Sequence record: LC768500.1
DNA: 64,000 nt
Direction: 5' to 3' (one strand)
Shown: one piece after another, positions 1 through 64,000 of the stretch
How the letters are laid out: every line of letters starts with the position of its first letter
How positions within the stretch are numbered: the stretch's first letter is position 1
The notes under the pieces: generated by a model
The model's database searches: none
What the model saw: the letters and a program-made list of their open reading frames with translations, nothing else
What the model was told of the DNA's origin: nothing
Translations under genes and position numbers: made by a program

Positions 1-130
1 TACTGGTGAAATTCCTCTTCGAAAGTTACCTACTTTCTCAAACCCACCGCAAAGAACAATAAGAGACGATAAAAAACCTTCATCACTCTGGGGGATGGTT
101 AGAGCTCTGTTCTTTGTATTCATGTGATAC

Positions 131-160
131 TATTCCTCTACCCACGTGGGTAGAGGAATA
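131..160. terminator. Intergenic inverted repeat, likely intrinsic terminator
   Basis: TATTCCTCTACCC-acgt-GGGTAGAGGAATA (13 bp) followed by a T-rich tract; near copy of the hairpin at 9495-9526. Confidence 0.75.
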
Positions 161-195
161 ATAACGCTTTTTTATTTTTTAAGGTTATCTCACTC

Positions 196-234
196 ATGGC
201 TAAAATTTATTTCACTTACTCTTCTATTGTATAG
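196..234 (+). pseudogene. Dead 5' remnant of thymidine kinase (MAKIYFTYSSIV*)
   Basis: RBS-like TAAGGTT at 180-186, ATG 196; 7 of first 10 aa and 26/33 nt match the tdk start at 1228 (MAKVFFTFSSM). Confidence 0.8.
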
Positions 235-259
235 TAGAAACGCTTATGGGGAAATAGAA

Positions 260-1228
260 ATGCCGAAAATTAGTGGCTACAAAGAACATCCGGTAATAAA
301 AAACCTTTTCATCCATCCTACGGAAGATAATCACGTCCTGTATGTTAGGAAGAAAAAAGTATCTCGGATAAAGACCCATGTCGGTAAACGCGGATATGTG
401 ATTTTTACTATGTGGTTAAATGGGAAATCCAAGGGTTTTCGCTTCCACAAATTGAAAGCTGAAACGTATCTCAAGAAACCCAGTTCAGACCACACCCTAG
501 TTGTCAATCATAAGGACCATGTTAAGATCAATAACGATCTCGATAACCTAGAATGGGGGACTCAGAAAGAGGATGTCGATCATTCATTAAATATCCGTCA
601 AAAACTTTTTCCCCTCTATCGGATAATGGATTTGACTACGGGGAGATGGTGTACGGCCGGCAGTCGTAAAGGGGTGATAGAAATGCTAGCTTGCACCCAC
701 CGACAACTCTCTAACCATATTAAAGACCCTCGCTATCCATTGCTCTTCAAGTGGGAGGTAACAAGGAGTTCCACTTGGAATCTTTCAAAAGATGACGTGG
801 GTAGATATAACCCACGAGAGCTTCTTCCTTATGTGGTAGAAAAGAATGGTGTCGTTTTTTACCTGGCGACATTAGCTGAAGTTGGTGAATTGACAAAGAT
901 TACTAAATACACGATTACAGTTGGTTTAAAAAATCAGCCGGTTCTGCATGCCAAGGGATTCAGTGTTCGGTTCATTAATTCCTATGAAGAATGGATGAAA
1001 ACTGTTATTGAGAAATCTTATATTGATACCATGTTGAATAGAAGTAAAGGAAATAAAAAACAGATTGAGGTAATAAACACTCTTACGAAGGAAAAAACCA
1101 TGCTGAACGGAATTATAGAGTTAATGGAGTTGACTAATTATTCACGATCTACCATCGACCGGGCAATGAAAAGTATGCGTGAAGACGGATGGGTGACTTT
1201 CAAAAATCTAAAGATAAGGTTTATATAA
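260..1228 (+). CDS. Free-standing HNH homing endonuclease
   Basis: VVNHKDHVKINNDLDNLEW HNH motif; the track's GTG at 146 lies inside a terminator hairpin, so ATG 260 (MPKISGY) is preferred; stop overlaps tdk start (TAATG). Confidence 0.85.
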   Translation: MPKISGYKEHPVIKNLFIHPTEDNHVLYVRKKKVSRIKTHVGKRGYVIFTMWLNGKSKGFRFHKLKAETYLKKPSSDHTLVVNHKDHVKINNDLDNLEWGTQKEDVDHSLNIRQKLFPLYRIMDLTTGRWCTAGSRKGVIEMLACTHRQLSNHIKDPRYPLLFKWEVTRSSTWNLSKDDVGRYNPRELLPYVVEKNGVVFYLATLAEVGELTKITKYTITVGLKNQPVLHAKGFSVRFINSYEEWMKTVIEKSYIDTMLNRSKGNKKQIEVINTLTKEKTMLNGIIELMELTNYSRSTIDRAMKSMREDGWVTFKNLKIRFI

Positions 1229-1815
1229 TGGCTAAGGTATTTTTCACTTTCTCTTCGATGAATTCTGGGAAGACCACTGGATTGTTGCAATCGGCTTACA
1301 ATTACGTTGAAAGAGGAATGTCCGTCTTACTTCTTAAACCGAAACTCGATAATAGAGAAGGGGACGATCCGATAATTAAATCAAGAATAGGATTAGAAAG
1401 CGAGTGTGTTTTTATTCCTGATGACGGGGATGAATTAGTCGACCTCATTCATAATAATAAAGGTGTTTCGGCGATATTCATCGACGAGGTTCAGTTCGTT
1501 CCAGTGCGAGTGCTTAGCGCGATCATGGTAATGTGTGACACCATGGATATTCCTCTTCTCTGCTACGGTCTCCGTAACGCTTATGATGGTAAGGGATTCC
1601 CGGGATCTGATTTCTTATTACGTCACGCTGATAAACTGGTTGAATGCAAATCGATTTGTTGGTGTGGTAAAAAGGCGACCCACAACATGATGGTTGTCGA
1701 TGGGAAAGTGGTAAGGGAAACCACGTCAGGGGGAAATATGGTTGTCGGCGGTAATGAACTGTATCACGCCGTTTGCAGGTATCATTTCTTCGAAGGCAAA
1801 TACAAAGAAGATTAA
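1228..1815 (+). CDS. tdk: Thymidine kinase
   Basis: SMNSGKTT P-loop, FIDEVQF, CYGLR, Zn-binding CWCG...CRYH; start ATG 1228 with TAAGG RBS inside the HNH gene end. Confidence 0.95.
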   Translation: MAKVFFTFSSMNSGKTTGLLQSAYNYVERGMSVLLLKPKLDNREGDDPIIKSRIGLESECVFIPDDGDELVDLIHNNKGVSAIFIDEVQFVPVRVLSAIMVMCDTMDIPLLCYGLRNAYDGKGFPGSDFLLRHADKLVECKSICWCGKKATHNMMVVDGKVVRETTSGGNMVVGGNELYHAVCRYHFFEGKYKED

Positions 1816-1833
1816 CTTATATTTATTTTGAGA

Positions 1834-1853
1834 TCTACATTATCATGGTGTAA
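1834..1853 (+). promoter_or_regulatory. Putative early promoter
   Basis: TCTACATTATCATGGTGTAA, 17/20 identical to 58145-58164, which contains the phiKZ early-type TATATTAC. Confidence 0.55.
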
Positions 1854-1893
1854 GCATAGTACGTTTTTATTTTCCTTTTTAGGAGTTAACATC

Positions 1894-2388
1894 ATGATGA
1901 GCCAACTTGTAAATATTCTGAGTGAACACAGATCGGCGTTTATTTGGCCTTCCAACATCCTTCAGTTAGAAGATGAATACTTCTATCTCTCGGTCAAGAT
2001 TACGGAGAGTGGTGTGGTCAAATGTATCTTCCGGAACAAGCTCACCAAAGACGTCCGTAAGTTCGACTTCTCTGATAGCATTTTTGATAAAGAGGGGTTA
2101 TGGGATTACTTCAATGCGATCGGCAAAGAAGTCTACGCCATTGGGATTGACTACGGTAAAGGGTTCCAGCTGAAGATGTTGTTTGAGCCGATTAAGGCGA
2201 TGATCACCGATAAGGCACATAAGCCTTATAATGGACATCTTCCAAGAGACGTAAGAGCACCACTATTTTCCCCGGTTAACGCCCACAGCATTTATCTCGA
2301 CGAAAACGGCGAAGTCACACTCGATGGCTTCGAATGGGCTTCTCGTGGATTGCAATTAAAAATCATCGAAGAGCTCTTAATTAACTAA
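1894..2388 (+). CDS. Hypothetical protein
   Basis: AGGAG RBS then ATG 1894; open to TAA 2388. Confidence 0.7.
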   Translation: MMSQLVNILSEHRSAFIWPSNILQLEDEYFYLSVKITESGVVKCIFRNKLTKDVRKFDFSDSIFDKEGLWDYFNAIGKEVYAIGIDYGKGFQLKMLFEPIKAMITDKAHKPYNGHLPRDVRAPLFSPVNAHSIYLDENGEVTLDGFEWASRGLQLKIIEELLIN

Positions 2389-2431
2389 TTAATGTTATGC
2401 TAATTAGCTCATCACTGTAAAGAGGATTAAG

Positions 2432-2908
2432 ATGAAAAACCTGCTCGATTTAGTGCTCAAATTTTTCATTGGGCTTAACCCAGGCCTGGCCGTACTGATG
2501 GAAGGTGGTTCGATCGTCAATGTGGTTGAAAAACCAGAAATCGATCGTTACGCCGGTGATATCATGCGTCCGGACGGCACAACCAAGCTTCTGTCGGTAA
2601 CCTGGAAACCGGGTACATTTAAAGGCGTGTTCGGCCTCGATCCAGCCTTTGCTCCCGTCACGCAGGATGAAGCAGGCACCACTGAAGGTATCTTCCTGAA
2701 GACCGACGGCACGCCTTACTTTGCGTTGACGGCTGAAAATGCTACCGAAGCCAAAATCGAAGAAATCCTCGGATATGCTTTCGAAGAAGGTACGGTCGCA
2801 GTAGACACCGAAACCAAAAAGGTCAGCTTCGCAACGTCTACCATCGTTGCTGAAATCGATCTGGTCGTTATCGAAGCGGCTCCGGTGGCCGACGGCCAAC
2901 TGCCGTAA
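2432..2908 (+). CDS. Hypothetical protein (acidic, high-expression codon bias)
   Basis: GAGGA RBS, C-ending codon bias, followed by a hairpin. Confidence 0.75.
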   Translation: MKNLLDLVLKFFIGLNPGLAVLMEGGSIVNVVEKPEIDRYAGDIMRPDGTTKLLSVTWKPGTFKGVFGLDPAFAPVTQDEAGTTEGIFLKTDGTPYFALTAENATEAKIEEILGYAFEEGTVAVDTETKKVSFATSTIVAEIDLVVIEAAPVADGQLP

Positions 2909-2916
2909 TAAGTAAC

Positions 2917-2950
2917 CTACTCCTACGTCCTTAACGGGGCGTAGGAGTAG
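2917..2950. terminator. Intergenic hairpin, CTCCTAC family
   Basis: CTACTCCTACGTCC / GGGCGTAGGAGTAG arms directly after stop codon. Confidence 0.7.
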
Positions 2951-3013
2951 TTCGTTAATTATAACTGACTTTTTTAATATATAACCACCAACGTTCATTT
3001 AGGACATAACACC

Positions 3014-3220
3014 ATGTTGTATGACGCAATTGAAGTTTGTTTTATCGTAATCTCCATTCTTTCCTTTATCTGGGTAATGAAGAAGAAAGGAACTGGGGCG
3101 ATGTTAATTATTGCGTTTTCTATTGTTGTCGTGGCAGGATGTCGTTATCAAGATAACGCCGATACCGAACAAGCTTTAGAGCATCCAAAATATACCAAAT
3201 CTAACTGCGGCTGTTTATAA
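3014..3220 (+). CDS. Small membrane protein / possible lipoprotein
   Basis: AGGA RBS; two hydrophobic segments; internal MKKK...VVAG-C lipobox-like signal. Confidence 0.6.
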   Translation: MLYDAIEVCFIVISILSFIWVMKKKGTGAMLIIAFSIVVVAGCRYQDNADTEQALEHPKYTKSNCGCL

Positions 3221-3232
3221 GAGGAACTGATT

Positions 3233-3526
3233 ATGTTTTATGATTTAGTCAAGGTTTGCAAGGAACTCGTATTTTCTCATACCTTCAACGAAAGCAATCC
3301 TGACAAGGGTTACTTCGATACCTGGAAGTGGCGTAAGTTACTCATTAACGTGGTAAGCGTAACGTATCACACCCCTAAGCTTGCCGCGCTCAGTCCGCTC
3401 TTAAAGGCTATTTCCAGTAAGCAAGACGGGCTGACAATTTCCCCACAAACCGACAGCCAAGGACGGGTCACGCGAATTACGGTGACACACAATAATAAAT
3501 CAGTGGGTTTCAGATTCAAACGTTAA
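3233..3526 (+). CDS. Hypothetical protein
   Basis: GAGGA RBS, tight operon spacing. Confidence 0.65.
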   Translation: MFYDLVKVCKELVFSHTFNESNPDKGYFDTWKWRKLLINVVSVTYHTPKLAALSPLLKAISSKQDGLTISPQTDSQGRVTRITVTHNNKSVGFRFKR

Positions 3527-3539
3527 AGGAATAATCGTC

Positions 3540-4112
3540 ATGGGATACATCGAGCTTAAACACGGAACTGATAAAGACTACGTTCCCTACCGCACCAATG
3601 ACATCTACGAATTAGATGAAGATATCACCGTCTTAACCGACGATACTCGGGTTATCGACGAAAATAAAGAAACCTACTTTTTTGTGCCAGGGGTGGACGC
3701 AGAAAACATCAAGGTTAAGGTCGGTGACGTGAACCAGTTTTTACTTTTCTGGCCCGTGAAGGAAGGGGTTGAAATCAGACTTGTTTCGTTTGGGACTGGT
3801 AGAAAAACCACAAAAGTGGTTGGGTTCCTCATGACCGAGTTTCATCACCATTCCATTTACGCCAGCGTGTTCTCGTCCCTGCTGCATCGAGAATCGAAAA
3901 TGAATTTCCGCAGTAATAAACTGGCTACAGGGATCATGTGTAAATTACTTCACCGGTGCCTCAAAAGCTTTAAGCTCAAGCATCCTTCGCTCGGACGTAT
4001 CTATCTCGATATCGTATCTGATAACGGTGTTATTAAGTACGTTAACCAACACGGTAATTTTAGTGGATTGTATTATCGATTCAATCCAGGATTTAAACCA
4101 GAATTACGCTAG
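3540..4112 (+). CDS. Hypothetical protein
   Basis: AAGGA RBS, operon spacing. Confidence 0.7.
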   Translation: MGYIELKHGTDKDYVPYRTNDIYELDEDITVLTDDTRVIDENKETYFFVPGVDAENIKVKVGDVNQFLLFWPVKEGVEIRLVSFGTGRKTTKVVGFLMTEFHHHSIYASVFSSLLHRESKMNFRSNKLATGIMCKLLHRCLKSFKLKHPSLGRIYLDIVSDNGVIKYVNQHGNFSGLYYRFNPGFKPELR

Positions 4113-4120
4113 GAAAAAAT

Positions 4121-4663
4121 ATGTCAGATATTATCGCTTACAATAAAGCGCGGCTGGTTAATGGGTTTGAACTCGTTTGCCATCATCGCACTATTCACCT
4201 GTTCGAAGATGTTTTCGAGAAGGGCAGGTACAATAAAGAGTTCGTTGCTAAATTTGACGAACTGGAAGTATTTTTGGATGTTCGTTACGCGATCATCTTA
4301 GGGAGAAAAGATAAAGATCTCACACTGCATCTAATTCGCAGTAATGCAGCTCGTGAGATCGTCAGCTGGGATTATCATTACAAGTCCAATGATAACCGAT
4401 CTGACAATTGGAAGATGGAGGCCATCGGGCAGTTTATCATCAGTGACATGGAGCAGGGGTATTTCTCCCTCTCCCCTGGTTATCGAAGTGATATCAACGA
4501 CCTACTGACTTATATCGGTGGTCAAGAGAAAGAGGTCAATATTCGCAATACAGAAATCAGCGTCAGTGAGGGTAAATTTAACTTCGTAGGCCGTAACGGA
4601 CAGATCGGCCCGGGTTTGTTATCAGAGACCAAACCCGTTAACCTCATTAAGTTGTGGGCATAA
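4121..4663 (+). CDS. Hypothetical protein
   Basis: AGGA RBS; ends at a 17-bp hairpin. Confidence 0.7.
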   Translation: MSDIIAYNKARLVNGFELVCHHRTIHLFEDVFEKGRYNKEFVAKFDELEVFLDVRYAIILGRKDKDLTLHLIRSNAAREIVSWDYHYKSNDNRSDNWKMEAIGQFIISDMEQGYFSLSPGYRSDINDLLTYIGGQEKEVNIRNTEISVSEGKFNFVGRNGQIGPGLLSETKPVNLIKLWA

Positions 4664-4702
4664 TAATAACTCCTACTCCCGATAAGGGAGTAGGAGTTAT
4701 TA
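4664..4702. terminator. Perfect 17-bp hairpin terminator
   Basis: TAATAACTCCTACTCCC-gataa-GGGAGTAGGAGTTATTA followed by T-tract. Confidence 0.85.
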
Positions 4703-4732
4703 ACTTTTTTGTTTTTAGAATAGGAGGGTGTA

Positions 4733-5986
4733 GTGCACGATGATTTTTATGACCGCCATGACCACGTTTTCGTTTTCGTGCAAAAATTTGATTTAGCTCA
4801 TCCTGAACTAATAGACCGAACCGTAGAGGAGAAATTCGAAATTTATACTAAGGACTATCCCGATTATGATTGTTGGGCTCAACTGGTTTATTATTTCAAG
4901 GACGGCGGGGTGTTTTCACCAGAAGGGGTGAGACTTTCAATGAGGGGGATGGTGGTTTCTCCGTTGAAAAGACTCAACCGACCCATCCACGAAAGAATAA
5001 ACGAAATGGTGTTCAGGGAAGGGGCGAAAAAACAGTCAGGTTATCCTAGGATAATGATCGGCGATTTAGGACTTTCAATGCACAGACTGATCGCATCTAC
5101 TTTCATAAAAAGACCCGATCATTTAAAGCTTATCCCATTTATGCTTTTACACGTCAATCATAAAAATGGGATTAAGAACGATTACAGACCTAATAACTTA
5201 GAATGGACTACTCCTAAGGAAAACGCGATCCATAGCGCCATGACGGGACTCACGCCACAGGGACTAGCCCACACAAAAACAATATCGGTACTCGGGTTCT
5301 TCTCTTTACCAGGAAAGTGGTTCGGGAAAACCATTTCATTTAGTGGAAATAAAGAGATTAATTCCGCAGAACTGTTTTCTCAAACAATGATACACGAAAA
5401 GGTTAGGGAAGGTGGGTTGTACAAGGGTTTTAAGTGGATTAGCGTATCTGAAGAAGAGTATAACAACCATCCACACGGTTTAGAAGATCCAGAATTTAAG
5501 AGATTTATCGACGAAGGGGGAAACACTTACCTTGATGAAAGAACTAATTTTCTTATAGGGACAGTGATTCACGAATGCGCTTATAAAGGGCTGCAATTTA
5601 TTATTTTCGGTGAAACAATGATCGAGCGTAACGGATTCCCGGCTAATCGTTTAATGGAGTTTTATAAATCCAAAGAATCGGATTCTTATTTATCAAAGGG
5701 ATGTCTTTTTGTGAGGGGGGATCTGTCCGACCTTGAAAAATTTCCGCGTGGAATACCCGATGAGCTGGTAACCATTTTATCTAGGGAGAGGGGAGATAAG
5801 TTCTATCCCGTGATCGCCAATAAAGATGGAGAGGATAAGTTATTTGCATCTAAAGAAGAGTTATCCGCGAACGGGTTTATTTATAAAGAGGTTAAGAAAA
5901 ATATACGGGGAGAGACGGGAAGTCATAGGGGTCACGCATTCAGATGGGCGGAACGATTATCGGGGTCGTTCCAACCGTCAGACTAG
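4733..5986 (+). CDS. Free-standing HNH homing endonuclease
   Basis: HRLIASTF...HVNHKNGIKNDYRPNNLEWTTPKENAIH; GGGAGG RBS before GTG. Confidence 0.85.
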   Translation: MHDDFYDRHDHVFVFVQKFDLAHPELIDRTVEEKFEIYTKDYPDYDCWAQLVYYFKDGGVFSPEGVRLSMRGMVVSPLKRLNRPIHERINEMVFREGAKKQSGYPRIMIGDLGLSMHRLIASTFIKRPDHLKLIPFMLLHVNHKNGIKNDYRPNNLEWTTPKENAIHSAMTGLTPQGLAHTKTISVLGFFSLPGKWFGKTISFSGNKEINSAELFSQTMIHEKVREGGLYKGFKWISVSEEEYNNHPHGLEDPEFKRFIDEGGNTYLDERTNFLIGTVIHECAYKGLQFIIFGETMIERNGFPANRLMEFYKSKESDSYLSKGCLFVRGDLSDLEKFPRGIPDELVTILSRERGDKFYPVIANKDGEDKLFASKEELSANGFIYKEVKKNIRGETGSHRGHAFRWAERLSGSFQPSD

Positions 5987-6078
5987 GACGTATCATGTGG
6001 TCCGCTGGCACGGGTAACCTCAAAGACACCATTGGACAAAGTAAACCCATCCCCGCCTCTCCAGAAATCACTGGTTAA
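5944..6078 (+). pseudogene. Possible 3' remnant of a displaced gene overlapping the HNH stop
   Basis: 44-codon frame (MGGTIIGVVPTVRLGRIMWSAGTGNLKDTIGQSKPIPASPEITG*) ending 8 nt before a terminator; weak similarity to the C-terminus of 4121-4663. Confidence 0.35.
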
Positions 6079-6086
6079 ACTTTATA

Positions 6087-6116
6087 ATAACTACCGGGAG
6101 ATTTCCCGGTAGTTAT
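6087..6116. terminator. Bidirectional terminator, TAACTACCG family
   Basis: ATAACTACCGGGA-gatt-TCCCGGTAGTTAT between convergent genes. Confidence 0.8.
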
Positions 6117-6119
6117 CAG

Positions 6120-8174
6120 TCAAAATAAATCCATGACGTTAGAGAGATATTTATTTAACGGTAATGTTTCTGATTCATTATTCATGATATCAAATGACTC
6201 ATTGCCGTCTATAACACGTAATGCTGGGTTATTAAGAGAACTCTGAGCTAATAATTGCTCGACGTTCTCTTTAGACCACTGCATGATATCTACGCTTCTG
6301 GTCATGATGTTTATTTCATTTCCAGTATCGAGTTCAATTAACCAGAAGAAACAAGGGGCGTCCTGCCCCTGTCTAAAGATCCTCGCCTTGGTTTGTTTCA
6401 TTTCGTAATCGCGCCAAGGGGCGTCCATCATAATCTCCTGATTTGCAACGACCATGTGCGCCCCTTCCTTTAGGGTCTTAAAGGTCGTAACCCCAGGATT
6501 ATACGTCGGATCATCAGTGAATATACTAATGAGTTTCTCTTTACTTAATTCTGCGTCCCCGTAAACGAGTAAGGGTTTTAATCCCTCTTCCTTAAGATAA
6601 GTGTTAACTTCATTAAGGACGTCGACATAAGAAGTAAAGATTAATGTTTTCTTTTCTACCTGATTAATAAGCCCTGGAAGATTAGCATGCCTTACTACTG
6701 ATCTGACCGCATCAATCCTCGCTTTACCCAAGACATTCCCTAACGCCTCACCTTTGATCTTTAATCCCACATATTTTACTGCTGATTTAATATTTCTGAA
6801 TTGTTTCAGTTTATCTCCTCGTAAGCGGGCTTCAATATCGATCTCGACGTTCTTAGCATATTGAGAGTCTTCGGAGTCGGTGAAGTTATTATATCCTTGT
6901 GTTCTGAACTTATTAACGATCTGACGATAACGAACCAATCTTCCTAATTGGGATGGATCGTCTTTTACATAATGTTCGTAATCTTCCAGAACGTGATTAA
7001 AGAAATTGAGGAACGTTGGCATGTTTGTTTCGTAAAACTTAACACGCTGTTGTATGTAAGCTAACATGTCAAGTCGTATTGCTTTTAGAGTGAATCTTTC
7101 TCCGCCGGGTACGACGACTGGAAGCATGACTACGTCAGGTTCTTCATCTAGCCCCACAACGCTGTCTATGACGTATCTCGTCTTTCCTAAGCGATGGGCG
7201 AGCAATTCATTGAGTTTATCTCTGGACAAGCCATAGGACTTCAGGAAGCGTTCTCGGGCATTGCCTTTAAAGAATGGATCGATCGCACAGAACATCGGAT
7301 ATGTTTCTTTCCCGGAATTTTTTAACAAGGTTCCGCTCATAGGCAGAGCGTCTTTAAAGTCGAAGTGGTCTACAACGGAAATCAAGTTTTGCGTTTGTTT
7401 AGAGGAAAGTTCGTTAAAGTTATGGCTTTCATCGATAACAAGGTCGACCCCACCGTTGCCAGCAAACTCAAAAATGCGTTCCACCGCTTTAAAGAAATCC
7501 GGTGATCGGGTGGCTTCGATATGGAATACGTAATATTCGGCGTCTCTATCCAACGGTCTATTTTGTCGAGTGGTCCAGTATTTGGGGGGAGTGACGAATA
7601 CCTTTTCTTCAATGTGAAATTTCCAAACTGTATTTAGCACAACGTCAGGAGCAATAATGATATGTTTCTTATTCCCCGTCAGACGCGTCCACATTAAGGC
7701 CGTAGGCGTTTTTCCTGAACCAGGTTTAGCGTCTAATAGCAATCCCTTTAGGTGATAAGATGACTTAATTCCTTTATACATTTCTAAGAACCCCATCTGA
7801 GTAGGATGTGGTTTTATTTTAAACTGCTTTAAAAAAGAAGCTTTGTCTATCGGATAAGCTGTAGGGGTAACGGTATCCTTTATCCAAGTATCCGTTCTGA
7901 GTTTAATTTGGAGTTCGTTAAGGTTCTTGCGACTACTCCAGGTATTTCTTGACTGGAGTATCTTTGTTATTAGATGATCCAACTCCAATAAGAAAAAGTT
8001 ATCCGTAACGAACTTATTGGACCCAACACGTCTGAACATATAACGACCTGGCGTGCTTGTACCATACGCGGTCTGTATGTCGTCATTAAAGTTACGGAAG
8101 TTAACATGATTGATTTCCGTAATAGTCGGTCCTTGTTTAACATCAGGCCCAAAGATATAGTTTAACATCACCAA
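6120..8174 (-). CDS. SF2 (SNF2/DEAD-like) helicase
   Basis: DAKPGSGKT motif I, VIDESH motif II, SGT motif III, QTKARIFRQGQ motif VI; ATG at 8168 is an alternative start. Confidence 0.85.
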   Translation of the reverse strand: MVMLNYIFGPDVKQGPTITEINHVNFRNFNDDIQTAYGTSTPGRYMFRRVGSNKFVTDNFFLLELDHLITKILQSRNTWSSRKNLNELQIKLRTDTWIKDTVTPTAYPIDKASFLKQFKIKPHPTQMGFLEMYKGIKSSYHLKGLLLDAKPGSGKTPTALMWTRLTGNKKHIIIAPDVVLNTVWKFHIEEKVFVTPPKYWTTRQNRPLDRDAEYYVFHIEATRSPDFFKAVERIFEFAGNGGVDLVIDESHNFNELSSKQTQNLISVVDHFDFKDALPMSGTLLKNSGKETYPMFCAIDPFFKGNARERFLKSYGLSRDKLNELLAHRLGKTRYVIDSVVGLDEEPDVVMLPVVVPGGERFTLKAIRLDMLAYIQQRVKFYETNMPTFLNFFNHVLEDYEHYVKDDPSQLGRLVRYRQIVNKFRTQGYNNFTDSEDSQYAKNVEIDIEARLRGDKLKQFRNIKSAVKYVGLKIKGEALGNVLGKARIDAVRSVVRHANLPGLINQVEKKTLIFTSYVDVLNEVNTYLKEEGLKPLLVYGDAELSKEKLISIFTDDPTYNPGVTTFKTLKEGAHMVVANQEIMMDAPWRDYEMKQTKARIFRQGQDAPCFFWLIELDTGNEINIMTRSVDIMQWSKENVEQLLAQSSLNNPALRVIDGNESFDIMNNESETLPLNKYLSNVMDLF

Positions 8175-8198
8175 TCACCCGTTATTAGGAGTAGTAAA

Positions 8199-9476
8199 AT
8201 GAATTCTGTCGACATCAACACCTATAAGAAATTCTTCTCTGCTGTTGCCGCTGAACTGTTCAGTAATCTGGAAGATCTCAAAATCGTTTCCCATCGTCAC
8301 GCGCTGTTAAATATTCTGTTTATCGACGGGATCAAAATCAGTACGGGTGAACGTCGCCGTTATGCCTTCCACGAAAAGCATCTGAAGGCGGTCAAAGAAC
8401 GCATTAACCTGGGCGACTTCTCTTTCCTCGATGAGCAGGTTCGGGATAAAGATTTCCAGCCGCGACAGTATAAAGGCGTCGAAATCGATCACGCTTACGG
8501 CTATGTGGTCAGCGCGGTCCCGGTCTTCACTTCCATGGAACAGCGCGGCACCGGCGATAAGGAATTCGACAACATGACCACCGGCCAGCTGGCACGCGTT
8601 GATCAGTGGTTCACCGACTACGCTAAGAAAGAAACCGACCAGCTGAAAACCATCGCCGATCTTACCGAAGCCTGGGGTAAATTCACCACGACGGTCAAGG
8701 ATCACGATCTCTACTTCGGATTCGACATCGAAGATCATAAAATCAGTCTGACGCTGGATAAAGCACCTCCTATCGCTGATGAGATCAAGATCCTTCGTCA
8801 GCCGGTTACTCTGGAGCAAATCGCCGAGTTCTCTGAAGATGACCAGAAACACATCGCCGGTGTTCAGGCTGCCATTGACAAGATGAACGAACTCACTTCT
8901 GAGTTCTTCGGTATCGAGCTGGGTAACAAATACCTCACCCAATTCCGTGAGCGTATTTGGGAACAGAACTTCTCCATGCCGCTTCAGTACCAGACCAACA
9001 TCGTCTATGAGTTCACCGATAACACGCCTGAAACTCGTGCCCTCGTAGAGGAACAAGTCGAAAAGGCCATCAGTCTGCTGAAAGATAAAGAAGCTGAGCT
9101 GGGTAATCGCGTCTACCTCGACACTAACTCGCTGGCGACCTTCGTTATTAACGAAGAAGGCGCTAACGAATACTACGATTACCCAGTTGTCCGTGAGATG
9201 TGGTCGAAGTTCGTTCGTTCGTTCGGTAAAGCCATCCTCAACCTGATGAACCAGACCGAATCGGTTTACTTCAAACCCTACATCTCTAAGGTAACCAAAG
9301 TGGAAACCGAAGATACTGTAGCGGCGCCGGCTCGTGGCGAAACCCCACATCTGGTTGCAGTGGATGAACCGGCTTTTGTAGATGGTGATGCAGAAGTGGC
9401 GGTTGAGGGCGATTCTGCCCAGGATGAAACCTATGCGCTCGAAGGCAACGCTCAGGCTCCTAGTCAAACCGTTTAA
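8199..9476 (+). CDS. Hypothetical, probably abundant protein with acidic tail
   Basis: TAGGAG RBS, strong C-ending codon bias, Ala/Glu/Asp-rich C-terminus. Confidence 0.8.
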   Translation: MNSVDINTYKKFFSAVAAELFSNLEDLKIVSHRHALLNILFIDGIKISTGERRRYAFHEKHLKAVKERINLGDFSFLDEQVRDKDFQPRQYKGVEIDHAYGYVVSAVPVFTSMEQRGTGDKEFDNMTTGQLARVDQWFTDYAKKETDQLKTIADLTEAWGKFTTTVKDHDLYFGFDIEDHKISLTLDKAPPIADEIKILRQPVTLEQIAEFSEDDQKHIAGVQAAIDKMNELTSEFFGIELGNKYLTQFRERIWEQNFSMPLQYQTNIVYEFTDNTPETRALVEEQVEKAISLLKDKEAELGNRVYLDTNSLATFVINEEGANEYYDYPVVREMWSKFVRSFGKAILNLMNQTESVYFKPYISKVTKVETEDTVAAPARGETPHLVAVDEPAFVDGDAEVAVEGDSAQDETYALEGNAQAPSQTV

Positions 9477-9494
9477 TCGATAACGCAAAGAAAC

Positions 9495-9526
9495 TATTCC
9501 TCCTACCCTTACGGGTAGGAGGAATA
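9495..9526. terminator. Bidirectional terminator
   Basis: TATTCCTCCTACCC-ttac-GGGTAGGAGGAATA between convergent genes. Confidence 0.8.
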
Positions 9527-9543
9527 TATTTCTGTTATTTTTT

Positions 9544-10203
9544 TTACGGCGTTTGTTCATTCTTAGCGGCTATTAATGCAGCCTCTAATTCCTGAATGTA
9601 CAATTGTTGTTTGGTTATGGTTTCGGCTTGCTTAGCAAGTTTGATTTGATCCGTCTCTGCATTAGCGATAGCGTTAAGCCGAGTAGATTCAAATATTTCC
9701 GCGTCTTCTTTCGACACATAAGCCCTGGTAGGAATACTACCAATGTAGCTCTTCGCGTTGACAAGTCCGAAGTTAGTTTTCGCGTAATCTTGGAAGTGAT
9801 CGATCAACGTGTTAATTTTATCCGCCATCTGAGGAGGGCATGCCCCCAGGTCGGTGTAAACAACAAATCTTTCAAAGATCACCCCGTCAATTAGGGGAAA
9901 TGATTTGATATAGGTGCTGGGAATATAAACCGGAGATCCGTTTTTAGAGGTCAGGGTAATGATTGCCCCGTTATTCTCTTCTACGAGATCTAAGATACTT
10001 TCATAAGCATCTTCCGAAATCCCTACTGGTTCGAACATCAATCCCCAAACATCAATATTCCTGTTTCGGAACTGTGCCGCCGTACAGACGTCTTCCACTT
10101 TATAAAAGATGGACTCGTCGACCACTGTTGTAAAGGGTGTGATCGCGGTAAATTGTCCCGCGGCATAGAGTGAAGGAATGACGTTTTTATCAGTGTCTGC
10201 CAT
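9544..10203 (-). CDS. Putative virion structural protein
   Basis: Long ORF downstream of 10214-11551, C-terminal coiled coil; structural call is from context only. Confidence 0.6.
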   Translation of the reverse strand: MADTDKNVIPSLYAAGQFTAITPFTTVVDESIFYKVEDVCTAAQFRNRNIDVWGLMFEPVGISEDAYESILDLVEENNGAIITLTSKNGSPVYIPSTYIKSFPLIDGVIFERFVVYTDLGACPPQMADKINTLIDHFQDYAKTNFGLVNAKSYIGSIPTRAYVSKEDAEIFESTRLNAIANAETDQIKLAKQAETITKQQLYIQELEAALIAAKNEQTP

Positions 10204-10213
10204 GGACTAACCT

Positions 10214-11551
10214 CTATTCGGTAATAATCCCGTCTTTAATAAACTGGGCCTTGGTCACCATTTGGAATCGGGTGGACCCCACTTGAATGGTTGCGAAGAG
10301 AATATTGTCCTTGACCAGACGTTTGATCCCTGCCGGCACCAGACCGTCTTCAGTTAACACTTCTGCTCCGCTGATCAGTGTTTGCATGGCGGTGATGAAG
10401 TCGGTTGTGGCCGTAGACATCCATGCGAACTGGGAATCGGTAGAAGGGATGAGCTGATAATCAGGGTAGAGTTCTTTGATTTTAGTCACGCCGTTAAAGT
10501 TCGTCGGTTTACCGGCGAAACAGACTTTAGCGGATTTATAAAGGAAAGGAACAACCTGCGCTGATTTTATGATGTTATCTGACGTAAAACCTATGAGGTA
10601 TTTCGTCGGATTTGTTAAAAGTGTTTCGTAGCTGGCAATCGGAGAGTACAGCGAACTTCCATCTGTTTTATTCTCCAGGCCTAATTCATCCCAATAAGGG
10701 ATCGCAACAAACTGCGTCGGGTTAAAAAGATCAGGGATGGCGTTCTCCCAATCCTCTTCACTTTCAGACGTTAATGCCAAAATGGCATTTGCTATCTCGG
10801 TGTAGATCTGATCTTCCTGATCGTCGGCGTTACCGTAAACCAACACAGTGAAATAAACGGTGTTGTAATTCGCGGTGTTTACCAAGTCATAGACTTTGAA
10901 CGGATAGACGAAACGAGAGCTGTATCGGTATTCGCCGTCATTGGTTGCTGCTAAGACGCGTTGCTCGATCACGCTAGGGGTTTCTTGAGCAAGTCTGGTA
11001 GCGAGCTGCTGATAATTCAGTGTGACGAGTTTATCAATTTCGTCATCTGGAAGTACCAGGATGGGGACGATTTCACAATAAGGATATTCCGCTTCAAAGT
11101 AAGCATTAGCGAACCAGATTTTAAAATAAACGGTATCCCCGTTAGTCAGCGTCTGGGTACCCTCAATATGAGAAGGAAGATAAATGACACTATTCGTGAC
11201 CATCGTTCCTACACCGCTAAATACCACGCCAGCGGTAAATTGCGCTTGCACTAACTGCAAACATGCTGTACTATCGTTAGTTAATACTCCGGCCACCGCC
11301 TGTTGATATAGCCACTGAGCGATGTCCAGCTGTTTGTTTTTTGTTTCGTCCGGCATGATTTCGGCAACATCATCCTTCACGCCATAAAAATTAATTAAGG
11401 TGGGGATGCGATCATCGCTGCGATAGAAACCCGGATCTTTCGAATACGCTCTCGTTTTGCTAGACAGCTCCCCTAACGGGGAAACCACTTTCTCGTGGTT
11501 ATCACTTAGCGCCGCAATAGCACTAAATGAAAGGTATGAATATTTGCTCAT
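10214..11551 (-). CDS. Putative virion structural protein
   Basis: 445-aa ORF with Asn/Thr/Tyr-rich composition typical of the structural genes here; call is from context. Confidence 0.6.
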   Translation of the reverse strand: MSKYSYLSFSAIAALSDNHEKVVSPLGELSSKTRAYSKDPGFYRSDDRIPTLINFYGVKDDVAEIMPDETKNKQLDIAQWLYQQAVAGVLTNDSTACLQLVQAQFTAGVVFSGVGTMVTNSVIYLPSHIEGTQTLTNGDTVYFKIWFANAYFEAEYPYCEIVPILVLPDDEIDKLVTLNYQQLATRLAQETPSVIEQRVLAATNDGEYRYSSRFVYPFKVYDLVNTANYNTVYFTVLVYGNADDQEDQIYTEIANAILALTSESEEDWENAIPDLFNPTQFVAIPYWDELGLENKTDGSSLYSPIASYETLLTNPTKYLIGFTSDNIIKSAQVVPFLYKSAKVCFAGKPTNFNGVTKIKELYPDYQLIPSTDSQFAWMSTATTDFITAMQTLISGAEVLTEDGLVPAGIKRLVKDNILFATIQVGSTRFQMVTKAQFIKDGIITE

Positions 11552-11571
11552 AATGTCGTCCGTTAAGGAAA

Positions 11572-11985
11572 GTGAAAATGTTTCCCATAGCCAAAGAACT
11601 GGTAGATAGGTTCATAGAATGGCTCCTCAGGCGCGCGTCTGGAGAGACTTTAGAAGAAAAACAGAACTCGGCTATTCGGTATATTTCCTACGTCGCCGGG
11701 GGATTATTGTGGGCGGTTTTGACCCTCGTCGTCATCGATATTAATTTATCTTTACGTATACACACGACTGAAGGTGCTGCTGCGGCGGTTAACAAAATGT
11801 TCTCTACGGATAGAAACCCTATAGATGAACTGATTAAAATCAACCGCACGTTAAGCGACAGGGTAGAATCGCTCAGGGAAGAAAACATTCTTTTAATTAA
11901 GGATAACTTGCGTCTATTGGATCAAGCTAAGATCATGGAAGATGTTGTAAAAACCTGCAAAAGACCATCAACCAAAAAACAGTAA
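11572..11985 (+). CDS. Membrane-anchored coiled-coil protein
   Basis: Hydrophobic YVAGGLLWAVLTLVVI segment then heptad-like helix; AAGGA RBS. Confidence 0.6.
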   Translation: MKMFPIAKELVDRFIEWLLRRASGETLEEKQNSAIRYISYVAGGLLWAVLTLVVIDINLSLRIHTTEGAAAAVNKMFSTDRNPIDELIKINRTLSDRVESLREENILLIKDNLRLLDQAKIMEDVVKTCKRPSTKKQ

Positions 11986-11992
11986 TATTTTT

Positions 11993-12026
11993 ATACTAGG
12001 GATCCCAAATATGGGATCCCTAGTAT
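11993..12026. terminator. 15-bp hairpin
   Basis: ATACTAGGGATCCCA-aata-TGGGATCCCTAGTAT. Confidence 0.65.
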
Positions 12027-12051
12027 TACACAATGACAAAGGCCTTGAACT

Positions 12052-13542
12052 ATGTCTGAGATTAATCTCGTTTATTATTTAGTGAGTCGAAAAGTAGAAG
12101 GTAAGAAAACAGAAAGGGCTTGCGCAGGCGCTTTCGGTTATTCTTACGACGTATCCGTGGTGGGTAAGAAGAAGTTACAGAAAGACGTTCCGACTACGGT
12201 AGGGTATTATGTCGGGAATACAACGAGCAACGGAACTGTAGTAGAACCTATCGATTCCCTTTCTGTGGTTGTTTCTGATAGGGCTTTGGAGATAGAGGCT
12301 CAGCTGGACTTACTCAAAGTTATTCTGGAGGACGCTGTAGAACATGAGGATGTTAAGAACATCGGGTTAATTGGGAAATACCCATTGCTCGAAAAGCTTC
12401 TTACAGTGGACCCTTCCAAAATCGTAGAAAAGGAATATAAGTTAGGTAAAACGGAATTTAATAAAGAGGCGGTTAAATCTCTTACAGATATCCAAGCTCT
12501 TATGGATAAACTAAAGGGAAGAAGTAAACTCGTCTTTAACTTCACACTAAGTGTCGAAGGTGGGATGGGTCCTAAGATGGCGTGGCAGTCGGCTGGTATC
12601 GCCGAGGTTGAAACGGTTTGGGGAATGGAACCCATTGCGGCTTTATACCGTCAGCCGATGAAAACTTTCCTTAATCCGGAGAGTGACTTTAACCGTATCA
12701 TTTGCGGTAGTCGGTGGTATTTTAACACTGGCGAAGGTAACGACTTCTACGAGCTAAAAGAAGGATACCGCCGGTATGGTTTCGGTAAAGTCGAGAAAGA
12801 TAAGAAGTATTACGGTAAGCTCACTCCAGATGTGACTTATTCCTCTTTCTACACACAGACACCGATAGCACTGTTGGATAAGCTTTACGACTATACCGAG
12901 AAAAGGACACATAACCCTAAAGGGTTGATGCTCGCCGGGAACATGCAGTTCGTCAGATCTAAGGAAATAGCCAGGCTTATCGATAACTGCCCTGGGGTGG
13001 TGAGAGAAAAGGACTTGATCGTTCCGTTTAGAATGGGTTCTCAGGACGAGCCTACTTTAGTAGAGCTGATTGACCCGCCTGGACTCACTTACCGCATCTC
13101 CGACGTCATGGAAGAACATGACATTATCTTACACAGTTTCTTAAATAAAGACGAGTTCAATAAATTCGGTCAATATCAAAAGTTCTACGATATAACAAAT
13201 ATCATTTTTGAGAAACTCCCAAATAAAAAAGGGGAGATCAAGTTAAAGCTTCAGCCAGACTTCACTCAAAACACCCAAACGTTTAAAGTCAACGTAGAAC
13301 ACCGCAAAGCGGTTAAAGCAGTACCTATAACGTTGAGCGTCGGATACGATTTACCAGAGCGAAATGCATTTAACTCAGTAAAGGATCCCGATGTTCAAGT
13401 TTGGGTTAACATTGACGAAGCCAACGACGGATGTTTGATCTACCGCATCATTGTTAAAGCGGAAGACTGGATTTACATACATGCGTCTGGATGCGCTAAT
13501 GTAAGGGTCTTGAATAAAGCCGAGCTAGGTAGAAAAGATTAA
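12052..13542 (+). CDS. RNase H-like protein (phiKZ gp155-like position), catalytic acids apparently degenerate
   Basis: AFGYSY strand, ALEIEA helix and GGMG...A..AG motif; synteny with uvsX and vRNAP beta-C. Confidence 0.55.
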   Translation: MSEINLVYYLVSRKVEGKKTERACAGAFGYSYDVSVVGKKKLQKDVPTTVGYYVGNTTSNGTVVEPIDSLSVVVSDRALEIEAQLDLLKVILEDAVEHEDVKNIGLIGKYPLLEKLLTVDPSKIVEKEYKLGKTEFNKEAVKSLTDIQALMDKLKGRSKLVFNFTLSVEGGMGPKMAWQSAGIAEVETVWGMEPIAALYRQPMKTFLNPESDFNRIICGSRWYFNTGEGNDFYELKEGYRRYGFGKVEKDKKYYGKLTPDVTYSSFYTQTPIALLDKLYDYTEKRTHNPKGLMLAGNMQFVRSKEIARLIDNCPGVVREKDLIVPFRMGSQDEPTLVELIDPPGLTYRISDVMEEHDIILHSFLNKDEFNKFGQYQKFYDITNIIFEKLPNKKGEIKLKLQPDFTQNTQTFKVNVEHRKAVKAVPITLSVGYDLPERNAFNSVKDPDVQVWVNIDEANDGCLIYRIIVKAEDWIYIHASGCANVRVLNKAELGRKD

Positions 13543-13552
13543 CTTGGTTGAA

Positions 13553-13588
13553 TATAACAGTTAGGGTCGTGAGACCCTAACTGTTATA
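13553..13588. terminator. Bidirectional terminator
   Basis: TATAACAGTTAGGGTC-gtga-GACCCTAACTGTTATA (16 bp) between convergent genes. Confidence 0.8.
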
Positions 13589-13592
13589 CTGT

Positions 13593-14390
13593 TTACTTTA
13601 ATTTACCCAGTTCTGCTGTTTGAGATTCAAAAACAGCGGTCAGTTCATTTAAGAGAACCAGCCCAGCACCAGTAACATTAATCAACGTATTATACGTATT
13701 AATGGTATCCTGGAGCGTTTTTAAACTATCCTTGTCGAAGACCAACTGGGACGTTTTGATCTTGTCAACGATAATATTTCCCAGATGATAGACTTCGTCA
13801 ATGCGATCAGCGAGGGAACGAATGTCAGAGGACTTAATACCAGATACCGCTCCATTGAAATGCTCGACAGTATCGTAGAAGGATTTGAATGAATCGTAAT
13901 ACTGGTTAAGCCGATGATGAGTATTACGAGAAGACTGGATCCCTTCCATAAAGGACTGCAGATCGTTGGCCAGTGTATCCGTCTTACTCACACTGAACCA
14001 GAACGAAGAACCGACTGTCCCCGTCTTAGCAACGTCTTTCAGCCACTTGTAAATGCGACCGGATTCTGTTAACGCGGTAGAAAGCAGCAGCGCGGTGGAA
14101 GAAACCATTTTAACATAATAGCTCCATTCGGTTTTCTCCGGATCAAAATAAGCTGGGCCGGTCAAAGGAACCATTGTATGTTTAAAGTAATTTACTGTGG
14201 CGAGGTGTTTGGCTGTCTTGCCGTAATCGATGGTGTGGGCCGATGATTTAAGTTGACGAAACGCCTCTTTAAATCCACGTGATATTTCGGTCATTTTAAG
14301 TGAAAGAGACTCACCGACAGAAAGTTTTTCAGAACCGTCTATACCGAAAATAACAGGTTGCTTAACCTGTTCGATAAAACTGTTATTCAT
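13593..14390 (-). CDS. Putative virion protein (phiKZ gp153-like position)
   Basis: Helical 265-aa ORF between the RNase H-like gene and uvsX. Confidence 0.55.
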   Translation of the reverse strand: MNNSFIEQVKQPVIFGIDGSEKLSVGESLSLKMTEISRGFKEAFRQLKSSAHTIDYGKTAKHLATVNYFKHTMVPLTGPAYFDPEKTEWSYYVKMVSSTALLLSTALTESGRIYKWLKDVAKTGTVGSSFWFSVSKTDTLANDLQSFMEGIQSSRNTHHRLNQYYDSFKSFYDTVEHFNGAVSGIKSSDIRSLADRIDEVYHLGNIIVDKIKTSQLVFDKDSLKTLQDTINTYNTLINVTGAGLVLLNELTAVFESQTAELGKLK

Positions 14391-14449
14391 TACTGGCGCT
14401 CCGTATTATTAGGTCAATAGCGTTTTTCATAGAATCCAAGAGGTAAACG

Positions 14450-15904
14450 ATGAGTACCCCTTTTCAATTTTTACAAAATGTAAAAAGCAGCCCGATGGTT
14501 CACATCGGTTTTAACTATAGTCCGCTTTTTGATATGATCAATGGCCGGTTCTTTAAGGGATACGATGAACAGTATTACCTGAACGGTGGGATCATGGACA
14601 ACAACGCCACAGTAGGAGGAAGCAACACGCAGAAAACCGGACAGTTGGTATTTGCCTGCCGTCGTTTCCTGCAACGTTTCCCTATGGGGGTAATCATCTA
14701 TGTTGACAGCGAGTCCACGTTAGACATTGGACGATTGGCTGATGCTGTCGATGCTGATTTCGGTATCCCTGGGTACTTCTACGATGAGATCTTCGACAAA
14801 CGGTTCATCTATAAAACGAGTAAAGATGAATTCGATGGCACCGCTTTCCACAACCTCATCAAAGACGCTTACAACAACTTCAAGGACAACAAAGATAACC
14901 CGGACATGTATGTCCAAACTCCGTTCCTGGATAAAGAAAATAAACGGATCAAATGTATTGCGCCGATCATGGTTATCTGTGATTCTTTAAGCGACCTTCG
15001 TTTCACCGAGGCTTCCGCCAAATTCACAGAAGGTGATGTGGACGAGGGTGGTAAGAAACGCACTCGTGATATGGAGTTCGGTAACCTCAAACGCGTTGTC
15101 TTTGAAGACTCCAGCAACCTGGGTGGCATCGCCGGCCTCAGACTGTGGTGGGTGGGTCAGATCGCCGACATGATTAACATGGACGGTAAGCCGATGGAGA
15201 AACAATCCACCTTCATCCGCCCAGGTAAGAAGATCGCCAAGTGTCCTAAAGCGATTCTCCAGCTCCCGAGCATCGGTTATGAGATCATTAAAGGCAGTGG
15301 GTTGAAAGTCGATCAAGAATGGATGTACCCGAATCCATTCGGTCGCGATGTTGTTATCGACGCCGACGCCAGAGAAAACCCGGATTTATTACTTTACAGC
15401 TTTACAATGTATCGTAATAAAGGCGGGAGTTCCGGACTACAATGTTCTTTCATCGGTTCTCAGTCAGACGGGATCCAGGAAGGGCTGAGCATGTATCACA
15501 CCATTAAAACCGACGGTTATTTCGGTTTAAGTGTGGGCAGCAAGGTCAGTCACGCTTGTGACCTCATGCCGGACCTTAAAGTTGGCCGAACCACCATTCG
15601 TAAAATCGTCAATGAGAACCACCAATTCTACAGGGCGATCACTATCTGTTACCAGATGTGGTTCATGCAGAACTATTGGATGCGTTTGGATCACAAATAC
15701 CGCATGACGCCAGCCGAATTATATGCGAAGGTGGCTGAAGCCGGTTACGACTGGACAGAATTATTGGAAAACTCCGTCGATTACTGGCACCTCAACCCGG
15801 ACATCAAGAAACATACTCTGACCACCATGCAGCTGTTGGCTGTTGCGTGTGGAGAAGGTTCTATTCCGTGGGCTTCTAATCGTTTATTAAAGCAAGCGGC
15901 ATAA
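14450..15904 (+). CDS. uvsX: UvsX/RecA-like recombinase
   Basis: Atypical Walker A GGSNTQKT (T4 UvsX also lacks the G before K), YVDSES, Walker B VICDSLS, YRNKGGSSG; gp152-like synteny. Confidence 0.8.
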   Translation: MSTPFQFLQNVKSSPMVHIGFNYSPLFDMINGRFFKGYDEQYYLNGGIMDNNATVGGSNTQKTGQLVFACRRFLQRFPMGVIIYVDSESTLDIGRLADAVDADFGIPGYFYDEIFDKRFIYKTSKDEFDGTAFHNLIKDAYNNFKDNKDNPDMYVQTPFLDKENKRIKCIAPIMVICDSLSDLRFTEASAKFTEGDVDEGGKKRTRDMEFGNLKRVVFEDSSNLGGIAGLRLWWVGQIADMINMDGKPMEKQSTFIRPGKKIAKCPKAILQLPSIGYEIIKGSGLKVDQEWMYPNPFGRDVVIDADARENPDLLLYSFTMYRNKGGSSGLQCSFIGSQSDGIQEGLSMYHTIKTDGYFGLSVGSKVSHACDLMPDLKVGRTTIRKIVNENHQFYRAITICYQMWFMQNYWMRLDHKYRMTPAELYAKVAEAGYDWTELLENSVDYWHLNPDIKKHTLTTMQLLAVACGEGSIPWASNRLLKQAA

Positions 15905-15909
15905 TTTGA

Positions 15910-15930
15910 AGGGGAGGGAGACCTCCCCCT
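15910..15930 (+). terminator. Hairpin terminator after uvsX
   Basis: AGGGGAGG-gaga-CCTCCCC stem then T-rich tract. Confidence 0.6.
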
Positions 15931-15959
15931 ACTTTTATTATTTAAGGATTATTAGGGTT

Positions 15960-16328
15960 ATGATTAAACCAGAACTAACCATTTTGATTGTCTCGGATTC
16001 TAACTTTAAGAATCTTTGTGATGACCCGACGAGTTATGTCGAAAAGCTCTACGGGATCTTAAACAATCGGTATAAGGTTCCTATCAAGATCATTACGGTC
16101 AGTGGTCGTTACGGACTCAGCGCAATCGATAGTAACATTGAGACGCTCGATGTTGAGGATCGGAATAAGACGCTGTTCACCCAAACTATCGAGAACCACG
16201 CAGCGGTATTTGACGAACTGCAGATCATTTCTTTAAGTAACATCGTGGATCCCTTTATCGAAGGTGTAGCAGATACCATGAGTGCGTTACAAAAGAACAT
16301 TACTCGTTATTCGTACAAACGTAAGTAG
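15960..16328 (+). CDS. Hypothetical protein
   Basis: ATG 15960 preferred because the TTG at 15906 precedes a terminator hairpin. Confidence 0.65.
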   Translation: MIKPELTILIVSDSNFKNLCDDPTSYVEKLYGILNNRYKVPIKIITVSGRYGLSAIDSNIETLDVEDRNKTLFTQTIENHAAVFDELQIISLSNIVDPFIEGVADTMSALQKNITRYSYKRK

Positions 16329-16334
16329 GTTAAC

Positions 16335-17009
16335 ATGGGTAACAGAAAAGCTGCCGAAGACGTTATTTTGGATTTCGTGGGCAAACTCACTAAAGGTGGG
16401 TTTAACCTGAAGGTCTATACCGACCTTTTTAAAAACATGAACGACGCTCAGTTTGAACAGTTTATCGATAAGATCGATAAACAAGGTGGTATGCCGCTAT
16501 GGACATCCAACTGGGATAAGAACGAGCATATCGAATACGACACTGTCCTCGGACTAGCCAAAGAATACGGGGTAGAACTCGAGACCCAACTCATTATCAC
16601 CGATGAGGACACTGGGGTAGAACTCATCACACCAGAAACTTATTTGGTTGGGATAGCCGAGATCCGTAAACAGCGTCAGATGCTCGTTAAAAAGTTTGGT
16701 GCTGCTAAAGACGATACCAGCACCGACGACTTAACGGGTCAGGTTGTTGGGGATAGCCGAGGGACGGGCATTTCCTCTCCGGAGATTAAGATCCTTATGG
16801 CGCTCGGGCTCAACACCGTGGCAAAAGAGATCTACGATGTCAAAGGCGGTGATGAAAAGGCATTGGAAGTTTATAGAACAGAGCTCATGGAGACTGGATC
16901 GACTAACGTTAACAATGCCTTGAAGCGCGGCAGTGGTGTCAAATCCCTTCAGACCACCCATTATCTGTTTAACGCCAGACACATCGAAAACAATATCGAT
17001 AAGAGGTAA
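16335..17009 (+). CDS. rpoB: Virion RNA polymerase beta subunit, C-terminal part (phiKZ gp149-like)
   Basis: RQMLVKK...LTGQVVGDSRGTGISSPEIKILMALG aligns with the RpoB C-terminal HLVDDK...TQQP...GQRFGEMEVWALEAYG. Confidence 0.8.
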   Translation: MGNRKAAEDVILDFVGKLTKGGFNLKVYTDLFKNMNDAQFEQFIDKIDKQGGMPLWTSNWDKNEHIEYDTVLGLAKEYGVELETQLIITDEDTGVELITPETYLVGIAEIRKQRQMLVKKFGAAKDDTSTDDLTGQVVGDSRGTGISSPEIKILMALGLNTVAKEIYDVKGGDEKALEVYRTELMETGSTNVNNALKRGSGVKSLQTTHYLFNARHIENNIDKR

Positions 17010-17011
17010 CG

Positions 17012-17440
17012 ATGGAACACATCAATCGAGCTGTAGAAGTCTGGGCTCAAGAATTTGCAACGCTGGCAGAAATCGACGAGCTCAAAGTTCTGCAAGATGC
17101 GATCAGTAATGCGATCATTACGAAGAGCATCCTTTCTTTTGACGAAGGCGTTTCTGAGCTCGAGCAAAGTTTATCCGCCCAGCCGGAGTACTACGATCAG
17201 ATCCATGGTGTGATCTTCCGGCTATTGGCTGAGGTTCCTTTGGATAAGCTTAAAGCTGAACTTAACGAGATCGTTACGGAAATGAATGAAACCGGGTATT
17301 TCAAACACTTACGCCCCACTCTGGATACTCCGATGGATGTTTTCTGTTTCGTTTTAAAGATCTACTACAAACAGATCATTGCAGAGCTGGGCCGGCACAT
17401 TCAAATCCCTACGAAGAAAACTCGCCCAACCAACGTGTAA
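17012..17440 (+). CDS. Hypothetical protein
   Basis: GAGG RBS, operon spacing. Confidence 0.7.
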   Translation: MEHINRAVEVWAQEFATLAEIDELKVLQDAISNAIITKSILSFDEGVSELEQSLSAQPEYYDQIHGVIFRLLAEVPLDKLKAELNEIVTEMNETGYFKHLRPTLDTPMDVFCFVLKIYYKQIIAELGRHIQIPTKKTRPTNV

Positions 17441-17449
17441 AGGATTCTC

Positions 17450-18148
17450 ATGAACACGCTTAACGTTTACACCGAACTCGATTCACTTTTTGATTCCCGG
17501 CGTGCGACTTTGGAATCACTCCTCCCTAGTAATGAAACCTGGGAAGGTGTTTACGCCAAGCAGTATAAAGAACGTAAGCTGGATCTATTCGAACGAAAAG
17601 AACTCGGGATAACCCAATCCATTTACGAACAGGCTTATGACAAAAGAGACCTGTCTTTATTCACCAACATCAAACCGACTCAAGTACTGAGCAAGCTCCT
17701 GCTGTTAGTACTGGATAGCGAACAACTGGTCGGTAAACCAATCGCTTTAAACGTCGTCAACATCACCATTAATCTTTATCCCTACGATCTTGACGAAGAT
17801 TTGGTTAACGAGTTAGAAAAGAATATCAAACAAGCTTTGGTTTTCAAAAATGAACTCACTTTTGTTTCCAAACCTCCTACCGAACTCGATGCGAAATATT
17901 TTAAAAACTTTGATAACGTTTTTAAATACGACATCCTGATCGGTAAAGATTCTAAAACGTTCATGGAATCCTTAGCGAAAACTCCTATTAAAGACACGAA
18001 GTTCTTCGTACCGGATCTTTATGTTAAACAACCGGATAACGGGATCGTTTGCTCCCCTGAAGAACTTGTTGAAAGTTTTAGTTTAGTGCTTGCGCCAGCG
18101 CTTACATTACTTTGCGTCCGACATAGCGTTTATGATTACATGGAATAA
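17450..18148 (+). CDS. Conserved jumbo-phage hypothetical protein
   Basis: AAGGA RBS; NVYTELDSLFDSR N-terminus; operon with vRNAP beta-C. Confidence 0.7.
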   Translation: MNTLNVYTELDSLFDSRRATLESLLPSNETWEGVYAKQYKERKLDLFERKELGITQSIYEQAYDKRDLSLFTNIKPTQVLSKLLLLVLDSEQLVGKPIALNVVNITINLYPYDLDEDLVNELEKNIKQALVFKNELTFVSKPPTELDAKYFKNFDNVFKYDILIGKDSKTFMESLAKTPIKDTKFFVPDLYVKQPDNGIVCSPEELVESFSLVLAPALTLLCVRHSVYDYME

Positions 18149-18150
18149 CA

Positions 18151-18175
18151 GGAGAGAGGGCATTGCCCTCTCTCC
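18151..18175. terminator. Bidirectional terminator
   Basis: GGAGAGAGGGC-att-GCCCTCTCTCC between convergent genes. Confidence 0.75.
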
Positions 18176-18179
18176 CATT

Positions 18180-18674
18180 TTATACTGATGGCTTAACAAT
18201 TTCACCTTCAAAGTCAACTGATATGGCGCCCATATCAAGTTCTTTGTCTTTGATCCTGCCGATATCGGCGAGTTGTGAAAGTGGAACATTAGGATCCAGG
18301 AAGGTAGGCTGACCTGGCGCGAAACTAGGAAGTTTTAATTCACCGGTGCTTAATGACTGAAGTGCGTCGACCATTTGTTTGAATGAAACTTTGTTGTCTT
18401 CATTCTCTTTTTTCTTCGCGCGTTCTTTTCTGTCATCTCGAACTGATTTTTCCAACTGAGTTAACAAAGAAGAAATCGCTTCCAGTAATTTAGGGTCACC
18501 GGGTTTATTGGAGTAAGCCATAGAGGCGATATCCAGTATCATACTACGGTGTGACTGCACCGCCTGAATGAGCTGAGTCTGTTCAATATCTTCGTCAGTC
18601 GGATGGAGAGCAGCATTGATTGCAGACATCACCTTTTCTATCCGTATCTGAACGGGTGCTTTTTCGTCCATCAT
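18180..18674 (-). CDS. Hypothetical helical protein
   Basis: 164-aa ORF with charged coiled-coil segment. Confidence 0.7.
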   Translation of the reverse strand: MMDEKAPVQIRIEKVMSAINAALHPTDEDIEQTQLIQAVQSHRSMILDIASMAYSNKPGDPKLLEAISSLLTQLEKSVRDDRKERAKKKENEDNKVSFKQMVDALQSLSTGELKLPSFAPGQPTFLDPNVPLSQLADIGRIKDKELDMGAISVDFEGEIVKPSV

Positions 18675-18744
18675 AATTTTTTAAACCTACATTATAGAAG
18701 TAGTGGAATAAATAAAATGTTTTTAGCCCTTAGGGAACGTTAAC

Positions 18745-19338
18745 ATGCTTAAGAAATTTTTCAACTGGCTGGGGTTTAAAAGCAAATCGATAGGTAAGGC
18801 AGATACCCCGTTAGACGTCATAGAACGCATCAGGGAAGGCTTTCTTCCTAAGAACATGCGAAGCTTAGATAAACCGTTGTCTCTTCTATACGATTTAATT
18901 AAGACGCTTCCTGAGCTGGAATACAATGATTATAAAAAGTTACAGCGTAACACAGTTAAGGTTAGATCGCTGAGTTCGTTAGACATGTTCCATCTTTTAA
19001 AATCATCGGTTTTATCCAGCCAAGCGGAATATATGGATGCGGTGCAACGTTTAAATAGCGTCGCTACCGAAAGGCCCTTTCTTCATTGGTACTCTGGAGA
19101 GGAAAGCGCTATCGCACTTAACGAATTGTTTTTAAAACTTCTACCTAAAATAATCCTTTTCCACCAACTTAACAACCAGAGTACATTTCAACAGAATGAA
19201 GATATAACCGGATTTACGAATATCGAGATCCGGTTCTTTAGTTCTGTTCAGCTAAGGTATATGGTCGAAGACTATATCAGCATGTTGGAAGTGCTACTCT
19301 CACATCATTTTGGAGGCTCGGTTGAAGAAGCCCACTAA
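18745..19338 (+). CDS. Hypothetical protein
   Basis: AGGGA RBS, 197-aa ORF. Confidence 0.7.
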   Translation: MLKKFFNWLGFKSKSIGKADTPLDVIERIREGFLPKNMRSLDKPLSLLYDLIKTLPELEYNDYKKLQRNTVKVRSLSSLDMFHLLKSSVLSSQAEYMDAVQRLNSVATERPFLHWYSGEESAIALNELFLKLLPKIILFHQLNNQSTFQQNEDITGFTNIEIRFFSSVQLRYMVEDYISMLEVLLSHHFGGSVEEAH

Positions 19339-19738
19339 ACATCCCGTAGAACTTGAAATCTCTAAGTTATCCAATAACTCATGCGCTGACAGTGATTTAG
19401 CTGACGAGCCCGCAAGGTTATTCCGTAAGCTTTTACGTAAGCTTAACATGAATGTCGACAAACTCTGTTTGCTTATGAACGAGTATGTTAAGTGGACCGT
19501 GACGGGAGAGGACGAGGCTGAAATCAGAAAAAGACGTTCTTACACAATGGGGAACATTAAAGACACTTACTTTAAGAACCCCACACTGACTTTCAGCAAA
19601 CTTATCGAGGGATTAAGTATCCTGAGAATGAGCAAAGTCGAGGTCATTCTCAGAGTCTATGATAAGAAAGGCAATATGACCGAGGTCTCAGAAACTGTGA
19701 GAATCATCAGCAGCCCCGACGATAAAAAAGACGACTAA
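19322..19738 (+). CDS. Conserved jumbo-phage hypothetical protein
   Basis: GGAGG RBS before TTG 19322 (track start 19310); GNIK...LTFSKLIEGLSIL motif. Confidence 0.6.
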   Translation: MKKPTKHPVELEISKLSNNSCADSDLADEPARLFRKLLRKLNMNVDKLCLLMNEYVKWTVTGEDEAEIRKRRSYTMGNIKDTYFKNPTLTFSKLIEGLSILRMSKVEVILRVYDKKGNMTEVSETVRIISSPDDKKDD

Positions 19739-19750
19739 TCTTATAGCCCG

Positions 19751-19779
19751 AATACTCCTACCTTAGGGTAGGAGTATTT
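19751..19779. terminator. Hairpin, CTCCTAC family
   Basis: AATACTCCCTACC / GGTAGGAGTATT arms with one bulge. Confidence 0.65.
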
Positions 19780-19810
19780 AACCCTATTATTTATTTTTTA
19801 GGATATCGTC

Positions 19811-20929
19811 ATGGATTTAAATCCCAGTAGTATTTTTGACAACATCGATTTTAATTCTCCCGTATCCGACATTAAAAAAGAGGCGGATACTAAACTCGCC
19901 GATTTAAAAGGTAGCGTCCTTAACCCTATCAGCTCTAGTACCGCAAGGATTAAAGACGGCATCGCCCTGTTAAACAACATGGACACTAAGTTTAACCAAG
20001 CGGTAACAGGATTTAAATCTGACGTCATGGGTGTCGCTAACAGTATTATCGGCACCCTTCAAGATGGATACTTCACCATTAATGAATTAGTGAGTATGGT
20101 CATAGGGGCTTACACCAGCCTGACTAATCTCGCTAACATTGGTGATGATCTCAAATCCATACTGGGGACTAACGTCAGTAATATCGACGGGTTCTTAGAT
20201 CGGTTCAGCAACATCTTCGTCAGTAGCATCAACTCGAAGGTAAGAGCGAGCGGGTACAAATCCAATACGGTTAGTAGCGGTGGCGAATTCCTCACCATCA
20301 CTCAGAGTAATAATAATCCGTCTTCCCAAGCCATCATCGCAGCGTTGGGCAAGCTGTCAGTAGGCGATCTTCAGGATTCTTACGATAGTTCAGTTTCCAC
20401 CGCGGTATACAGCACCCTCTTAGCACAAGCCGTTTCCAGTGGATTGACTTCTTCCTACGCCGATCTTTATAACAAGATCACGGATAAAACCGAAGCCGAT
20501 AAGGCAGTTGTCTCGGCAATAGGTAACGCCCTTGCTAACGGCGATCTGACTTCAATTGAAAATCTCTTAGCGTTGATTACTAACAGCGGAGCGAAACTCA
20601 CTATTGGTTCCACCTATCCCAATGCTGCCGAAACCCTGTTAAGTAAATATAAACCTCTGGATTCTCAAGATGTTTCAGATTACCCGGCTATCTCCGAACA
20701 GCTGAAAACTATTTTGGTTCTCTTCGGGGGAGTGAATTGGTGGAAGGTTTACACCGCATTAGGTTGGGTTCCTAATTTACTTATCGCTTCTAAGCTCTCA
20801 AGTAGTGTCAGAGATATTTGGATGGAAGACGCCGAGCTCTTTGCATTAGTGGCTTGCAAAGGTTTCTTTAAAGAGATGACCGCACGTAAAGCCTTCTTAA
20901 CCAACTTTCCACAAACCCCGATAAGTTAA
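19811..20929 (+). CDS. Putative virion structural protein
   Basis: TAGGA RBS; Ser/Asn-rich helical 372-aa ORF; call is from context. Confidence 0.6.
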   Translation: MDLNPSSIFDNIDFNSPVSDIKKEADTKLADLKGSVLNPISSSTARIKDGIALLNNMDTKFNQAVTGFKSDVMGVANSIIGTLQDGYFTINELVSMVIGAYTSLTNLANIGDDLKSILGTNVSNIDGFLDRFSNIFVSSINSKVRASGYKSNTVSSGGEFLTITQSNNNPSSQAIIAALGKLSVGDLQDSYDSSVSTAVYSTLLAQAVSSGLTSSYADLYNKITDKTEADKAVVSAIGNALANGDLTSIENLLALITNSGAKLTIGSTYPNAAETLLSKYKPLDSQDVSDYPAISEQLKTILVLFGGVNWWKVYTALGWVPNLLIASKLSSSVRDIWMEDAELFALVACKGFFKEMTARKAFLTNFPQTPIS

Positions 20930-20964
20930 ATAACTACCGTCTCCCTTTGGGAGACGGTAGTTAT
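20930..20964. terminator. Bidirectional terminator, TAACTACCG family
   Basis: ATAACTACCGTCTCCC-ttt-GGGAGACGGTAGTTAT (16 bp). Confidence 0.85.
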
Positions 20965-20980
20965 AATTAGATCATTTTTT

Positions 20981-21004
20981 TTATCTTGGGAACTGCTGAT
21001 GGAA
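20981..21004 (-). pseudogene. Dead 3' remnant (FHQQFPR*) of the 22146-24296 gene
   Basis: Minus strand ttc cat cag cag ttc cca aga taa vs the live end tgg cac caa caa ttt ccg agg taa at 22146-22169. Confidence 0.8.
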
Positions 21005-21005
21005 A

Positions 21006-22058
21006 TCACTCTCGCTCAATTCTTTTAATAAAATAATTCTTATACATTCCATTGTTCCGATAAGACCGATTCAGGTTAGCCGAGTTGGTTCCGAAATTGG
21101 TTAACTCTATTGTTCCGGTTAGTCTGGTGACGCACTTAGTGCGTTTATGAGTCAATTCCCATATCACTCTGTCAGACCTATTCGACTTCCTCCCGGTTCT
21201 ATCGTAATTATAATCTCTTATTGCATTTATCAAATTCTGCTCGGGATCTTTATAGTGTTTGGTGTACTCTTCCTTGGTTACCTCTTCCCATTTACATCCC
21301 TTATAGGTTTTAGCTTTACCTGTCCTAATGGCGTGAAGATTACGATTATCCAATCCAAATTTAGCGCATTGTTCCTTGCCGCAAACGTATATCACTCTTT
21401 TCTTGAATCCTGGGATATCAATCACAGTACCTTTCATGGGAATGACGAAAGGATGCGACAAGTGCTTATGGGATACAAGGAGGTTATTCTCTTTGGCATG
21501 TTGCTTGTTCTGTTGTGGCGTGGTCCATTCTAATGAATTTACGTCGTTATCATCCTTTCCCTTTAAGTGGTTAACTTCAAGTTCAGAATAATCGTAAAGA
21601 TTGAGCTCATCAGGTTTTGGAATCCAGGACGACGCAACGATCCTGTGCACCATCATTACGTATCCTGATTTCATATATACTTTATAACCAAAATGGCTAA
21701 ACGTTCCTTTAACCATTTTGTACGTTCTTAAATTAAAAATTCTACCTCTGTTACTCACCCAAATATAAGTAAAAGATGTTGATGTTTTCTTATTAATATT
21801 GAGGTTCTTCGGGCTGTACGGAAAATAACTTGCCGGAACCCAATACTCTGATCTGGGATCTTCTTTTAATAATTTTGTTAACTTGGCATAATAAGCTTTC
21901 TTACGTTCTTCGTGCGATAAAAGATTCAATAAAGCGTTAGCCTTTTTTCCCATCGCATCAATAATAGATTTATATTCTTTAACAAATAACGGGAGATTTC
22001 CTCTAGCTATTTCATCCCATTCTTCTTCAGTTCTTATTCGCGGCGGTCTGATTTTCAT
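21006..22058 (-). CDS. Free-standing HNH homing endonuclease
   Basis: VSNRGRI, HRIVASSW, EVNHLKGKDDNDVNSLEWTTPQQNKQH; GGAG RBS favours ATG 22058 over 22091. Confidence 0.85.
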   Translation of the reverse strand: MKIRPPRIRTEEEWDEIARGNLPLFVKEYKSIIDAMGKKANALLNLLSHEERKKAYYAKLTKLLKEDPRSEYWVPASYFPYSPKNLNINKKTSTSFTYIWVSNRGRIFNLRTYKMVKGTFSHFGYKVYMKSGYVMMVHRIVASSWIPKPDELNLYDYSELEVNHLKGKDDNDVNSLEWTTPQQNKQHAKENNLLVSHKHLSHPFVIPMKGTVIDIPGFKKRVIYVCGKEQCAKFGLDNRNLHAIRTGKAKTYKGCKWEEVTKEEYTKHYKDPEQNLINAIRDYNYDRTGRKSNRSDRVIWELTHKRTKCVTRLTGTIELTNFGTNSANLNRSYRNNGMYKNYFIKRIERE

Positions 22059-22145
22059 GGTTACACTGCTCCAGATTACATTATTTATCATATAATAAGA
22101 AGCAGTGGTTTTCCATTAACAATACAAACCCTTGATATTAAAGGG

Positions 22146-24296
22146 TTACCTCGGAAATTGTTGGTGCCAGACGCGTCCAATATCTCCGATAATCGAGTCG
22201 TTCACAATACCCGCGATATTACCCGCAGAAACAGACTGACTTATCGAGTTCTTAGCCGTGGTTAATCTCCTTGATAATTTGTTCCATCTTAAAACGGTAT
22301 CAAGGTAATCCGACCCGGATAATCTCGTAATGTAGTCGGTATATTTCCCGGTATCGATCAACATCCTGTTAACCGCTTCAGCAGGGTTCGTCATATCGAG
22401 TAAGGAGACCGCCCTGGAGATAGGAAGCGAGACATGTTTTTCTAAATCGACAAAGGAGATATCAACAGTACAGTTCAACGGTTTACGGTCTTTCTTCCAA
22501 CCACCAACACCTTGTCCAAAGGAGATCGTTGCGGAATCGACCATACACGTTCTCATGATGGCACGACTCTTAGAAAAGATCTTACACAGGAAGGGTGATG
22601 TGTGAGCTGAAGGACCTGCGCTTAACGGCAGAATGATCGGCATCAATAATGATAGCGGAACCCAGATATTCATCAGTTGCGAATAAGGGTGTGCGTAAGT
22701 CGCCTCAAAATAGAAACGATAAGTTTCTTTATGTAGGTTTGCTGACGATTCGGCCCAGTGATCAGGAATGTTGATATAAGAGTTGTTCATTAACGCCATG
22801 GGAATGTTAGCGATCCCTATGGAGTTAATACCACCCATAGCAACTTCTTTCAAACCACTAATAACGCCGTCAACAACACCAACGCCTGTCATTCCTCCGG
22901 CTAAATCAAAACGAAGATCGTTAGCCGCTTTTGACATACTGTTGAATTTATCCGCTACGGCTGACTGGGTGGCAGAGTTAGAGAAGTTATCCGTTACCTC
23001 ACCTAAATGTTCTACTCGCCAAGTAATAGCATCTAGACCGCCGTACCAAGATGTTTTAACGAGATCAGCAACTTGTCCCGCCCACGAAGAGTCAGTGACG
23101 TTATCCGTAGCCGCAGTTAATCTCGCTGTAACGGATTCCAGACTCTCCGAAGCAGAGGAGAACTCACCTTGCCCGGAAGAGGCCGTGGTGGTCGTTCCAC
23201 TTCCGTCAGTATTCATTGACGAAGCATCCGATGGTGCGGCAGTCGCCGTCCCTGTCCCGGTCGTATCCGTGGTAATTGCTTGCGGGAGTATGCTCGTGTA
23301 AGCATCTTGATCGGTAAATGCCGAGGCTTTCTCCGGGTAATACCCTTCTTCTTTAGCACGATATTTACCGGTGGTGTTCAATTCCTTTTGCATCAACTCA
23401 TTGACACCATACTGTTTCCCAGAGAGAGTTTCGGCATTGAACTGGATGTTTTTGGCAATATCTGCCATCGCATCGTATTTTTCCTGAGCGGAGTTAATGA
23501 TGCGTTCGTTGAGCTTCTCAATTTCGGATAAGAACTTCCGATATTTTCTCGTCCCTAGTGAGACCAGTCGAATAACGTCTATTGTTCCGTCGTCGTTAAT
23601 ACAGTCCGGAAATAATGCGTTTAATCGCGCTATTTCATTATAGTAATTCCCGGCTTCTTCTGGGTCAACACCATTGATAGGCGCTCCTGGCGGTTTCTTA
23701 ATAGCAAGAACGGGTTTTATAAATCCTTGAGCTGTAGCAACGTCGTTTAAGAAGTTATTAGCTGCAGTCAGGTACATCCCCATGCTAGGCTTCACGTAAT
23801 AATACTGATTACGCGGAGTATCCATGAGGAAGTCTAAGAACGTCATCCCGATGCTGATCAGCTGGATGGGCCAGAATGCCAAAGTCCCTAACCCCTGACC
23901 GAAATAAAACGCCAGGCTGGGGCTACGGCCTTTATTAGCCTGAATAGCTGCTACTGGGTCGAACATGCGTTCTAAGAAAGTCAGTATCCCTGTGAATTCT
24001 GGAACACCAACAGTGATGGTAAGAAGAGACGCATTATCGTCATAGATCTTCTTATACTGTGTTCCCATCCCGCCGTATGAGGAAGACAAAAATTGGGAAT
24101 AACGGGGGTCTGTCGCCGGCCCAAATTGAGGGACTGGGTTGATGTACCGGTTATCCCCAATCGCACTACTGAAAAAGTTGTAATAAAGGTCTTTGTTAAG
24201 GTGATCTCGGATAGTGACGTTATCTATCCCAGTGCACATTAATTTGAAAGACTTAGCGATGAGATTTCTATCTCGTAAAGATATGCTGTTAGCCAC
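22146..24296 (-). CDS. Tail/baseplate-associated virion protein (phiKZ gp182-like position)
   Basis: 716 aa, directly downstream of the giant tail lysin gene; Thr/Ser-rich central linker. Confidence 0.65.
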   Translation of the reverse strand: MANSISLRDRNLIAKSFKLMCTGIDNVTIRDHLNKDLYYNFFSSAIGDNRYINPVPQFGPATDPRYSQFLSSSYGGMGTQYKKIYDDNASLLTITVGVPEFTGILTFLERMFDPVAAIQANKGRSPSLAFYFGQGLGTLAFWPIQLISIGMTFLDFLMDTPRNQYYYVKPSMGMYLTAANNFLNDVATAQGFIKPVLAIKKPPGAPINGVDPEEAGNYYNEIARLNALFPDCINDDGTIDVIRLVSLGTRKYRKFLSEIEKLNERIINSAQEKYDAMADIAKNIQFNAETLSGKQYGVNELMQKELNTTGKYRAKEEGYYPEKASAFTDQDAYTSILPQAITTDTTGTGTATAAPSDASSMNTDGSGTTTTASSGQGEFSSASESLESVTARLTAATDNVTDSSWAGQVADLVKTSWYGGLDAITWRVEHLGEVTDNFSNSATQSAVADKFNSMSKAANDLRFDLAGGMTGVGVVDGVISGLKEVAMGGINSIGIANIPMALMNNSYINIPDHWAESSANLHKETYRFYFEATYAHPYSQLMNIWVPLSLLMPIILPLSAGPSAHTSPFLCKIFSKSRAIMRTCMVDSATISFGQGVGGWKKDRKPLNCTVDISFVDLEKHVSLPISRAVSLLDMTNPAEAVNRMLIDTGKYTDYITRLSGSDYLDTVLRWNKLSRRLTTAKNSISQSVSAGNIAGIVNDSIIGDIGRVWHQQFPR

Positions 24297-24338
24297 GCCG
24301 TGTCTCCTGATTGGTGGGGCTTTCGCCCCACCGTATGG

Positions 24339-27300
24339 TTATTTGCTCGTATACCCCATCCTAGGATCTGGAGCTTTCTGGTTCTGGATTTCTTTAAGCA
24401 ATTGAGCGAGTAAATCGTTAGTTCTTCCTTGGGCTTGAACTTGAGCCGTTGCGACCGGATCGGGTTGCTGAACCGGTTTAGCCAACGGAGTTGGCGGCGC
24501 AGAAGTACTTTGCTCGGTCGGGACCTTAACACGATTAAGTGGGTTAGCCGGATCGGATTTGTACGCGACCGATCCCTCACTCACCGGGGTAGAAGGCACA
24601 GCTCCGATAGGTTTAGGTCCTTGATTAACCGACGGAGTAGTAATCGCTGAAACTGCCGCGACACTGTTAGCTGTTCCTACGTTTTCCGATTTCATCGTAG
24701 GCGGTTTGGCGTCAGGGCTGACAGAGGAAACCGAACTCGGAGGAGTTTCCCCAGAAGAGGAAGGCGTCGCTCCAGCATTAGGATCCACCGTCAACTCATT
24801 GGAAGTCAAACGTTTCATATACTGCTGATAAAGTCTTGTCCTCGCCGGCATATCAGGCAAGCCGTTGGGGTTAAGTCCTTGAGCTGCATATTCAAACGAG
24901 TTGTTCTTCACAATGGACTGAAGTCGTTTACCAGTCGAGCCGTTGGAGAGATACCAGATCAAGGTTTTCGCCATGACTTCTGGATCAGTAGAAACTAACT
25001 CTGGATTCTTAACGAGGTCTTTCCCCACATACTGAGAGGCAGCTCTGAAGTTATCCTTACCCGTAAGCTGAATGAACCCACGGCCTCTGTAAAGCCATCC
25101 GTCGTTAGGACCACTGTTACCCAACCTACCGCCATAAACCGCGTTAGCGATGGCCTGAGGGCCACCAGCCACGATCTGCTGGGCCTGCCCCATCGACTTC
25201 ACTCTACCTGGGAAAATTTCCAACAGCCGACCTGGCTTGTAGTTCATGTTTTCCGCGGTATTCTTAAATCCTCCGCTTTCAAAGTTAGCCAGAGCTAACA
25301 TTTCAGCAATAAGACGAGGATCCGTGAAGCCGGCCTTAATCATCTCCTTCATGATTAATTGCTCTGCGGCTTTCTGGGGAACGCTAACACCTTTGTCTCC
25401 ACCTCCCGACCCGCCTACCGGAGTGACACCAGAAAGATCAACTGTCGACGTATCGGTATTACCCGTAATAGGTTTATAGTTGATGACTGGCTGACCGCCC
25501 GCGATGACGTTATCGCCCATTGCAGCGGTCGCAACAGCCTGATTTAATCCACCCTCACCCATTGAGTGAGCCGAGGTATACGGAACGACTTCTTTAGCTC
25601 CAGAAGCTTTAACTTCTTTGTCACCAAAATTCAATTTCGCATTCTTCGCGGCGGTATCGAGGTTATTAACGATTGCTTTAACCTGAGGTGTGATCGACCC
25701 AGAAGTTGTATTAGGGAACGGCGACCATTTAACCTCCCAAACGGAAGTTGGGGTTTTACCGATATTCACTTTGAGCCCTAAAAGCTCTTTTGCGAAATCA
25801 AAAGCGTTAGTGGCAGTCATGGACTTCCAACCCGCGCTTGGTTTCACCCCCCTCATGATCCTCACGTATTTCACCCACGCCATACAGACTGGGAGGAAAC
25901 GATCCCGGAACCACGTACACCATTGGTTAGCTTGGTCGTCAGTTATTCTGAATGAGTTCTTAAAGAGGTTATACACCGCACCTGTGGTAGAAGTGAATCT
26001 AGCGTCGTTACCGATTACACTGATGTAATCCTCACAATACCGTTCTAACTTCAACACAGCTTCAACACGCCATGGGATGTGTTCCGTGTCACCGTAGGCT
26101 GCTAATCTTAATGCGGTTATCCCGGCCAGAGGTTTATCGCCCCCTGGTAAAAGATCGGTGATGTTAATTTCCATAACCGATTTTGTTACCGGATAACGTT
26201 TATTGATCTCTTCAATATCAGAACGATCCTCGTACGTCCCACCCACTCTCATTTTAAGACTAGACCACCAACCTGCCTTCTCAGATTTTTCAACCTGTTC
26301 GGCGGAGGTCTTCATGGTCACAATGCCTTCTTTCTCTATCCCCTCAGCTGTTCTTCCGTGTCTTTCGTTAAAGCTTTTCAGTTCGTCCAAATACAACCTA
26401 ACCTGATTAATGGTTTGGTCTTTACCCATTATAGGTGTGGCTTCATCGAACTGAGCGGCTATCTGATAAGGATAAGGATTGATGGTACCGATCCTGTCGT
26501 TGATGGTGGAAACAGTAGAGTACAATTTAGCGTCGGTCGATTTATCGAACGTCTCAAAATCCCTGTACCCCGCGGTATCGATCGCAGAAGCGTAAGTCAG
26601 GAAAATAGGTTTGAAACGAAGATTAAACCAAGTGAAGTAAGCCTGCTGCTGGCCCTTGTCATTGGCTTGAGGTATGAAGCTTTGGAATATCTGTTCGAGA
26701 GGAGCTGATTTAGCTATTGAAGCCACCCCAGCGGTTACGACGACATATTCACGTAATGCTTCTTCGGCAGATCTGATCTTAGCGGCTAAATCTGACTCGA
26801 CGTCCTTGATACCATATTGAGCCATACGAAGTTTGAACTGCGACCCTTTGCCTTTGGCGTAATACTTATAGATCAAATACCCGGCAACTGCAACTGCCCC
26901 AATCCCCAACGTTACTGGATTAAATAACAGAGGAGCGACGGCAGTAGCCAAAGCACCTGTACCCGATACAATAGCCGACCCGGCAGCACTCGCACCAGAA
27001 GCAATAGCTGATCCGATCCCGAGGTTAATCCCCATAGCCGACATGGCGCTAGAACCCAAAGATACCGCCGAAGCCGCAGTAAGCGTATTGCTCGCCACAT
27101 CCTTCCAGTTAGTCCCTTCGTGTTCTTCATTGGTGGCGTCGAGGTACATTCCTAATCCAGCGGTAGCCAAACCCGCTAAGCCGAATTTAAATGCCCTTCC
27201 TCTACCTACCCTACCGCCTCTAGTTCTTCTTCCTCTACGTCGGCCTGAAGCCCCTCCTGCAGCATCAACAATATCGTCAACACCATCAGATGCCCGGCGA

Positions 27301-30300
27301 CCTAACAGACCAACAGTAAGGATCTTAGCTAACGACGTTAATCCACTTACAATAGCGGGTAGAGTGGTGATACCGAGGGTTAAGAATTTGGAGAGTTTAA
27401 CACCAAGTCCGGCGACCCCACCCAAAATAGTTCCCATGGGGTTCTTAACGAAACCCAAGAGACCATTAAGGAATCCGCCACCTTTCTTCTCTTCATCGGG
27501 AGAACCGGAACCTCTCTCTCCTTCTCTATGACCGGCGAGATCGATAATAGCGTCCTGATAACGAGATTCACGTTCAGCTTTCGCTTTACGTTCCTTATCT
27601 TCTAAAGAGTTTAAGCGAACATCATCCGTGTTTCCCATTCGGCTTGTTTCATTAACAATATCAGCCTTGATATCCGGCATGTCGTTAATGTCATAACCAA
27701 ACTTACGGCAAAGCAGAGCGTAAATACGATCGACCGAATTGGTAATAGGCGTATAGTCCGCGGTTACAAGATCGTTGATCTTATCTCCAGCTCGCTTACC
27801 GTAACCTTTAGCTCGATCACCCAGTTTCCTGCCCAGGTCAAGAAGTTTACCACCCATTACTCCCGTCATACGTTTGAGGGATTCTATTTTCATCCCCCCT
27901 GATGTAATGAGCCCATCCTCGTATTCGGCTTGGGTAATAATGACGTCGCCGTTCTCATCATACACCGGTCCGTCGATATCTCTCCAACCCTTTACAGGAA
28001 CAACGCTACCATTCAAACGTTTGAAGTATTTACCGTTCTCAAAACCCTTCCTTGTCAGAACAGGGGAATCCTCTCCGACTCGATAAACATCCATTTGGGT
28101 TATTCGATTGGTAATACCCTGACCTATGCCTTTCAATCGGTTAAGAGGATCTAACCAGTTAAAGAGTTTTAATCCGGCTGATTTCACCGCGTTTAAGCCA
28201 CGAAGCACGACGGCCTTGCCTTCGGCACTGAACAGTTTACCCGAAAGACGTTTAGCGGAGATCACGACCTTGGTTCCGAGATCAACGATCGATCCTTTGA
28301 TCTCTTTCCAGCTGGTGATAATTTTCTTTAAAACTTTGTCGTAATACTGACGAGCTCTGAGTTTACGCGCTTCGAGTATTGGATCTTCACTCTCCCCATC
28401 GTAAATGTCTTCATCGTCACTGACGTCTCTGGCGTCCGCCATACTACGAACTTTGGTATATAACGCCCAGGCTGCAGCACCACCACCGATCAACGCCGCT
28501 GTTTTAGGATCGTGAATCGCCAATCCCGCTAACCCACCTAACATCCCACCCAGCATCAGTGGTTCGTGAGCCAGCAGTTTATCCATGCCAGCACTGAAAA
28601 TATCCTTAATCCCACCAAGACTTTTAATGCGGTCGAGGATGGTTTTCTTCTGTGCGGTATCAGCGGCATCTTCAGCATCAGTTTTGGGCTTATTCACTTC
28701 GGCTGGCTGACGAGAAAGGATTTGTTTCAGGACTTCCAATTGTTCCTGATTAATATCCCTTATTCCCATTACAGAATCCGTTAAAGATTTAACTTGCTCT
28801 GGGCTTAATGCATTTCCATCTTGTCTGCCGGGAATCCCGAGTTTAAGCTGCTCGGTGAGTTCCGATAGGGCGGTAACTAATTTACCGGAATCCTTCCCGG
28901 ACAACCCACGACGGTTATTGATAATGGTTTTCGAATTACCCCCACCCATTCCACCACGAGTAGGGAGAGGGCCTACGTCATCCTCTTCGATAAGGCCTTC
29001 GTTACCATTAAGCTCTGATTTTAACCGGTCCCATATCGCATCGGTGTTAAAGAAATCTGACCCGTTTTCACTATTAATCAAATTCATTTCTCTTAATAGT
29101 GGATCGTAACCAGCGTTTCGTAACAAATCGATTTGCTGAGAAATATTAGGGAGATAGCCTTTGAGGTTTTTGGCTCGCAGACTAAGATCGGCCGCCAAAC
29201 GTTTACTTTTAGCGGTCGGCATGTTCAACTGAGCTTTAATACCAGCCAGCCCAGATTTTTTAGCCGCTTCAATATGCTGGTCGGTTAACCTGAACGACCC
29301 CCGCATCACTTGTTCAATTTCTTTACGAATCGATGGAGTTAGCCCGTCTTCGTCTTCCATCCCGAAATAGTTGAACGGGTTGAATCCTTTATCTTGGTCA
29401 ACGTCTCTCGCCAAACGATAAGATAAGAAACGTTTAGCTTCTGGTGACAACGTCCCATTTTTGTCAATGACAGAAACCATGTCGGACGTACCTGAGGCCA
29501 ACCCACTAAATTCTCTCCCATTCAACAAATTACGTTTAACCGCATTTTGGGTTTGTTTATGGCTTAAGAACTTCCCACTGCGATAATCGAAGCGCTCTTC
29601 TTTCAGGTTATCATTACCCGTGCGTATCTTTTCCAAGCTCAGATGAAGCTTAGCGAACCACCCAGGAATGATTTCATTTAACGTACGATCGGATTGACTG
29701 CTCCAGTAGCTTGGCTGAGTCAAATCCATCAAGTTACGTTTCTTGAGTTCGTACTGTTTACCGCGGGAATCGTTGATATTAAAAGAAAGATCGTTTAACC
29801 TATTTCCCAGGAAATTTTTACCTGTTTGTTTTAAACGCCACGCTCTTTCACTTAACCGTTTTTCACCGGGAGCAAGTGAGTCAAGGTAATCGTCGTAGGT
29901 AGAAAAGTCTTCTTCGTAGTTAGCGTTATTGCGGAGAATGGTTCCTGCTAAACCAGCCGCGTTAGTTCCAGCGTATGACAGAACGCTACCCAACTGTTCC
30001 AACTTGCGATATTGCCGGCGGATGTTTTTGGCTTCTTTTGGATAGAGGGTCGCAAGTTTATTAATAAGCTTAGCACCCTGCCCAGATTTAAAGAAAGCTG
30101 GTCCTCTCTCAATGACCTCGTTAGCTAGCATCTGCCCGATAATGGTTCCCATATTGAGACCCATTCCTTCGGACATCTCCATCCCCATTCTACCCGCGCC
30201 AACCATTCCGCTTAAACCAGAAAGCATTCCTTCTCTGGCTTCTTTACCGAACGTCTCGGACAGATAACCCATCACCCCACCGGACCTACGTCCGATTGTG

Positions 30301-31145
30301 GAGAAGATGGAATCACGCAATCTACCTTTAGCTGCCATAGCCAGGGAAGTTTTCTCGTAATCACTCTTACCCGAATTAAGAGTGATCTTTTTAAGCTCGT
30401 CAATCTGACGATGCATCGAGGCTTCCATGAACTTGTAGTATTTAGCGTTGGTTAAATGCATCCGAGCCAATAAGTTGATTTTAACCGCATCGTTCTTAGC
30501 CTGGATTTTATTCTGGTAACGCAAAATACCTTGAAGGGTGGTCGAGATCCCGCCTAACAGCGAATTGGTTGCTTGTTGCTGAGCTAATTGACGACCGCCA
30601 ACTACCGCGGTCATGTTGTTGATAGCCCGCCCAATACCCACCATTGTTCCTGTCTGCTGGGCCGTAACTCCGCTTATAAAACCGGCTAAGCCATCTTCAT
30701 CGACTTCTCCCATACTTGGATCAGAAGGCGTGTATCCTCCTTGATCCCAATGGCTAAAGTCCTTATTGCTGAAGGTCTCCAACCCCTGGGCAATTTTATT
30801 AGGAGCCTTGTCGCCGTGGCGGTCTAAGGTCATCTGAGCAATTGCCTGGAGATCTTCCACCATATCTTTTGATCCGGCTTTGACCTCACTTAGGATCTCC
30901 TGCTTCTTCCAATCAAACTCTCTTTTTAAATCAAAGACAGTCCCAAATGATTTTGGGAGGAGCATTTTAGCCGTTCTCAACCTACCTTCTGAACTTCCTA
31001 TCGTACCGCTGTGGAGCTCACTGAGAAAACCGCTCCCCATGCTCGCAAAGAAACCTTTTTTAGGTGCGTTATCGAAGTCGAAGTCGAAATCTATATCGCC
31101 GGCGAATGGGTCGTCTCCCCAATCGTCGAAATCATCTTTAGCCAT
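24339..31145 (-). CDS. Tape-measure-like tail protein with C-terminal GH19 peptidoglycan hydrolase (phiKZ gp181-like)
   Basis: 2268 aa, Gly/Ala-rich hydrophobic tracts; ANFESGG...ANAVYGGRLGN...DGWLYRGRGFIQLTGKDNF; divergent from vRNAP beta'. Confidence 0.85.
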   Translation of the reverse strand: MAKDDFDDWGDDPFAGDIDFDFDFDNAPKKGFFASMGSGFLSELHSGTIGSSEGRLRTAKMLLPKSFGTVFDLKREFDWKKQEILSEVKAGSKDMVEDLQAIAQMTLDRHGDKAPNKIAQGLETFSNKDFSHWDQGGYTPSDPSMGEVDEDGLAGFISGVTAQQTGTMVGIGRAINNMTAVVGGRQLAQQQATNSLLGGISTTLQGILRYQNKIQAKNDAVKINLLARMHLTNAKYYKFMEASMHRQIDELKKITLNSGKSDYEKTSLAMAAKGRLRDSIFSTIGRRSGGVMGYLSETFGKEAREGMLSGLSGMVGAGRMGMEMSEGMGLNMGTIIGQMLANEVIERGPAFFKSGQGAKLINKLATLYPKEAKNIRRQYRKLEQLGSVLSYAGTNAAGLAGTILRNNANYEEDFSTYDDYLDSLAPGEKRLSERAWRLKQTGKNFLGNRLNDLSFNINDSRGKQYELKKRNLMDLTQPSYWSSQSDRTLNEIIPGWFAKLHLSLEKIRTGNDNLKEERFDYRSGKFLSHKQTQNAVKRNLLNGREFSGLASGTSDMVSVIDKNGTLSPEAKRFLSYRLARDVDQDKGFNPFNYFGMEDEDGLTPSIRKEIEQVMRGSFRLTDQHIEAAKKSGLAGIKAQLNMPTAKSKRLAADLSLRAKNLKGYLPNISQQIDLLRNAGYDPLLREMNLINSENGSDFFNTDAIWDRLKSELNGNEGLIEEDDVGPLPTRGGMGGGNSKTIINNRRGLSGKDSGKLVTALSELTEQLKLGIPGRQDGNALSPEQVKSLTDSVMGIRDINQEQLEVLKQILSRQPAEVNKPKTDAEDAADTAQKKTILDRIKSLGGIKDIFSAGMDKLLAHEPLMLGGMLGGLAGLAIHDPKTAALIGGGAAAWALYTKVRSMADARDVSDDEDIYDGESEDPILEARKLRARQYYDKVLKKIITSWKEIKGSIVDLGTKVVISAKRLSGKLFSAEGKAVVLRGLNAVKSAGLKLFNWLDPLNRLKGIGQGITNRITQMDVYRVGEDSPVLTRKGFENGKYFKRLNGSVVPVKGWRDIDGPVYDENGDVIITQAEYEDGLITSGGMKIESLKRMTGVMGGKLLDLGRKLGDRAKGYGKRAGDKINDLVTADYTPITNSVDRIYALLCRKFGYDINDMPDIKADIVNETSRMGNTDDVRLNSLEDKERKAKAERESRYQDAIIDLAGHREGERGSGSPDEEKKGGGFLNGLLGFVKNPMGTILGGVAGLGVKLSKFLTLGITTLPAIVSGLTSLAKILTVGLLGRRASDGVDDIVDAAGGASGRRRGRRTRGGRVGRGRAFKFGLAGLATAGLGMYLDATNEEHEGTNWKDVASNTLTAASAVSLGSSAMSAMGINLGIGSAIASGASAAGSAIVSGTGALATAVAPLLFNPVTLGIGAVAVAGYLIYKYYAKGKGSQFKLRMAQYGIKDVESDLAAKIRSAEEALREYVVVTAGVASIAKSAPLEQIFQSFIPQANDKGQQQAYFTWFNLRFKPIFLTYASAIDTAGYRDFETFDKSTDAKLYSTVSTINDRIGTINPYPYQIAAQFDEATPIMGKDQTINQVRLYLDELKSFNERHGRTAEGIEKEGIVTMKTSAEQVEKSEKAGWWSSLKMRVGGTYEDRSDIEEINKRYPVTKSVMEINITDLLPGGDKPLAGITALRLAAYGDTEHIPWRVEAVLKLERYCEDYISVIGNDARFTSTTGAVYNLFKNSFRITDDQANQWCTWFRDRFLPVCMAWVKYVRIMRGVKPSAGWKSMTATNAFDFAKELLGLKVNIGKTPTSVWEVKWSPFPNTTSGSITPQVKAIVNNLDTAAKNAKLNFGDKEVKASGAKEVVPYTSAHSMGEGGLNQAVATAAMGDNVIAGGQPVINYKPITGNTDTSTVDLSGVTPVGGSGGGDKGVSVPQKAAEQLIMKEMIKAGFTDPRLIAEMLALANFESGGFKNTAENMNYKPGRLLEIFPGRVKSMGQAQQIVAGGPQAIANAVYGGRLGNSGPNDGWLYRGRGFIQLTGKDNFRAASQYVGKDLVKNPELVSTDPEVMAKTLIWYLSNGSTGKRLQSIVKNNSFEYAAQGLNPNGLPDMPARTRLYQQYMKRLTSNELTVDPNAGATPSSSGETPPSSVSSVSPDAKPPTMKSENVGTANSVAAVSAITTPSVNQGPKPIGAVPSTPVSEGSVAYKSDPANPLNRVKVPTEQSTSAPPTPLAKPVQQPDPVATAQVQAQGRTNDLLAQLLKEIQNQKAPDPRMGYTSK

Positions 31146-31165
31146 TTTAACCTCGTGGTGCGAAT

Positions 31166-32605
31166 ATGCAACCTACTAATATTACGTTATTGAACCCAAA
31201 CAAAGTGGCTTGGGCTCTCATGAAAGCCGTGACGTCAACAGACGTCCATGAGGGGATGACCAACAACCTTCATGAAGATGGTTTATACTCTCCAACAATC
31301 TTCGGTCGTGTCGGTACCGACCAACGAGATAAAACTCAATCTTACATCAATGTTAAGATTCCTGTCTTCAACCCGACTTATTTTAAGGCTTTGATTGGGT
31401 TAAAGGGTTTGTATCTCGGAATAATCAAAGGGACGGAATACGCCCTTTGGGACGCATCAGAACGCGACTTCATAAAATCAAACCTCCTGGAAGGAGAAAC
31501 CGGCTACAGTTTCTTTATGCGTCACTTTTACGACTTAGAGCCTAAGTTAAACGAAAGTTATAAACGCAAACAGCGCGTAGAACTCTTTAATAAATTTAAA
31601 GACATCGCGTTGACTAAAAACATCATTGTCCTGCCGGCTGGTATTCGCGATATTCAAATAGAACCTAACGGACAAATCGTCGAGCCTGAAATAAATGATT
31701 TCTATCGTAAACTGATCTTCCGTAGTCGCAGCGTGGTTATCCAGGAAGGTGAAGAAGATAATCCGATTTACGATAACATCCGTTGGGCGATTCAAAGCGT
31801 GTTTAACGATATCGATGATTATATCTTCCGACTGATGGAAGGTAAGCGTGGATTCTTACAGCGCCGAGTCTCAACTCGTGGTGTCGTCGGGGGTACTCGT
31901 AACGTTATTACCGCTCGTAAAGTTTCTGTTGCTGATGCGGATGATGATAATGGGGTTGACGTTAACACCACAGATATCGGGATGTATCAAGCGCTGTTGG
32001 GTTTCCAATACGTTGCACGATATGCGTTACTTAAAGGTTTCTTAAGCCGCGTGTTTACGGTAGGGTCAAGTACGGCTAAACTCGTCGACCCCAGAACCTT
32101 TGAATATCAATACGTTGAAGTTGAGAGCAACATTGTTGACAAATGGTTGTCAGCCGATGGACTCACCGCTTTGTTCAACGGATTCGGCACCAGGCACTTG
32201 CGTCATAAACCGATCAAAATCAACGGTTATTACATGGGCCTGACCTATGATGACGGTAAATATGTCAAGTTACTCGGTGACGTAACCGAACTTCCTCCTG
32301 GGTTTGATAAGAAGTTCTGCAAACCATTGACTTACATGGAACTCTTCTATTTAAGTTGTGTCGAAGAAATAGAAAAGAGGATGCTTCAGGTTACCCGTTA
32401 TCCGATTACTGGGATGGGGTCCATCTATCCTAGCTTCATCAAAATCAAAACAACGACTAACGCCCAAAAAAGAATTATTTTAGATGATTACTGGGAAGAA
32501 GGTTATCGTTGCACATACTACCCAGTCAGAGAAACTAAACCAGATTATTTCGACGCCATGAGTGTCGATGGTAGTCGGTTAGGATTACTCGGCGGGGACT
32601 TCGAT
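31166..32605 (+). CDS. rpoC: Virion RNA polymerase beta' subunit N-terminal part (phiKZ gp180-like), exon 1
   Basis: GLYSPTIFG, MEGKRGFLQRR, RNVI, QVTRYP, ends LGGDFD just before a TGA; completed by exon 2. Confidence 0.9.
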
Positions 32606-32985
32606 TGATTGCAAATCACATTTGCACAGTCCCACTAGACGCGAAAGCTCTAGTGCGTATCTCCTTGAATTGTCTGGGAAGCTCACAAAAGTCTGATGCC
32701 TGCTTAGCAGGAGCCGATAAGGCAGAAATAAGTTCAGACCTGACCTATGCTAAACAATAAGGCTAAGGGTTATTAACAAGGGGCCATCAGCAGCGAACCC
32801 TACTTCGGTAGGAGACGTTCAACGACTAGAGCGGAAGCGCTCGTACTCTTTACAGGGAGTAAAGAGGAAGTGGGGAGAGGGCTAAGTTCGGCACTAGCCG
32901 AATACGTCTAAGATATAGTCTCGACGTCCAAGGTAAGACTTGGAGTACGCTAAAGCGTAGGGGTGTGGAAACACCTTAAGAACCG
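32606..32985 (+). mobile_element. ORF-less group I intron (380 nt) in the DFD^GD catalytic motif
   Basis: 5' exon ends in U, intron ends in G; Q ATCAGCAGCGAA 32786-32797, R ACGTTCAACGACTA 32815-32828, S AAGATATAGTCT 32910-32921, P7 GACTA/TAGTC; removal restores DFDGD. Confidence 0.9.
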
Positions 32986-33159
32986 GGCGACCAGTTGAAT
33001 TCTAATTCAATCAACGGAGAGGATGCTATTGCTGAAGCTAAAGCTTTAATGGGCAGACGCGATTACTATATCACCGGCACGGGGCAGTTCCTTTACAGTC
33101 CAACGGTGGAACCTCACGAATTCTTATTCCGAAATCTCAGTAACGGACTCAACCTATGA
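32986..33159 (+). CDS. rpoC: vRNAP beta' exon 2 (not in ORF track)
   Basis: GDQLNSNSINGEDAIAEAKALMGRRDYYITGTGQFLYSPTVEPHEFLFRNLSNGLNL*; spliced product 537 aa; stop overlaps beta ATG (ATGA). Confidence 0.88.
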   Translation, partial: GDQLNSNSINGEDAIAEAKALMGRRDYYITGTGQFLYSPTVEPHEFLFRNLSNGLNL

Positions 33160-36100
33160 GCGTATTATACCAACAGTTCTTCCGTAATTTTGTTCTTAGG
33201 AAAAAACAAGAAATTACAAATCCTAAGTTTCACCATCTGACGGATATGGTGTTGCCGAGAGAATCGGTAATGATGTATCTACCGAAGACGCAAGAAGATA
33301 TCGGCCCAAGTACCGAGGAGCCCTTAATAGGGACTTACCCTGATGGGGTTAACATTTATTTCAACAGTCTTTATATAACCCCCATCGGAAGAACTCGACC
33401 CGTTCCCTTTAACGAAAAGCAATCTATACAGCTTTATCGTAAAAGCCATTTCAAATACAACTGGGCGAGGACGCTGTCCAACTACCTGAGCCGTCGTCAG
33501 GAACTGTTGGTAAACAACATAGCGATGGGACCCCATCGTCACCGTTATGTCTTTACTCGCTTTGTTCAGTTCGAACGAGCTTACAACCAACTGGCTTCTG
33601 GGATTGAAGCCGTTAAGCAAATGAGTAAGGAAACGACCCGCAATCAATACTGGCGAATAGAACTTCCTCCAAGCATCCCCGATTATCGTCAACTGCTGGT
33701 AGCCGTCGATCATTATAAGAAGGCGTTCAAAGACGGTGTTTATACCACCACTGACAATCAGGCTGTACTCCCGTTTAAGGGCTACGGTTCTTATTGGATC
33801 ATGGATTGGTACCTCTTCTTGATAGGCGAAAAGAACTACAGTCTGTTTAATCGCTTAGATAAAGAAGAAATGGATAAACTCCACATCATCTTTAGTCATA
33901 ATGGACTCAGCTGGGTAGTTAACCTTGGTATCGTCTCTCAATGGATGGAAGAACTTAACGACAAGCACGGCAATCCCACCAGTATGCGTGTTAACGCGGC
34001 TAAACGGTTCCTGCTTGGATTTAGGGCTCTGATAGCGGGCGGCACGCTAAGCGAAACCATAGAGGAGAAATCTCATGCCGCTGAGAATGTCGGATTGGGT
34101 ACTGGAACGCCAGAAGAGGAAAGAAGAAGCCAGGAAGCTAATAAGGAATCAGAAGAAGAACCGCTGGATCTCGATGAGTCTGAAGAGATTACTGATCAGT
34201 CTGTTACTATGCTTGATCTTTTCATGGGCAGCAAAAAGGCTGATACAGAATCTGATGATGACCAAGGAGGAGAGGATTCAGGAGGAGCTGATGAGAATCA
34301 CGGAGAAGAGTGGGCTGCAGCGGTCGACGATGAATTACTTTATAACGCCGAAACAGAAGGATTAGGGGAAACCAAGAAAGTTATTTTCAGTACCCCAGAA
34401 TCTGGTATCCTGAGAGCCTTAGAGCAAAGAGCCAAGGCCGGGACATTAACTGTTGCGGAACAACGTTATTACACTAATCTCGCGCAATCATACAAAACGA
34501 TCAAAATGCCTAACGGTGAAAGTCTTGAAAGTTTTGTTAAGATCGATCAGGCCAAACTCCGCCACCTTCCTGCTAAAATTGCTCCTGAGATGAGAGGGAT
34601 CATCGACCCTTCTCAGCTACAAAGTAGAGCGACCAATCTTAAAACGAAATACTCTGAAGAATTCCTTAATCGGGATATAGCCGGGATGATACTGAACATT
34701 CAGAACGCCGGTATCGTTTTAACCGACCTGAAACGTGAACGTATCGTCAATGCGGAATCGGCTTACGACGTTTATACCATGAACGTCCATCCTGTTGGCG
34801 GATCGCCTAAGACCGCAATGTTCCGCATCCCCAAAATTGACAAAGACGGAACCTTCACTGTCGATGGGGTAAAACAACATCTTCAACTTCAGCGTATGGA
34901 AATACCAATTCGTAAGATAAACTCTGAGCAGGTTGCTTTGACGAGTTATTATGACCGCAAGATCATGATGTCTCGTTCGACAAAGGTTGCAGATGATTAC
35001 GGATTGTGGCTGAACAAACAACTTATTCTGTTGGGTGAGGCCGGTAAAGTATCTGGGGTGTTGGGCGATGTCTATAATCGTAGTTACGCTGTTCCTCGTA
35101 CTTATTCTGCGTTAGCCAAGCGGTACCGAACATTAAAGGCTGGTGGGATTGAATTCAACTTCGATCTTTCTAGTCTTGTTGGCTCAGAGAAAGAAATCAA
35201 GAAACTGATTTCTCCTAACTGGGTTCCGGTGGCTAAAGAAGGTGACGGCTTCATCTTTATGGATGATGGCGGTAACCTTTACAAAGATAAGACACACATT
35301 GGTTCTTTCGAAAGCCGCTGTGGAATTGACACGACGAAGGCCCCAGTCGATATCGTTACGGTGAATGTAAACGGATACGCTTTCCCTATCGGTGTAGTGC
35401 TCGCTTACTACTTCGGATTCGACGAACTTCTTAAAGCACTCAATGCTGACTATCGGACCGTTCCGGCCGGTGAGAAAGTTCGGATGGGTCAGGACGAATA
35501 CGCGATAACCTTTAACGACGAAACGCTTATTTTCAACAGACGGGATAGTTTAACCGCACTTATCATGGGCGGATTCCGGAAGTTAGCGAATCTCAGTAAC
35601 TTCTCTCGCTATGACCTAAACACAAAAGGTGTATGGGTGCCGGCTATCGGGGATAAGAAAGTCAAACCTGGTCATTTTGATGAAATGCGTTTGATGTTCG
35701 AAATGTTCATCGATCCGATCACCAAATCTGAACTGGTTAAAAGGGGCTATCCGACTGAGCTTCATTATCTCATGATCGAAGGCGTGAAAATGCTGAACAC
35801 CGATCGAACTGCTCACGAGATAGAATTAACTGAGCAACGTTTCGTTGGGTATGAACGTTTTGCTGGCCGAGTCTATAATGAGATTGTTAAGTCAACGCGT
35901 CAATTCAGGAATAAAGGTAACGACAAACGTTTCACCTTCGATATGAACCCTGAAGCGGTTATCATGAGTATCATCACCGATACAAGTGTAAACCTAGTCG
36001 AAGAGGTTAACCCCATCCACGAAATCAAAGAACAGGAAGTTGTTACCTTTGGTGGTACTGGTGGGCGAAGTGAAACGACAATGGTCAGACGTACACGTGG

Positions 36101-36303
36101 TCAGCAAGAGAACTATGCTGGGGTTATCTCCGAGGCTGGTAAAGACTCCGGTAAAGTTGGGTTCGTGAGTTACTTAACGAGCAACCCTAAGATCGCCGAT
36201 TTCCGTGGTAACGTCGACCTAAGCATGCCTGACACTCTGAGCGGCAGACTGTCGGTAACATCCAACCTTTTAGCTCACTCGACCTCCGATGACCCAAAAC
36301 GGT
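33156..36303 (+). CDS. rpoB: Virion RNA polymerase beta subunit N-terminal part (phiKZ gp178-like), exon 1
   Basis: GTFTVDGVKQ, EVVTFGGTGGR, SEAGKDSGKVG, ends STSDDPKR. Confidence 0.88.
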
Positions 36304-36317
36304 TAACTGTAATATTT

Positions 36318-36350
36318 TCCTGAGTACAATATTATGTTGAGACTCAGGAG
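36318..36350 (+). promoter_or_regulatory. RBS-sequestering hairpin with TATG in loop
   Basis: TCCTGAGT (36318-36325) pairs with ACTCAGGA (36342-36349), covering the AGGAG RBS; TATG at 36333-36336. Confidence 0.6.
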
Positions 36351-36359
36351 CAAATTAAG

Positions 36360-37412
36360 ATGAAACCAATTGAGTGTAAAGATTTTCCAGGGTATTACGA
36401 GATACCCAATTTTTCCAAGTACTGCATTAATAAAAAATCAGATATTATTCATAAACGCAAAAACAAAAAAATCAGACAGTACGACGTTAAATCTTCTGTG
36501 ACGTCCAGGCCAGAAACCGGGTGTTATAAAAGAGTGACGATGTATTCTGATGATAAAAAACTCCACGCCTTTTCGGTCCATCGGTTAATGGGCTTGGTGT
36601 TTAAACATCCTGGTGCCGGGTTTCACTCTCTACAGGTCCACCACGGAGATGGGATAAAATTTCATAACGACATCGATAACTTAGAATGGGTTACACCCAA
36701 GACCAATATTGTTTTAGCAAACGATTATTACATGGGTAAAGCTAAAATACCTGTCCAAGCTAGGTCTAAAAACGGTGAAGTTCTAAATTTTTCTAATCTA
36801 AGTGATTGTGCTAAATTACTCGGGATCCATAGGACAACCCTTATCTCCAGATTAAGTACGTTTGGAGAAAAGTTTGTTCACCCAGAGGGCTATCAACTGA
36901 GGTACGGAAATTCCGATAAGCCATGGGTTGCACCAGACGAAGAATCAGCTAAGGACTTAGATGAGTTTTACTCGTCACCCATTTTGGTAAAAAATCTCAA
37001 CACTGGCGAAGTGAGGGAATTTAAAACAGCCAAAGGCGTGATGGAATTAATAGTAAGATCTCCGTCAAGCATAAGTACTTTGAGTAATGATTCGACTCAA
37101 CCCATTGTGATGGGTAAAGATAACGTACCGTACATTCTCATAAAAAAATATTCTGGGGTCGATTTCAGGAGAGTTGACGATCCAATGAATGATTTTGTCG
37201 AACAACAGACCAATACCAGAACGGTAGTTGCGACGAATGTTACGACTAATGAAAAGAGAGTTTATACGACCGCGCAGGCGTGCGCATCTGATTTTGGAAT
37301 AGGAAAAACTACACTTAATTGGCGTCTTAAGAAACCCATCCCTGGTGTTTTCGACGGATGGATTTTTAGATATTACGAGGCCCGTATGGGAGGAAACACC
37401 CATACGCAATAA
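36360..37412 (+). CDS. Intron-encoded HNH homing endonuclease
   Basis: FPGYYEI N-terminus, VHRLMG, QVHHGDGIKFHNDIDNLEWVTPKTN; repeated putative DNA-binding modules C-terminally. Confidence 0.88.
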   Translation: MKPIECKDFPGYYEIPNFSKYCINKKSDIIHKRKNKKIRQYDVKSSVTSRPETGCYKRVTMYSDDKKLHAFSVHRLMGLVFKHPGAGFHSLQVHHGDGIKFHNDIDNLEWVTPKTNIVLANDYYMGKAKIPVQARSKNGEVLNFSNLSDCAKLLGIHRTTLISRLSTFGEKFVHPEGYQLRYGNSDKPWVAPDEESAKDLDEFYSSPILVKNLNTGEVREFKTAKGVMELIVRSPSSISTLSNDSTQPIVMGKDNVPYILIKKYSGVDFRRVDDPMNDFVEQQTNTRTVVATNVTTNEKRVYTTAQACASDFGIGKTTLNWRLKKPIPGVFDGWIFRYYEARMGGNTHTQ

Positions 37413-37737
37413 TCTTTAATTGTTCTGGGACGATCTCGAAGACTCTCATACCAAAGCGGAATACGAAAGTATAGACGTCATGGTTTTAAAAGTTGAGAAG
37501 AGAGACGATCTAGCAGCGAAGCACCTACGTATCTTCGAGAGAAGAGATAGGGTGAACGTTCAACGACTATGGGTGAAACTCCCAGTAGATTTTACATGAA
37601 GTAATTTCGAAACAGGATTCCCTTCGAGTGAGCTGAAGAAGCTCGATACTCATGGGTGAAATATAGTCTGCTCCCTACGGCGACGTAGCGGCGGGTGTCA
37701 TAGCACACCGGGTTGAAGGAAGCAACCGGACATAAGG

Positions 37738-38846
37738 CTCTGTTCTCCGGGGTTCAGCAAAGCCAGGGGGTGTCTGCGACTAACTATCAGACCAACTGGT
37801 TACGTACCGGGGATGAATTGGTTATCGCACACCGGACATCCGAGCTTTATTCTAAACCAGCTAAACTCGACGGTAAAGTAATAAAGCTTACCAAAGAAGG
37901 CTTGGTGGTCGAATACAAGGATGGAACGACGGACAGTTATCCGTTAGGCTTAACCATCGGCAGTGCGTCTGGTGAATTCCACAGACACACAAGAGTCACT
38001 GATTTAAAAGTTGGTGATAGTTTCAATGCCGGGGATATTATCGGTTGGGACGAAATGTACTTTGAAAGGGATTTGGCTAACCCTAATCAGGTGGCGTGGA
38101 AATGCGGGGTAATGGTGAGGATTGCCTTTGTTGAGAATCAGTTCACGTTTGAAGACTCCATTGAGGTTTCTAAAGACTTCGCTGAGCAGACGAAAACGCC
38201 TTATTTGAAGTTGAAAGAATTCTCTTTAGACTTCGAACAAACTCTCGTCCCTCACGTAGAAGTCGGGTCGGAAGTCGACATGGACGCGATTTTATGCTCG
38301 ATAGAGGATCCCCACGTAAGTGGTCTGGACGATTCTGATGACACTTTCTCAGGATTAGAGCGTTTAGGGGTTAAACAAATTCGGTCTAACCATCATGGCC
38401 GTGTTGTTAAAATTGAGTGTGTTTATAACGGTTCAATTGAAGACATGTCAGATAGCCTGAAAGGGTTTGTGGCTAAGTTAGATAAAGAACGTCAACAGCT
38501 CAATAAGGTCACTCATACCGGGATCGTTAACGGTAACGTTGGGGGAAACACGTATGTTAAGAAAGCCAGTGTTGAACCTAATCGGGTTACGGTTAAAATC
38601 TTTATTGAGGATCTCAATAGCTCCGAAACCGCCGATAAATTTGTGGTCGGTAACCAGATGAAAGGTACCGTGGGGAATATCGTGAACTACACAATGCGTA
38701 CACTGGATGGTCGTATTGTCAAGATTCGATTCTCATTTAAATCGATGTTCAACCGTATGGTTCTGAGCTTACGAGATAAAATGGGCATCAATGAAGTTAA
38801 CGCCAACCGCACTTCGGCAGCAGTTAAAGCTTTCAGAGGAAAATAA
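37738..38846 (+). CDS. rpoB: vRNAP beta exon 2
   Basis: ENQFTFEDSIEVS (RpoB GYNFEDS) and KFVVGNQMKGTV (GDK..GRHGNKGV); spliced product 1418 aa. Confidence 0.88.
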
Positions 38847-38847
38847 A

Positions 38848-39708
38848 ATGTCTATCGCCCTAACCAAAGCGATTAAAGATATCCAGGTATCTTTAAAAGA
38901 GGTGGGGCTTTATCCTTCTAAGATCGATGGTGTATGGGGGGATGGGAGTTCAACTGGCTTCCTTACCCTCATTAACTATTATGCGTCTAAAGAAGGTAAA
39001 GCGTCTCAAGTTAAAATCGGTCCTAAAGTCGGCAACGAAGTAGCCTTTAAAACAGTTCAGCAACAACTCCAAAACATCGGGCTTTACACCGGCGCGATCG
39101 ACGGACTTTGGGGTAACGGAACCAAAACCGCTTTGGCAACTCTGAACAGCGCCTTCCGTTTAGGTTATCAACTGCCTAAATACAGCGCATGCTGGAGTAA
39201 GAAGGTTGAACCGGCATTCGTTGCCCGTTGTAAGAAATGGGTGGACGACGAAGCTCTGGTTCCTGAATGCCTTGATTACGTCATGGCGATTATGTGTTTC
39301 GAATCAGGTGGTACCTTCCGACCGGATATTCAGAATGGTGCTGGTGCCAACTATTGGGGTTTAATCCAATTCGGTACTGCGGCCGCAACCGATCTGGGTA
39401 CTACTCTTGACAAACTCAAGAAGATGACTCAGATGGAGCAACTGGAGTATGTGTTTAAATACTTCAAGATGCGGATGAGATCGTACAAACTGAAAAGTCT
39501 GGAAGATTTCTATATGTCCGTATTTTACCCGGCCGCTATAGGTAAATCTCCTGACACCATGATCTTCGCCAATGGTTCTGTTGGCTATCGTCAGAACATC
39601 GGTCTGGACGTTGACAAAGACGGTAAGATTACCGTTGGAGAAATCAGCGTTAAAATCTATCAAACTTACTACGACGGGATGCTACCCGTTAATCGGAGAA
39701 TTGTCTAA
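38848..39708 (+). CDS. Modular endolysin (two PG-binding repeats plus lysozyme-like domain)
   Basis: Two LxxxGLY...IDGxWG repeats; MCFESGG...YWGLIQFG; ATG 38848 preferred. Confidence 0.85.
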   Translation: MSIALTKAIKDIQVSLKEVGLYPSKIDGVWGDGSSTGFLTLINYYASKEGKASQVKIGPKVGNEVAFKTVQQQLQNIGLYTGAIDGLWGNGTKTALATLNSAFRLGYQLPKYSACWSKKVEPAFVARCKKWVDDEALVPECLDYVMAIMCFESGGTFRPDIQNGAGANYWGLIQFGTAAATDLGTTLDKLKKMTQMEQLEYVFKYFKMRMRSYKLKSLEDFYMSVFYPAAIGKSPDTMIFANGSVGYRQNIGLDVDKDGKITVGEISVKIYQTYYDGMLPVNRRIV

Positions 39709-39869
39709 TGGACGATACCATTAAAGAAGCGGTCGCTATCGCCAATTTGTTTGAATTGGTTAAAGCAACGACCGGGAAAGTCGGACTTGAATATATGGCC
39801 CCCATTGATGATTCTCGTGCCGACGAAATTATCAGCGGTGCTATCAACGCGGCAGTAAAAGGACAATAA
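39708..39869 (+). CDS. Small hypothetical protein, 53 aa (not in track)
   Basis: TAATG overlap with the endolysin stop; MDDTIKEAVAIANL...AAVKGQ*; fills the gap to the next gene. Confidence 0.65.
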   Translation: MDDTIKEAVAIANLFELVKATTGKVGLEYMAPIDDSRADEIISGAINAAVKGQ

Positions 39870-39871
39870 CA

Positions 39872-41371
39872 ATGATCAAGCAATCTTCCGTTTTCATTGC
39901 GTTGCCTATCGCAGAAAGTTTGGTTGGTGTTAACAAAACCTTTGCTGATAAAAGCCATCCGCTCATCAAAGGCCTGAGCGATTGCAGCTATGGGTTGGTT
40001 CCCTATACCCTCGATAACCTTCCTTTGACTTTACCGGAAGTTACTCACGAGGAAATGGAACACGGTTTGCTGCTGGATGAAGCCAGTACAACACTCGCTG
40101 AATCTGTTCGTAAGAGTTTCCAGCAAATCAGCCATTACCTCAAACCTTTCGCGAAAAATCTCATCGAAGAAATTTACAAGGCGACGGATATTGATGAAGA
40201 CGCTACACGTCAGATTTTCGACCGTCTTCAGATTGAATACCGTAAGCTCGATTACAGCTTCTTCGATAGCCCGTTTTACCCGAAAGAGATTGACGGCTCT
40301 ATCGACTACAGCAAGATCCCTCTGAAAGATCTGATGTTGCCGGATAACGCAGTTGATAAAGACTTCGGCGGGTTCGCCGATTATATCCAGGCGCCTAACG
40401 CAGAGATCAAAGAGATCTTTGAAGCTTATCAGCCGGGTTGGGCGTTCGATAAATTTATTGGGAACAACAACTGGGCTGACGTCTTCAATATTTTCAACGG
40501 TAATGTTGATCTGACAACGGCCGGTTACAAAGACCCGGCGCCTCTGTTCAGTCTGTACGTGCTGTTTACGAAAATGAAAGCGGATGAAAATCCGGCTCCA
40601 TTCGTAAAAAATATCGAACTCCATCAGTATCGTGGTTACGTCAACCGGATGCATAACTTCCTGACCGTAGCGCTTGTTTTTTGTTCTCGCTACTATCGGG
40701 GTTTGAAACTCACTCCAATGCCTGTTTTATCTTTGGTAGGTAAAATGGAAATGGATCGTGGGATTAACCTCCTGCGCGGTAAAATCGTCGTAGGTCTTAC
40801 CAAAAAAGGTCTTGATCTTTACGCAGCGGCGGCACCTGAAGGTTCTGTGAGTGAAGCTCTGGCCGGTAAAGCCGTAGCCATGATCGCAACCAAGTCCGAT
40901 AAAGCTGGTTTGAACATCGTTGCAGGCGCAGAGTACTTCCAGGAAGTATTCCGCAATTACCTGGCTGGCGTAACGGGATCTCTGAATGCTAAGATCACTG
41001 AATCCTGTCGGGGCGCAGTTGAGAATGCGCTGATCAAGTTCCAAAACGAACACGCGGAACTCAAAGATACCGTGATGGGTCTCAATGACAAAATTGAATT
41101 CCGTCGTCTGAGCCACGCTCTGCAGTCTGACGTGGATGCGTTCGTTGGTGGTTATAAATCGCAAGTTGTCGCTAACGGTGTTCCGTTGTCTAAATACGTC
41201 ATGGGATCTGATCTCGTCGCCTCTCTGGGTAACCTGATGGGTATGACGTTCGCGGCGGATGTACTGCGCACCAGTTCTCGCTTGATCGGTTCAGGTGAGA
41301 TCACCGATGTTCAGAAACGCGAAGCGCTGACCGAAGCGGTTGTAAAATCTTTAGTTAAACATCTTGTCTAA
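39872..41371 (+). CDS. Virion head-associated protein (phiKZ gp177-like position)
   Basis: 499 aa, strong codon bias; two genes upstream of the prohead protease. Confidence 0.6.
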   Translation: MIKQSSVFIALPIAESLVGVNKTFADKSHPLIKGLSDCSYGLVPYTLDNLPLTLPEVTHEEMEHGLLLDEASTTLAESVRKSFQQISHYLKPFAKNLIEEIYKATDIDEDATRQIFDRLQIEYRKLDYSFFDSPFYPKEIDGSIDYSKIPLKDLMLPDNAVDKDFGGFADYIQAPNAEIKEIFEAYQPGWAFDKFIGNNNWADVFNIFNGNVDLTTAGYKDPAPLFSLYVLFTKMKADENPAPFVKNIELHQYRGYVNRMHNFLTVALVFCSRYYRGLKLTPMPVLSLVGKMEMDRGINLLRGKIVVGLTKKGLDLYAAAAPEGSVSEALAGKAVAMIATKSDKAGLNIVAGAEYFQEVFRNYLAGVTGSLNAKITESCRGAVENALIKFQNEHAELKDTVMGLNDKIEFRRLSHALQSDVDAFVGGYKSQVVANGVPLSKYVMGSDLVASLGNLMGMTFAADVLRTSSRLIGSGEITDVQKREALTEAVVKSLVKHLV

Positions 41372-41386
41372 TCGGGAATTTAATCC

Positions 41387-42112
41387 ATGAACTATTCGGC
41401 TCTAACGAGAAATAAGGATCGGGTCTTTAAAGCATTAAAAGAGTTAGAGGACCATTCGGTTATCGCTCTGGAGCCGTTAGAGGTTCATATCCCCAAACGC
41501 TTTATCGAGCGATCACTAGCCGATATCGGTGATAAGGTTGAAACGATCGGTGTTCTGGGGATCGTCATTCCCGATGTCGCTTATTGCTGCATGTATCGCG
41601 TGGCTACTGTAACACTGTCACCAAGTAACATCAGGGAAATCACAATAGACGGCGTAAGATATGTTGTATTGGATTTCGAGAAGGGCGATACAGTCTTTAA
41701 CAACATCGAGGTCGTTAAAGACGAACATCTCAACTATTCTTATTACATGGAGTTCGGGTATTTCGCAAGGGTTCCTTGGTACGTCGATGTAACGATGGCA
41801 CCTAAGCTTTTCGATTACGCCGGGCTGATCACCGGTAAGAAAGTAGGGACCAGTCCTCAGGTATTCAGGGTGCTTTACGGATTATCATATCGAGATCCCG
41901 ATAACTACGAGATCGCTTATCGTTACGGTCCAGGAATTAAGGCCGGGAAGAAACCTCACCTGGTGGGGCTCAACAACGGCAGCATGTTGATAGATGGAAC
42001 GTTCAACCGCCTCATGGGCGGATATCTGGCCGACAACACCATTGCGGCTATTCTTAATCCTGATACCAAAGTCACTGATTCAGAAAAAGTGATGAAGGGA
42101 TCGCCAGAATAA
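41387..42112 (+). CDS. vRNAP-associated virion protein (phiKZ gp176-like position)
   Basis: Directly upstream of the protease; LARLMGGY-like FNRLMGGY motif near the C-terminus. Confidence 0.6.
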   Translation: MNYSALTRNKDRVFKALKELEDHSVIALEPLEVHIPKRFIERSLADIGDKVETIGVLGIVIPDVAYCCMYRVATVTLSPSNIREITIDGVRYVVLDFEKGDTVFNNIEVVKDEHLNYSYYMEFGYFARVPWYVDVTMAPKLFDYAGLITGKKVGTSPQVFRVLYGLSYRDPDNYEIAYRYGPGIKAGKKPHLVGLNNGSMLIDGTFNRLMGGYLADNTIAAILNPDTKVTDSEKVMKGSPE

Positions 42113-42126
42113 AATAAGGGTAAACC

Positions 42127-42990
42127 GTGAGTCAGTTTTCTTTCGGCAACATTATTCTTGCCAGCAACGGTAAGAAAGGACTACTAAAGCCGATCGATGA
42201 TTCTGGTTACTATCTGCTTAACGCGGGGGGATTTAACGTCCCTAACCGTAACGGGATTAAATATACTGCCAATCAGTATATTCAAGAGTGTATGTCCGAG
42301 GACTCCGATCTCATGCGTCGTATTAAACGCGGTGAGGTTTATGGGGAATGCGGACATCCTCCTATGTTCTTTTACGAACGCGTCAACGGTGTGATAGTAA
42401 GAACCAAGATCACCGATCTGTATCAATGGATCATGCGTCTTAAAACTATCGACATGGACAGGGCGGCTTTCCACATTCGCAATATCCATTTTGATACTGA
42501 TGCATGGACCCCTAACAACAACGGTCCAATCTATAACAGTATCGAAGTTAAACCTTACCTTTCAACGGTGTTTGGTAAGATGTTTGAAGAGAACCTGTTA
42601 ACGCCTGATATGAATACCTCTGTCTCTATCAGGACGGTCACCGCTCCTCAGCAATTCGGTCATAAGTCTCGTGAGGTCGAATACTTCACTGGCTACGATT
42701 GGGTTTATGAGGCGGGTATGGATTGGGCTAACAAACACATGACTGCCGGATGCGAAGCCTTCCTGCAAGAAATGGTGTTTGATGAAAAACAATCCATGAC
42801 GCTGGATACCGATACAGCTATTCAGTTGATCGAAGCAGGGCTGGAGAAGGTAGACAATATTCGTAGCGTTGAGGGCGTCGAAGCCTTTGAATCTATCAAA
42901 GGACTGCTCGGGTCTCTTAAACGTCACAACGAAGATCGTAAACAGAAACACACCATTTCCTACGCTTCTAACTGTCTGGATTTATTCTGA
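42127..42990 (+). CDS. Prohead protease (phiKZ gp175 / T4 gp21 family)
   Basis: YGECGHP (His) and SVSIRT (Ser) motifs; NRNGIKY. Confidence 0.85.
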   Translation: MSQFSFGNIILASNGKKGLLKPIDDSGYYLLNAGGFNVPNRNGIKYTANQYIQECMSEDSDLMRRIKRGEVYGECGHPPMFFYERVNGVIVRTKITDLYQWIMRLKTIDMDRAAFHIRNIHFDTDAWTPNNNGPIYNSIEVKPYLSTVFGKMFEENLLTPDMNTSVSIRTVTAPQQFGHKSREVEYFTGYDWVYEAGMDWANKHMTAGCEAFLQEMVFDEKQSMTLDTDTAIQLIEAGLEKVDNIRSVEGVEAFESIKGLLGSLKRHNEDRKQKHTISYASNCLDLF

Positions 42991-42991
42991 T

Positions 42992-43023
42992 AATAACTGG
43001 AGGGGGAAACCCCTCCAGTTATT
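42992..43023 (+). terminator. 14-bp hairpin terminator
   Basis: AATAACTGGAGGGG-gaaa-CCCCTCCAGTTATT plus T-tract. Confidence 0.85.
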
Positions 43024-43076
43024 TTTTACTCACATCCTATTTTTATGTCGACATAACACAATAAGCGAGTTTAACC

Positions 43077-43727
43077 ATGTTTAAGAAAGATCTCTCACTC
43101 ACTCAACTTAACGATCTGGCAGCAATCAATTTTCTGGTAACCGCTCCTCTGGAAGTTAAATTGATCAGCAACCTTTACGGTGAGATGGAACGTATTTGGG
43201 GTCAGATGCGCGATCAATATGGCGAACATCTCATCGAACGCAATCTCGGGGGCGGGGTTAAATCTGACGGCGTAAGAGATTATGCCGAGAAACTCACCGT
43301 TCTCGTTTTTAACTCCATCGGATCATTCCAGCGTGGCCTGTCAAAGAAAACCATCGGTGATAAAAATGATGAAGCGACGACGCTCATTCGTCGTGTACCC
43401 GCATACACCGATCTGTCGAACGAAAAACTTTTCAAGATCTTCATGATCAATCTATTCGGTTACGACGAAGATCTTATCGCAATCTCTTTTGCGACTAACG
43501 ATAAAGATCGTAGCAAACTGCTCTTCCGATACATCCTCAATCGTTTTGACGTCGTTCGTAACAATCCTGAGTCCGAAGAACTTATGGAAGGTTTCTATCC
43601 TGATAACTTCTTCGAGATCGTTGCCGAAAGACCAAGCGACGTTTATCAGGAATGTTTCGCGTACATCGTGGAACAGGGTTATCCGGTCATGAAAGCGCTG
43701 CAGTACTACGCGTCCTCATTACGCTAA
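43077..43727 (+). CDS. Hypothetical protein
   Basis: 216-aa ORF with phage-like codon usage. Confidence 0.7.
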   Translation: MFKKDLSLTQLNDLAAINFLVTAPLEVKLISNLYGEMERIWGQMRDQYGEHLIERNLGGGVKSDGVRDYAEKLTVLVFNSIGSFQRGLSKKTIGDKNDEATTLIRRVPAYTDLSNEKLFKIFMINLFGYDEDLIAISFATNDKDRSKLLFRYILNRFDVVRNNPESEELMEGFYPDNFFEIVAERPSDVYQECFAYIVEQGYPVMKALQYYASSLR

Positions 43728-43750
43728 AAGTTTTAAGACCTATATAACTA

Positions 43751-43817
43751 AGGTGAGGCAAACACAGACAAAACAGTCTGGGTGATGTTGTAACATCATC
43801 TTTTTGTTTCCTCATCT
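43751..43817 (+). ncRNA. Candidate structured leader / small RNA (three-way junction)
   Basis: 13-bp outer stem enclosing 5-bp and 8-bp hairpins, just after the promoter-like CTATATAAC (43740-43748). Confidence 0.4.
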
Positions 43818-43857
43818 TTCTTATTTTAACATCCAATTTATTATCGAGGACCGAAGA

Positions 43858-44301
43858 GTGAGCAAACTTAACAAAACTTATGCTGAATCCCAAACTGCCG
43901 CTATCGCCAATCTGACCGAACACGCGAGCTACGACAAAGCAACGGCGCACACTACCTTTTCAGCAGAAAAGTTTTCTTTGCCTGAAGGGGTAACCCCTGA
44001 AAGTATTAAGACGCACAAAGATCTCTTCATTGACATCACCGGTGCGATCGAAGAAGCTACCGCGCAACAAACGCTGGCTGCTCATAAGGCCGATGAAAAA
44101 ATTCTCACCACCACGGGTTCTCTGGAACTGGGCGGGGTCGTCTTTACCTCTCAACACCACCTGAAACAAAAAGTAGGGGAGCACGAACTGTTCGGCGGGA
44201 GTGTAACCAGCGTCGATTACATCTATTCTCCTGAAGCGACCGAATGGGCGGCAAGCATGCGCGCCAATAACGCGAGTATCGCCGAAGATCTTTTTAAATA
44301 A
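43858..44301 (+). CDS. Hypothetical protein
   Basis: GAGGA RBS then GTG 43858 (track start 43804 lies in the leader). Confidence 0.7.
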   Translation: MSKLNKTYAESQTAAIANLTEHASYDKATAHTTFSAEKFSLPEGVTPESIKTHKDLFIDITGAIEEATAQQTLAAHKADEKILTTTGSLELGGVVFTSQHHLKQKVGEHELFGGSVTSVDYIYSPEATEWAASMRANNASIAEDLFK

Positions 44302-44308
44302 GGCATTC

Positions 44309-44335
44309 TTACTCCTGCCCTAAGGGCAGGAGTAA
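44309..44335 (+). terminator. Hairpin terminator, CTCCT family
   Basis: TTACTCCTGCCC-taa-GGGCAGGAGTAA. Confidence 0.75.
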
Positions 44336-44371
44336 ATAAGGCGTTTTATTTTTTTAGGGGAAGAAAGTAGA

Positions 44372-44650
44372 ATGGCTTCTAAGTCAACCACAAGAATCTA
44401 CGAACTTGCTGATGGTGGGATTCGGATTGGGTTTGTGAGAAATGAAGGATCGATCAAGGTTAAGGTAGAACAGTTTGACCGAGAGCGCAAACTCATGAAT
44501 CTGTATGGCGCAACCATCCATATTTTAGAAAAAGCGGGCGCCATCACTGAACTAAGAAAAGTATTAGGTAAACAATTTCCGCGTTGGGGATTCGACATGA
44601 ATCCCGAAGCAAAGGAAGACATCGTGCTTACTTTTATCAAATTGTTCTAG
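44372..44650 (+). CDS. Hypothetical protein
   Basis: 92-aa ORF after purine-rich RBS. Confidence 0.6.
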   Translation: MASKSTTRIYELADGGIRIGFVRNEGSIKVKVEQFDRERKLMNLYGATIHILEKAGAITELRKVLGKQFPRWGFDMNPEAKEDIVLTFIKLF

Positions 44651-44769
44651 TATTTTATGGTAGGGGTGCTTTGGGCACTCCTACTGGACTCATCATGCAT
44701 TTTAATTCAACACACAAAAAGAATGAGACCTGTACTATTAAAGTAAGAACAATGATAGGAGTTGCTTTC

Positions 44770-45453
44770 ATGGATTCAATAAGCTGGTACGGAAAATTTA
44801 AAGCAGTAACCGAGGATTTGATTCCGGTTGATCTTTTACGGTACTGCTTATGGTCGATCACCTTTAATGACAAAGCGCATGATTTGAATCACGTTTATCA
44901 TGTTTGTAAACAAGGGAACGATCTTGCATTATTACAAGATTACGATGACCACTGGCGAAGCCTAGTATTGGCCGGTTGCCTGCTTCACGACATTGGGTGT
45001 CGTTACGATCGTAAAACCCATCATCTCATAGCGTATGGGTTGGTCTTCGATTTAACCCATCGTTATTGCACCGGACACTATTCGCCAGAAGAGACATTGA
45101 TCATTGCGAAAAGTTGTCTGGAGCACAGAGCAAGCTGGGAGGGTGATTTCAGTCATCCTATTTCAGAGACCGTCGCTCTGGCCGACAGAGGTATTCCTGA
45201 TTTCGAGTTATACTGCAAACGAGCCGTTCAGTTCAGGTTAGATCAAAACCTGACTGAAGATGTTTTGGTAGAAGAAGTTCGCGTTCACATGTTAGACAAG
45301 TTCCTACCTAAGACGGGTTACGTCTGGAAAAACTATCCTGAATTAGGATTGTCTTTATATGAACAAGAATGGAAAGTGTTCCACGATAAACTTAAAGATG
45401 AAGCTGTCTTTAGAGAGGCTGTACTAGAAGCGTACCGTAAATTAAAATCTTAA
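44770..45453 (+). CDS. HD-domain phosphohydrolase
   Basis: HDLNH...LLHDIG...HH...EHR...ALAD metal-binding pattern; AGGAG RBS before ATG 44770. Confidence 0.8.
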   Translation: MDSISWYGKFKAVTEDLIPVDLLRYCLWSITFNDKAHDLNHVYHVCKQGNDLALLQDYDDHWRSLVLAGCLLHDIGCRYDRKTHHLIAYGLVFDLTHRYCTGHYSPEETLIIAKSCLEHRASWEGDFSHPISETVALADRGIPDFELYCKRAVQFRLDQNLTEDVLVEEVRVHMLDKFLPKTGYVWKNYPELGLSLYEQEWKVFHDKLKDEAVFREAVLEAYRKLKS

Positions 45454-45457
45454 TCTA

Positions 45458-45492
45458 TATTGTTAACGTCCTCATAAGGGACGTTAACAATA
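45458..45492. terminator. 14-bp hairpin without U-tract
   Basis: TATTGTTAACGTCC-tcataag-GGACGTTAACAATA; overlaps promoter-like CTATATT. Confidence 0.5.
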
Positions 45493-45510
45493 ACCTACGA
45501 GGAAATCACT

Positions 45511-46005
45511 ATGATTATTTTACTTGCTGTTTTTGCTATTATCCTTTGTATTGGTTTTTGTTATAAAAAGATCAATATCAAAAACGACATCGGAATCAAG
45601 GTTAACAACGCCACAAAGATGGTCATCAATATTAACCTTGGTAAAATTAAAGGCGAATTCAAGATCGTTAAACACAGTCGCTGTTTCAAACCCAGAGTCT
45701 CTCCTGGTCTAAATGGATTGGTTTATACCGTCCCTGTGTTTTGTACGTTATCTGAATTCATCACCGGCTTATATTCTGAAGAAATAAGACCTTACGACAA
45801 ACAAAAAGATAAACACCTCTTAGACGTCGTCAGAGCCATCGTAGGGGCCGAATTAAAGGACGATGGTATGATTGCCTTATTCGACGACACGACCCTTTGT
45901 GAGACCGTAGAGAGAGCCAGAGAGTCATTTGTGATGAATAAGGATTATTTCTTCTCTGAGAAGGGGTGGAACCGAGGCAATGTTATTGCACCTATCAACC
46001 TTTAA
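45511..46005 (+). CDS. Membrane-anchored hypothetical protein
   Basis: GAGGA RBS; N-terminal hydrophobic helix. Confidence 0.65.
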   Translation: MIILLAVFAIILCIGFCYKKINIKNDIGIKVNNATKMVININLGKIKGEFKIVKHSRCFKPRVSPGLNGLVYTVPVFCTLSEFITGLYSEEIRPYDKQKDKHLLDVVRAIVGAELKDDGMIALFDDTTLCETVERARESFVMNKDYFFSEKGWNRGNVIAPINL

Positions 46006-46019
46006 TTAAGGATTTTAAA

Positions 46020-46160
46020 ATGTCTGACATGTTTGACGTGGATCAACTCAACAACCTGAACCTGGAAGCGGTTGAAGAGAAAGTCGAATCTCTTCGTGAT
46101 GGTGGCGGTGAAGTTGTCGAGGCTTCCGATGAATGTGAAGGCGGCGCCTGCAAAATTTAA
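46020..46160 (+). CDS. 46-aa acidic peptide ending in RNR-like redox tail CEGGACKI
   Basis: TAAGGA RBS, ATG 46020, own terminator downstream. Confidence 0.75.
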   Translation: MSDMFDVDQLNNLNLEAVEEKVESLRDGGGEVVEASDECEGGACKI

Positions 46161-46169
46161 AACGTGTAA

Positions 46170-46203
46170 TAACTCCTACTCCCCATGCGGGGAGTAGGAG
46201 TTA
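46170..46203. terminator. Bidirectional terminator, CTCCTAC family
   Basis: TAACTCCTACTCCCC-atgc-GGGGAGTAGGAGTTA; arms nearly identical to 4664-4702. Confidence 0.85.
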
Positions 46204-46224
46204 GCAGTACTTATTTTTTTTTTC

Positions 46225-47121
46225 TTACAGCATGTATTCAGGAGCGGTAACTTTAGCCGCTTCACGAGTCATCGCAGCAAGAGTACCAGAATCGGTAAGA
46301 CTCTGGAGAATCGCCGTAGGCTGTAGGAATCCGGATTCGGCACCGCGACCAGCTGGGTTATACATCGGGAGTTTGCTCAGGAAAGAACGAGCAATCTCTT
46401 TAGCGGCCTGGGTATCGAAATCGATCAGACCGGTGTATTCCATGTTGATGTCACGCATCTGACCGGCTTCGTCTTTGTTACGACGCATCTGGATTTCAAC
46501 GGTGTTACGCGGCATGATACCTACTGCAAGAGCAGCATGGGCAACATCACGCATATTACGCGTCGGTTCCAGATAAATGTTCGCACAAGAGATTTGGTCG
46601 ATCAGGAGATCGCCTGGATCGTCGAGGATAACCGCACGAGGATGGCCCAGATCCGGATCGTTCAAACCATACAGAGACCAGGAACGATGGAGGTTAGTAT
46701 AAACCTCACCTTCGATATCCACGCCAGCATGGTTGATAACACCGAGGGTACGAGTACCGCCCGACGGCACTGAGAATACACGGCCAGAGAAACGCTGTTC
46801 TGCGAATTCGGTCTCAATACGTTCAGAGAGACCGGTGATTTCACGACTACGCGTTTCAAACCAGGATTTCGCCAGTGAGTGGAGGATGTTACCTGCCGGC
46901 ATACGGCTAAACAACGCAGGGGTACTGATACAGAAGCACCAGGTCTGCTGCTGAATATGCGGATGCTCGGAGACCATGTTGGCGATATTGGGAGCCCAGC
47001 CATACTGGCCCCCTTGAGGGCCATTCAGAACATGACGGTCGCCCACGCCGAACGCAGAGTACCATTCAGAACTCCCAGGTACCAGCGTGCTTGTGTTCCT
47101 AAACGGAGTGTTGCTTGACAT
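46225..47121 (-). CDS. Tail tube protein (phiKZ gp30-like)
   Basis: Directly downstream of the sheath; 298 aa with strong high-expression codon bias. Confidence 0.75.
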   Translation of the reverse strand: MSSNTPFRNTSTLVPGSSEWYSAFGVGDRHVLNGPQGGQYGWAPNIANMVSEHPHIQQQTWCFCISTPALFSRMPAGNILHSLAKSWFETRSREITGLSERIETEFAEQRFSGRVFSVPSGGTRTLGVINHAGVDIEGEVYTNLHRSWSLYGLNDPDLGHPRAVILDDPGDLLIDQISCANIYLEPTRNMRDVAHAALAVGIMPRNTVEIQMRRNKDEAGQMRDINMEYTGLIDFDTQAAKEIARSFLSKLPMYNPAGRGAESGFLQPTAILQSLTDSGTLAAMTREAAKVTAPEYML

Positions 47122-47136
47122 TTAGAGTCACCTTAC

Positions 47137-49296
47137 TTAGGAGTTAGTGGTATCGAGATCTTCTTCGTTATACGCAGCAAGACTCATGTTCATCATGTAC
47201 TTACCTTTACGGAACCAGACGTTGGCAACGCTGTTCAGAACAGCTCGGCTACCAGCACCGGTTTCGTTGTAAGTGCAGTCAACCCGGAGGTCTTTGAACA
47301 TGGTACCCATACGACGACGGATAGCTGCTTCAGAAGTATCTTTGACGGTTGACGCATAAGTTGTAGCATCAATGGTCGTATCACCGGATACCAGTGTCCA
47401 CGCATCGGCTACGATCTTCTCAATACAAACCGCGGTGAAGTTAGTGATCAGGTCCTTCAACACGGCGTCGTTATCGTCGTACACTGTTGGAAGTGCAGGA
47501 CGGTAATACTGAGACGTGTTGTAAGGACGAAGACTGATACCACCTTCATCGAAGTTATTCGCAGCAGCGTCATCACCTTCGAAGTCCATGGTCGGAGAAT
47601 GCATCTGGGTCAGAATGCGATTATCGCCATGATCCGGAGAATTCACCGAGCTCAGGTTACCGGAGCTGTTACCGCCAAGACGAGCGAAGAAGTAAGCCAG
47701 GTCCAGCGTTTGCGGGAATTCAAGGCCGGTGCTTTCGTCGATGATCTTAGCATCCCACAGGGAGATAGCTGCACGGGACGCCGGAGTGCCGTAAAGCGAA
47801 GATTCCGGATACAGACGAATCTTAGTCGCCAGAGACTGCATCATGGAATAACGCTGGGCGATGGTGTTGTCTTCCAGCCATTCGGAAGCCTGCAGGATCA
47901 GAATCTGATCTTTGCGGGTGTTCCAGAGCTCGATCAGGGCGTTCTTAATATCCAGGTTATAACCCACGTCCCAGATAACAGATTGACGGTTGCGCGTCCA
48001 ATCGTTAACAGTGGATGATTGGGCATAAGCCTTAATATCAGCCAGATACAGAGACTGGGCTACAGTCCAAGCGTCTTTGATGCTCAGCTGGTCGATATGG
48101 CCGTTGTTGGTCGCCGGGTCGAAGTTGTAAGTTCCTTCAACCGGAACTGGCGTAGTCCGGTCCGCTTTCAGGAACGGAGAGATGCCGCCAGCAGCGTCAA
48201 TGTAACCGGAGTTAGCGAACGGGTTAGCGTCATCCACCAACATACACGCATAATACGGAACGTTGGTATGGTTAGTCAGCGTGAACGGGTTCATCTGACG
48301 AATTGGGTTGACACCCGTTACGTTAACAAGCGCTGATTTACCAGCAGCCAATTCCGCCGCATACAACGCCGCACAAACTTCCTGGATGTTCTGATCGTAA
48401 ACCTTGACTTCGTAGAACGGAGCAGGGCGCAGAGTTACCTGACGGTTAACGTTAGCGTTGGTGAAGTCGCCCACTGCGGTCGCCAGGCTGTAACGAACAT
48501 CGTACTTGTCTTTGGTGTTGAACAGCGTGTACGTTGCCGATTCACCGCCATTAACGTTGGAGAAGAAAGTCGGGACGCCCGTAGAAGATTTTACGTACAT
48601 TCTCATTGAGAACGGGAACACGCCGTATTCTTCAACGAAATCTGACACCGAATCCCAATCCGTGGAAGCATTGAGGCCCATGGTCAAACCGTGCAGGTTA
48701 TATGCGTCACCAACACCAGCCGGGAGTTCGAAGAACGGATACTGAGTAAACGTAACTTCTTCCCCATTCACCGTTTCGGTGAACGTCGATTTTACGAGCT
48801 TGCCGTATTCTGGCGTGGTCGGCGCGGTAACGTCGAGCTTAACCAGTTTAACGTAAACGCCCGGCACCGCGGTACCACCGGTAACAGGGATCAGTTCACC
48901 ATCGTCGTCGAAAAGATAGCTGCCGTCAGTCGCACGCTGATACTGAGGAATAGATGTACCGTTCCCGATAGCGATAGCGTAAGCAACACGAGCTACTACG
49001 GTGTTGGCGGAAACACGGCGTACACCAAAACCACCCTGACCGCCGGAGGTGATCATCGAGATCAGCTGAGATACCGCGGAGTAATAAGGGGTATCAGGAT
49101 CCAGGATATCGCCGTAAAGATTGGTAAAGTCACTTGAGTTTATGAAACTCTGTCCGAGTTCACCCTTAGGGGTGACTACGGGAATAACCGGGTAATGACA
49201 AGGATACGTAGGCAGAGACGTTACCGGGTTTAAGCGGCTCTTATCGTCCATACCGTTATTGATGACTTGTCCCGGAATGATTTTTGTAAAGCTCAT
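47137..49296 (-). CDS. Tail sheath protein (phiKZ gp29-like)
   Basis: 719 aa; GMDDKS...P..YP.H.P N-terminus; RLYPES..YGTPASRA; canonical position divergent from the terminase operon. Confidence 0.85.
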   Translation of the reverse strand: MSFTKIIPGQVINNGMDDKSRLNPVTSLPTYPCHYPVIPVVTPKGELGQSFINSSDFTNLYGDILDPDTPYYSAVSQLISMITSGGQGGFGVRRVSANTVVARVAYAIAIGNGTSIPQYQRATDGSYLFDDDGELIPVTGGTAVPGVYVKLVKLDVTAPTTPEYGKLVKSTFTETVNGEEVTFTQYPFFELPAGVGDAYNLHGLTMGLNASTDWDSVSDFVEEYGVFPFSMRMYVKSSTGVPTFFSNVNGGESATYTLFNTKDKYDVRYSLATAVGDFTNANVNRQVTLRPAPFYEVKVYDQNIQEVCAALYAAELAAGKSALVNVTGVNPIRQMNPFTLTNHTNVPYYACMLVDDANPFANSGYIDAAGGISPFLKADRTTPVPVEGTYNFDPATNNGHIDQLSIKDAWTVAQSLYLADIKAYAQSSTVNDWTRNRQSVIWDVGYNLDIKNALIELWNTRKDQILILQASEWLEDNTIAQRYSMMQSLATKIRLYPESSLYGTPASRAAISLWDAKIIDESTGLEFPQTLDLAYFFARLGGNSSGNLSSVNSPDHGDNRILTQMHSPTMDFEGDDAAANNFDEGGISLRPYNTSQYYRPALPTVYDDNDAVLKDLITNFTAVCIEKIVADAWTLVSGDTTIDATTYASTVKDTSEAAIRRRMGTMFKDLRVDCTYNETGAGSRAVLNSVANVWFRKGKYMMNMSLAAYNEEDLDTTNS

Positions 49297-49332
49297 GCTC
49301 TAAGCCTCATATTCGGAAAACGTTTTATTAAG

Positions 49333-49356
49333 ATATTTTTTTGATCAAAAAAATAT
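49333..49356. repeat. Perfect 24-bp palindrome in divergent promoter region
   Basis: ATATTTTTTTGATCAAAAAAATAT is its own reverse complement. Confidence 0.8.
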
Positions 49357-49454
49357 AGATGGCCGGCAATCGTATGTCTAGAGTCACCATAAGTTACTCT
49401 CGTTTAATTTAACCGAACCCGGCACATAACATTCAACATAAGGAGCGGGGAGTC

Positions 49455-50333
49455 ATGCTTCTCAACGCATACGAAACCACAGTTGGCAAACCCTTTGCGA
49501 TCATGGATAAAGTCCAGGGCGTCCTAAAATCGTTAGCGACGATGGATGACTTAGACCATTCCAGTAAAGAAGGGGTTTATTTCATTACTTATGAAAACGG
49601 CAGCCAACTTCCTCTTTTTATTTTCCCTTTAAGTTTATTGGATCATCAGCGTCGTAAAATCACCGTTGTTGACAAGCGCCCCTTCTCCAATAAAAAAGAC
49701 ATCATCATTAGCCCTGTGGAATTTATCGGGCAGTTCACCGCGGCGTGCATTCAGCAAGATGTGTTTGAAGGAAACTTAAACACCATCAAAAATTCTCGTT
49801 ATCTGACGACTCGCGGATACGCCAAATCCCTCAGCAATCGCATTGGGCGTCAGAGCGGTTTAGACCCAAGAGAAATGATTGAGCTCGCCATCATTCTAGG
49901 TCACTTCTTTGTGTGTCTCACAGAGAAGCAAAACGACGATTACCAGTTCGTTAGCGCCAACGTACTGAAAAATGCGTTGCAATTAGATCAGAGTATGACT
50001 CAGCCTATTATTGAAGAGATGGGGTTCATTTCAACCATCCCTGAGCTGACCAAATATATCGCTGATCGACCGGGCTTTTTCAAACTGAAGAATTTCACCC
50101 AAAAAGATTTTATCGGGTTGGGTAGCAACATCATCTTCAGTAACCTCGGCAAACAGGTTGTTGGTGCAGCTCTGGAACACCCTCCATTATTTACCGGATT
50201 ATGTTTTATGGCGCTGAAGAACAGAATGTACCTTCAGACTGTTTTGGGTCAGCAAATTGATCCTAAGTACAACGAAAGATTAACCGATAGCTTTGTTAAA
50301 ATGATCAACGGGAATTATCCCGTCCAACTTTAA
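49455..50333 (+). CDS. Virion structural protein (phiKZ gp28-like position)
   Basis: GGAG RBS; NAYETT N-terminus; first gene of the operon ending in terminase. Confidence 0.7.
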   Translation: MLLNAYETTVGKPFAIMDKVQGVLKSLATMDDLDHSSKEGVYFITYENGSQLPLFIFPLSLLDHQRRKITVVDKRPFSNKKDIIISPVEFIGQFTAACIQQDVFEGNLNTIKNSRYLTTRGYAKSLSNRIGRQSGLDPREMIELAIILGHFFVCLTEKQNDDYQFVSANVLKNALQLDQSMTQPIIEEMGFISTIPELTKYIADRPGFFKLKNFTQKDFIGLGSNIIFSNLGKQVVGAALEHPPLFTGLCFMALKNRMYLQTVLGQQIDPKYNERLTDSFVKMINGNYPVQL

Positions 50334-50338
50334 AAGGA

Positions 50339-52942
50339 ATGGACATGAGTGTGTCGTTAGTTCAACCAAGAACTGACTTGATACGTTACGCCGAGTCCAA
50401 TATGTGGTCGTCTCCCTATAACGATCAACAATTCAGGCTGGAGCTACAACGTATCAGTCCCCCAGTAGGGTTGGTCAATACCTTTACGTATATGGGTAAA
50501 GGGAGAGGATTACCCGATTCCACTACCCCTCATCACGTCTATACTCTTAGTGGTACCTCGCTAGGGTACTGGAACTTCATCAACAAAAATATAAAAACTA
50601 ATCCAGTTGATACCTGGGTGAGAGTTGATTGGCTCAGCCATCAACGTGGTGTTTATATTGAACTTTATCGCCCGGACGGCAGAATCTATCCAAGAGATTG
50701 CGCGTGGATCATGCGGACTTATGACGGTGCACACCTTCTTTGTGTGGAACGTTTAACCAACTACCCGCTGCCATTAAACGATAACTTCTATCTACGGTGT
50801 TATACCCCTGATTGGGATATTTATCGTGGGGTGGAAGGAACCGACGAAAATAACGGGTTTCAGTATACCAGTTTCGTTGGTCCAACTCAGGCTAATCTCA
50901 CGGCGCTCCAAACCCAACTCAATACGTGGAGTGGTTTAGGCGGATTATCGTCCATTTATGTCGATGGAATAAAATGTCCGTCTCTTCCTACCGTGTCGGC
51001 TGTTACGTCGAATACCATCGTAGAGATTTTCTACGATCCGACCGTTTATAGAGTCGATAACTACGACTTGAAAACTCTGCCGGACTTCTATTCTGATTTG
51101 GATAGCAAGCGTAAATACATCGTCCACCCTCCTAAGGTTGAAGGTGACTGGGCGTTCCGGTACTTCGACGATTGCGACATCTACATCACGACCCCAACCG
51201 GGAAAGGGTTATATTTCAATATCAATAGTCCGGATGCATTGCGTCAACTCACTCACGCTGACTATAGTGTGAGCGCTGATTACGTCGCGACCCTTATTGA
51301 TACCCTGGCTGATCTTAAGAATCGAGACGATCTGAAATTGCAGGTGATTTATCGCAGCACGAACTGGAGTCACGATCTCGTATGGGAAGCCAATCGAATC
51401 AGGTACCTTTACCGTCTTGATGATAATGGAATAATCAACGCAATGACTGCGGTTCACTCCACGTTGCCTGAATGGACAGCCAGTGGTTTGGAAAATTCTT
51501 ATTCCATGCTGATCAACAGACAGAAATGGGGAGAGCTGACCGATGAGAATATCGTTAAAGCGTTAGGGTTTAATGCCCTGACACAAGCTTTAGCATCATC
51601 ACCGGTATCAATGCCCTACGTGGAAGGATACGCCGGTTACGACGTTCCTGTTAGCTTCCAGGAAGCTTGCGTGGCTTTTGAGTACGATGCCGATGGATTG
51701 CTCATCAACAATTATCCGTTGACTAACGCACTGAAATACGCTCCTAACAATCCAACCTGCGCCATGGTGGAGTTCATCGCTGGTAGTCCGGCCATCACCA
51801 GACATCAAGTGATTGGGAGTGATCCGGTTACGCTGTTGAGTAACTGGTCTTATTTAGCATTGCAATCCGGCCGGTTAGTTTCCACCGGGGAATCTGACGG
51901 GAAATGGGCACCTGCGGTATTGGGGACTGACTATACCGTTACCAATGGTGTTCTTACCTGGATCCATGATTCAACAAACCGGATAGGTAGAGTTATCTTT
52001 AACGATGTTTTCCTTTACAAGGATTTCACGTTATCGCATCTCGACAACTCTATTTATTTCGCCATTACCGAAATATGGGAAGGCGGCGGGATAGCTGCGG
52101 ACATCGCGCCGGCCAACATCTATATTTGGATGAACGGTCATCCCCTCATTCTTAACGTCGATTACGTGATGGATTACCCTAGAGTGTTCATCAATAACAA
52201 GATGTATTTGAATGAGAGCGGAGAAAACGATTTTGTCGTGGCTGCGTTCGGGATAAGTACGAGTTTAACTCAGCCGGTAGAAGAATCTGAATTAGGTTAT
52301 ATCGTCGGTGGGACCATAGGGGTTAACGGACGTTACAATATCCGGGACGGAAGGGATACAAGGCTTATCGCTGCGGGTCGCTTATTCCCATCTGGCGGTA
52401 TCGATGATTCAGAGCAACACGCTCCTCAGAACGCCGGTTATTCTCTCAACGGTTACCCGTATCAGGTTAAGCACGTTTATCAGACCGTTCAAAAAGCGGT
52501 GGATTTTAATAACTATCCTCGGTACGCCGAAGACAGGGATTTGGATAATCGCATCTGTACTTACCTGACGACGTATTGTGAGAAACCAGGACCTATTGTT
52601 TGGCCTAACATCTCCGACAAATACAGATTGTTTAGTCCTTTCCTGAATCAGATCGTAAACGCAATATTGCTGAAAATCATTACCGTCCCTGCACCAACCA
52701 CAGGTGGGGTATTCAGTAAACAGGTGATCAATGAGCTAACCAAAGATTATCAATGGTTGCTTGATTACGATCCGGCTTTCTTGAAATACGACTTACGGTA
52801 TTACACGATCAATCCGTTTTCCATGGCGGGTATGCAAACTGTAACAACCGCCCAGTTACTCTTCATCACTCAGGTTAACGAAATCTATCTCAATAGCGCG
52901 TGCGGCATAGAGGGATATTTTGAGGTAAATAATAATGTTTGA
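50339..52942 (+). CDS. Virion/baseplate protein (phiKZ gp27-like position)
   Basis: 867 aa, aromatic-rich; synteny sheath-gp28-gp27-gp26-terL. Confidence 0.7.
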   Translation: MDMSVSLVQPRTDLIRYAESNMWSSPYNDQQFRLELQRISPPVGLVNTFTYMGKGRGLPDSTTPHHVYTLSGTSLGYWNFINKNIKTNPVDTWVRVDWLSHQRGVYIELYRPDGRIYPRDCAWIMRTYDGAHLLCVERLTNYPLPLNDNFYLRCYTPDWDIYRGVEGTDENNGFQYTSFVGPTQANLTALQTQLNTWSGLGGLSSIYVDGIKCPSLPTVSAVTSNTIVEIFYDPTVYRVDNYDLKTLPDFYSDLDSKRKYIVHPPKVEGDWAFRYFDDCDIYITTPTGKGLYFNINSPDALRQLTHADYSVSADYVATLIDTLADLKNRDDLKLQVIYRSTNWSHDLVWEANRIRYLYRLDDNGIINAMTAVHSTLPEWTASGLENSYSMLINRQKWGELTDENIVKALGFNALTQALASSPVSMPYVEGYAGYDVPVSFQEACVAFEYDADGLLINNYPLTNALKYAPNNPTCAMVEFIAGSPAITRHQVIGSDPVTLLSNWSYLALQSGRLVSTGESDGKWAPAVLGTDYTVTNGVLTWIHDSTNRIGRVIFNDVFLYKDFTLSHLDNSIYFAITEIWEGGGIAADIAPANIYIWMNGHPLILNVDYVMDYPRVFINNKMYLNESGENDFVVAAFGISTSLTQPVEESELGYIVGGTIGVNGRYNIRDGRDTRLIAAGRLFPSGGIDDSEQHAPQNAGYSLNGYPYQVKHVYQTVQKAVDFNNYPRYAEDRDLDNRICTYLTTYCEKPGPIVWPNISDKYRLFSPFLNQIVNAILLKIITVPAPTTGGVFSKQVINELTKDYQWLLDYDPAFLKYDLRYYTINPFSMAGMQTVTTAQLLFITQVNEIYLNSACGIEGYFEVNNNV

Positions 52943-54650
52943 TACCAGCACCACATCGACCACATCAAGTACGAGTGTTGCGGCGACGGGTCCTCAGTTA
53001 CCTAACTCGAATGATCTACTCACCCCACTCGATATTTCCAACCTTTACGATCCGGATACGGTAGCTGATTCTGATGCGTCCAAATACATCGTTGGTCGTG
53101 AAGGCCAAACTGTCATAGACGGATTGAACCAACGAGCTTACGTCATTACTCACGTTGGTACCGAAGATGCGAAATACAAATCAACGTTAAAACGGATAGG
53201 ATTCGTTACGGATAGCGACGACAACTCCAGTGACATCATTGGTTTACCGGGACGTTTTGCCGGCAATGGTGTTTTGGGAATCGACTACAGTGTCAGGCCT
53301 CCTCGGGCTGTCGTCGACGGCCGAGTATGGGCTCCTGATGCAGCTTACGGTTTGCTTTATAAAGGTGTAGTTATCGGTGATACCGGTCAGGTCATTTCTG
53401 TTCAATACGCGACTAACGGTGATTTGATTTCTAATCAGGTCCCGACTAAATTAGCTGCGGTTAACAACATGACCAACCACAGCATCTTCACCACTACTGC
53501 GTTTTCGGTGACTCAAACAGCTGATGAACTCCCTGACGGAAGTTTGTGTACGCTGGTGTTCTTCGATGCCGCCGGTAACATGATTCCTGAACCTTATGAA
53601 CTTGGCGTGATGCACACTGCGTTGCTGAGAGATCATCAGATCGGGATCAAGTATGTTTCGGCTATTGAACTGATTTCTCCTTGGTTCACTGATACGACCG
53701 ATCCTACTACGCTGAACATTCCTATCAACGTTGCGATGAGTTCGGTTCAATTCTCTGCGCGCATCCATTATAACGATGGATCAACCAAAGAGCAATTGAT
53801 TGACGGAACCAAATGTGCGATCATCGGGCTCAATGAATACAAACCTACTACGGTAGGTCAGCGTGCTTCGATCGTACTTCGTTATTCGTTCGATGAGGGC
53901 GAACAGGCTTTAATTGCTACGCCTAATTATCCCGACATGATCACCCAGGCTTATCAGATCGTTTGTACTCAGGTTAACGGTGCTTACTCTCCAAAACTCT
54001 ACACGTATCCAGTGTGGAACGGAACAGGGTATTCGCTCAAACATTACCTGTACGATCTTACCCGCCGATATGCAACTGACGTCACTCAGCACGTTACGCT
54101 CAACGACACGTCGCCAGCCTTCCAGCCGGCCAACTATGGCGTTCAGCAAGACATGGTGTTTAACCTGACGTTGTCAGACGTATCTTCGACGTTTAAAGCA
54201 TGGACGCTGGTACAACATACTTCTATTACGTTGTATAAAGCGAATACCGGGACGGGTCGTCGTTGGGGCATTCGGTACTCTTCTGCGAATAACCCTTACG
54301 TCGCTTATAACGTCGGGTATACCGAAGCCAATGGTGTTCAGTCCATTAACCTGGCTGGCTCCATCCTCACGATTTCTGATTGGTTGAATCGACTCTACTA
54401 TCCGGTAGAACCATTGATCGATACCACGAAAGAATCGGCGGCTCTGGTTCCTAACTATATCCGGTTGGTTGACACTAACGGGGTTACTCACGACCTTGAA
54501 ATCAACGATTGGAATAAACCTCAAGCTCTCACTTCTCCTGTTGCAAGTGGTCAAACCCTCTTCCTGCAATGGATTCAGAAATCAGAGAACGGGGCCGAAC
54601 TCCAATTGGCGACCACGGGTGTTGTTGTAGACGTCGCTCCGAGCAATTAA
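52935..54650 (+). CDS. Virion/baseplate protein (phiKZ gp26-like position)
   Basis: 571 aa, Thr/Ser-rich beta-type composition; synteny. Confidence 0.7.
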   Translation: MFDTSTTSTTSSTSVAATGPQLPNSNDLLTPLDISNLYDPDTVADSDASKYIVGREGQTVIDGLNQRAYVITHVGTEDAKYKSTLKRIGFVTDSDDNSSDIIGLPGRFAGNGVLGIDYSVRPPRAVVDGRVWAPDAAYGLLYKGVVIGDTGQVISVQYATNGDLISNQVPTKLAAVNNMTNHSIFTTTAFSVTQTADELPDGSLCTLVFFDAAGNMIPEPYELGVMHTALLRDHQIGIKYVSAIELISPWFTDTTDPTTLNIPINVAMSSVQFSARIHYNDGSTKEQLIDGTKCAIIGLNEYKPTTVGQRASIVLRYSFDEGEQALIATPNYPDMITQAYQIVCTQVNGAYSPKLYTYPVWNGTGYSLKHYLYDLTRRYATDVTQHVTLNDTSPAFQPANYGVQQDMVFNLTLSDVSSTFKAWTLVQHTSITLYKANTGTGRRWGIRYSSANNPYVAYNVGYTEANGVQSINLAGSILTISDWLNRLYYPVEPLIDTTKESAALVPNYIRLVDTNGVTHDLEINDWNKPQALTSPVASGQTLFLQWIQKSENGAELQLATTGVVVDVAPSN

Positions 54651-54662
54651 CGTTCGTTATCC

Positions 54663-54692
54663 TAACTACCGGTCTGAAAAGACCGGTAGTTA
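54663..54692 (+). terminator. Hairpin, TAACTACCG family
   Basis: TAACTACCGGTCT-gaaa-AGACCGGTAGTTA. Confidence 0.75.
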
Positions 54693-54734
54693 TATTTTAT
54701 ATCGAGACCGAGACAAACCGACAGGATAAAAAAC

Positions 54735-57700
54735 ATGTTTGCAAGTAAAGACGAATTAGAACTACATCTTGCAAGAGAAAAACTTGCTATGATAGGAGCG
54801 ACAGAAAGTCAGCTCCCCGAATACCTGCTCGATGACGACACAGAAGCGCTTCCCATCAGGACCCCAGAAGAGTTGCTTCTAGCCCATTATCGAGAAGATA
54901 CGTTAAGCGCGATCAAAACGGTCAGGTTCTTAAAGGACTTCGAACGTTATAACGCTAAACCGGATCTGACGACGAAGAACATCTCTTTCTTAAAGGTTGC
55001 TGAAATCTTTAGACTGATGGGAATAAAGAATTACTATTTCTGCCTCCAGCTCAACAATCCGTTGCTGATAGGGGTGGATCCTTACGACCCCAACCTGACA
55101 GATGAACAAAAATTCATGATCCTCCAGGAGTGCCGTGAAAACTTCTGGTATTTCCTCCGTGAAGTACTTCATTTGAGTGGGGGTATTCAGTTCCAGGCAA
55201 ACAGAGCAAACATCTGTTTCTTATGGTGTTATTTGTGTCACGTCAACACCATGCTTATCATTCCCCGCCAATTTGGAAAGCTGAGCAAGCTAGATTCCTT
55301 AGTGAAGATCCCAAATGGATGGCGTAGAATGGGTGACATCAAGATTAATGATGTGGTTAGTACTCCAGATGGGGGTACGGCTAGAGTCTCTGGTGTTTAT
55401 CCTCAGGGCGTTAAATCGTTATATCGTGTTACCTTTTATGACGGTCGTACGGCGGATGTTGGCGCCGAGCATTACTGGACTGTTTGGGACCCAGGTAAAG
55501 GCGACGGTGGCATCTGGCGCACACTCACTACGTTAGAATGCCAACAACGCATGACTGAGATGAAGAAGTCGCATAACTATCTCTCCGTTCCTTTGGTTCA
55601 GCCTGATAATGACCCGGACAAGAAACTCGCCATTCATCCTTATGTCTTAGGTGTATTGCTGGGTGACGGCGGTATTTCTGGCAGTTCTGTTTTAATAACC
55701 AAACCCGACAAAGAACTTTACGATAAAGTCTGTAGTCTCATTCCTGATACTCTAGTCGCCGAATGGTGTAATGAAAAAACATTTGTCATTAAGCGCAGAC
55801 CTGATGTTGAAGAAAAGACTAACGTAATGAAAGATAGTCTTAAAAGTGTTGATCTGATGGGCCTTCGGTCCTGGGAGAAATTTGTTCCTACAGATTATTT
55901 AAACGGCTCTTATCGTCAGCGTTTAGAGTTGTTGCAGGGTTTACTCGATACTGATGGACACGCAGGTACCGGTGGTAACATTGAGTACTGTACGACGTCC
56001 CCCAAACTCGCTAAAGACTTCGTTTACCTTGCTCGTAGCATCGGTGCTATCTGTACTTGTAAAGAACGCCAGACGTATTATACCGACAAAGGAGAACGTA
56101 AACCTGGCCGGGTTTCTTATCGCATTAGCGTTCGTTATACGAAACCCTGGGAACTCTTCACGTTAAGTCGTAAACGGGATCGTTTAGTTGACAAAACACG
56201 AGGGTTAAAATTTAACAGCCGTTTAACCATGCGTTCCATCGAGTATGTAGGGGAAGAAGAGACTCAGTGCATTGAAGTGGACCATCCTGATCATCTTTAC
56301 ATCATGGATGATTTCGTCGTCACTCATAATACTGTTTCTGCTCAGAGCATTATGTTCTGGCTAACTTACTTAACCGGGAAGTCTTACGAGTCCCACTTAA
56401 TCACCCTGAAAGACGATAACCGTAGTCAGTTCGTAGAGGCGTTAAAGGGTATCCGTAACAACATCCCGAGTTACTTAACCAACGTGGGGTGGCGAGATAA
56501 GGATAGCGGTAACTCGTTAACCTATAGTGCGTTTGGGGATGATAAGAAAAACATCTTCCGTATTAGCGTGCCGCAAATCGGTAGAGAAGCCGCTCGTAAC
56601 GTCGGTCGTGGTTTGACTATCAAAACGCGTATGATCGACGAACCGGCATATATCAACTTCATGGAAGAGATACTTAACGGTGCAGGTCCTAGTACGCTAA
56701 CGGCTCGTGCTAACGCCAGAAGAATAGGCGAACCCTACGGGACGGGATTCATTACCACGCCTGCGAGTAAAACGACAGCCAGCGGCGAATACATGTACAA
56801 CATGTTGATGGATGCGACCGAGTGGCGAGAAACGTTCTTCGACAGTTTTAACGAAAGTCATCTGTACCAGCGTTTGATTAAAGCGAGTCCTGTGGAGGGA
56901 ATCACCAGTCCTACCGTAGGCATGGTTTTCAACTACTTGCAGTTGGGTAGGAATAAAGACTGGGTTAAGAAAACCATAGACGAGTTAAAGTTAAGTTTAG
57001 CCGAAGCGAAGATTGACTTACTGTTAATGTGGGACGATGCCAGTAAAGGTAAACTTTTCGACGACTTAACTCGAGAAGCATTAAACGAGGGTAAACGAGG
57101 AATACTCTGGAGTCAGGAAGTAGGGAGTACGGGGTTGTTCATCGACTGGTTTATTACGCCAGAAGAACACACTCAAATCATTACTGGGAATAGTCAAACC
57201 TTTTACGTCGTCGGTTGTGATACTTCCGCTGCGCAAAACCGAGACGCCTGTACTGTCGTGATAAGAGACGTCATGGACGGTAAAGTGATTGGGGTGGGTC
57301 GTTATCCGATAGCCTACTTAATGGACGTAGGCGAGGTATTACAGACGATCCTGTTAGAGATTAAGAACAGCTTACTGATCATCGAGCGTAACTTCGCGCA
57401 CCACATGATCGACCAACTGCTCGTTAGTCTTCCTGCATTAGGCATCGATCCCTTTAAACGTATCTTTAATCAGATCGTACAAGATCCGGTTAAGTACGAA
57501 AAAGAAATGATCGAGTTTAAACAACGTAATTTCGCTAACAGAGACAGTCACTTCTATCTGAGATTCAAACATCTGTTTGGGTTCGTTACCAATGCCAAAA
57601 CGCGTGACGAAGTATATAGTTTTATCCAGGAAGCCGTAGGGACGACCGGAGATAAAATTTACTATACCAAACTCATCGACGAGCTGGTTAACCTCAAAGA

Positions 57701-58133
57701 GAAGGGAGGTAGGATAGACCACGAAAACAACAAACACGATGACCTGGTTATCGCTTGGTTGTTGGGATTCTGGTTCTTGAAACTAGGTAACAACAAAAGT
57801 GAGTACGGAATTCCTCCAGGCATTAGTTTGAGTAAAATCAGCTTAATGCGTGTTGGGGACGATAAGAATGAGGAAACCAACAGTGCGCACAATGAAGCGA
57901 TGGTTGCACTCTATCGTCGTAAAGTTGAAGAGCTGAGTGACAGACTTATTAAAACCACCGACAATACCGTAGCTCAAAGGATCGAGTACATGATTGACAA
58001 ACTCAGCAGCATGATCCCTCAGGATAAGCGTAAGAGTTTGACCATCGATGAAATCGTTAGGAAAGCCAAGGAAGAAAGAGGCCGTCGAGTATTGGAAGCA
58101 CGTAAGTTACGCAGTCGTTACGTGTATATCTAA
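54735..58133 (+). CDS. terL: Terminase large subunit, intein-containing
   Basis: NFWYFLRE, Walker A IPRQFGK^T, Walker B MIDEPAY, nuclease VGCDTS and HDDLVIAW. Confidence 0.92.
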   Translation: MFASKDELELHLAREKLAMIGATESQLPEYLLDDDTEALPIRTPEELLLAHYREDTLSAIKTVRFLKDFERYNAKPDLTTKNISFLKVAEIFRLMGIKNYYFCLQLNNPLLIGVDPYDPNLTDEQKFMILQECRENFWYFLREVLHLSGGIQFQANRANICFLWCYLCHVNTMLIIPRQFGKLSKLDSLVKIPNGWRRMGDIKINDVVSTPDGGTARVSGVYPQGVKSLYRVTFYDGRTADVGAEHYWTVWDPGKGDGGIWRTLTTLECQQRMTEMKKSHNYLSVPLVQPDNDPDKKLAIHPYVLGVLLGDGGISGSSVLITKPDKELYDKVCSLIPDTLVAEWCNEKTFVIKRRPDVEEKTNVMKDSLKSVDLMGLRSWEKFVPTDYLNGSYRQRLELLQGLLDTDGHAGTGGNIEYCTTSPKLAKDFVYLARSIGAICTCKERQTYYTDKGERKPGRVSYRISVRYTKPWELFTLSRKRDRLVDKTRGLKFNSRLTMRSIEYVGEEETQCIEVDHPDHLYIMDDFVVTHNTVSAQSIMFWLTYLTGKSYESHLITLKDDNRSQFVEALKGIRNNIPSYLTNVGWRDKDSGNSLTYSAFGDDKKNIFRISVPQIGREAARNVGRGLTIKTRMIDEPAYINFMEEILNGAGPSTLTARANARRIGEPYGTGFITTPASKTTASGEYMYNMLMDATEWRETFFDSFNESHLYQRLIKASPVEGITSPTVGMVFNYLQLGRNKDWVKKTIDELKLSLAEAKIDLLLMWDDASKGKLFDDLTREALNEGKRGILWSQEVGSTGLFIDWFITPEEHTQIITGNSQTFYVVGCDTSAAQNRDACTVVIRDVMDGKVIGVGRYPIAYLMDVGEVLQTILLEIKNSLLIIERNFAHHMIDQLLVSLPALGIDPFKRIFNQIVQDPVKYEKEMIEFKQRNFANRDSHFYLRFKHLFGFVTNAKTRDEVYSFIQEAVGTTGDKIYYTKLIDELVNLKEKGGRIDHENNKHDDLVIAWLLGFWFLKLGNNKSEYGIPPGISLSKISLMRVGDDKNEETNSAHNEAMVALYRRKVEELSDRLIKTTDNTVAQRIEYMIDKLSSMIPQDKRKSLTIDEIVRKAKEERGRRVLEARKLRSRYVYI
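55281..56330 (+). mobile_element. 350-aa LAGLIDADG intein, class-3 signature, N-terminal Leu
   Basis: Inserted between K and T of Walker A; ends VVTHN with +1 Thr; LGVLLGDGG and LQGLLDTDG motifs; block B EHYW, block F QCIEV, block G THN. Confidence 0.9.
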
Positions 58134-58144
58134 ATTTTTATAAG

Positions 58145-58164
58145 TCTATATTACCATGATGTAA
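58145..58164 (+). promoter_or_regulatory. Putative early promoter
   Basis: Contains TATATTAC (phiKZ early-type motif) after a T-tract; paralogous to 1834-1853. Confidence 0.6.
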
Positions 58165-58195
58165 ACCTCGTATAAACTTTTTAGGAGCTAACATC

Positions 58196-58411
58196 ATGAA
58201 CAAGTTTAATGTTACCTTTATCCGTCACGACGATGCTCTGGTCGCTAACGTTCCTTGTGTCAACGAGGAAAAGGATGTGTTACTCGGAGGTGGGTTGGTC
58301 GATTCTCGTTTAGGTCATCTCGAAGTCGATATCAAAACGGGAACTCTCGTTCTCAGATCCAATTGCGCCAACGATTCACTTACGACGGAATGTCGCCTGC
58401 ATTACATTTAA
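58196..58411 (+). CDS. Small hypothetical protein
   Basis: TAGGAG RBS; promoter upstream and terminator downstream. Confidence 0.7.
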   Translation: MNKFNVTFIRHDDALVANVPCVNEEKDVLLGGGLVDSRLGHLEVDIKTGTLVLRSNCANDSLTTECRLHYI

Positions 58412-58414
58412 CAT

Positions 58415-58448
58415 TATACCCCTACGGCGTAATCGCCGTAGGGGTATA
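58415..58448. terminator. Bidirectional terminator
   Basis: TATACCCCTACGGCG-taat-CGCCGTAGGGGTATA (15 bp). Confidence 0.85.
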
Positions 58449-58456
58449 GTTTTTAT

Positions 58457-59065
58457 TTAGTTTCTAATGTAATCCACCAACGCTTCAAAATCACCGTCGT
58501 AGAAATACGGCTTAATTTTGATTAAAGAACAAGCCGCAGACAAAGTGTTTTCGTAACGATGAACGAATCGCTCAAAATACTCTCGGTTGAGAAGACGGGT
58601 TTCTTGATCATCTAAAGATACTCTTTTATTCCAAGCTCTATCTAAAAACGTATCATAATCGATTTTTACAAAGATAAGTTTATCGGGGTACATTTGGGTG
58701 TTGAATATTTTTAAAGCCTTTACGTTGCGTTCTATAACACTGTAAAGACCTATTCGACCATTACCCTGATAAACCGCAGTAGAAATAAAACAGCGATCGG
58801 AGATAACTGTCTTCCCTTGATTTAAAGCAGGAACAACAACTTTATCTCCTAACTCTATTCGCTGAGCAATAGCGAGATAAAGTTTTGCTTCTTCACAAAT
58901 CCCGTTATCGATAATGAGATTACGGATGGTTAACAAAGAGTCCGGAGACTTAGCCGGTTCTTCCACTTGAAGAACGTCGTAATTATCGGTCTTCAATCTC
59001 TCTGTTAGTTGTTTGGTTAAAGTTGACTTACCCGCTAAGTCCATGCCTTCGAGAACAATGTACAT
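58457..59065 (-). CDS. tmk: Thymidylate kinase
   Basis: IVLEGMDLAGKST P-loop, EEP, VISDRCFISTAVYQG. Confidence 0.92.
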   Translation of the reverse strand: MYIVLEGMDLAGKSTLTKQLTERLKTDNYDVLQVEEPAKSPDSLLTIRNLIIDNGICEEAKLYLAIAQRIELGDKVVVPALNQGKTVISDRCFISTAVYQGNGRIGLYSVIERNVKALKIFNTQMYPDKLIFVKIDYDTFLDRAWNKRVSLDDQETRLLNREYFERFVHRYENTLSAACSLIKIKPYFYDGDFEALVDYIRN

Positions 59066-59135
59066 AGTGAATTTCTCCTGTAGATTTTTATCACTATAAC
59101 TTATTTATAACCGTTTTAATTTAGGAGTTAGTATC

Positions 59136-59477
59136 ATGGCTGAACACAAGAATACCTTAAACGAAATAACAGGCGGAATGAAGCGAGGAGAGTTTTATTC
59201 TTTATCGGCGTCAACCCCTCCTGAAAAATCGGTCTTTCATAACACCTACAGTAATTCCGCTACACCTGAAAACAAAGTAGCGAGTATGAAACTTTTTATC
59301 TTCGATTATTACAACAATCTTAAACCGGATATGGTTTTCGCTTATAATCAAGAAGAAGCGATCGCCATGATCAAAGAAGCGGTGATTACGGGTCAACCAG
59401 ATAAATTTTATTCTTCGGTTAAAGAGATTGAAATTCCCGCAGATCCAGCTTACGTTCGTTACAATTCCGGAGAATAA
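59136..59477 (+). CDS. Hypothetical protein with DnaB-like P-loop fragment at the N-terminus
   Basis: TAGGAG RBS; LNEITGGMKRGEFYSLSASTPPEKSVF. Confidence 0.65.
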   Translation: MAEHKNTLNEITGGMKRGEFYSLSASTPPEKSVFHNTYSNSATPENKVASMKLFIFDYYNNLKPDMVFAYNQEEAIAMIKEAVITGQPDKFYSSVKEIEIPADPAYVRYNSGE

Positions 59478-59480
59478 AAA

Positions 59481-60407
59481 ATGGAAAAGAAAAAAGAACC
59501 ATCTTTGTCTAAATCAGACTTGCCTGAAAATATGCTAAGAACTCCGTTTGATCTTGTTGACGATTATCAAGAAAATAAAAAGGGTGTGGTTAAACTCGCC
59601 TTACCTAACGATCAACTCCCTACAGATGCGCTGGGTCGGACCCCTGACTTACGGTCGGACGGTTCTCCTGCTTTTAGAAGAGAAGATCTTTTTAAAGGTT
59701 TACGGGCCGTCGAAATAGCACCTGTACCAGAAAAATCATCGGACTCCGGTAATGTGCAGCAACAAAGAATTGAACTTCTGATCAAAAAGATAGCAGAGAT
59801 GTTCGATTGTTCTGAAGAACGGGCAGCTGGCATCGTAAAGGAAGCCCTGGCCCAAAGGAATATAGACCAAACGCTAGACAGTATGTTTGATAACATTAGT
59901 AAATTTCAGGAAATCGGGGTTGTAAATGGAATGCCTCCAAAACTCATCCCTCCCGCCTCTGGTGTCATGTGGATCAATCTAGTAGATCCGGCGACCGGAG
60001 AACCTATTAAGAGAGAAGATCTCGTTAAAGCAATGCAAGACGTCGATCTGGAAGAGGCATATCCGGGTACTCGTAAAACAAATCCTGAGCTATACCGGAC
60101 TTCACCTTATCCGACTCCCGAAGAGATGATTACTTCTCAGAACATCGGCATGGGTAAGTTGGTACACGTTACCGACAAATGGTTCTTCTATCGTCATCAC
60201 CAATTCCACAGCATTCATCACAAACGTCGTAAAGCACACTTCGATGAAATCAGTCTTATGCTGATTCGTTTTAACTGGGTTCAGTACAAAGAAGCGCTGC
60301 ATAAGAAGAAATATCATATCTTCGATAAGACCCCTCGGGCTAAGGCTGAACGTTTAGCACTTAAACGTTCCAGAGAAAAGATTAAATCAACTTTGATGAT
60401 TAGTTGA
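59481..60407 (+). CDS. Hypothetical protein
   Basis: GGAG RBS, 308 aa, basic His/Lys/Arg-rich C-terminus. Confidence 0.75.
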   Translation: MEKKKEPSLSKSDLPENMLRTPFDLVDDYQENKKGVVKLALPNDQLPTDALGRTPDLRSDGSPAFRREDLFKGLRAVEIAPVPEKSSDSGNVQQQRIELLIKKIAEMFDCSEERAAGIVKEALAQRNIDQTLDSMFDNISKFQEIGVVNGMPPKLIPPASGVMWINLVDPATGEPIKREDLVKAMQDVDLEEAYPGTRKTNPELYRTSPYPTPEEMITSQNIGMGKLVHVTDKWFFYRHHQFHSIHHKRRKAHFDEISLMLIRFNWVQYKEALHKKKYHIFDKTPRAKAERLALKRSREKIKSTLMIS

Positions 60408-60715
60408 GGTTAGGCGTGGAGATTCCATTAGTAAGTTCAGGGGTTGGGATACACGATAGGTATTACGAGATAATCAGATATGGCTTTAACGAGTGTTTAA
60501 ACGGATTGGATGACGAAAACAACCAAGCCAGTTACAAAGATTATCATGGCAATATTTTTACGGCATCCCGATTGAGACCTAACAATAGCTCTAACTTTAT
60601 TTATTCTTTCAGGGTAGGAGAACGAACCCTATTAACAGGTGTAACTGATCCAAGTGCGGTGGACTTAACGGAATACCGTAACCTTTTTAGGTTCATTAAA
60701 ATCAAAGGTTATTGA
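60404..60715 (+). CDS. Hypothetical protein
   Basis: Overlap-coupled in operon; start uncertain (TTG 60404 or GTG 60416). Confidence 0.6.
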   Translation: MRLGVEIPLVSSGVGIHDRYYEIIRYGFNECLNGLDDENNQASYKDYHGNIFTASRLRPNNSSNFIYSFRVGERTLLTGVTDPSAVDLTEYRNLFRFIKIKGY

Positions 60716-61149
60716 CGATGAATGAACAAACCACTTATAAATCAGGTTATCTCCCCATCCAACTCGAAGGGTGCTCTAAAGAACAACTCATTGACATCAA
60801 CGACCAGTTATTCAGCAGGCTTAAAGAACTTCGTAAAACCTATCTTCCGGGAGATTACGAAATCACCCTCATCACCGATATTCTGAAAGGCAAAGAACCC
60901 GAAAAGAATAGTTTCTTTTACAGTTTGGTCGGAACTCATACCACCCATCTGGGAGATCGTCTCGACTCAGAGTTTAAAATCAAATTAAATTCTGTGGCAA
61001 TTTTCCCTTACTCTTGGGTTCTCAGGGGTCATAAAGCCAGAAACGATAAAGATCCCGAAATTAAAAGATTGAAGAAACACCTCTTTCGTATTTATAAACA
61101 CAATCTTCATAAGCGGTCTAAATTCCATAAATTAAGGAAAGGTCAATGA
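60712..61149 (+). CDS. Hypothetical protein
   Basis: Coupled to upstream stop; ATG at 60718 probable. Confidence 0.65.
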   Translation: MTMNEQTTYKSGYLPIQLEGCSKEQLIDINDQLFSRLKELRKTYLPGDYEITLITDILKGKEPEKNSFFYSLVGTHTTHLGDRLDSEFKIKLNSVAIFPYSWVLRGHKARNDKDPEIKRLKKHLFRIYKHNLHKRSKFHKLRKGQ

Positions 61150-61466
61150 GAGCTTGTAAGCAACCCTTTACGATACATCGATACCCTAGTGTCGATAAGT
61201 TAATAAGCGAACCCGGGAACAAATCTCTGCTGTTATTGAGTTTCTTCAACTTAGAGATCAAAATCAAGAACGCAGAGCTTAGGGCCGTTAACAATCCATT
61301 TCCAGGAGATGTTTTCTTTACTGAGGAAGTCGGTAACGATAAAATTCTCTTAGTTGTCCGGTTTAACCTCGGTACCGGGGAACGTTACTACCAACTCAAT
61401 AATCTGGAATGGGTTGTTTGCACTAACTCTCTCACCGTGAGAGAACTCACTTTACTTTTAGGATAA
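61146..61466 (+). CDS. Hypothetical protein
   Basis: ATGA overlap; AAGGA RBS. Confidence 0.6.
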   Translation: MRACKQPFTIHRYPSVDKLISEPGNKSLLLLSFFNLEIKIKNAELRAVNNPFPGDVFFTEEVGNDKILLVVRFNLGTGERYYQLNNLEWVVCTNSLTVRELTLLLG

Positions 61467-61471
61467 TCATT

Positions 61472-61978
61472 ATGAACGATATTTTTGTTGTTGGTAAAGC
61501 AGAACAATCTGTTATTGATAAAGCACGCGCCTACAATAACCTCGTCAATGAAACCGATTTCGGAGACGGTAAAATCAAAACGGTTAACGAAGCTATCGTG
61601 CAGCGTCTGCTCTGTGAAGCAGAGGAGCTCGGTTTAGATATCGATCAAGAGCCGTTTGCTTCTCTGGGGAATCGCCAATTCACATTCTACCGCGTCCCGG
61701 AAGACGCTCATCTCATTCCATGGCATAACCATGTTTTCAACATCTGTCAAGTGGAAGACAAACTTCAGGCACGTGACGCTAAAATCGTCGCGATGACATT
61801 GAACGGATTTGACTACCAGATCGAGGTTGATTCGGAACGAGGAACTCGTACCTACTACCTTAACGGTCAACGTATTTGCGATTGCACCGGTACTCCGACG
61901 TTACAAGATTTCAAAGATCTCTTCTCCGAAGAACGTCGTCGTTATTTCCAGCGATTAGAGCAGACCCTTCGGGGTTAG
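61472..61978 (+). CDS. Hypothetical protein
   Basis: TAGGA RBS. Confidence 0.7.
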   Translation: MNDIFVVGKAEQSVIDKARAYNNLVNETDFGDGKIKTVNEAIVQRLLCEAEELGLDIDQEPFASLGNRQFTFYRVPEDAHLIPWHNHVFNICQVEDKLQARDAKIVAMTLNGFDYQIEVDSERGTRTYYLNGQRICDCTGTPTLQDFKDLFSEERRRYFQRLEQTLRG

Positions 61979-61986
61979 GAGTTGAG

Positions 61987-62481
61987 ATGGATAAGAAAGG
62001 TCAAGGTTCTCTTTACGGTAAACTCTCCTTTTTGGGTTTTCGCACCGGTGAAAACCCAAAGGAAGGTTTCGATCTCCTAGATTTCGTATGGGGGGGGGTG
62101 ACACCCGGTGAACTTTCCAATTCCGAAGTAATGGGGGTGTATTTAGATCCGTTCTCGCTTAAAGTAGAGAAAGTGGTGCTGAAGACGGGCGAAGAGGTAA
62201 TGACGGCCGGTTGTACTCTAAACTACTCGGGTATAGCCGCTAATCACACAAGTCATATCTACCATGTCCGGGCGGAGGTCTATGGAAGGGGTAATTGCAA
62301 CTTCGGATTAATTTATGATCACGAAACTGAGAAACTCCATTTCATTGAACGCAGTGATATTGACATCAAAGAAAGTGAGGAGCTTCAACACACAACTATT
62401 GAAAAACTCATACTTTCTTACGACGTGGTAAAATTCGAAGGTAGTCCGCAAGAATACATCGAATTTATGAAAACCCGTTAA
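61987..62481 (+). CDS. Hypothetical protein with G9 tract
   Basis: TAGGAG RBS before ATG 61987 (track start 61876 overlaps the previous gene). Confidence 0.7.
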   Translation: MDKKGQGSLYGKLSFLGFRTGENPKEGFDLLDFVWGGVTPGELSNSEVMGVYLDPFSLKVEKVVLKTGEEVMTAGCTLNYSGIAANHTSHIYHVRAEVYGRGNCNFGLIYDHETEKLHFIERSDIDIKESEELQHTTIEKLILSYDVVKFEGSPQEYIEFMKTR

Positions 62482-62488
62482 AACCAAC

Positions 62489-62523
62489 TATACCCTCCTC
62501 CCCGATAAGGGGAGGAGAGTATA
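62489..62523. terminator. Bidirectional terminator
   Basis: TATACCCTCCTCCCC-gataa-GGGGAGGAGAGTATA (one mismatch) plus T-tract. Confidence 0.8.
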
Positions 62524-62540
62524 ACTTATTTTTTTTTTTC

Positions 62541-64000
62541 TTACCGGTAGGCGTCTTTAGTCAGCGTTCGTAAAACGATATACAGCATCAGACTCGTTCT
62601 TAATGAACTTACTGTAATTCGGGTTTTTATCCCCGTCAGTTGTCTGACAATGTCATCGCCTTCATCTCGCATCTTAAAGACACTTTGGTTTTGACTACGG
62701 CTACTGAGGTACGCGCCCCGCATTCGACGTAACACTTCTCTCAGGTCGTTAGCCCGAATGCCGTTTTCCGTTAAGTATTCGAACAGGTGGGTGGTAACTT
62801 CGTCGACGAACTCTCTGTACTTAGCTCCCTTCGGCGAGTTATACTGATCGGGGAATACCCGGATAATTCGCTCCAGTTTATCCCTGGGAGAGTTGTCAAT
62901 GGCTTCCGCAGCGTAACCTACCAGCTCGTCCTTGTAAAAGCCCGCAGAAGAACTGAGGACGTTTTGGATGTAGTTTTTATACTGAGTAACGTTCTTCGTC
63001 ACCTCTCGTACACTCACTCCATCTTCCAGCGTGACCATCCCGCCGTCCAATCTGACGATATTCGTTTTCGATTTCACTTCATGGAAAACTTTGTTAATGT
63101 CGTTGATCACGCCTCTGAGTCGATCCTGGATATCACCGACCATGTAAATGATTTTCTTATCATCATCCATGGTGGTAAACGTTTTATAGTGAATCCCTGT
63201 TTTGGGATCTAAAATAAACTCGGCTCTAGCTCGAATTAACGCCATCCAACTACCGTAACGTTTGATATCATAACGCATACTTAAACGGTTATAGGTTTCC
63301 ATGGCGATCTCTTTCTTCGCCAGGTACTTATAATCGTTCGCCATAATACTCGTCAAACATTTGTAATGGTACATCGCTAAGATGTTAACCATCGCATTGT
63401 GTTTAACGCGATCATGGAGATCGCTATGAAACGTCCGGTACAGCAGGTAAACGATGCTTAGGTTAAATACGTCACCGGTCACTTTCCAGGTCGCATTGAT
63501 CAGTTTACAGGCGTGGAGGTTTTCTCGTAATTCTTCTTCGTCGACATCGAAGATTTCAGTGAACCAGCGATTTCTGTCTTCTGATGTGAAAACGATTCGG
63601 TGGATACCCAAATAGGGATTTCCGAAGAATTCCACGTACTGTTCGTTCTTGGTGGTAAACCCAATGACATACCGAGTTAATCTATCGGCCCAACGGTTAT
63701 CGATTTCTAAATCGTGTCCGAATGCGTTAAACACACCGAGTATCGCGTGATCGGTATTGAAATTGTAGTTGGGCAGCAGGGCTTCAAAACCAGATATCCC
63801 AAATGTTTTTTGAAGGAGTTTTTCGATTCCCTTGTCGGGAGTAATCTCTTCGAACATTTTGACTTCAGGTTCGGCGTCGTACATCCCGTCTTCGACCAAC
63901 ATCGGATCGCCGCTTAAAATCCCGCTAGGATCAAATACAGGCAGTCCAGAAAGTTTATCGAACCATTGACGGTCGTCATTCTGAAAATAGCTCTCAGAGC
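62541..64000 (-). CDS. Conserved phiKZ-like core protein, probably 5'-truncated by the window edge
   Basis: Frame stays open upstream of ATG 63902 to the window end; FFGNPYLGIHR, WKVTGDVFNLS and MRYDIKRYGSW motifs. Confidence 0.65.
   Translation of the reverse strand, partial: SESYFQNDDRQWFDKLSGLPVFDPSGILSGDPMLVEDGMYDAEPEVKMFEEITPDKGIEKLLQKTFGISGFEALLPNYNFNTDHAILGVFNAFGHDLEIDNRWADRLTRYVIGFTTKNEQYVEFFGNPYLGIHRIVFTSEDRNRWFTEIFDVDEEELRENLHACKLINATWKVTGDVFNLSIVYLLYRTFHSDLHDRVKHNAMVNILAMYHYKCLTSIMANDYKYLAKKEIAMETYNRLSMRYDIKRYGSWMALIRARAEFILDPKTGIHYKTFTTMDDDKKIIYMVGDIQDRLRGVINDINKVFHEVKSKTNIVRLDGGMVTLEDGVSVREVTKNVTQYKNYIQNVLSSSAGFYKDELVGYAAEAIDNSPRDKLERIIRVFPDQYNSPKGAKYREFVDEVTTHLFEYLTENGIRANDLREVLRRMRGAYLSSRSQNQSVFKMRDEGDDIVRQLTGIKTRITVSSLRTSLMLYIVLRTLTKDAYR

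Follow-up and report, generated by a model that had tools for sequence, protein, structure and literature searches.

Intron-free endonuclease genes that replace the end of their host gene have already been found in fungal mitochondria. The mobile ORF elements (mORFs) there bring a foreign C-terminus with them and push the native one aside, a layout attributed to an endonuclease-driven mobile ORF, and they have been described in atp6, atp9, cox2 and nad3 of Glomus, atp9 of Rhizopus and cox2 of Mortierella (PMC3630166). An mORF in atp6 of Allomyces macrogynus is a further case cited in that work. In phages, gene fragments beside homing endonuclease genes have already been noted (PMC10055350). 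The layout described below, which a sequence-only reading of the DNA had regarded as possibly undescribed, is therefore not without precedent.

HNH genes at gene termini of phiKp_32

The window, a stretch of 64,000 nucleotides, corresponds to positions 186001-250000 of the record of Klebsiella phage phiKp_32 (LC768500.1), with 100% identity. This is a Klebsiella jumbo phage, Miami-like and of the nucleus-forming type. The comparison set consisted of six related genomes, including phiKp_32 itself, Miami, YC1 and VB_ZK_P1. According to whole-genome comparison, phiKp_32 holds eight HNH genes and YC1 none. The residues of the catalytic motifs are invariant in all eight proteins, and the motifs are intact. 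Five of the genes are intron-free, separate cistrons with their own start, and their products all match the HNH endonuclease family PHROG 59 (E 1e-20 to 1e-24); Pfam HNH_3 and NUMOD matches also appear among the HNH proteins.

The sequence-only reading had placed the HNH genes at 260-1228 and 21006-22058, and possibly a third at 4733-5986, between a dead native terminus and a live, diverged copy of it. This arrangement was confirmed at all three, and the noted recurrence at both kinds of gene end is borne out by the full set: all five intron-free HNH genes, including two outside the window (record 68254-69264 and 179248-180243), show a stub plus a replacement, at one 5' end and at 3' ends. The HNH-free relatives (Miami, YC1 and others) have a single terminus of the stub type and no duplicate, the outcome called for by the first refuting check of the sequence-only reading. 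Their sequence aligns to both phiKp_32 copies over 32 nt at the thymidine kinase gene (tk), 25 nt at a structural gene, 36 nt at a DnaB-like helicase gene and 72 nt at the gene at record 180233-180610. Stubs measure from about 10 to 72 nt and follow no common design.

Each of these five genes marks an exact native/foreign boundary inside a gene terminus. The foreign tracts are one-sided and sharp-ended and begin exactly at the HNH gene, and the flanks on the stub side show the usual genome-level identity to relatives, with no foreign tract. The cassettes come with a hairpin or terminator of their own and with a conserved leader motif, and in three of the five cases the HNH gene runs antisense to its target.

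The 5' end of the thymidine kinase gene

A native terminator hairpin with a T-run (135-156) and the native tk RBS, AAGG (182-185), are both retained upstream of the tk stub (135-185, plus strand); the same sequence is annotated in Miami as terminator and RBS, directly 5' of an uninterrupted tk. The dead 5' stub (196-234, plus strand), recognized by alignment to Miami and YC1 tk, reads ATGGCTAAAATTTATTTCACTTACTCTTCTATTGTATAG (MAKIYFTYSSIV and stop), a 12-codon mini-ORF followed by two stops. Its positions 196-227 are homologous to nt 1-32 of native tk, which in Miami and YC1 match the window from 1228 onward as well. These two HNH-free genomes have one tk start, ATGGCTAAAATTTATTTCTACTTC, and the stub differs from the native allele of the sequenced relatives at about 5 of 32 positions.

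HNH1 (260-1228, plus strand) starts 25 nt after the stub ends and encodes a free-standing, homing-endonuclease-like protein of 322 aa (Pfam HNH_3, E 8.7e-6; PHROG 59, E 3e-20), with a weak HTH match at its C-terminus. Its stop codon overlaps the start of the live thymidine kinase gene in a TAATG (1226-1230). The insertion is polymorphic: HNH1 is present in four of the six genomes and missing from Miami and YC1. The live tk (1228-1815, plus strand; Pfam TK, E 1.7e-34) starts with ATGGCTAAGGTATTTTTCACTTTC (MAKVFFTFSS) and has an SD-like TAAGGT of its own at 1215-1220. Its first ~370 nt (1228 to ~1600) constitute a foreign allele with 79-85% identity to Miami and YC1, and past ~1600 identity climbs to 97-98.5%. 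The ends of this tract vary among the genomes carrying HNH1, as expected under co-conversion.

The 3' end of the RapA/SNF2-like helicase gene

At the possible third locus the same layout was found, but with a stub of only ~10 nt. A native bidirectional terminator with a 17-bp stem (4664-4702, plus strand) serves the ORF at 4121-4663 and, in relatives, the convergent helicase gene. Adjoining it is the vestigial 3' stub (4715-4724, minus strand), which comprises the stop codon and two to three codons (reverse complement CCTATTCTAA vs native CTTTTCTAA); its length carries no significance by itself, and it is recognized from the point at which the alignment to five relatives breaks off, native homology stopping at 4715-4724. 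HNH2 (4733-5986, plus strand; 417 aa; Pfam HNH_3, E 1.1e-5; PHROG 59, E 1.5e-20) is free-standing, antisense to the helicase gene and present in phiKp_32 only among the six genomes. The interval from HNH2 to the live helicase stop contains a cassette-carried hairpin (6090-6113) that is absent in the relatives.

The live helicase gene (6120-8174, minus strand; 684 aa) finishes with the recoded end GATTTATTTTGA (NVMDLF and stop). Its foreign allele runs from 6120 to ~7810 (1.69 kb, 563 of the 684 codons) with 63-74% nucleotide identity to all five relatives; past ~7810, identity jumps sharply to 94-100%.

The 3' end of the structural gene

A native terminator hairpin (20934-20960), annotated as a terminator in Miami, lies between the convergent gene at 19811-20929 and the gene for a 716-aa structural protein, and now adjoins the dead 3' stub of the latter (20981-21004, minus strand). 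This stub, TTCCATCAGCAGTTCCCAAGATAA (FHQQFPR and stop), was identified by alignment to Miami, where the native end is TTCCACCAACAATTCCCAAGATAA and positions 19043-19067 align to both copies in the window; 3 of its 24 positions differ from the native allele of the sequenced relatives. In phiKp_32 the stub and the HNH3 stop are in different frames, while in VB_ZK_P1 a shorter stub, CAATTTCCAAGATAA, gives the HNH ORF its last codons and stop.

HNH3 (21006-22058, minus strand; 350 aa) is free-standing, shows the conserved motif NH...N...LEW..T and matches PHROG 59 (E 4e-21) and, by phmmer, HNH2 (E 8e-19). Among the six genomes its only carriers are phiKp_32 and VB_ZK_P1, whose copies share 75-85% nucleotide identity within flanks of 92-95%. 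The cassette leader (22059-22145, minus strand) is associated with a terminator-like hairpin (22147-22127), placed straight after the live structural-gene stop, and holds a promoter-like motif, CTTATTATATGATAAATAATG, common to HNH3 and its homologue in Pseudomonas phage HHBS8_1.

The live structural gene (22146-24296, minus strand), established by alignment to relatives, ends at 22146-22169 with TGGCACCAACAATTTCCGAGGTAA (WHQQFPR and stop). Clustered differences from the relatives occur in its last 46 nt only (22146-22191, 14 substitutions), so that the live protein ends in IIGDIGRVWHQQFPR and the native one in ILNDVGRLFHQQFPR; the corresponding foreign tract of VB_ZK_P1 is ~27 nt long. In HHBS8_1 the HNH3 homologue directly follows the orthologous structural gene, at the same relative position, and EL and HHBS47_1 have no HNH gene there. 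This insertion is clean, intergenic and stub-free, indicating that the stub is dispensable for the HNH3 endonuclease lineage. In the HNH-bearing HHBS8_1 allele, a patch of 17 nt located 20-37 nt upstream of the stop is recoded, and phiKp_32 is recoded in the same region.

Introns within genes, new ends at termini

Rfam scans detected no group I intron for the five terminus HNH genes of phiKp_32 and no splicing element at or near the three in the window, in agreement with the earlier description of these as free-standing. In other parts of the genome, the same scans recovered four group I introns, which served as a positive control, and all three mid-gene HNH genes adjoin one. The insertion in the RNA polymerase beta gene (36302-37736, plus strand; RF00028, 51.9 bits; Pfam HNH_3 and NUMOD1) combines an HNH ORF (36360-37412) with a group I intron core (37354-37690). 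An ORF-less group I intron is found in the RNA polymerase beta-2 gene (32613-32943, plus strand; RF00028, 37.5 bits, E 3.3e-6), inside an insertion relative to Miami (32606-32985). Thus, within one genome, HNH genes in mid-gene positions come with a ribozyme and those at termini with a new gene end.

Origin of the stubs and the foreign tracts

The stub matches stand above chance. A scan compared the residues at 48 5' and 50 3' gene ends of the window with the 2.5-kb flanks outside them; the score was 7 of 10 for tk and 7 of 8 for the structural gene, and no other terminus exceeded 5. It is thus scarcely credible that chance resemblance or faulty assembly accounts for the stubs, in spite of the brevity of the helicase stub (~10 nt), the mere 16 of 24 nt positions shared by stub and live copy of the structural gene (manual count) and the unremarkable rank of this gene in a within-genome nucleotide scan. 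The residue-level scan of ~100 termini picks out tk and the structural gene alone, the breakpoints against five relatives coincide exactly with the stubs, and the stubs recur in independently sequenced genomes (four for HNH1, two for HNH3), which rules out an assembly artefact; at four of the five loci this explanation is refuted. Two copies of a terminus around each HNH gene could also suggest that the gene end was duplicated locally in tandem in this lineage, with one copy diverging and the HNH gene landing between them. This is very improbable and largely refuted, because the live copies are part of long tracts of 63-85% identity that end abruptly, which excludes the divergence in place of a few duplicated codons, and no relative has the duplication without the HNH gene.

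The mobile unit proposed by the sequence-only reading, an HNH gene plus a recoded terminus, holds in that the HNH gene travels with a diverged terminus. A short, purpose-made synonymous recoding does not fit the carried tracts, which extend over 27-46 nt in the structural gene, ~370 nt in tk and 1.69 kb in the helicase gene and include amino-acid changes. Their variable length and these changes make the "recoded terminus" look like a co-conversion tract from a diverged donor. Neither 50,697 phage records nor IMG/VR yielded a donor genome with the foreign allele of the helicase gene or of tk, and the mismatches between stubs and native alleles place the exact source allele of the stubs outside the six genomes.

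The phiKp_32 genes are probably free-standing homing endonuclease genes of the I-HmuI/NUMOD type that arrived by break-induced gene conversion from diverged relatives. During co-infection, the endonuclease would nick or cut an HNH-free allele near the end of a conserved gene. On the gene side, the break would be repaired through homologous recombination with the donor, copying a variable tract of the donor allele (the live terminus), the donor intergenic signals and the HNH gene. On the other side, where the donor would lack homology, the first junction is likely to have been illegitimate and to have fallen within the recipient gene, a few codons from its end, leaving the native terminus as a non-functional stub by the native RBS or terminator. 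Together, stub and flank could from then on provide the other homology arm when the HNH gene spreads by ordinary intronless homing between close relatives. Resistance to cleavage is presumed both for the live terminus, with its divergent sequence, and for the stub, which is truncated or mutated. Many I-HmuI-type HNH enzymes nick instead of cutting, and repair may consequently involve replication-fork collapse and not a simple double-strand break.

It is possible, albeit doubtful, that the HNH gene and the recoded terminus have evolved into a self-contained mobile unit that would rank as a third solution next to introns and inteins, with a terminus selected to immunise the target and a stub kept as homology arm or as leader ORF for expression of the HNH gene. 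The consistency of the layout in all intron-free genes, as opposed to introns in all mid-gene ones, speaks for such a unit, as do the cassette-borne hairpins and leader motif, the native RBS and close spacing of the tk stub, the coupling of HNH1 to tk, the stop codon provided by the VB_ZK_P1 stub and the short, partly synonymous structural-gene tract. The range of tract lengths with altered amino acids, on the other hand, fits passive co-conversion; moreover, the HHBS8_1 homologue does without a stub, the stubs lack a shared design, and there is no sign of selection maintaining them.

An unlikely alternative is that the HNH genes are passive cargo or domesticated weapons against competitors, with tracts and stubs left by ordinary recombination, illegitimate or homologous, between mosaic jumbo phages and owing nothing to cleavage at these sites by the enzymes themselves. 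Phages related to phiKp_32 are indeed mosaic at many places, also without HNH genes, so ordinary recombination adds background noise, and nuclease genes are generally reported at recombination boundaries (PMC10055350). An intron-encoded HNH of the nucleus-forming phage PhiPA3 is reported to act in co-infection competition (PMC11620839), but interference and homing can coexist. Against this alternative stand the exact native/foreign boundary within a gene terminus at all five intron-free HNH genes and the HNH3 family, whose gene neighbour and recoded patch are kept across genera, suggesting target-specific action. Break-induced gene conversion is accordingly the preferred explanation.

Comparison with known systems

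The jumbo-phage HNH genes associated with group I introns (PhiPA3 gp210 and the four phiKp_32 introns) share with the terminus genes the HNH/NUMOD family and the kind of essential-gene target. They differ in that the intron forms lie mid-gene and a ribozyme restores the mRNA, whereas the five terminus genes are ribozyme-free and the new end restores the gene at the DNA level. In the genes-in-pieces (nrdA/mobE of Aeh1 and gene 39/60 with mobA of T4), a free-standing endonuclease gene also sits inside a coding region with neither intron nor intein; both halves are needed there and reassemble as protein, while phiKp_32 has a complete live gene and a redundant stub.

As in T4-like phages with their seg and mob genes, a free-standing HNH or GIY-YIG gene lies beside a conserved target gene, shows presence/absence polymorphism and variable co-conversion tracts in the adjacent gene, and relies on neighbouring expression signals (PMC2988022). 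The T4 elements, however, are placed between genes or said to divide one gene into two working parts, and dead duplicates of gene termini do not feature in that account (PMC2988022). Several T4 enzymes also have mapped cleavage sites, and the phiKp_32 proteins are known here from sequence. The HEG-islands and boundary nuclease genes of ICP1 and other phages resemble the present loci in that homing endonuclease genes edge exchanged segments near essential genes and adjoin "fragments of essential cargo", proposed as recombination substrates. In that work the fragments receive a brief mention, chiefly with regard to T5orf172 and other families, without a terminus-specific stub plus live replacement or a division between introns and termini (PMC10055350, PMC10448857).

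The fungal mORFs are the closest counterpart. In both, an endonuclease ORF is embedded in one end of a conserved gene. The expressed copy consists of the gene core joined in frame to a divergent terminus obtained by horizontal transfer, and the native terminus, near-identical to that of close relatives, is displaced past the endonuclease ORF, with no intron involved and several genes hit per genome. Unlike the fungal enzymes, which are LAGLIDADG or GIY-YIG, those of phiKp_32 are of the HNH/NUMOD type, and the setting is a lytic jumbo phage instead of an organelle genome. The fungal ORF is often in phase with its host gene, in contrast to the separate cistrons of phiKp_32, and the antisense orientation of three of the five is a further difference. 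Finally, fungal mORFs are described at 3' ends only, whereas in phiKp_32 a 5' end (tk) is also affected, a version that must supply its own start codon and RBS. What is new is the HNH family, the phage setting, the 5'-end version and the coexistence, in one genome, of introns within genes and replaced ends at termini.

Free-standing HNH genes at gene ends

A sequence-only reading of this DNA had proposed that its free-standing HNH genes lie between a stub (a dead native gene terminus) and a live end, a diverged copy of that terminus on the opposite side of the HNH gene. This layout is borne out at three loci in the window and extends genome-wide, where all intron-free HNH genes (5/5) lie a short way in from the end of a gene, between the native stub and a live end that has been replaced, and the breakpoints fall 10 to 72 nt within the host ORFs.

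The genome in question, phiKp_32, is that of a Miami-like jumbo phage of 251 kb, and the window is 100% identical to positions 186001-250000 of its record (LC768500.1). The annotation of its relatives ties this phage to EL, OBP, RisingSun and pTD1, which are of the nucleus-forming type and have their RNA polymerase genes split. The comparison set consisted of five close relatives available in GenBank (Miami, YC1, KPN8, BUCTxx100 and the Raoultella phage VB_ZK_P1), and because their HNH gene content varies, occupied sites could be compared with empty ones. Among these six genomes, HNH1 (260-1228, plus strand) is present in four, HNH3 (21006-22058, minus strand) in two and HNH2 (4733-5986, plus strand) in one. 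The HNH genes at 68254-69264 and 179248-180243 of the whole phage record are each found in one of the six genomes and are absent from all five relatives. Genomes without a given HNH gene hold an intact empty site, i.e., presence and absence are polymorphic at the same position. When the rest of phiKp_32 and the entire YC1 genome were compared, eight HNH genes were found in the former and none in the latter.

YC1, with zero HNH genes, is yet 94-97% identical to phiKp_32, which carries those eight genes as well as four group I introns. The core genes of BUCTxx100 and VB_ZK_P1, deposited as a Stenotrophomonas phage and a Raoultella phage, respectively, are 92-97% identical to those of the Klebsiella phages, so the host label of BUCTxx100 deserves checking. 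An insertion polymorphism with no linked endonuclease is found at record 42281-43127, where phiKp_32 holds an additional 258-aa gene that is not in YC1 and that weakly matches a phiKZ internal head protein (Pfam E 9e-5, sub-threshold).

Replacement of the thymidine kinase 5' end

In the thymidine kinase gene (tk), it is the 5' end which has been replaced. HNH1 (260-1228) is preceded by the native terminator, the native RBS and then ATGGCTAAAATTTATTTCACTTACTCTTCTATTGTATAG, a dead ORF of 12 codons, and the live tk start, ATGGCTAAGGTATTTTTCACTTTC, is located at 1228, immediately 3' of HNH1, the stop codon of HNH1 and the start codon of tk overlapping in TAATG. Miami and YC1, which do not have HNH1, exhibit a single tk start, ATGGCTAAAATTTATTTCTACTTC, preceded by the same terminator and RBS, and in BLAST alignments nucleotides 1-32 of their tk match the window twice, at 196-227 and from 1228 onward. 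Over its first ~370 nt, the live tk shares 79-85% identity with that of Miami and YC1, a value that rises to 97-98.5% thereafter. This diverged tract extends further in KPN8, BUCTxx100 and VB_ZK_P1, and such variation of the tract ends among genomes is as expected from co-conversion.

The 12-codon stub mini-ORF (region 196-260) keeps the native RBS and ends 25 nt upstream of the HNH1 start, while an SD-like TAAGGT is found within the 3' end of HNH1 (region 1215-1230). Judging from the retained RBS, the TAATG overlap and the SD-like motif, the expression of HNH1 and tk may be coupled to the former tk signals.

Replacement of 3' ends in the window

The remaining cases affect 3' ends, so that the same pattern occurs at 5' and 3' ends of one genome, as had been proposed. 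The gene for a 716-aa structural protein has a live end reading ...GRVWHQQFPR* (TGGCACCAACAATTTCCGAGGTAA), and the stub, TTCCATCAGCAGTTCCCAAGATAA (FHQQFPR*), is found after HNH3 (22058-21006, minus strand), adjoining the native terminator hairpin. In Miami, YC1, KPN8 and BUCTxx100, which do not hold HNH3, the gene ends in ...GRLFHQQFPR* (TTCCACCAACAATTCCCAAGATAA) at that same hairpin. The clustered differences in the live gene are confined to the last 46 nt, with 14 substitutions, five of which change the amino acid. In VB_ZK_P1, the HNH3 copy is diverged (75-85% nucleotide identity vs. 92-95% in the flanks), the recoded tract spans ~27 nt, and the stub is 15 nt long, the HNH ORF taking its final codons and its stop from it. 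The alignment to HNH-free relatives, suggested earlier as a check, yielded at tk and at this gene a single terminus that corresponds to the stub version.

The third locus, at 4733-5986, had been regarded only as a possible case; the same layout has been confirmed there, the stub being vestigial and the foreign tract very long. HNH2 is antisense to a RapA/SNF2-like helicase gene (8174-6120), and homology to all five relatives breaks off ~10 nt inside the 3' end of the helicase ORF (4715-4724), at a point adjacent to the native bidirectional terminator. On the far side of the cassette, a new hairpin is found ahead of the live helicase end, GATTTATTTTGA (DLF*). From 6120 to ~7810 (563 of 684 codons), the helicase gene shows just 63-74% identity to every relative, and beyond that point the identity jumps to 94-100%. 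A distant blastn search of 50,697 phage records for the donor of this cassette and of the foreign helicase tract yielded nothing nearer than the Miami group (~69%). In IMG/VR, a donor was found neither for the foreign helicase protein (best match, 45% amino-acid identity) nor for HNH2 (best matches, 34-64%, in the motif region only).

Mid-gene introns and gene-end replacements across the genome

A different arrangement is exhibited by the HNH genes in mid-gene positions, all of which (3/3) adjoin a group I intron (RF00028, 51-59 bits). They are encoded at record 14558-15577 (intron, 58.6 bits), at record 28759-30132 (51.3 bits) and at window 36360-37412 (51.9 bits). The last one, an HNH/NUMOD1 ORF, precedes the ribozyme core (37354-37690) of a group I intron that occupies window 36302-37736 in an RNA polymerase beta-type gene. 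Another group I intron, without an ORF, is found at window 32606-32985, also in an RNA polymerase beta-type gene; its Rfam match (37.5 bits) falls short of the gathering score. At this site, VB_ZK_P1 has an additional ORF, VBZKP1_270.

The two terminal cases outside the window are both 3' ends. At record 68254-69264, the HNH gene is antisense to a DnaB-like helicase gene, with a stub reading VPDFDFAG* at the native terminator and a live end reading QPDFDFMG*, and 36 nt of the YC1 sequence align at two places. At record 179248-180243, the HNH gene is accompanied by a 72-nt stub, FVRLCGSSHFTKRKAEGNVIQKR*, and a live end, AVRLFGEPHFTRKRAVGNVIMK*; the protein encoded by this 24-codon stub (record 179165-179236) is identical to the native YC1 end, from which the live end differs.

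A further mobile element that enters the first codons of a gene and provides a new start is a TnpB-like (IS200/IS605 OrfB-type) element of VB_ZK_P1 (3737-5047 of the stretch L006; corresponding window site, 3236/3237). In the gene homologous to window ORF 3233-3526, it follows the fifth base (ATGTT|), and the gene resumes from a new start, ATGCGACAT... (MRHFYDLL vs. MFYDLV). Two tnpB genes are annotated in phiKp_32, at record 119897-121033 and 147036-148172.

HNH proteins and a homologue in a Pseudomonas phage

The five intron-free proteins all match PHROG 59 'HNH endonuclease' (E 1e-20 to 1e-24). Pfam HNH_3 is matched at the gathering threshold by HNH1, HNH2 and the protein encoded at record 68254-69264, and more weakly, below threshold, by the three intron-associated proteins. 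HNH3 has no significant Pfam match, and was assigned as an HNH protein through PHROGs, a phmmer match to HNH2 and the motif alignment. Some of the eight proteins hold NUMOD1 or I-HmuI-like modules, the HTH and NUMOD matches being weak, and in the alignment of all eight the His, Leu and Glu of the NH...N...LEW motif are invariant. Their pairwise identity is only 20-35%, indicating that the eight genes are not recent copies of a single gene.

The nearest relative of HNH3 outside the Miami-like group (36.7% identity) is encoded by the EL-like Pseudomonas phage HHBS8_1, directly 3' of the orthologue of the same structural gene, and is absent from EL and HHBS47_1. In HHBS8_1, the cassette (1069 nt) has replaced 42 intergenic nt without leaving a stub, which indicates that the stub is optional. 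The HNH-bearing allele shows a recoded patch of 17 nt, 20-37 nt before the stop (ADLARILSRPLAR* vs. ADLLRLATRPLAR*), and the recoded region of the structural gene is the same in HHBS8_1 and phiKp_32, which belong to two genera. The two cassettes also have in common a leader motif (TATTATATGGTAAATAA-like). Taken together, the position of the HHBS8_1 gene, the shared recoded region and this motif point to a target of the HNH3 family in the 3' end of the structural gene.

The AT-rich leader motif upstream of the HNH3-family genes reads CTTATTATATGATAAATAATG in phiKp_32 (window 22078-22098, minus strand) and CCTATTATATGGTAAATAAATAGG in HHBS8_1 (3966-3990 of the stretch L010), and this conserved motif could be a cassette-borne promoter for a phage polymerase. 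A sigma-70 promoter scan gave counts not above those of shuffled sequence; for this reason, and because these phages use their own RNA polymerases, no promoter claim is based on that scan. The HHBS8_1 structural-gene orthologue, a single gene in EL and HHBS47_1, changes frame at about position 3485 of L010 and is annotated as two CDS, which reflects either a sequencing error or a true frameshift.

Alternative explanations and proposed mechanism

The sequence-only reading had reported no splicing elements flanking these genes, and this has been corroborated by a scan for the ribozyme classes represented in Rfam, which gave no match (E<=1) in window 1-22300 and, within 1-38000, only the two RNA polymerase introns (32613-32943 and 37354-37690), both of them insertions relative to Miami. 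The detection of these introns demonstrates that the scan works on this genome, and hidden introns of these classes have been discarded at the five terminal loci, none of which matched RF00028. An intein is incompatible with the stop codons, the intergenic spacers and the opposite-strand orientation, the HNH genes being set apart from the host ORFs by start and stop codons of their own. A gene split into pieces is likewise rejected, as the full-length live gene itself contains the residues that the stub encodes, and an in-place tandem duplication of the gene end was also considered and rejected.

An assembly artefact was rejected in view of the recurrence of the stubs in independently sequenced genomes; moreover, the breakpoints with respect to the relatives coincide exactly with the stubs, which are terminated by stop codons or frame shifts. 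Chance matching, which had been named as an outcome that would refute the proposal, is not what was observed at tk and the structural gene. When 48 gene 5' ends and 50 gene 3' ends were compared at the residue level with their outward 2.5-kb flanks, only tk (7/10) and the structural gene (7/8) stood out, all other termini scoring 5 or less. In an ungapped 30-mer nucleotide scan of gene termini against flanks, the recoding of the live copy kept the structural-gene stub from standing out (the tk start had been mis-set by the gene caller).

The most likely process is homing accompanied by co-conversion, the far junction being illegitimate. During co-infection, the HNH enzyme would nick or cut an HNH-free allele close to the gene end, and the HNH-bearing genome would serve as repair template. 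On the gene side, repair would be homologous and would import a donor tract of variable length, in keeping with the foreign tracts observed, which begin at the HNH gene and have variable distal ends. Since the tracts are one-sided and the target is duplicated, it is proposed that the first donor, having no homology on the far side, formed an illegitimate junction a few codons inside the end of the recipient gene, leaving the stub. Stub and flank would then provide the second arm of homology when the cassette spreads among relatives by ordinary intronless homing, which fits the presence of HNH1 in four genomes with the same stub. The enzyme would act poorly on the diverged live end, and also on the stub, which is truncated or mutated. 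The earlier notion of a mobile unit made of an HNH gene plus a recoded terminus is partly supported: a foreign terminus travels with the HNH gene, but the carried end is a tract of a foreign allele and not a designed recoding.

A broader reading, tentative and rather doubtful at present, is that terminus replacement represents in nucleus-forming jumbo phages a regular, selected third route of HNH genes into coding sequence, with introns used in mid-gene positions and a carried 5' or 3' end with its own leader and terminator at gene ends. The stub would act as homology arm or translational leader, and the same enzymes may also take part in competition during co-infection.

Significance and comparison with known systems

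These data define a positional rule in a single genome, in which an HNH gene at a gene end goes with a replacement terminus and one in mid-gene with an intron, and provide five concrete predicted target sites. The homing endonuclease genes also introduce foreign versions of tk, of two helicase genes and of a virion protein gene, all core genes, the longest such tract reaching 1.7 kb at ~70% identity; this is relevant to the exchange of essential genes among jumbo phages. Phylogenies of these genes would be distorted if the foreign tracts were left unmasked. In annotation, short dead gene ends, not to be called genes, and chimeric gene ends are to be expected beside HNH genes.

Free-standing endonuclease genes are described in a review of T4 as intergenic or associated with split genes (PMC2988022), and Barth and colleagues have reported 'fragments of essential cargo' next to homing endonuclease genes at recombination boundaries (PMC10055350). 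The Sclerotinia borealis mitogenome paper, which reports truncated atp6 and atp9 copies, was rejected as a precedent because these are not linked to an endonuclease-borne terminus. In the open-access literature, no description was found of an HNH version of terminus replacement in a jumbo phage, of a 5'-terminus version with its own start and RBS, of antisense cassettes carrying their own hairpins, or of a single genome whose HNH genes fall cleanly into an intron-associated mid-gene class and a terminus-replacing class.

Nevertheless, the suggestion that the layout itself was undescribed does not hold, as its principle is already known from fungal mitochondria, so far the main setting in which this mechanism has been documented and to which phage biology is now connected. 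In the mobile ORF elements of fungal mitochondria, an endonuclease ORF supplies atp6, atp9, cox2 or nad3 with a C-terminus of foreign origin; the expressed copy is the hybrid, and the downstream native C-terminus is dead and near-identical to that of sister species (PMC3630166, where Allomyces atp6 is cited as the original case). As in those elements, the endonuclease ORF in phiKp_32 lies within the terminal part of a conserved gene, a diverged end is joined in frame to the core of that gene, and the displaced native end matches close relatives. However, the fungal elements are of the LAGLIDADG or GIY-YIG type, reside in an organelle and affect the 3' terminus only, whereas those of phiKp_32 are HNH genes of a phage and include one 5'-end case. 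By analogy, the phiKp_32 cassettes would work like the fungal mobile ORFs, but outside those element lineages.

Follow-up and report, generated by a model that had tools for sequence, protein, structure and literature searches.

An intron-less HNH cassette that probably replaced the start of the tdk gene in a Miami-like jumbo phage

Introduction

Homing endonuclease genes usually spare the gene that hosts them: they lie between genes, in a self-splicing intron or intein, or, rarely, in a split gene whose products reassemble. In nucleus-forming jumbo phages, intron-borne endonucleases are known to affect the competition of co-infecting phages. The tdk locus of Klebsiella phage phiKp_32, a Miami-like jumbo phage, raises the question of how a gene stays functional when an endonuclease gene lies inside its coding sequence. 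The paper that is the source of phiKp_32 does not mention this locus. In the initial annotation of the 64-kb stretch of DNA analyzed here (the window), a short ORF upstream of an HNH endonuclease gene was taken for the dead remnant of the ancestral tdk start, and the inserted element was assumed to have supplied a new ribosome binding site (RBS) and N-terminus. Comparison with relatives supports the larger part of this interpretation. We consider it highly probable (about 0.85) that an intron-less 1,032-bp HNH cassette in the phage tdk gene replaced the gene start.

Results

An HNH gene lies between two starts of tdk

The locus comprises the following features.

133..180, + strand: hairpin (133-158; 11-bp stem, ACGT loop) followed by a T-rich tract, 3′ of an upstream 85-aa gene.
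180..186, + strand: ancestral tdk RBS, TAAGGTT, which now serves the stub only and is common to 10/10 HNH-less loci.
196..237, + strand: stub representing the ancestral tdk start, MAKIYFTYSSIV and then two stops, identified by its match to the HNH-less allele C.
225..1256, + strand: insert of 1,032 bp, delimited by empty-site alignment, repeat spacing and mismatch maps of filled and empty sites.
245..248, + strand: TATG, candidate late promoter, with G248 12 nt 5′ of the HNH ATG at 260.
260..1228, + strand: HNH homing endonuclease gene (969-nt ORF, 322 aa), identified by Pfam, PDB and PHROG matches.
1215..1221, + strand: element-borne tdk RBS, TAAGGTT, within the last HNH codons and 6 nt before the tdk ATG.
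1228..1257, + strand: element-borne tdk codons 1-10 (MAKVFFTFSS), delimited by comparison of filled loci and by a near-isogenic pair.
1258..1815, + strand: resident tdk body from Met11 and the P-loop (MNSGKT) to the stop, identified by Pfam TK and by the match between KPN8 and ERZ23873213.

The length of the insert is the gap between filled and empty sites, and its placement can slide within the TCTTC common to both ends (220-224 = 1252-1256). In the stub, codons 1-10 of the resident allele C are followed by ATT GTA TAG TAG, the tandem stops occupying 232-237. At the other end, the HNH stop codon TAA (1226-1228) and the tdk ATG (1228-1230) share one base in the sequence TAATG. The tdk ORF (1228-1815, 195 aa) opens with MAKVFFTFSSMNSGKT, and its product matches Pfam TK over residues 3-187 (E = 1.7e-34). 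Both TAAGGTT motifs, the stub ATG, the TAATG overlap and the TATG motif with its G 12 nt ahead of the HNH ATG lie where the initial annotation had placed them. The same is true of the resemblance between the stub and the tdk start at 1228, which are alike at 26 of 33 nt. This is the sole pair in the window with at least 22 matches, and the best 33-mers of the shuffled window (n = 20) reach merely 20-21; an independent repeat search also recovered the pair, with a spacing of 1032 nt. No comparable repeat of a stub and a rebuilt start was found around the two other HNH genes of the window.

The hairpin and its T-rich tract are the same in Miami and YC1, which lack the HNH gene, and are labelled as a terminator in the Miami record. 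The hairpin feature is thus part of the resident genome, outside the insert. A simple terminator scan passed over the hairpin, in which the T-run begins more than 2 nt after the stem. Existing annotations mis-start both genes of the locus: the HNH gene of KPN8 is annotated from GTG 146, and tdk of phiKp_32 and KPN8 from ATG 1189, which lies 39 nt inside the HNH ORF.

Relatives retain the uninterrupted tdk start

We compared HNH-bearing loci (nine, and in addition a contig whose sequence starts within the HNH 3′ end) with ten HNH-less loci (Miami, YC1 and eight metagenome contigs). The arrangement of stub, HNH gene and new start recurs in four complete phage genomes and five independent metagenome/SRA contigs and is thus not an assembly artefact. 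The nine complete filled loci share the stub, the 969-nt HNH ORF and the new MAKVFF start. As the same position is filled in 9-10 and empty in ten of these close relatives, the insertion is a presence/absence polymorphism.

In 10/10 HNH-less loci, tdk begins at the position of the stub, preceded by the identical RBS at the same 9-nt spacing, and encodes MAKIYF(YF/YY/TY)SSMNSGKT, which identifies the stub as the ancestral tdk start. Codons 3-5 read AAA AT(T/C) TAT in these loci, as in the stub, but AAG GTA TTT in the new copy of every HNH-bearing genome, so that these codons are always specific to the element; codons 7-10 of the new start differ among element lineages. The RBS and ATG are separated by TAT(A/T)TA (6 nt) in HNH-bearing loci versus ATCTCACTC (9 nt) in native alleles. 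The HNH-less allele C (e.g. L018) is identical to the stub of the window through nt 29 and matches it at 31/33 nt, while it matches the new copy at only 28/33. The stub ends with TCT ATT GTA TAG TAG in 9/9 loci, where native alleles have TCG ATG AAT. Uninterrupted relatives therefore prefer the stub to the downstream copy, a comparison that the initial annotation had named as a possible refutation, and its description of the stub as dead holds as regards tdk function.

The HNH-bearing phage KPN8 and the HNH-less metagenome contig ERZ23873213 form a near-isogenic pair. Leftward from stub nt 26 they are free of mismatches for ~740 nt, and the mismatches within the stub are confined to nt 27, 30 and 33, right at the junction. 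The rebuilt start differs at 7/30 nt and is followed by 0/466 mismatches to the right; over the tdk body, the two sequences differ at 1/558 nt. The native remnant thus resembles the relative more than the inserted copy does. Seven differences in 30 nt between nearly mismatch-free flanks indicate that the rebuilt start arrived as part of the 1,032-bp insert rather than by drift of a local copy. At the level of sequence, the pair establishes the insertion, its borders and the foreign origin of the rebuilt start, and it bears out the assumption that the element supplied a new RBS and N-terminus. From the aligned loci we reasoned that one crossover between stub and new copy in KPN8 could not restore the native sequence, which favors gain of the cassette over simple loss.

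The element is found in at least two resident alleles: the stub and downstream sequence of type 1 resemble allele C, and those of type 2 resemble allele B. Several types of tdk body are found in HNH-bearing and HNH-less loci alike, making the locus a mosaic hot spot. phiKp_32 and Miami diverge by 12-35% in tdk nt 1228-1600 and by 0-2% elsewhere. We rejected a co-conversion tract, i.e. donor DNA dragged along with the HNH gene, as the source of this divergence because HNH-less contigs have the same tdk body; the divergence is ordinary allelic mosaicism.

Expression signals are embedded in the element

Phages of this kind use their own RNA polymerases, and scans for sigma-70 promoters and terminators returned nothing informative. 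The TATG region TTATGGGGAAATAGAAATG is invariant in 9/9 copies of the element, while the preceding 3 nt vary. By analogy with phiKZ alone, TATG at 245-248 is a candidate late promoter for the non-virion RNA polymerase of the phage, with G248 as the putative transcription start. TATG is not enriched upstream of the ORFs of the window (12 observed versus 16.9 ± 4.1 expected).

The TAATG overlap may couple translation of tdk to that of the HNH gene, as the initial annotation had proposed. Independent initiation is equally possible, since tdk has its own Shine-Dalgarno (SD) sequence in an unstructured region: compared with shuffled sequence, structure is reduced in both the native and the new tdk initiation region (z = +1.4 and +1.6, respectively).

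The stub might itself be retained as a translated leader ORF, in which case the strong native tdk RBS would deliver ribosomes to the weak HNH start and set the expression of the endonuclease. This reading would be an addition to the main model, not a substitute for it. In 9/9 copies the stub has kept its ORF, RBS and double stop intact, and the HNH start, located 22-25 nt past the stub stop, is preceded only by a poor SD-like GGGG(A). On the other hand, the copies are too alike to reveal selection on a 12-codon ORF, the RNA structure between the stub and the HNH start is ordinary (z = -0.10), and the conserved TATG, if it is a promoter, would yield transcripts devoid of the stub. We regard the leader function as possible but doubtful.

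The HNH gene is intact and under purifying selection

The HNH protein scores 25.7 bits against Pfam HNH_3 (gathering cut-off 24.8; E = 8.7e-6). Residues about 33-110 constitute a domain like that of I-HmuI (PDB 1U3E; E = 1.6e-6), with the H..N..N motif aligned as vvnHkd..kiNNdldNLeW. Most of the protein (residues 30-311) matches PHROG 59, 'HNH endonuclease' (E = 3e-20). H84, N96, L97, E98 and W99 are invariant in the element copies and two paralogues, and the catalytic motif is identical across 9/9 loci. Beyond the HNH motif, the domain architecture is weakly supported: for a possible C-terminal DNA-binding module, the helix-turn-helix matches at residues about 269-313 are all below threshold, and an AlphaFold model has a mean pLDDT of 38, with 10-residue blocks at 54-81 only from residue 261 on. 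The nearest full-length relatives, EL gp25 and SaP7, share 24-28% identity over 93-96% of the protein.

The 969-nt ORF is intact in 9/9 loci and under purifying selection, with pN/pS of 0.13-0.15 (about 0.14). The copies fall into two element lineages separated by a pS of 0.21, far above the divergence of the flanks of their carriers, as expected of an element that hops between genomes. This divergence, together with the intact ORF, its conserved catalytic motif and an insertion point that adjoins the most conserved part of the gene, as is typical of homing targets, argues against the view that the HNH enzyme no longer homes and is domesticated or merely resident. In that view, the patchy distribution would come from ordinary homologous recombination among co-infecting Miami-like phages, which is consistent with the mosaic locus and its tdk bodies found with and without the HNH gene. 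Co-conversion beyond the cassette was not seen in the near-isogenic pair, so that presence and absence could also reflect such recombination. Overall, we consider loss of homing unlikely.

Duplication or splicing is unlikely to explain the rebuilt start

Alternatively, the 33-nt repeat could be a long target-site or tandem duplication of resident sequence, formed at insertion, that acquired its seven differences later. Both copies share TAAGGTT, ATG GCT AA and TTTC..T..C.CT.C.AT, and codons 7-10 of the type 1 new copy look like the resident allele. Neutral drift cannot give 23% divergence beside 0%, as seen in the rebuilt start of KPN8 and its flanks on either side. Moreover, the two spacers are unequal in length, and both element lineages, despite a pS of 0.21 between them, are fixed for an identical set of four changes in codons 3-5. 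Local duplication is therefore very improbable.

We also searched for a donor of the imported start. Neither tblastn/blastn of HNH and tdk in 50,697 phage records nor searches of IMG/VR and a set of 5.8 billion proteins returned a donor with this tdk start, and an 18-mer from the new start, searched for exact matches among metagenome contigs, gave 25 hits that were all due to chance, with no tdk downstream. The element's tdk copy retains the N-terminal pattern of tdk of distant relatives; VFF is missing from the tdk N-termini of the distant jumbo phages Totoro, pTD1, AH04 and N1M2 and of one IMG/VR contig. Since no donor genome was found in these sets, we infer the origin of the cassette as set out in the Discussion.

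The least probable explanation is a group I intron in which the stub is exon 1 spliced to codon 11, the HNH gene is intron-encoded and the duplicated start is incidental: stub codon 10 ends with U (TCT; native TCG) and G precedes codon 11, fitting a 5′ splice-site U and a terminal G, the nearest full-length HNH relatives lie inside the RNA polymerase beta genes of phages EL and SaP7, and a paralogue in the window adjoins a genuine group I intron, but no group I/II model of Rfam matches positions 1-2400 even at E <= 10, the insert has only ~30 nt per side (~60 nt in total) outside the HNH ORF and hence no space for a ribozyme core, and the in-frame SD sequence, ATG and ten tdk-like codons kept in ten loci would be left unexplained. 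As a positive control, the same scan detected the RNA polymerase intron (RF00028) at 37354-37690 with 51.9 bits.

Discussion

The cassette lies at codon 10/11 of tdk, directly ahead of the P-loop codons, where insertion alone would strip the kinase of its first beta-strand and kill the gene. We propose that tdk is spared because the 3′ end of the cassette carries a foreign SD sequence, an ATG and ten codons; these substitute codons join resident codon 11 in frame, so that a full-length 195-aa kinase could be made from the new start. The resident RBS and codons 1-10 persist upstream as a 12-codon ORF closed by the two stops of the cassette.

The enzyme is predicted to nick or cut the uninterrupted 5′ end of tdk at a recognition site of approximately codons 3-12 and to spread by recombinational repair in co-infection; nicking is assumed. 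Homology for repair would be provided on the left by ~26-29 nt of the stub and the upstream DNA, and on the right by tdk from codon 7-11 on. In a carrier, both copies would be immune, because the stub lacks the right half of the site and the new copy has an altered left half. Such immunity is not assured, since the new copies of type 1 and of the JGI variant differ from the native target at just 4-5/33 nt. I-HmuI nicks intron-containing as well as intron-less DNA.

The cassette may have arisen in a relative in which the HNH gene adjoined the 5′ side of a somewhat divergent tdk, and it may have entered the present lineage through an illegitimate left junction at the TC-TC-AT microhomology. The divergence of the two copies would also reduce loss of the HNH gene through repeat-mediated deletion. 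Tentatively, we extend this model to a self-contained homing element that works by gene-start replacement. Its HNH enzyme would recognize ~30 bp (codons 3-12), the half-sites would be split so that carriers are immune, and the stub would be translated, feeding ribosomes from the native RBS to the HNH start. Imprecise loss of the cassette would be penalized because a working tdk start now exists nowhere but within the 3′ end of the HNH gene.

The tdk locus would represent a fourth way of sparing the host gene in a phage, in which an element within the coding sequence brings a spare RBS and N-terminus. The natural near-isogenic alleles, along with two diverged element lineages in two resident alleles, make the target site, immunity and homing advantage testable. 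Should the strategy be widespread, the same architecture could be hidden in many 'hypothetical' endonuclease genes that overlap the starts of phage genes.

Among known systems, the closest solved relative of the enzyme is I-HmuI, the nicking HNH endonuclease of the DNA polymerase intron of Bacillus phage SPO1. The two proteins share an HNH_3-type N-terminal catalytic domain with the His/Asn/Asn motif. Whereas I-HmuI is intron-encoded and 174 aa long, the 322-aa tdk enzyme has an unrelated middle and C-terminal part and no intron. EL gp25, SaP7 and the paralogue at 36360-37412 of the window are intron-encoded HNH genes in RNA polymerase beta of chimallin-type jumbo phages, the same type of phage as phiKp_32. 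The genes of EL and SaP7 lie within interruptions of the RNA polymerase gene and the paralogue has a group I intron detectable by Rfam beside it, whereas no intron accompanies the tdk element.

Genes split by homing endonucleases are exemplified by nrdA of Aeromonas phage Aeh1 with mobE and by T4 genes 39 and 60 with mobA (PMC2988022; PMC10448857). As in these cases, the endonuclease gene at tdk occupies a critical, conserved part of a gene for nucleotide metabolism or replication without an intron or intein, and function is kept. In those genes, both halves are translated and reassemble; in contrast, tdk is left with a 12-residue upstream remnant and one chain from the rebuilt start, and the downstream tdk ORF alone spans the whole TK domain, so that the two pieces do not encode assembling polypeptides. 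The free-standing homing endonucleases of T4-like phages (Seg and Mob), known for intronless homing, are also similar in that some of them embed promoters of downstream genes in the endonuclease ORF (PMC2988022). In both systems an intron-less phage endonuclease gene contains signals for expression of the host gene that follows it, which ties the expression of the host gene to the element. Seg and Mob elements lie between genes, whereas the tdk element lies inside a coding sequence and compensates by a duplicated gene start. Duplication of host coding sequence is not mentioned in that review (PMC2988022). In the phage literature we found split genes and embedded promoters as precedents but not a duplicated gene start, and the gene-start-replacement strategy is not described for phages in the searchable papers.

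The closest precedent is found in fungal mitochondria, where mobile ORF elements (mORFs) with a replacement gene terminus occur in atp6 of Allomyces macrogynus and in atp6, atp9, cox2 and nad3 of Glomus (PMC3630166; also PMC7487136). Like these, the tdk element is an intron-less endonuclease ORF within a protein-coding gene, it brings along a foreign version of the gene end that it displaces, more divergent and joined in frame to the resident gene, and the native end persists nearby as a remnant matching close relatives. The mORFs replace the 3′ end and thus the C-terminus and encode LAGLIDADG or GIY-YIG enzymes, whereas the tdk element replaces the 5′ end with an HNH enzyme in a bacteriophage and, for this reason, must also supply an RBS and start codon. 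The mirrored arrangement suggests that 5′ replacement here and C-terminal replacement in fungal mitochondria arose independently. The tdk element works like an mORF, yet stands outside that set of elements as its 5′ mirror image in a phage.

A remnant of the tdk start upstream of an HNH gene

The window comes from a Miami-like jumbo phage of 251 kb, Klebsiella phage phiKp_32, and starts at position 186001 of LC768500.1. The initial annotation had placed an HNH gene in the 5′ end of tdk, and on reading 1-2400 we found each of the elements that it listed.

Features of the tdk locus (window coordinates, strand as presented)
133-180: hairpin and T-tract, 3′ of the upstream 85-aa gene
180-186: TAAGGTT, first copy
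196: ATG of the 12-codon stub ORF, product MAKIYFTYSSIV, with stops TAG TAG at 232-237
245-248: TATG
260-1228: HNH ORF, 322 codons, Pfam HNH_3 just over threshold
1215-1221: TAAGGTT, second copy, within the final HNH codons
1228-1815: tdk, opening MAKVFFTFSSMNSGKT, Pfam TK (E 1.7e-34); the HNH stop and this ATG overlap as TAATG

The stub and tdk starts are alike at 26/33 nt, and the pair, spaced 1032 nt apart, was also recovered by a separate repeat search. No other 33-mer in the 64-kb window matched even at 22 positions, and the best matches in shuffled windows reached 20-21. Public annotations start both genes wrongly (146-259 and 1189-1227): the KPN8 HNH gene is annotated from GTG 146, passing through the terminator and the stub in another frame, and tdk of phiKp_32 and KPN8 from ATG 1189, 39 nt within the HNH ORF, to give 208 aa instead of 195.

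Uninterrupted relatives match the stub

Among the six complete genomes of this group, the HNH gene is also found in VB_ZK_P1, KPN8 and BUCTxx100 and is absent from Miami and YC1. The last two have the tdk ATG exactly at the position of the stub ATG, behind an identical TAAGGTT and 9-nt spacer (gene product MAKIYFYFSSMNSGKT). Fourteen metagenome/SRA contigs were added via 90%-identity protein clusters of HNH and tdk. The native start is used in all HNH-less loci (10/10), which carry three 5′ alleles, A (YF), B (YY) and C (TY), and the stub, the HNH gene and MAKVFF occur together in 9/9 HNH-bearing loci; a tenth HNH contig begins within the HNH 3′ end, and its tdk reads MAKVFFTYSS. Codons 3-5 are AAA AT(T/C) TAT in all native genes and all stubs, and AAG GTA TTT in all rebuilt starts. 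Uninterrupted relatives are thus not indifferent between the two copies but match the stub, which had been read as the ancestral start. Across the locus, the BUCTxx100 record (OR529409.1), named as a Stenotrophomonas phage, shares 94-99% identity with the Klebsiella phages, which makes its recorded host surprising.

Codon 10 ends in U in all stubs and a G precedes codon 11, as at group I splice sites, so that a group I intron in tdk might be suspected. However, a permissive Rfam scan of 1-2400 returned zero intron models at E <= 10, while a gathering-threshold scan of the whole window, serving as positive control, gave a group I intron at 37354-37690. All but about 60 nt of the insert is taken up by the HNH ORF, and an intron would not account for an in-frame SD, ATG and ten tdk-like codons. 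We conclude that the tdk insert is not an intron.

Origin of the rebuilt start

The filled locus of KPN8 and the empty locus of ERZ23873213 are nearly isogenic. About 740 nt ending at stub nt 26 are identical, and the stub has mismatches only at nt 27, 30 and 33. The rebuilt start has 7 mismatches in 30 nt, the next 466 nt have none, and the whole tdk body differs at 1/558 nt. Because 23% divergence is flanked by 0%, drift of a local duplication cannot account for it. The alignment instead shows that SD, spacer and ten codons arrived together with the HNH gene, upholding the proposal that the element supplied the RBS and N-terminus. The filled locus exceeds the empty one by 1,032 bp, at about 225-1256 of the window; a TCTTC common to both ends allows the junction to slide. 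In KPN8-type elements no single crossover between stub and new copy regenerates the native sequence, so the empty allele is not a simple deletion product.

Element types and mosaicism

Type 1: phiKp_32, VB_ZK_P1 and two SRA contigs; allele-C context; new codons 7-10 ACT TTC TCT TCG
Type 2: KPN8, BUCTxx100 and three SRA contigs; allele-B context; new codons 7-10 AAT TAC GCT GCG

The HNH genes of the two types differ at pS 0.21, and phiKp_32 and KPN8 differ by 0-1% in much of the flanks, a pattern that an element moving between genomes should leave. Against Miami, phiKp_32 diverges by 12-35% over tdk 1228-1600 and by about 1% elsewhere. A co-conversion tract was dropped here because HNH-less contigs have the same tdk body; for the same reason, the divergence is allelic mosaicism at a recombination-prone locus, unlinked to the element. 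Short blocks of 22-35% divergence in near-identical genomes, in the chaperonin gene (window -800 to -700; 700-800 of the related locus L002) and mid-tdk (1501-1600), indicate fine-scale mosaic recombination in this phage group. The Raoultella phage VB_ZK_P1 is 40-57% different from phiKp_32 at window about 3200-3900 (its locus L004, 4797 onward), where it has a different, longer annotated gene; this stretch looks like another replaced cassette.

The endonuclease and other HNH genes

The HNH ORF (969 nt) is intact in 9/9 loci with pN/pS of 0.13-0.15, indicating that the protein is being maintained. It matches PHROG 59 (E 3e-20). Among solved structures I-HmuI is nearest (1U3E; E 1.6e-6), and the alignment pairs the His/Asn/Asn motif; the AlphaFold model was of too low quality to be used. 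The closest full-length relatives (24-28% identity) come from phages EL and SaP7, where they lie within RNA polymerase beta genes, and the family is otherwise tied to interrupted RNA polymerase genes.

A 1.4-kb insertion (36302-37736) in an RNA polymerase beta-like gene of the window parts ORF 33156-36323 from the gene remainder, which resumes at about 37737 (listed ORF 37713-38846). Present in phiKp_32 and VB_ZK_P1 and not in KPN8, BUCTxx100, YC1 or Miami, it contains an HNH ORF (36360-37412, 350 aa; 32% identity to the tdk HNH in the first ~100 residues) and an RF00028 group I intron (37354-37690, 51.9 bits), and its junctions suggest splicing that would yield K-R-S-L where KPN8 reads K-R-A-L. 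An ORF of 417 aa at 4733-5986 carries an HNH_3-like motif, sharing 41% identity with the tdk HNH across 58 aligned residues. It is free-standing, with a + strand gene on one side and a - strand gene on the other; a stub-type repeat flanking it was looked for and none was found. On the minus strand, the HNH motif gave a weak tblastn hit (E 0.02) at 21495-21647, perhaps a fourth HNH gene that is degraded or distant.

Proposed mechanism

In type II thymidine kinases, residues 1-10 form the strand leading into the P-loop. Distant relatives and the element copy both keep the pattern x-x-x-(L/I/V)-(Y/H/F)-F-x-x-(S/A)-(S/A/T)-MN-(S/A)-GK; thus, a tdk begun at Met11 would be dead, and the substitute start rescues it. 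During co-infection, the HNH enzyme would nick or cut the 5′ end of an uninterrupted tdk, and repair would copy the cassette in. The predicted recognition site spans about codons 3-12; the stub would keep its left half only, and in the new start the left half is recoded. The variable codons 7-10 may mark the zone of the right-hand junction or of later conversion, and the divergence of the repeats would restrict loss by deletion. The structural reading, insertion with an imported start, has a probability of about 0.85 in our estimate; it is fairly probable that the HNH protein is a homing nuclease that is active on the predicted target.

By this scheme tdk would now rely on a start that lies within the 3′ end of the HNH gene, much as T4 has endonuclease genes that harbour promoters for the genes downstream (PMC2988022). 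The native and new initiation regions are both predicted to be unstructured, so the new start can work from its own SD; tdk may be coupled to HNH through TAATG but need not be. TATG 245-248 is kept in 9/9 copies and agrees with the core of the phiKZ late promoter, a motif that is required there but does not suffice (PMC4666361). TATG was not enriched 5′ of ORFs in the window. It is rare in the whole window, 171 on the + strand and 144 on the - strand versus about 302 expected from base composition, which would fit avoidance of a promoter-core motif.

Comparison with known systems

The observation in the initial annotation is confirmed and its interpretation supported; it is a neat and well-documented case that is ready for experiment, and it overturns nothing. 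A duplicated, rebuilt gene start is not described in the searchable phage literature, and the phiKp_32 source paper does not mention the locus. Phages are known to have free-standing endonuclease genes between genes, embedded promoters, and endonuclease genes whose insertion breaks nrdA, gene 39/60 or gene 43 into pieces that reassemble. The closest analogue is a fungal mitochondrial mobile ORF that inserts in atp6, atp9, cox2 or nad3 and brings a foreign C-terminus, the native C-terminus persisting as a remnant that still matches relatives (PMC3630166; PMC7487136). The phage element mirrors it at the 5′ end: its enzyme is an HNH instead, and because a gene start is what it replaces, the element must also carry translation signals.

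Follow-up and report, generated by a model that had tools for sequence, protein, structure and literature searches.

Three kinds of endonuclease system come closest to the arrangement described here. The mORFs found in Allomyces macrogynus atp6 and in Glomus atp6, atp9, cox2 and nad3 carry the C-terminus of a foreign gene (PMC3630166). The free-standing enzymes SegB, SegF, SegG and MobE of T4-like phages home without an intron, and flanking markers are co-converted (PMC2988022, PMC2790892, PMC2330249). I-HmuI and PhiPA3 gp210 are HNH homing endonucleases that nick DNA; gp210 acts between co-infecting phiKZ-like phages, and a single base change in its target lowers nicking (PMC11620839).

We analyzed a locus of the Klebsiella jumbo phage phiKp_32 at which an HNH gene lies between two copies of one short gene end. 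The window is a stretch of 64,000 nt from record LC768500.1. The best explanation for the whole arrangement, inferred homing steps included, is a mobile cassette of ~1.19 kb lodged among the final codons of a conserved gene for a virion structural protein, and we consider this explanation likely. The cassette consists, in order, of 15 foreign last codons, a small terminator-like hairpin, a putative regulatory hairpin and an I-HmuI-like HNH gene. The features of the locus are as follows.

19811 to 20929, plus strand: convergent 372-aa gene, right flank of the insertion (ORF list; phrog_6532; syntenic in all relatives)
20930 to 20964, no strand assigned: resident bidirectional terminator hairpin, where the right-hand homology starts (direct reading)
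20981 to 21005, minus strand: stub, the displaced original 3' end, (T)TTC CAT CAG CAG TTC CCA AGA TAA, non-coding here (match to the gene end of relatives)
21006 to 22058, minus strand: free-standing, putative HNH homing endonuclease gene, 350 aa, I-HmuI-like (phrog_59, E 2.8e-21; profile match to 1U3E)
22064 to 22107, minus strand: predicted hairpin whose 3' arm pairs with the GGAG ribosome-binding site of the HNH gene at 22072-22069 (fold -29.1 kcal/mol, z -5.4)
22127 to 22147, minus strand: terminator-like hairpin from the cassette, overlapping the live stop codon (terminator scan and RNA fold)
22146 to 22191, minus strand: imported substitute 3' end, the last 15 codons (IIGDIGRVWHQQFPR) plus stop (divergence and alignment with HNH-free relatives)
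22146 to 24296, minus strand: intact gene for a 716-aa virion structural protein, host of the insertion (ORF list; phrog_3181, E 3.9e-219)

The HNH gene was polymorphic at one fixed locus among phages whose genomes are otherwise nearly identical, being present in phiKp_32 and the related, Miami-like VB_ZK_P1 and L011 and absent from four close relatives (Miami, KPN8, YC1 and BUCTxx100). At the orthologous EL-like locus, it was present in HHBS8_1, the fourth HNH-bearing genome that we compared, and absent from EL and HHBS47_1. It was also missing here from more distant phages. The 372-aa gene on the right flank was 95-100% identical across the HNH-bearing genomes, and the terminator hairpin was found in every HNH-free and HNH-bearing relative, with an annotated terminator in Miami. 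Scans of IMG/VR with two DNA patterns and two protein queries gave no additional relatives, and neither did a scan of genome contigs; an exact-protein match for the neighbouring gene returned phiKp_32 alone. A metagenome scan yielded one true relative, L011; another match from that scan, L010, was dismissed as chance. A second case lies in the same window, where an HNH gene at 4733-5986 stands beside a helicase gene with a diverged end.

The first-pass annotation had reported that an HQQFPR* gene end is duplicated across the HNH gene, that a terminator lies beyond the stub and that the stub is the original end. Direct reading of the minus strand confirmed both copies, the live one at 22169-22146 (TGG CAC CAA CAA TTT CCG AGG TAA, WHQQFPR*) and the stub at 21004-20981 (FHQQFPR*), together with the terminator hairpin at 20964-20930. 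A single base, T21005, separates the stub frame from the stop codon of the HNH ORF (TGA, 21008-21006). The six frames of the window contain HQQFPR* exactly twice, with ~3e-5 extra copies expected by chance, and synteny with the HNH-free relatives establishes that the second copy is not a chance occurrence. In all four HNH-free relatives, the structural gene ends in FHQQFPR* and runs straight into the A-run, spacer and terminator found after the phiKp_32 stub; none of the four has a second copy. The stub itself was identical at 22 of 25 nt to the gene end of Miami, YC1 and KPN8 and was contiguous with the same downstream DNA. Because FHQQFPR* is joined directly to the same terminator in the HNH-free relatives, the alignments identify the 25-nt stub as the original end of the resident gene.

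The stub is shorter in the other two Miami-like cassettes, at ~19 nt in L011 and ~16 nt in VB_ZK_P1, and the HNH ORF of VB_ZK_P1 runs through it. The right junction differs among the three cassettes, by 13 nt between phiKp_32 and VB_ZK_P1, indicating either that the stub was eroded after one insertion or that there were several events. An "aga gtg (RV)" upstream of the stub, taken earlier as a match to the live RV, turned out to be a coincidence, since it belongs to the end of the HNH ORF itself, where IERE* is homologous to IEPE of VB_ZK_P1, and the relatives have R-L-F, not R-V, at the original gene end. MAFFT paired the last HNH codons with displaced structural-gene sequence; we judged this pairing to be chance, given that HHBS8_1 has the same HNH tail conserved beside an unrelated flank.

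The gene that hosts the insertion encodes an orthologue of Pseudomonas phage EL gp182, with further orthologues across phiKZ/EL-like jumbo phages and a C-terminus that is conserved in the family. It had been labelled a tail gene, an assignment that is not established; its relatives are annotated as "putative structural protein", and the 716-aa product is a conserved virion structural protein (phrog_3181) with no role assigned. The last 45 nt of the live gene carried 12-15 differences (27-33%) from the HNH-free relatives, matching them at ~67-73%, versus 2.5-3.5% divergence over 2010 nt upstream. The boundary was sharp and lay ~46 nt before the stop codon (Fisher p 1e-8 to 1e-12); upstream of it, the next mismatch to YC1 was 193 nt from the gene end. 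The diverged 46-nt tract alters five residues of the protein. This difference in divergence indicates that the final ~46 nt before the live stop arrived with the cassette, and by this comparison the live gene end is foreign to the phiKp_32 lineage. Import from a diverged phage, one of three origins proposed in the first-pass annotation, is thus directly supported for the live copy. Since (H/N)QQFPR* has been kept through synonymous changes in the live ends of three genomes, these ends are translated.

Two other histories were weighed against these alignments. A direct repeat flanking an inserted gene might be a target-site or local duplication of resident sequence, made at insertion, with the two copies diverging later. 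We consider this very unlikely, as the live copy lies inside the 46-nt tract with its ~30% divergence and five changed residues, divergence in place would not limit the changes in the non-coding copy to wobble positions, and the EL-like cassette has no repeat at all. We saw no HNH-bearing genome in which live copy and stub were identical and the tract upstream was undiverged. The HNH-free gene end does look like a chimera, with live-type HQQ codons followed by stub-type FPR codons, as it might if the HNH-bearing state were ancestral and the live end had recombined with the stub to remove the cassette from the four HNH-free relatives. However, these genomes read ILNDVGRLF before HQQ, unlike the live sequence of phiKp_32 or L011, and have H where the VB_ZK_P1 live end has N; the more distant phages also lack an HNH gene here, and divergence is far greater in the cassettes than in their flanks. 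Ancestry of the HNH-bearing state is therefore highly improbable.

The inserted gene, which also matched phrog_17657 and phrog_959, encodes a putative endonuclease. A phmmer search of the PDB with the single HNH sequence gave chance matches only, whereas a profile of the four homologues reached I-HmuI (1U3E, E 1.1e-7, profile positions 99-259); H164, N171 and N184 were invariant in the four. Between VB_ZK_P1 and L011, the C-terminal half of the HNH protein was 95-100% identical. At default thresholds, Pfam gave no match for the HNH protein, the structural protein or the neighbour. The phiKp_32 HNH protein produced a sub-threshold NUMOD4 match only, and HNH_3 matched two of the four homologues, the phiKp_32 protein not among them. 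A single-sequence AlphaFold model (mean pLDDT 32.8) was unusable. Compared with VB_ZK_P1, the HNH gene had a dN/dS of 0.05, which indicates strong purifying selection. For the same genome pair, pS was 0.68 in the HNH gene versus 0.29 in the flanking gene. Synonymous sites in the cassettes are near saturation (pS 0.68-0.77), and the cassettes share 75-85% identity versus 95-100% for the flanks; the cassette lineage appears to be older than the flanks.

The HNH ORF begins 88 nt past the live stop codon and is free-standing, being neither intron- nor intein-encoded. Many I-HmuI-like enzymes are encoded in introns (PMC11620839), and splicing that joined a site near GTC to the stub could remain in frame, so that the HNH gene would lie within a self-splicing intron, the stub would be the true 3' exon and the mature protein would end in the stub-encoded FHQQFPR. 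Several observations make such an intron extremely unlikely: no intron family matched the region, even at E up to 10; only ~88 nt of the insert is non-coding; the synonymous changes in the live ends of three genomes point to their translation; three stub lengths would demand three different splice sites; and the HNH ORF of VB_ZK_P1 reads through the stub. The I-HmuI-like HNH protein is best regarded as a free-standing homing endonuclease with putative activity.

The EL-like Pseudomonas phage HHBS8_1 carries an HNH gene with 35% identity after the orthologous structural gene. Relative to HNH-free HHBS47_1, the 2.2-kb structural gene had 12 substitutions, all of them in the last 60 nt and in columns matching V-G-R-L-F-H. 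This cassette has no repeat, its HNH gene lying in the intergenic spacer and the recoded patch in the gene. HHBS8_1 is an independent replicate of an HNH gene next to a diverged gene end. At least one residue in the V-G-R-L-F-H columns was changed in every HNH-bearing genome. The probable target is narrowed to ~20 nt by these comparisons, which cover four HNH-bearing genomes, three of them related. Escape from self-cleavage, another origin proposed for the differences, is plausible, with the comparative signal falling on the upstream V-G-R-L-F-H codons and not on HQQFPR; the substitute gene end carried by the cassette is probably immune to cleavage.

As first reported, all six HQQFPR codon pairs differ at position 3 only, by direct reading. 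The HNH-free relatives have CAC CAA CAA, as in the live copy, followed by TTC CCA AGA, as in the stub, so three of the differences trace to the imported live end and the other three to the stub. Comparison of these last codons upheld the stub as the original end and overturned the idea that one copy had been recoded at every wobble base, as the codons match both versions. All five stub variants across three genomes are at third codon positions, as expected had they arisen while the sequence was still coding.

Complete wobble recoding of live end and stub might itself have been selected, blocking repeat recombination and excision, cutting of either copy, or both. Were the codons drawn independently at the usage frequencies of the window, all six would differ with a probability of ~0.033. 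Compared with the relatives, the changes complement each other, three falling in the live copy and the other three in the stub; in L011, too, live end and stub disagree at 4 of 5 shared codons, and a single base change reduced nicking by the related PhiPA3 gp210 (PMC11620839). However, this is one post hoc case; cassette synonymous sites are near saturation anyway, and the restriction of stub variants to wobble positions is not required of selection on non-coding DNA. A 24-nt repeat is in any case a poor substrate for recombination. Moreover, VB_ZK_P1 keeps CAA TTT CC and L011 keeps AGATAA identical in both copies, and because these 8- and 6-nt runs persist, recombination avoidance, the third origin proposed, lacks consistent support. 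We consider selected recoding unlikely, although the probability of ~0.03 leaves room for a modest contribution of selection to the wobble differences. These comparisons neither demonstrate selection for wobble recoding nor call for it. The six differences are instead probably a by-product, three coming from an old, synonymously saturated cassette lineage and the other three being stub variants that would have arisen during coding in some earlier recipient.

Under the cassette explanation, the enzyme would nick or cut HNH-free alleles within the V-G-R-L-F-H codons, ~20-40 nt before the stop codon, and repair would copy the donor from the homologous gene body through the diverged gene end and the HNH gene. 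When the cassette first entered the lineage, its far side would have joined the broken end without homology, so that the DNA to the right of the break survives as the stub, which now travels with the cassette. The substitute end would keep an essential protein intact and, being different in sequence, would shield the carrier genome from the enzyme that it encodes; the stub would be safe because the upstream half of the site is missing.

The hairpins suggest how the HNH gene may be expressed. VB_ZK_P1, L011 and HHBS8_1 have a hairpin at the same place as the terminator-like one at 22127 to 22147. Folding predicted the hairpin over GGAG in each of the four cassettes (z -5.2 to -8.9 for three of them), with a compensatory change from G:C to A:U between phiKp_32 and VB_ZK_P1; in phiKp_32 the hairpin contains a 17-nt motif (22097-22081) that is exact in the EL-like HHBS8_1. 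The 10-nt start of this motif was not enriched in the window and so is no general promoter there. The hairpin also encloses TATG (22092-22089), known as the late promoter motif of phiKZ (PMC4666361). The motif is short and the DNA AT-rich. In read-through transcripts, the hairpin would hold back HNH translation by covering the ribosome-binding site, and transcripts starting at the candidate late promoter inside it would release translation.

Followed base by base, the locus illustrates how a homing endonuclease may enter the coding end of an essential phage gene without damage. One enzyme lineage at one locus has two layouts, a spacer insertion with a recoded patch in the EL-like phage and a replaced end with a stub in the Miami-like phages. 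A broader and rather unlikely reading is that a single HNH lineage tracked the conserved C-terminal motif of the virion protein across phiKZ/EL-like genera, the substitute end or recoded patch being an obligatory immunity module and the wobble recoding of live end and stub having been selected against self-nicking and excision; if so, the cassette would be a weapon against co-infecting relatives and a driver of C-terminal amino-acid change. For annotation, short duplicated gene ends beside HNH genes should be read as insertion footprints and not as functional repeats.

Compared with known enzymes, the profile of phiKp_32 HNH homologues aligns across almost the whole of I-HmuI (SPO1, PDB 1U3E). 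Whereas I-HmuI and PhiPA3 gp210 are intron-encoded, the phiKp_32 gene is free-standing, and its product has ~95 extra N-terminal and ~90 extra C-terminal residues. The free-standing enzymes of T4-like phages likewise lie beside a conserved gene, are polymorphic among relatives and move together with a diverged flank; the ribosome-binding sites of I-TevI, segB and mobE are sequestered in a hairpin, as predicted for the phiKp_32 HNH gene. In the T4 cases, however, the gene lies between intact genes and leaves no displaced gene-end remnant, whereas the right junction in phiKp_32 lies inside the target gene. phiKp_32 is, moreover, a phiKZ/EL-related jumbo phage with a transcription apparatus unlike that of T4.

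In the literature that we searched, we found no phage precedent for a displaced gene end, which does not prove that none exists; the layout is known for fungal mitochondria and was not found described for phages. As in phiKp_32, an mORF puts an endonuclease ORF close to the 3' terminus of a conserved gene and pushes the native end downstream, where it is unexpressed; this native end is nearer to the sequence of close relatives, and the differences between the two end copies are largely synonymous. By contrast, mORFs encode LAGLIDADG or GIY-YIG enzymes in fungal mtDNA, not an HNH enzyme in a phage, and duplicate tens to hundreds of bases, not 7 codons plus a stop. The mORF gene ends are fused to the endonuclease ORF, whereas the phiKp_32 substitute end has its own stop codon and terminator. 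By analogy, the phiKp_32 cassette appears to work like the mORF elements without belonging to them by descent, and the locus clearly exemplifies a process already known; it does not represent a new kind of system.

The window matched Klebsiella phage phiKp_32 (LC768500.1) at 100% identity; this jumbo phage is 251 kb long and belongs to the Miami group. The 3' end of its 716-aa virion structural gene is arranged as follows:

24296-22146, minus strand: 716-aa gene; its end (the live end) reads TGG CAC CAA CAA TTT CCG AGG TAA
Between the 716-aa gene stop and the 350-aa ORF, minus strand: spacer of 88 nt
22058-21006, minus strand: 350-aa ORF (HNH), with TGA as its stop
21004-20981, minus strand: second gene end (the stub), TTC CAT CAG CAG TTC CCA AGA TAA, 1 base past the HNH TGA
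20964-20930: strong hairpin, past the stub and an A-run, common to the convergent 372-aa gene

The first-pass annotation had reported an HQQFPR-stop end duplicated across the HNH gene with all wobble bases changed. The window sequence confirmed this: the live end and the stub differed at the third position of all six HQQFPR codons and at no other position, and the chance expectation for a second HQQFPR-stop in the window was about 3e-5. The upstream neighbor (24339-31145, minus strand) encodes a 2268-aa protein that matches the tail fiber family phrog_3201 and has, at about residues 1930-2140, a domain resembling endolysin/glycoside hydrolase 19. Given this neighbor, the 716-aa protein falls within a block of tail/baseplate genes.

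The HNH ORF was absent from four relatives (Miami, KPN8, YC1 and BUCTxx100). In all four, the gene ended in ...ILNDVGRLFHQQFPR-stop, encoded by TTC CAC CAA CAA TT(C/T) CCA AGA TAA, and was joined directly to the A-run, spacer and terminator found past the phiKp_32 stub; no second copy of the gene end was present in any of them. Because these relatives had a single end fused to the terminator, comparison of their last codons revealed no case of live codons combined with a retained stub. These fusions bear out the earlier proposal and show that the stub is the resident gene's original end.

The 350-aa ORF fell within the HNH endonuclease families of PHROGs (phrog_59, E 2.8e-21). A profile of this ORF and three homologues aligned over nearly all of I-HmuI (1U3E, E 1.1e-7), with the motif His and Asn residues invariant in the homologue alignment; Pfam support for the window protein itself was weak. 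Searching intron families against the HNH region gave no match. Between phiKp_32 and the Raoultella phage VB_ZK_P1 (L002), HNH dN/dS was 0.05 with a pS of 0.68, indicating that the protein is kept by selection. Judged by these matches, the ORF is very probably a homing endonuclease gene.

A further HNH gene, encoding 417 aa (phrog_59, E 1.5e-20) and found at this spot only in phiKp_32, has entered the 3' end of a convergent helicase gene (6120-8174, minus strand); the HNH locus spans window 4715-5986 (plus strand). Upstream of the HNH gene, the resident terminator is kept, together with TTAGAA at 4715-4720, which represents the stop and F codon that closed the resident helicase gene, matching YC1. 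Downstream, the hairpin is new and the helicase end is diverged (...LSNVMDLF-stop), the final 900 nt of the helicase gene being only 53-83% identical to YC1. The design of this locus is that of the 716-aa gene locus, with a stub of 6 nt.

The HNH of VB_ZK_P1 was 85% identical to that of phiKp_32. Its gene has the live end LFNQQFPR-stop and a stub of about 16 nt, through which the HNH ORF runs in frame (...EPEQFPR-stop). A 253-kb metagenome contig, L011, provided a third variant, with live end IIGDVGKIFHQQFPR-stop and stub CCAACAATTCCCGAGATAA. The HNH ORFs of VB_ZK_P1 (3' end at L002:3193-3207) and of the EL-like Pseudomonas phage HHBS8_1 (L007) bring no stop codon with them and end in resident DNA, taking QFPR-stop from the stub and KELIQ-stop from an EL-type spacer, respectively, unlike the phiKp_32 HNH, whose stop is exactly at the junction. 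The HNH genes (L011:1616-2680; L002:2143-3207) are also mosaic: the 5' half in L011 has about 50% DNA identity to phiKp_32 and VB_ZK_P1, and the 3' half shares 95-100% identity with VB_ZK_P1, which suggests that nuclease and DNA-binding halves have been swapped between cassettes (diverged gene end, hairpins and HNH gene). The shared terminator loop (window 20946-20948) shows a loop-flip polymorphism on identical stems, reading AAA in phiKp_32, YC1, BUCTxx100 and L011 and TTT in Miami, KPN8 and VB_ZK_P1.

The wobble differences have two sources. Compared with the four HNH-free genomes, the F, P and R codons were changed in the live copy (TTT CCG AGG), and the H and both Q codons in the stub (CAT CAG CAG). 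The last 45 nt of the phiKp_32 gene were 27-33% different from the relatives, compared with 2.5-3.5% over the 2010 nt compared upstream; the boundary was sharp, about 46 nt before the gene end, and ILNDVGRLF became IIGDIGRVW across the diverged tract. The live-copy changes belong to the end of a foreign tract. Residues like the imported ones occur in the wider family (for example, DSVIGDISKVF in Vibrio phage Aphrodite1 and DSIVGDIARIF in N1M2); the imported ones derive from a functional orthologue in a diverged phage. Import from such a phage, one of the origins initially offered for the full synonymous divergence, accounts for the live F, P and R changes but not for the stub H, Q and Q changes. 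Across the HNH-bearing genomes, cassettes were 75-85% identical versus 95-100% for the flanks (pS 0.68 versus 0.29 between phiKp_32 and VB_ZK_P1), so the cassettes are much older than the flanks. At such synonymous saturation, a difference in 6 out of 6 codons has a probability of about 0.03, which is unusual, yet the pattern was spotted post hoc. All variants in the three stubs (phiKp_32, VB_ZK_P1 and L011) were at third positions, a better fit to inheritance from formerly coding ends than to non-coding DNA that decayed or came under selection. Identical runs of 8 bases (VB_ZK_P1) and 6 bases (L011) between live end and stub speak against complete recoding as a general rule.

A terminator scan placed a hairpin directly past the live stop codon in all four cassettes, and a second hairpin, whose pairing takes in the GGAG ahead of the HNH start, was predicted in all four. 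In phiKp_32 the second hairpin folds at -29.1 kcal/mol (z -5.4), with a G:C to A:U compensatory change relative to VB_ZK_P1, and contains TATG; this is the late-promoter motif of phiKZ, in which transcription starts at the G (PMC4666361). The surrounding 17-nt motif, TATTATATG(A/G)TAAATAA, lies upstream of the HNH start (window 22081-22097, minus strand; L007:2745-2761, minus strand) and is identical in phiKp_32 and HHBS8_1 even though their HNH proteins share only about 35% identity; it did not occur elsewhere in the window. Such a hairpin/late-promoter arrangement has been described for I-TevI, segB and mobE of T4-like phages (PMC2988022), and we infer that a ribosome-binding-site hairpin with a late promoter within it may likewise regulate the HNH gene.

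In HHBS8_1, an HNH homologue (35-37% identical) lies directly past the orthologous structural gene, a locus at which EL and HHBS47_1 lack it. It sits in the intergenic spacer past the gene's own hairpin, with no duplicated sequence, and its final six codons (KELIQ-stop) are made up of resident DNA. The HHBS8_1 structural gene showed 12 substitutions relative to that of HHBS47_1 over 2.2 kb, all in the last 60 nt (LRLAT to ARILS). This substituted patch corresponds in the alignment to the Miami-group residues V-G-R-L-F-H. In these columns, the three Miami-like genomes with an HNH each have at least one residue change, and the stub of phiKp_32 has its left edge there. As an independent case, HHBS8_1 pins down the probable target of the HNH enzyme. 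The site would lie within the V-G-R-L-F-H codons, the substitute gene end would give immunity, and the stub would be DNA from the right-hand side of the first break that was joined on in a homology-independent way. For the related enzyme PhiPA3 gp210, a single target base change lowered nicking (PMC11620839). Outside the patch, the HHBS8_1 gene carries a single-base deletion relative to HHBS47_1, a frameshift that is either real or a sequencing error and because of which the gene is annotated as two CDSs.

The closest layout match is found among mitochondrial mobile endonuclease ORFs, which import a foreign C-terminus and displace the native one (Allomyces atp6; Glomus atp6, atp9, cox2 and nad3; PMC3630166). 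Enzyme type and genome differ from those of phiKp_32, making this a likeness in working rather than membership. The displaced gene-end layout reflects a known kind of process, although we found no description of such a stub in phages in the papers searched. The duplicated gene end in phiKp_32 is real and well explained by HNH insertion of a known kind, and the element, an HNH gene that stands free and shows co-conversion, groups with T4-type intronless homing systems as well as with the I-HmuI/gp210 enzymes.
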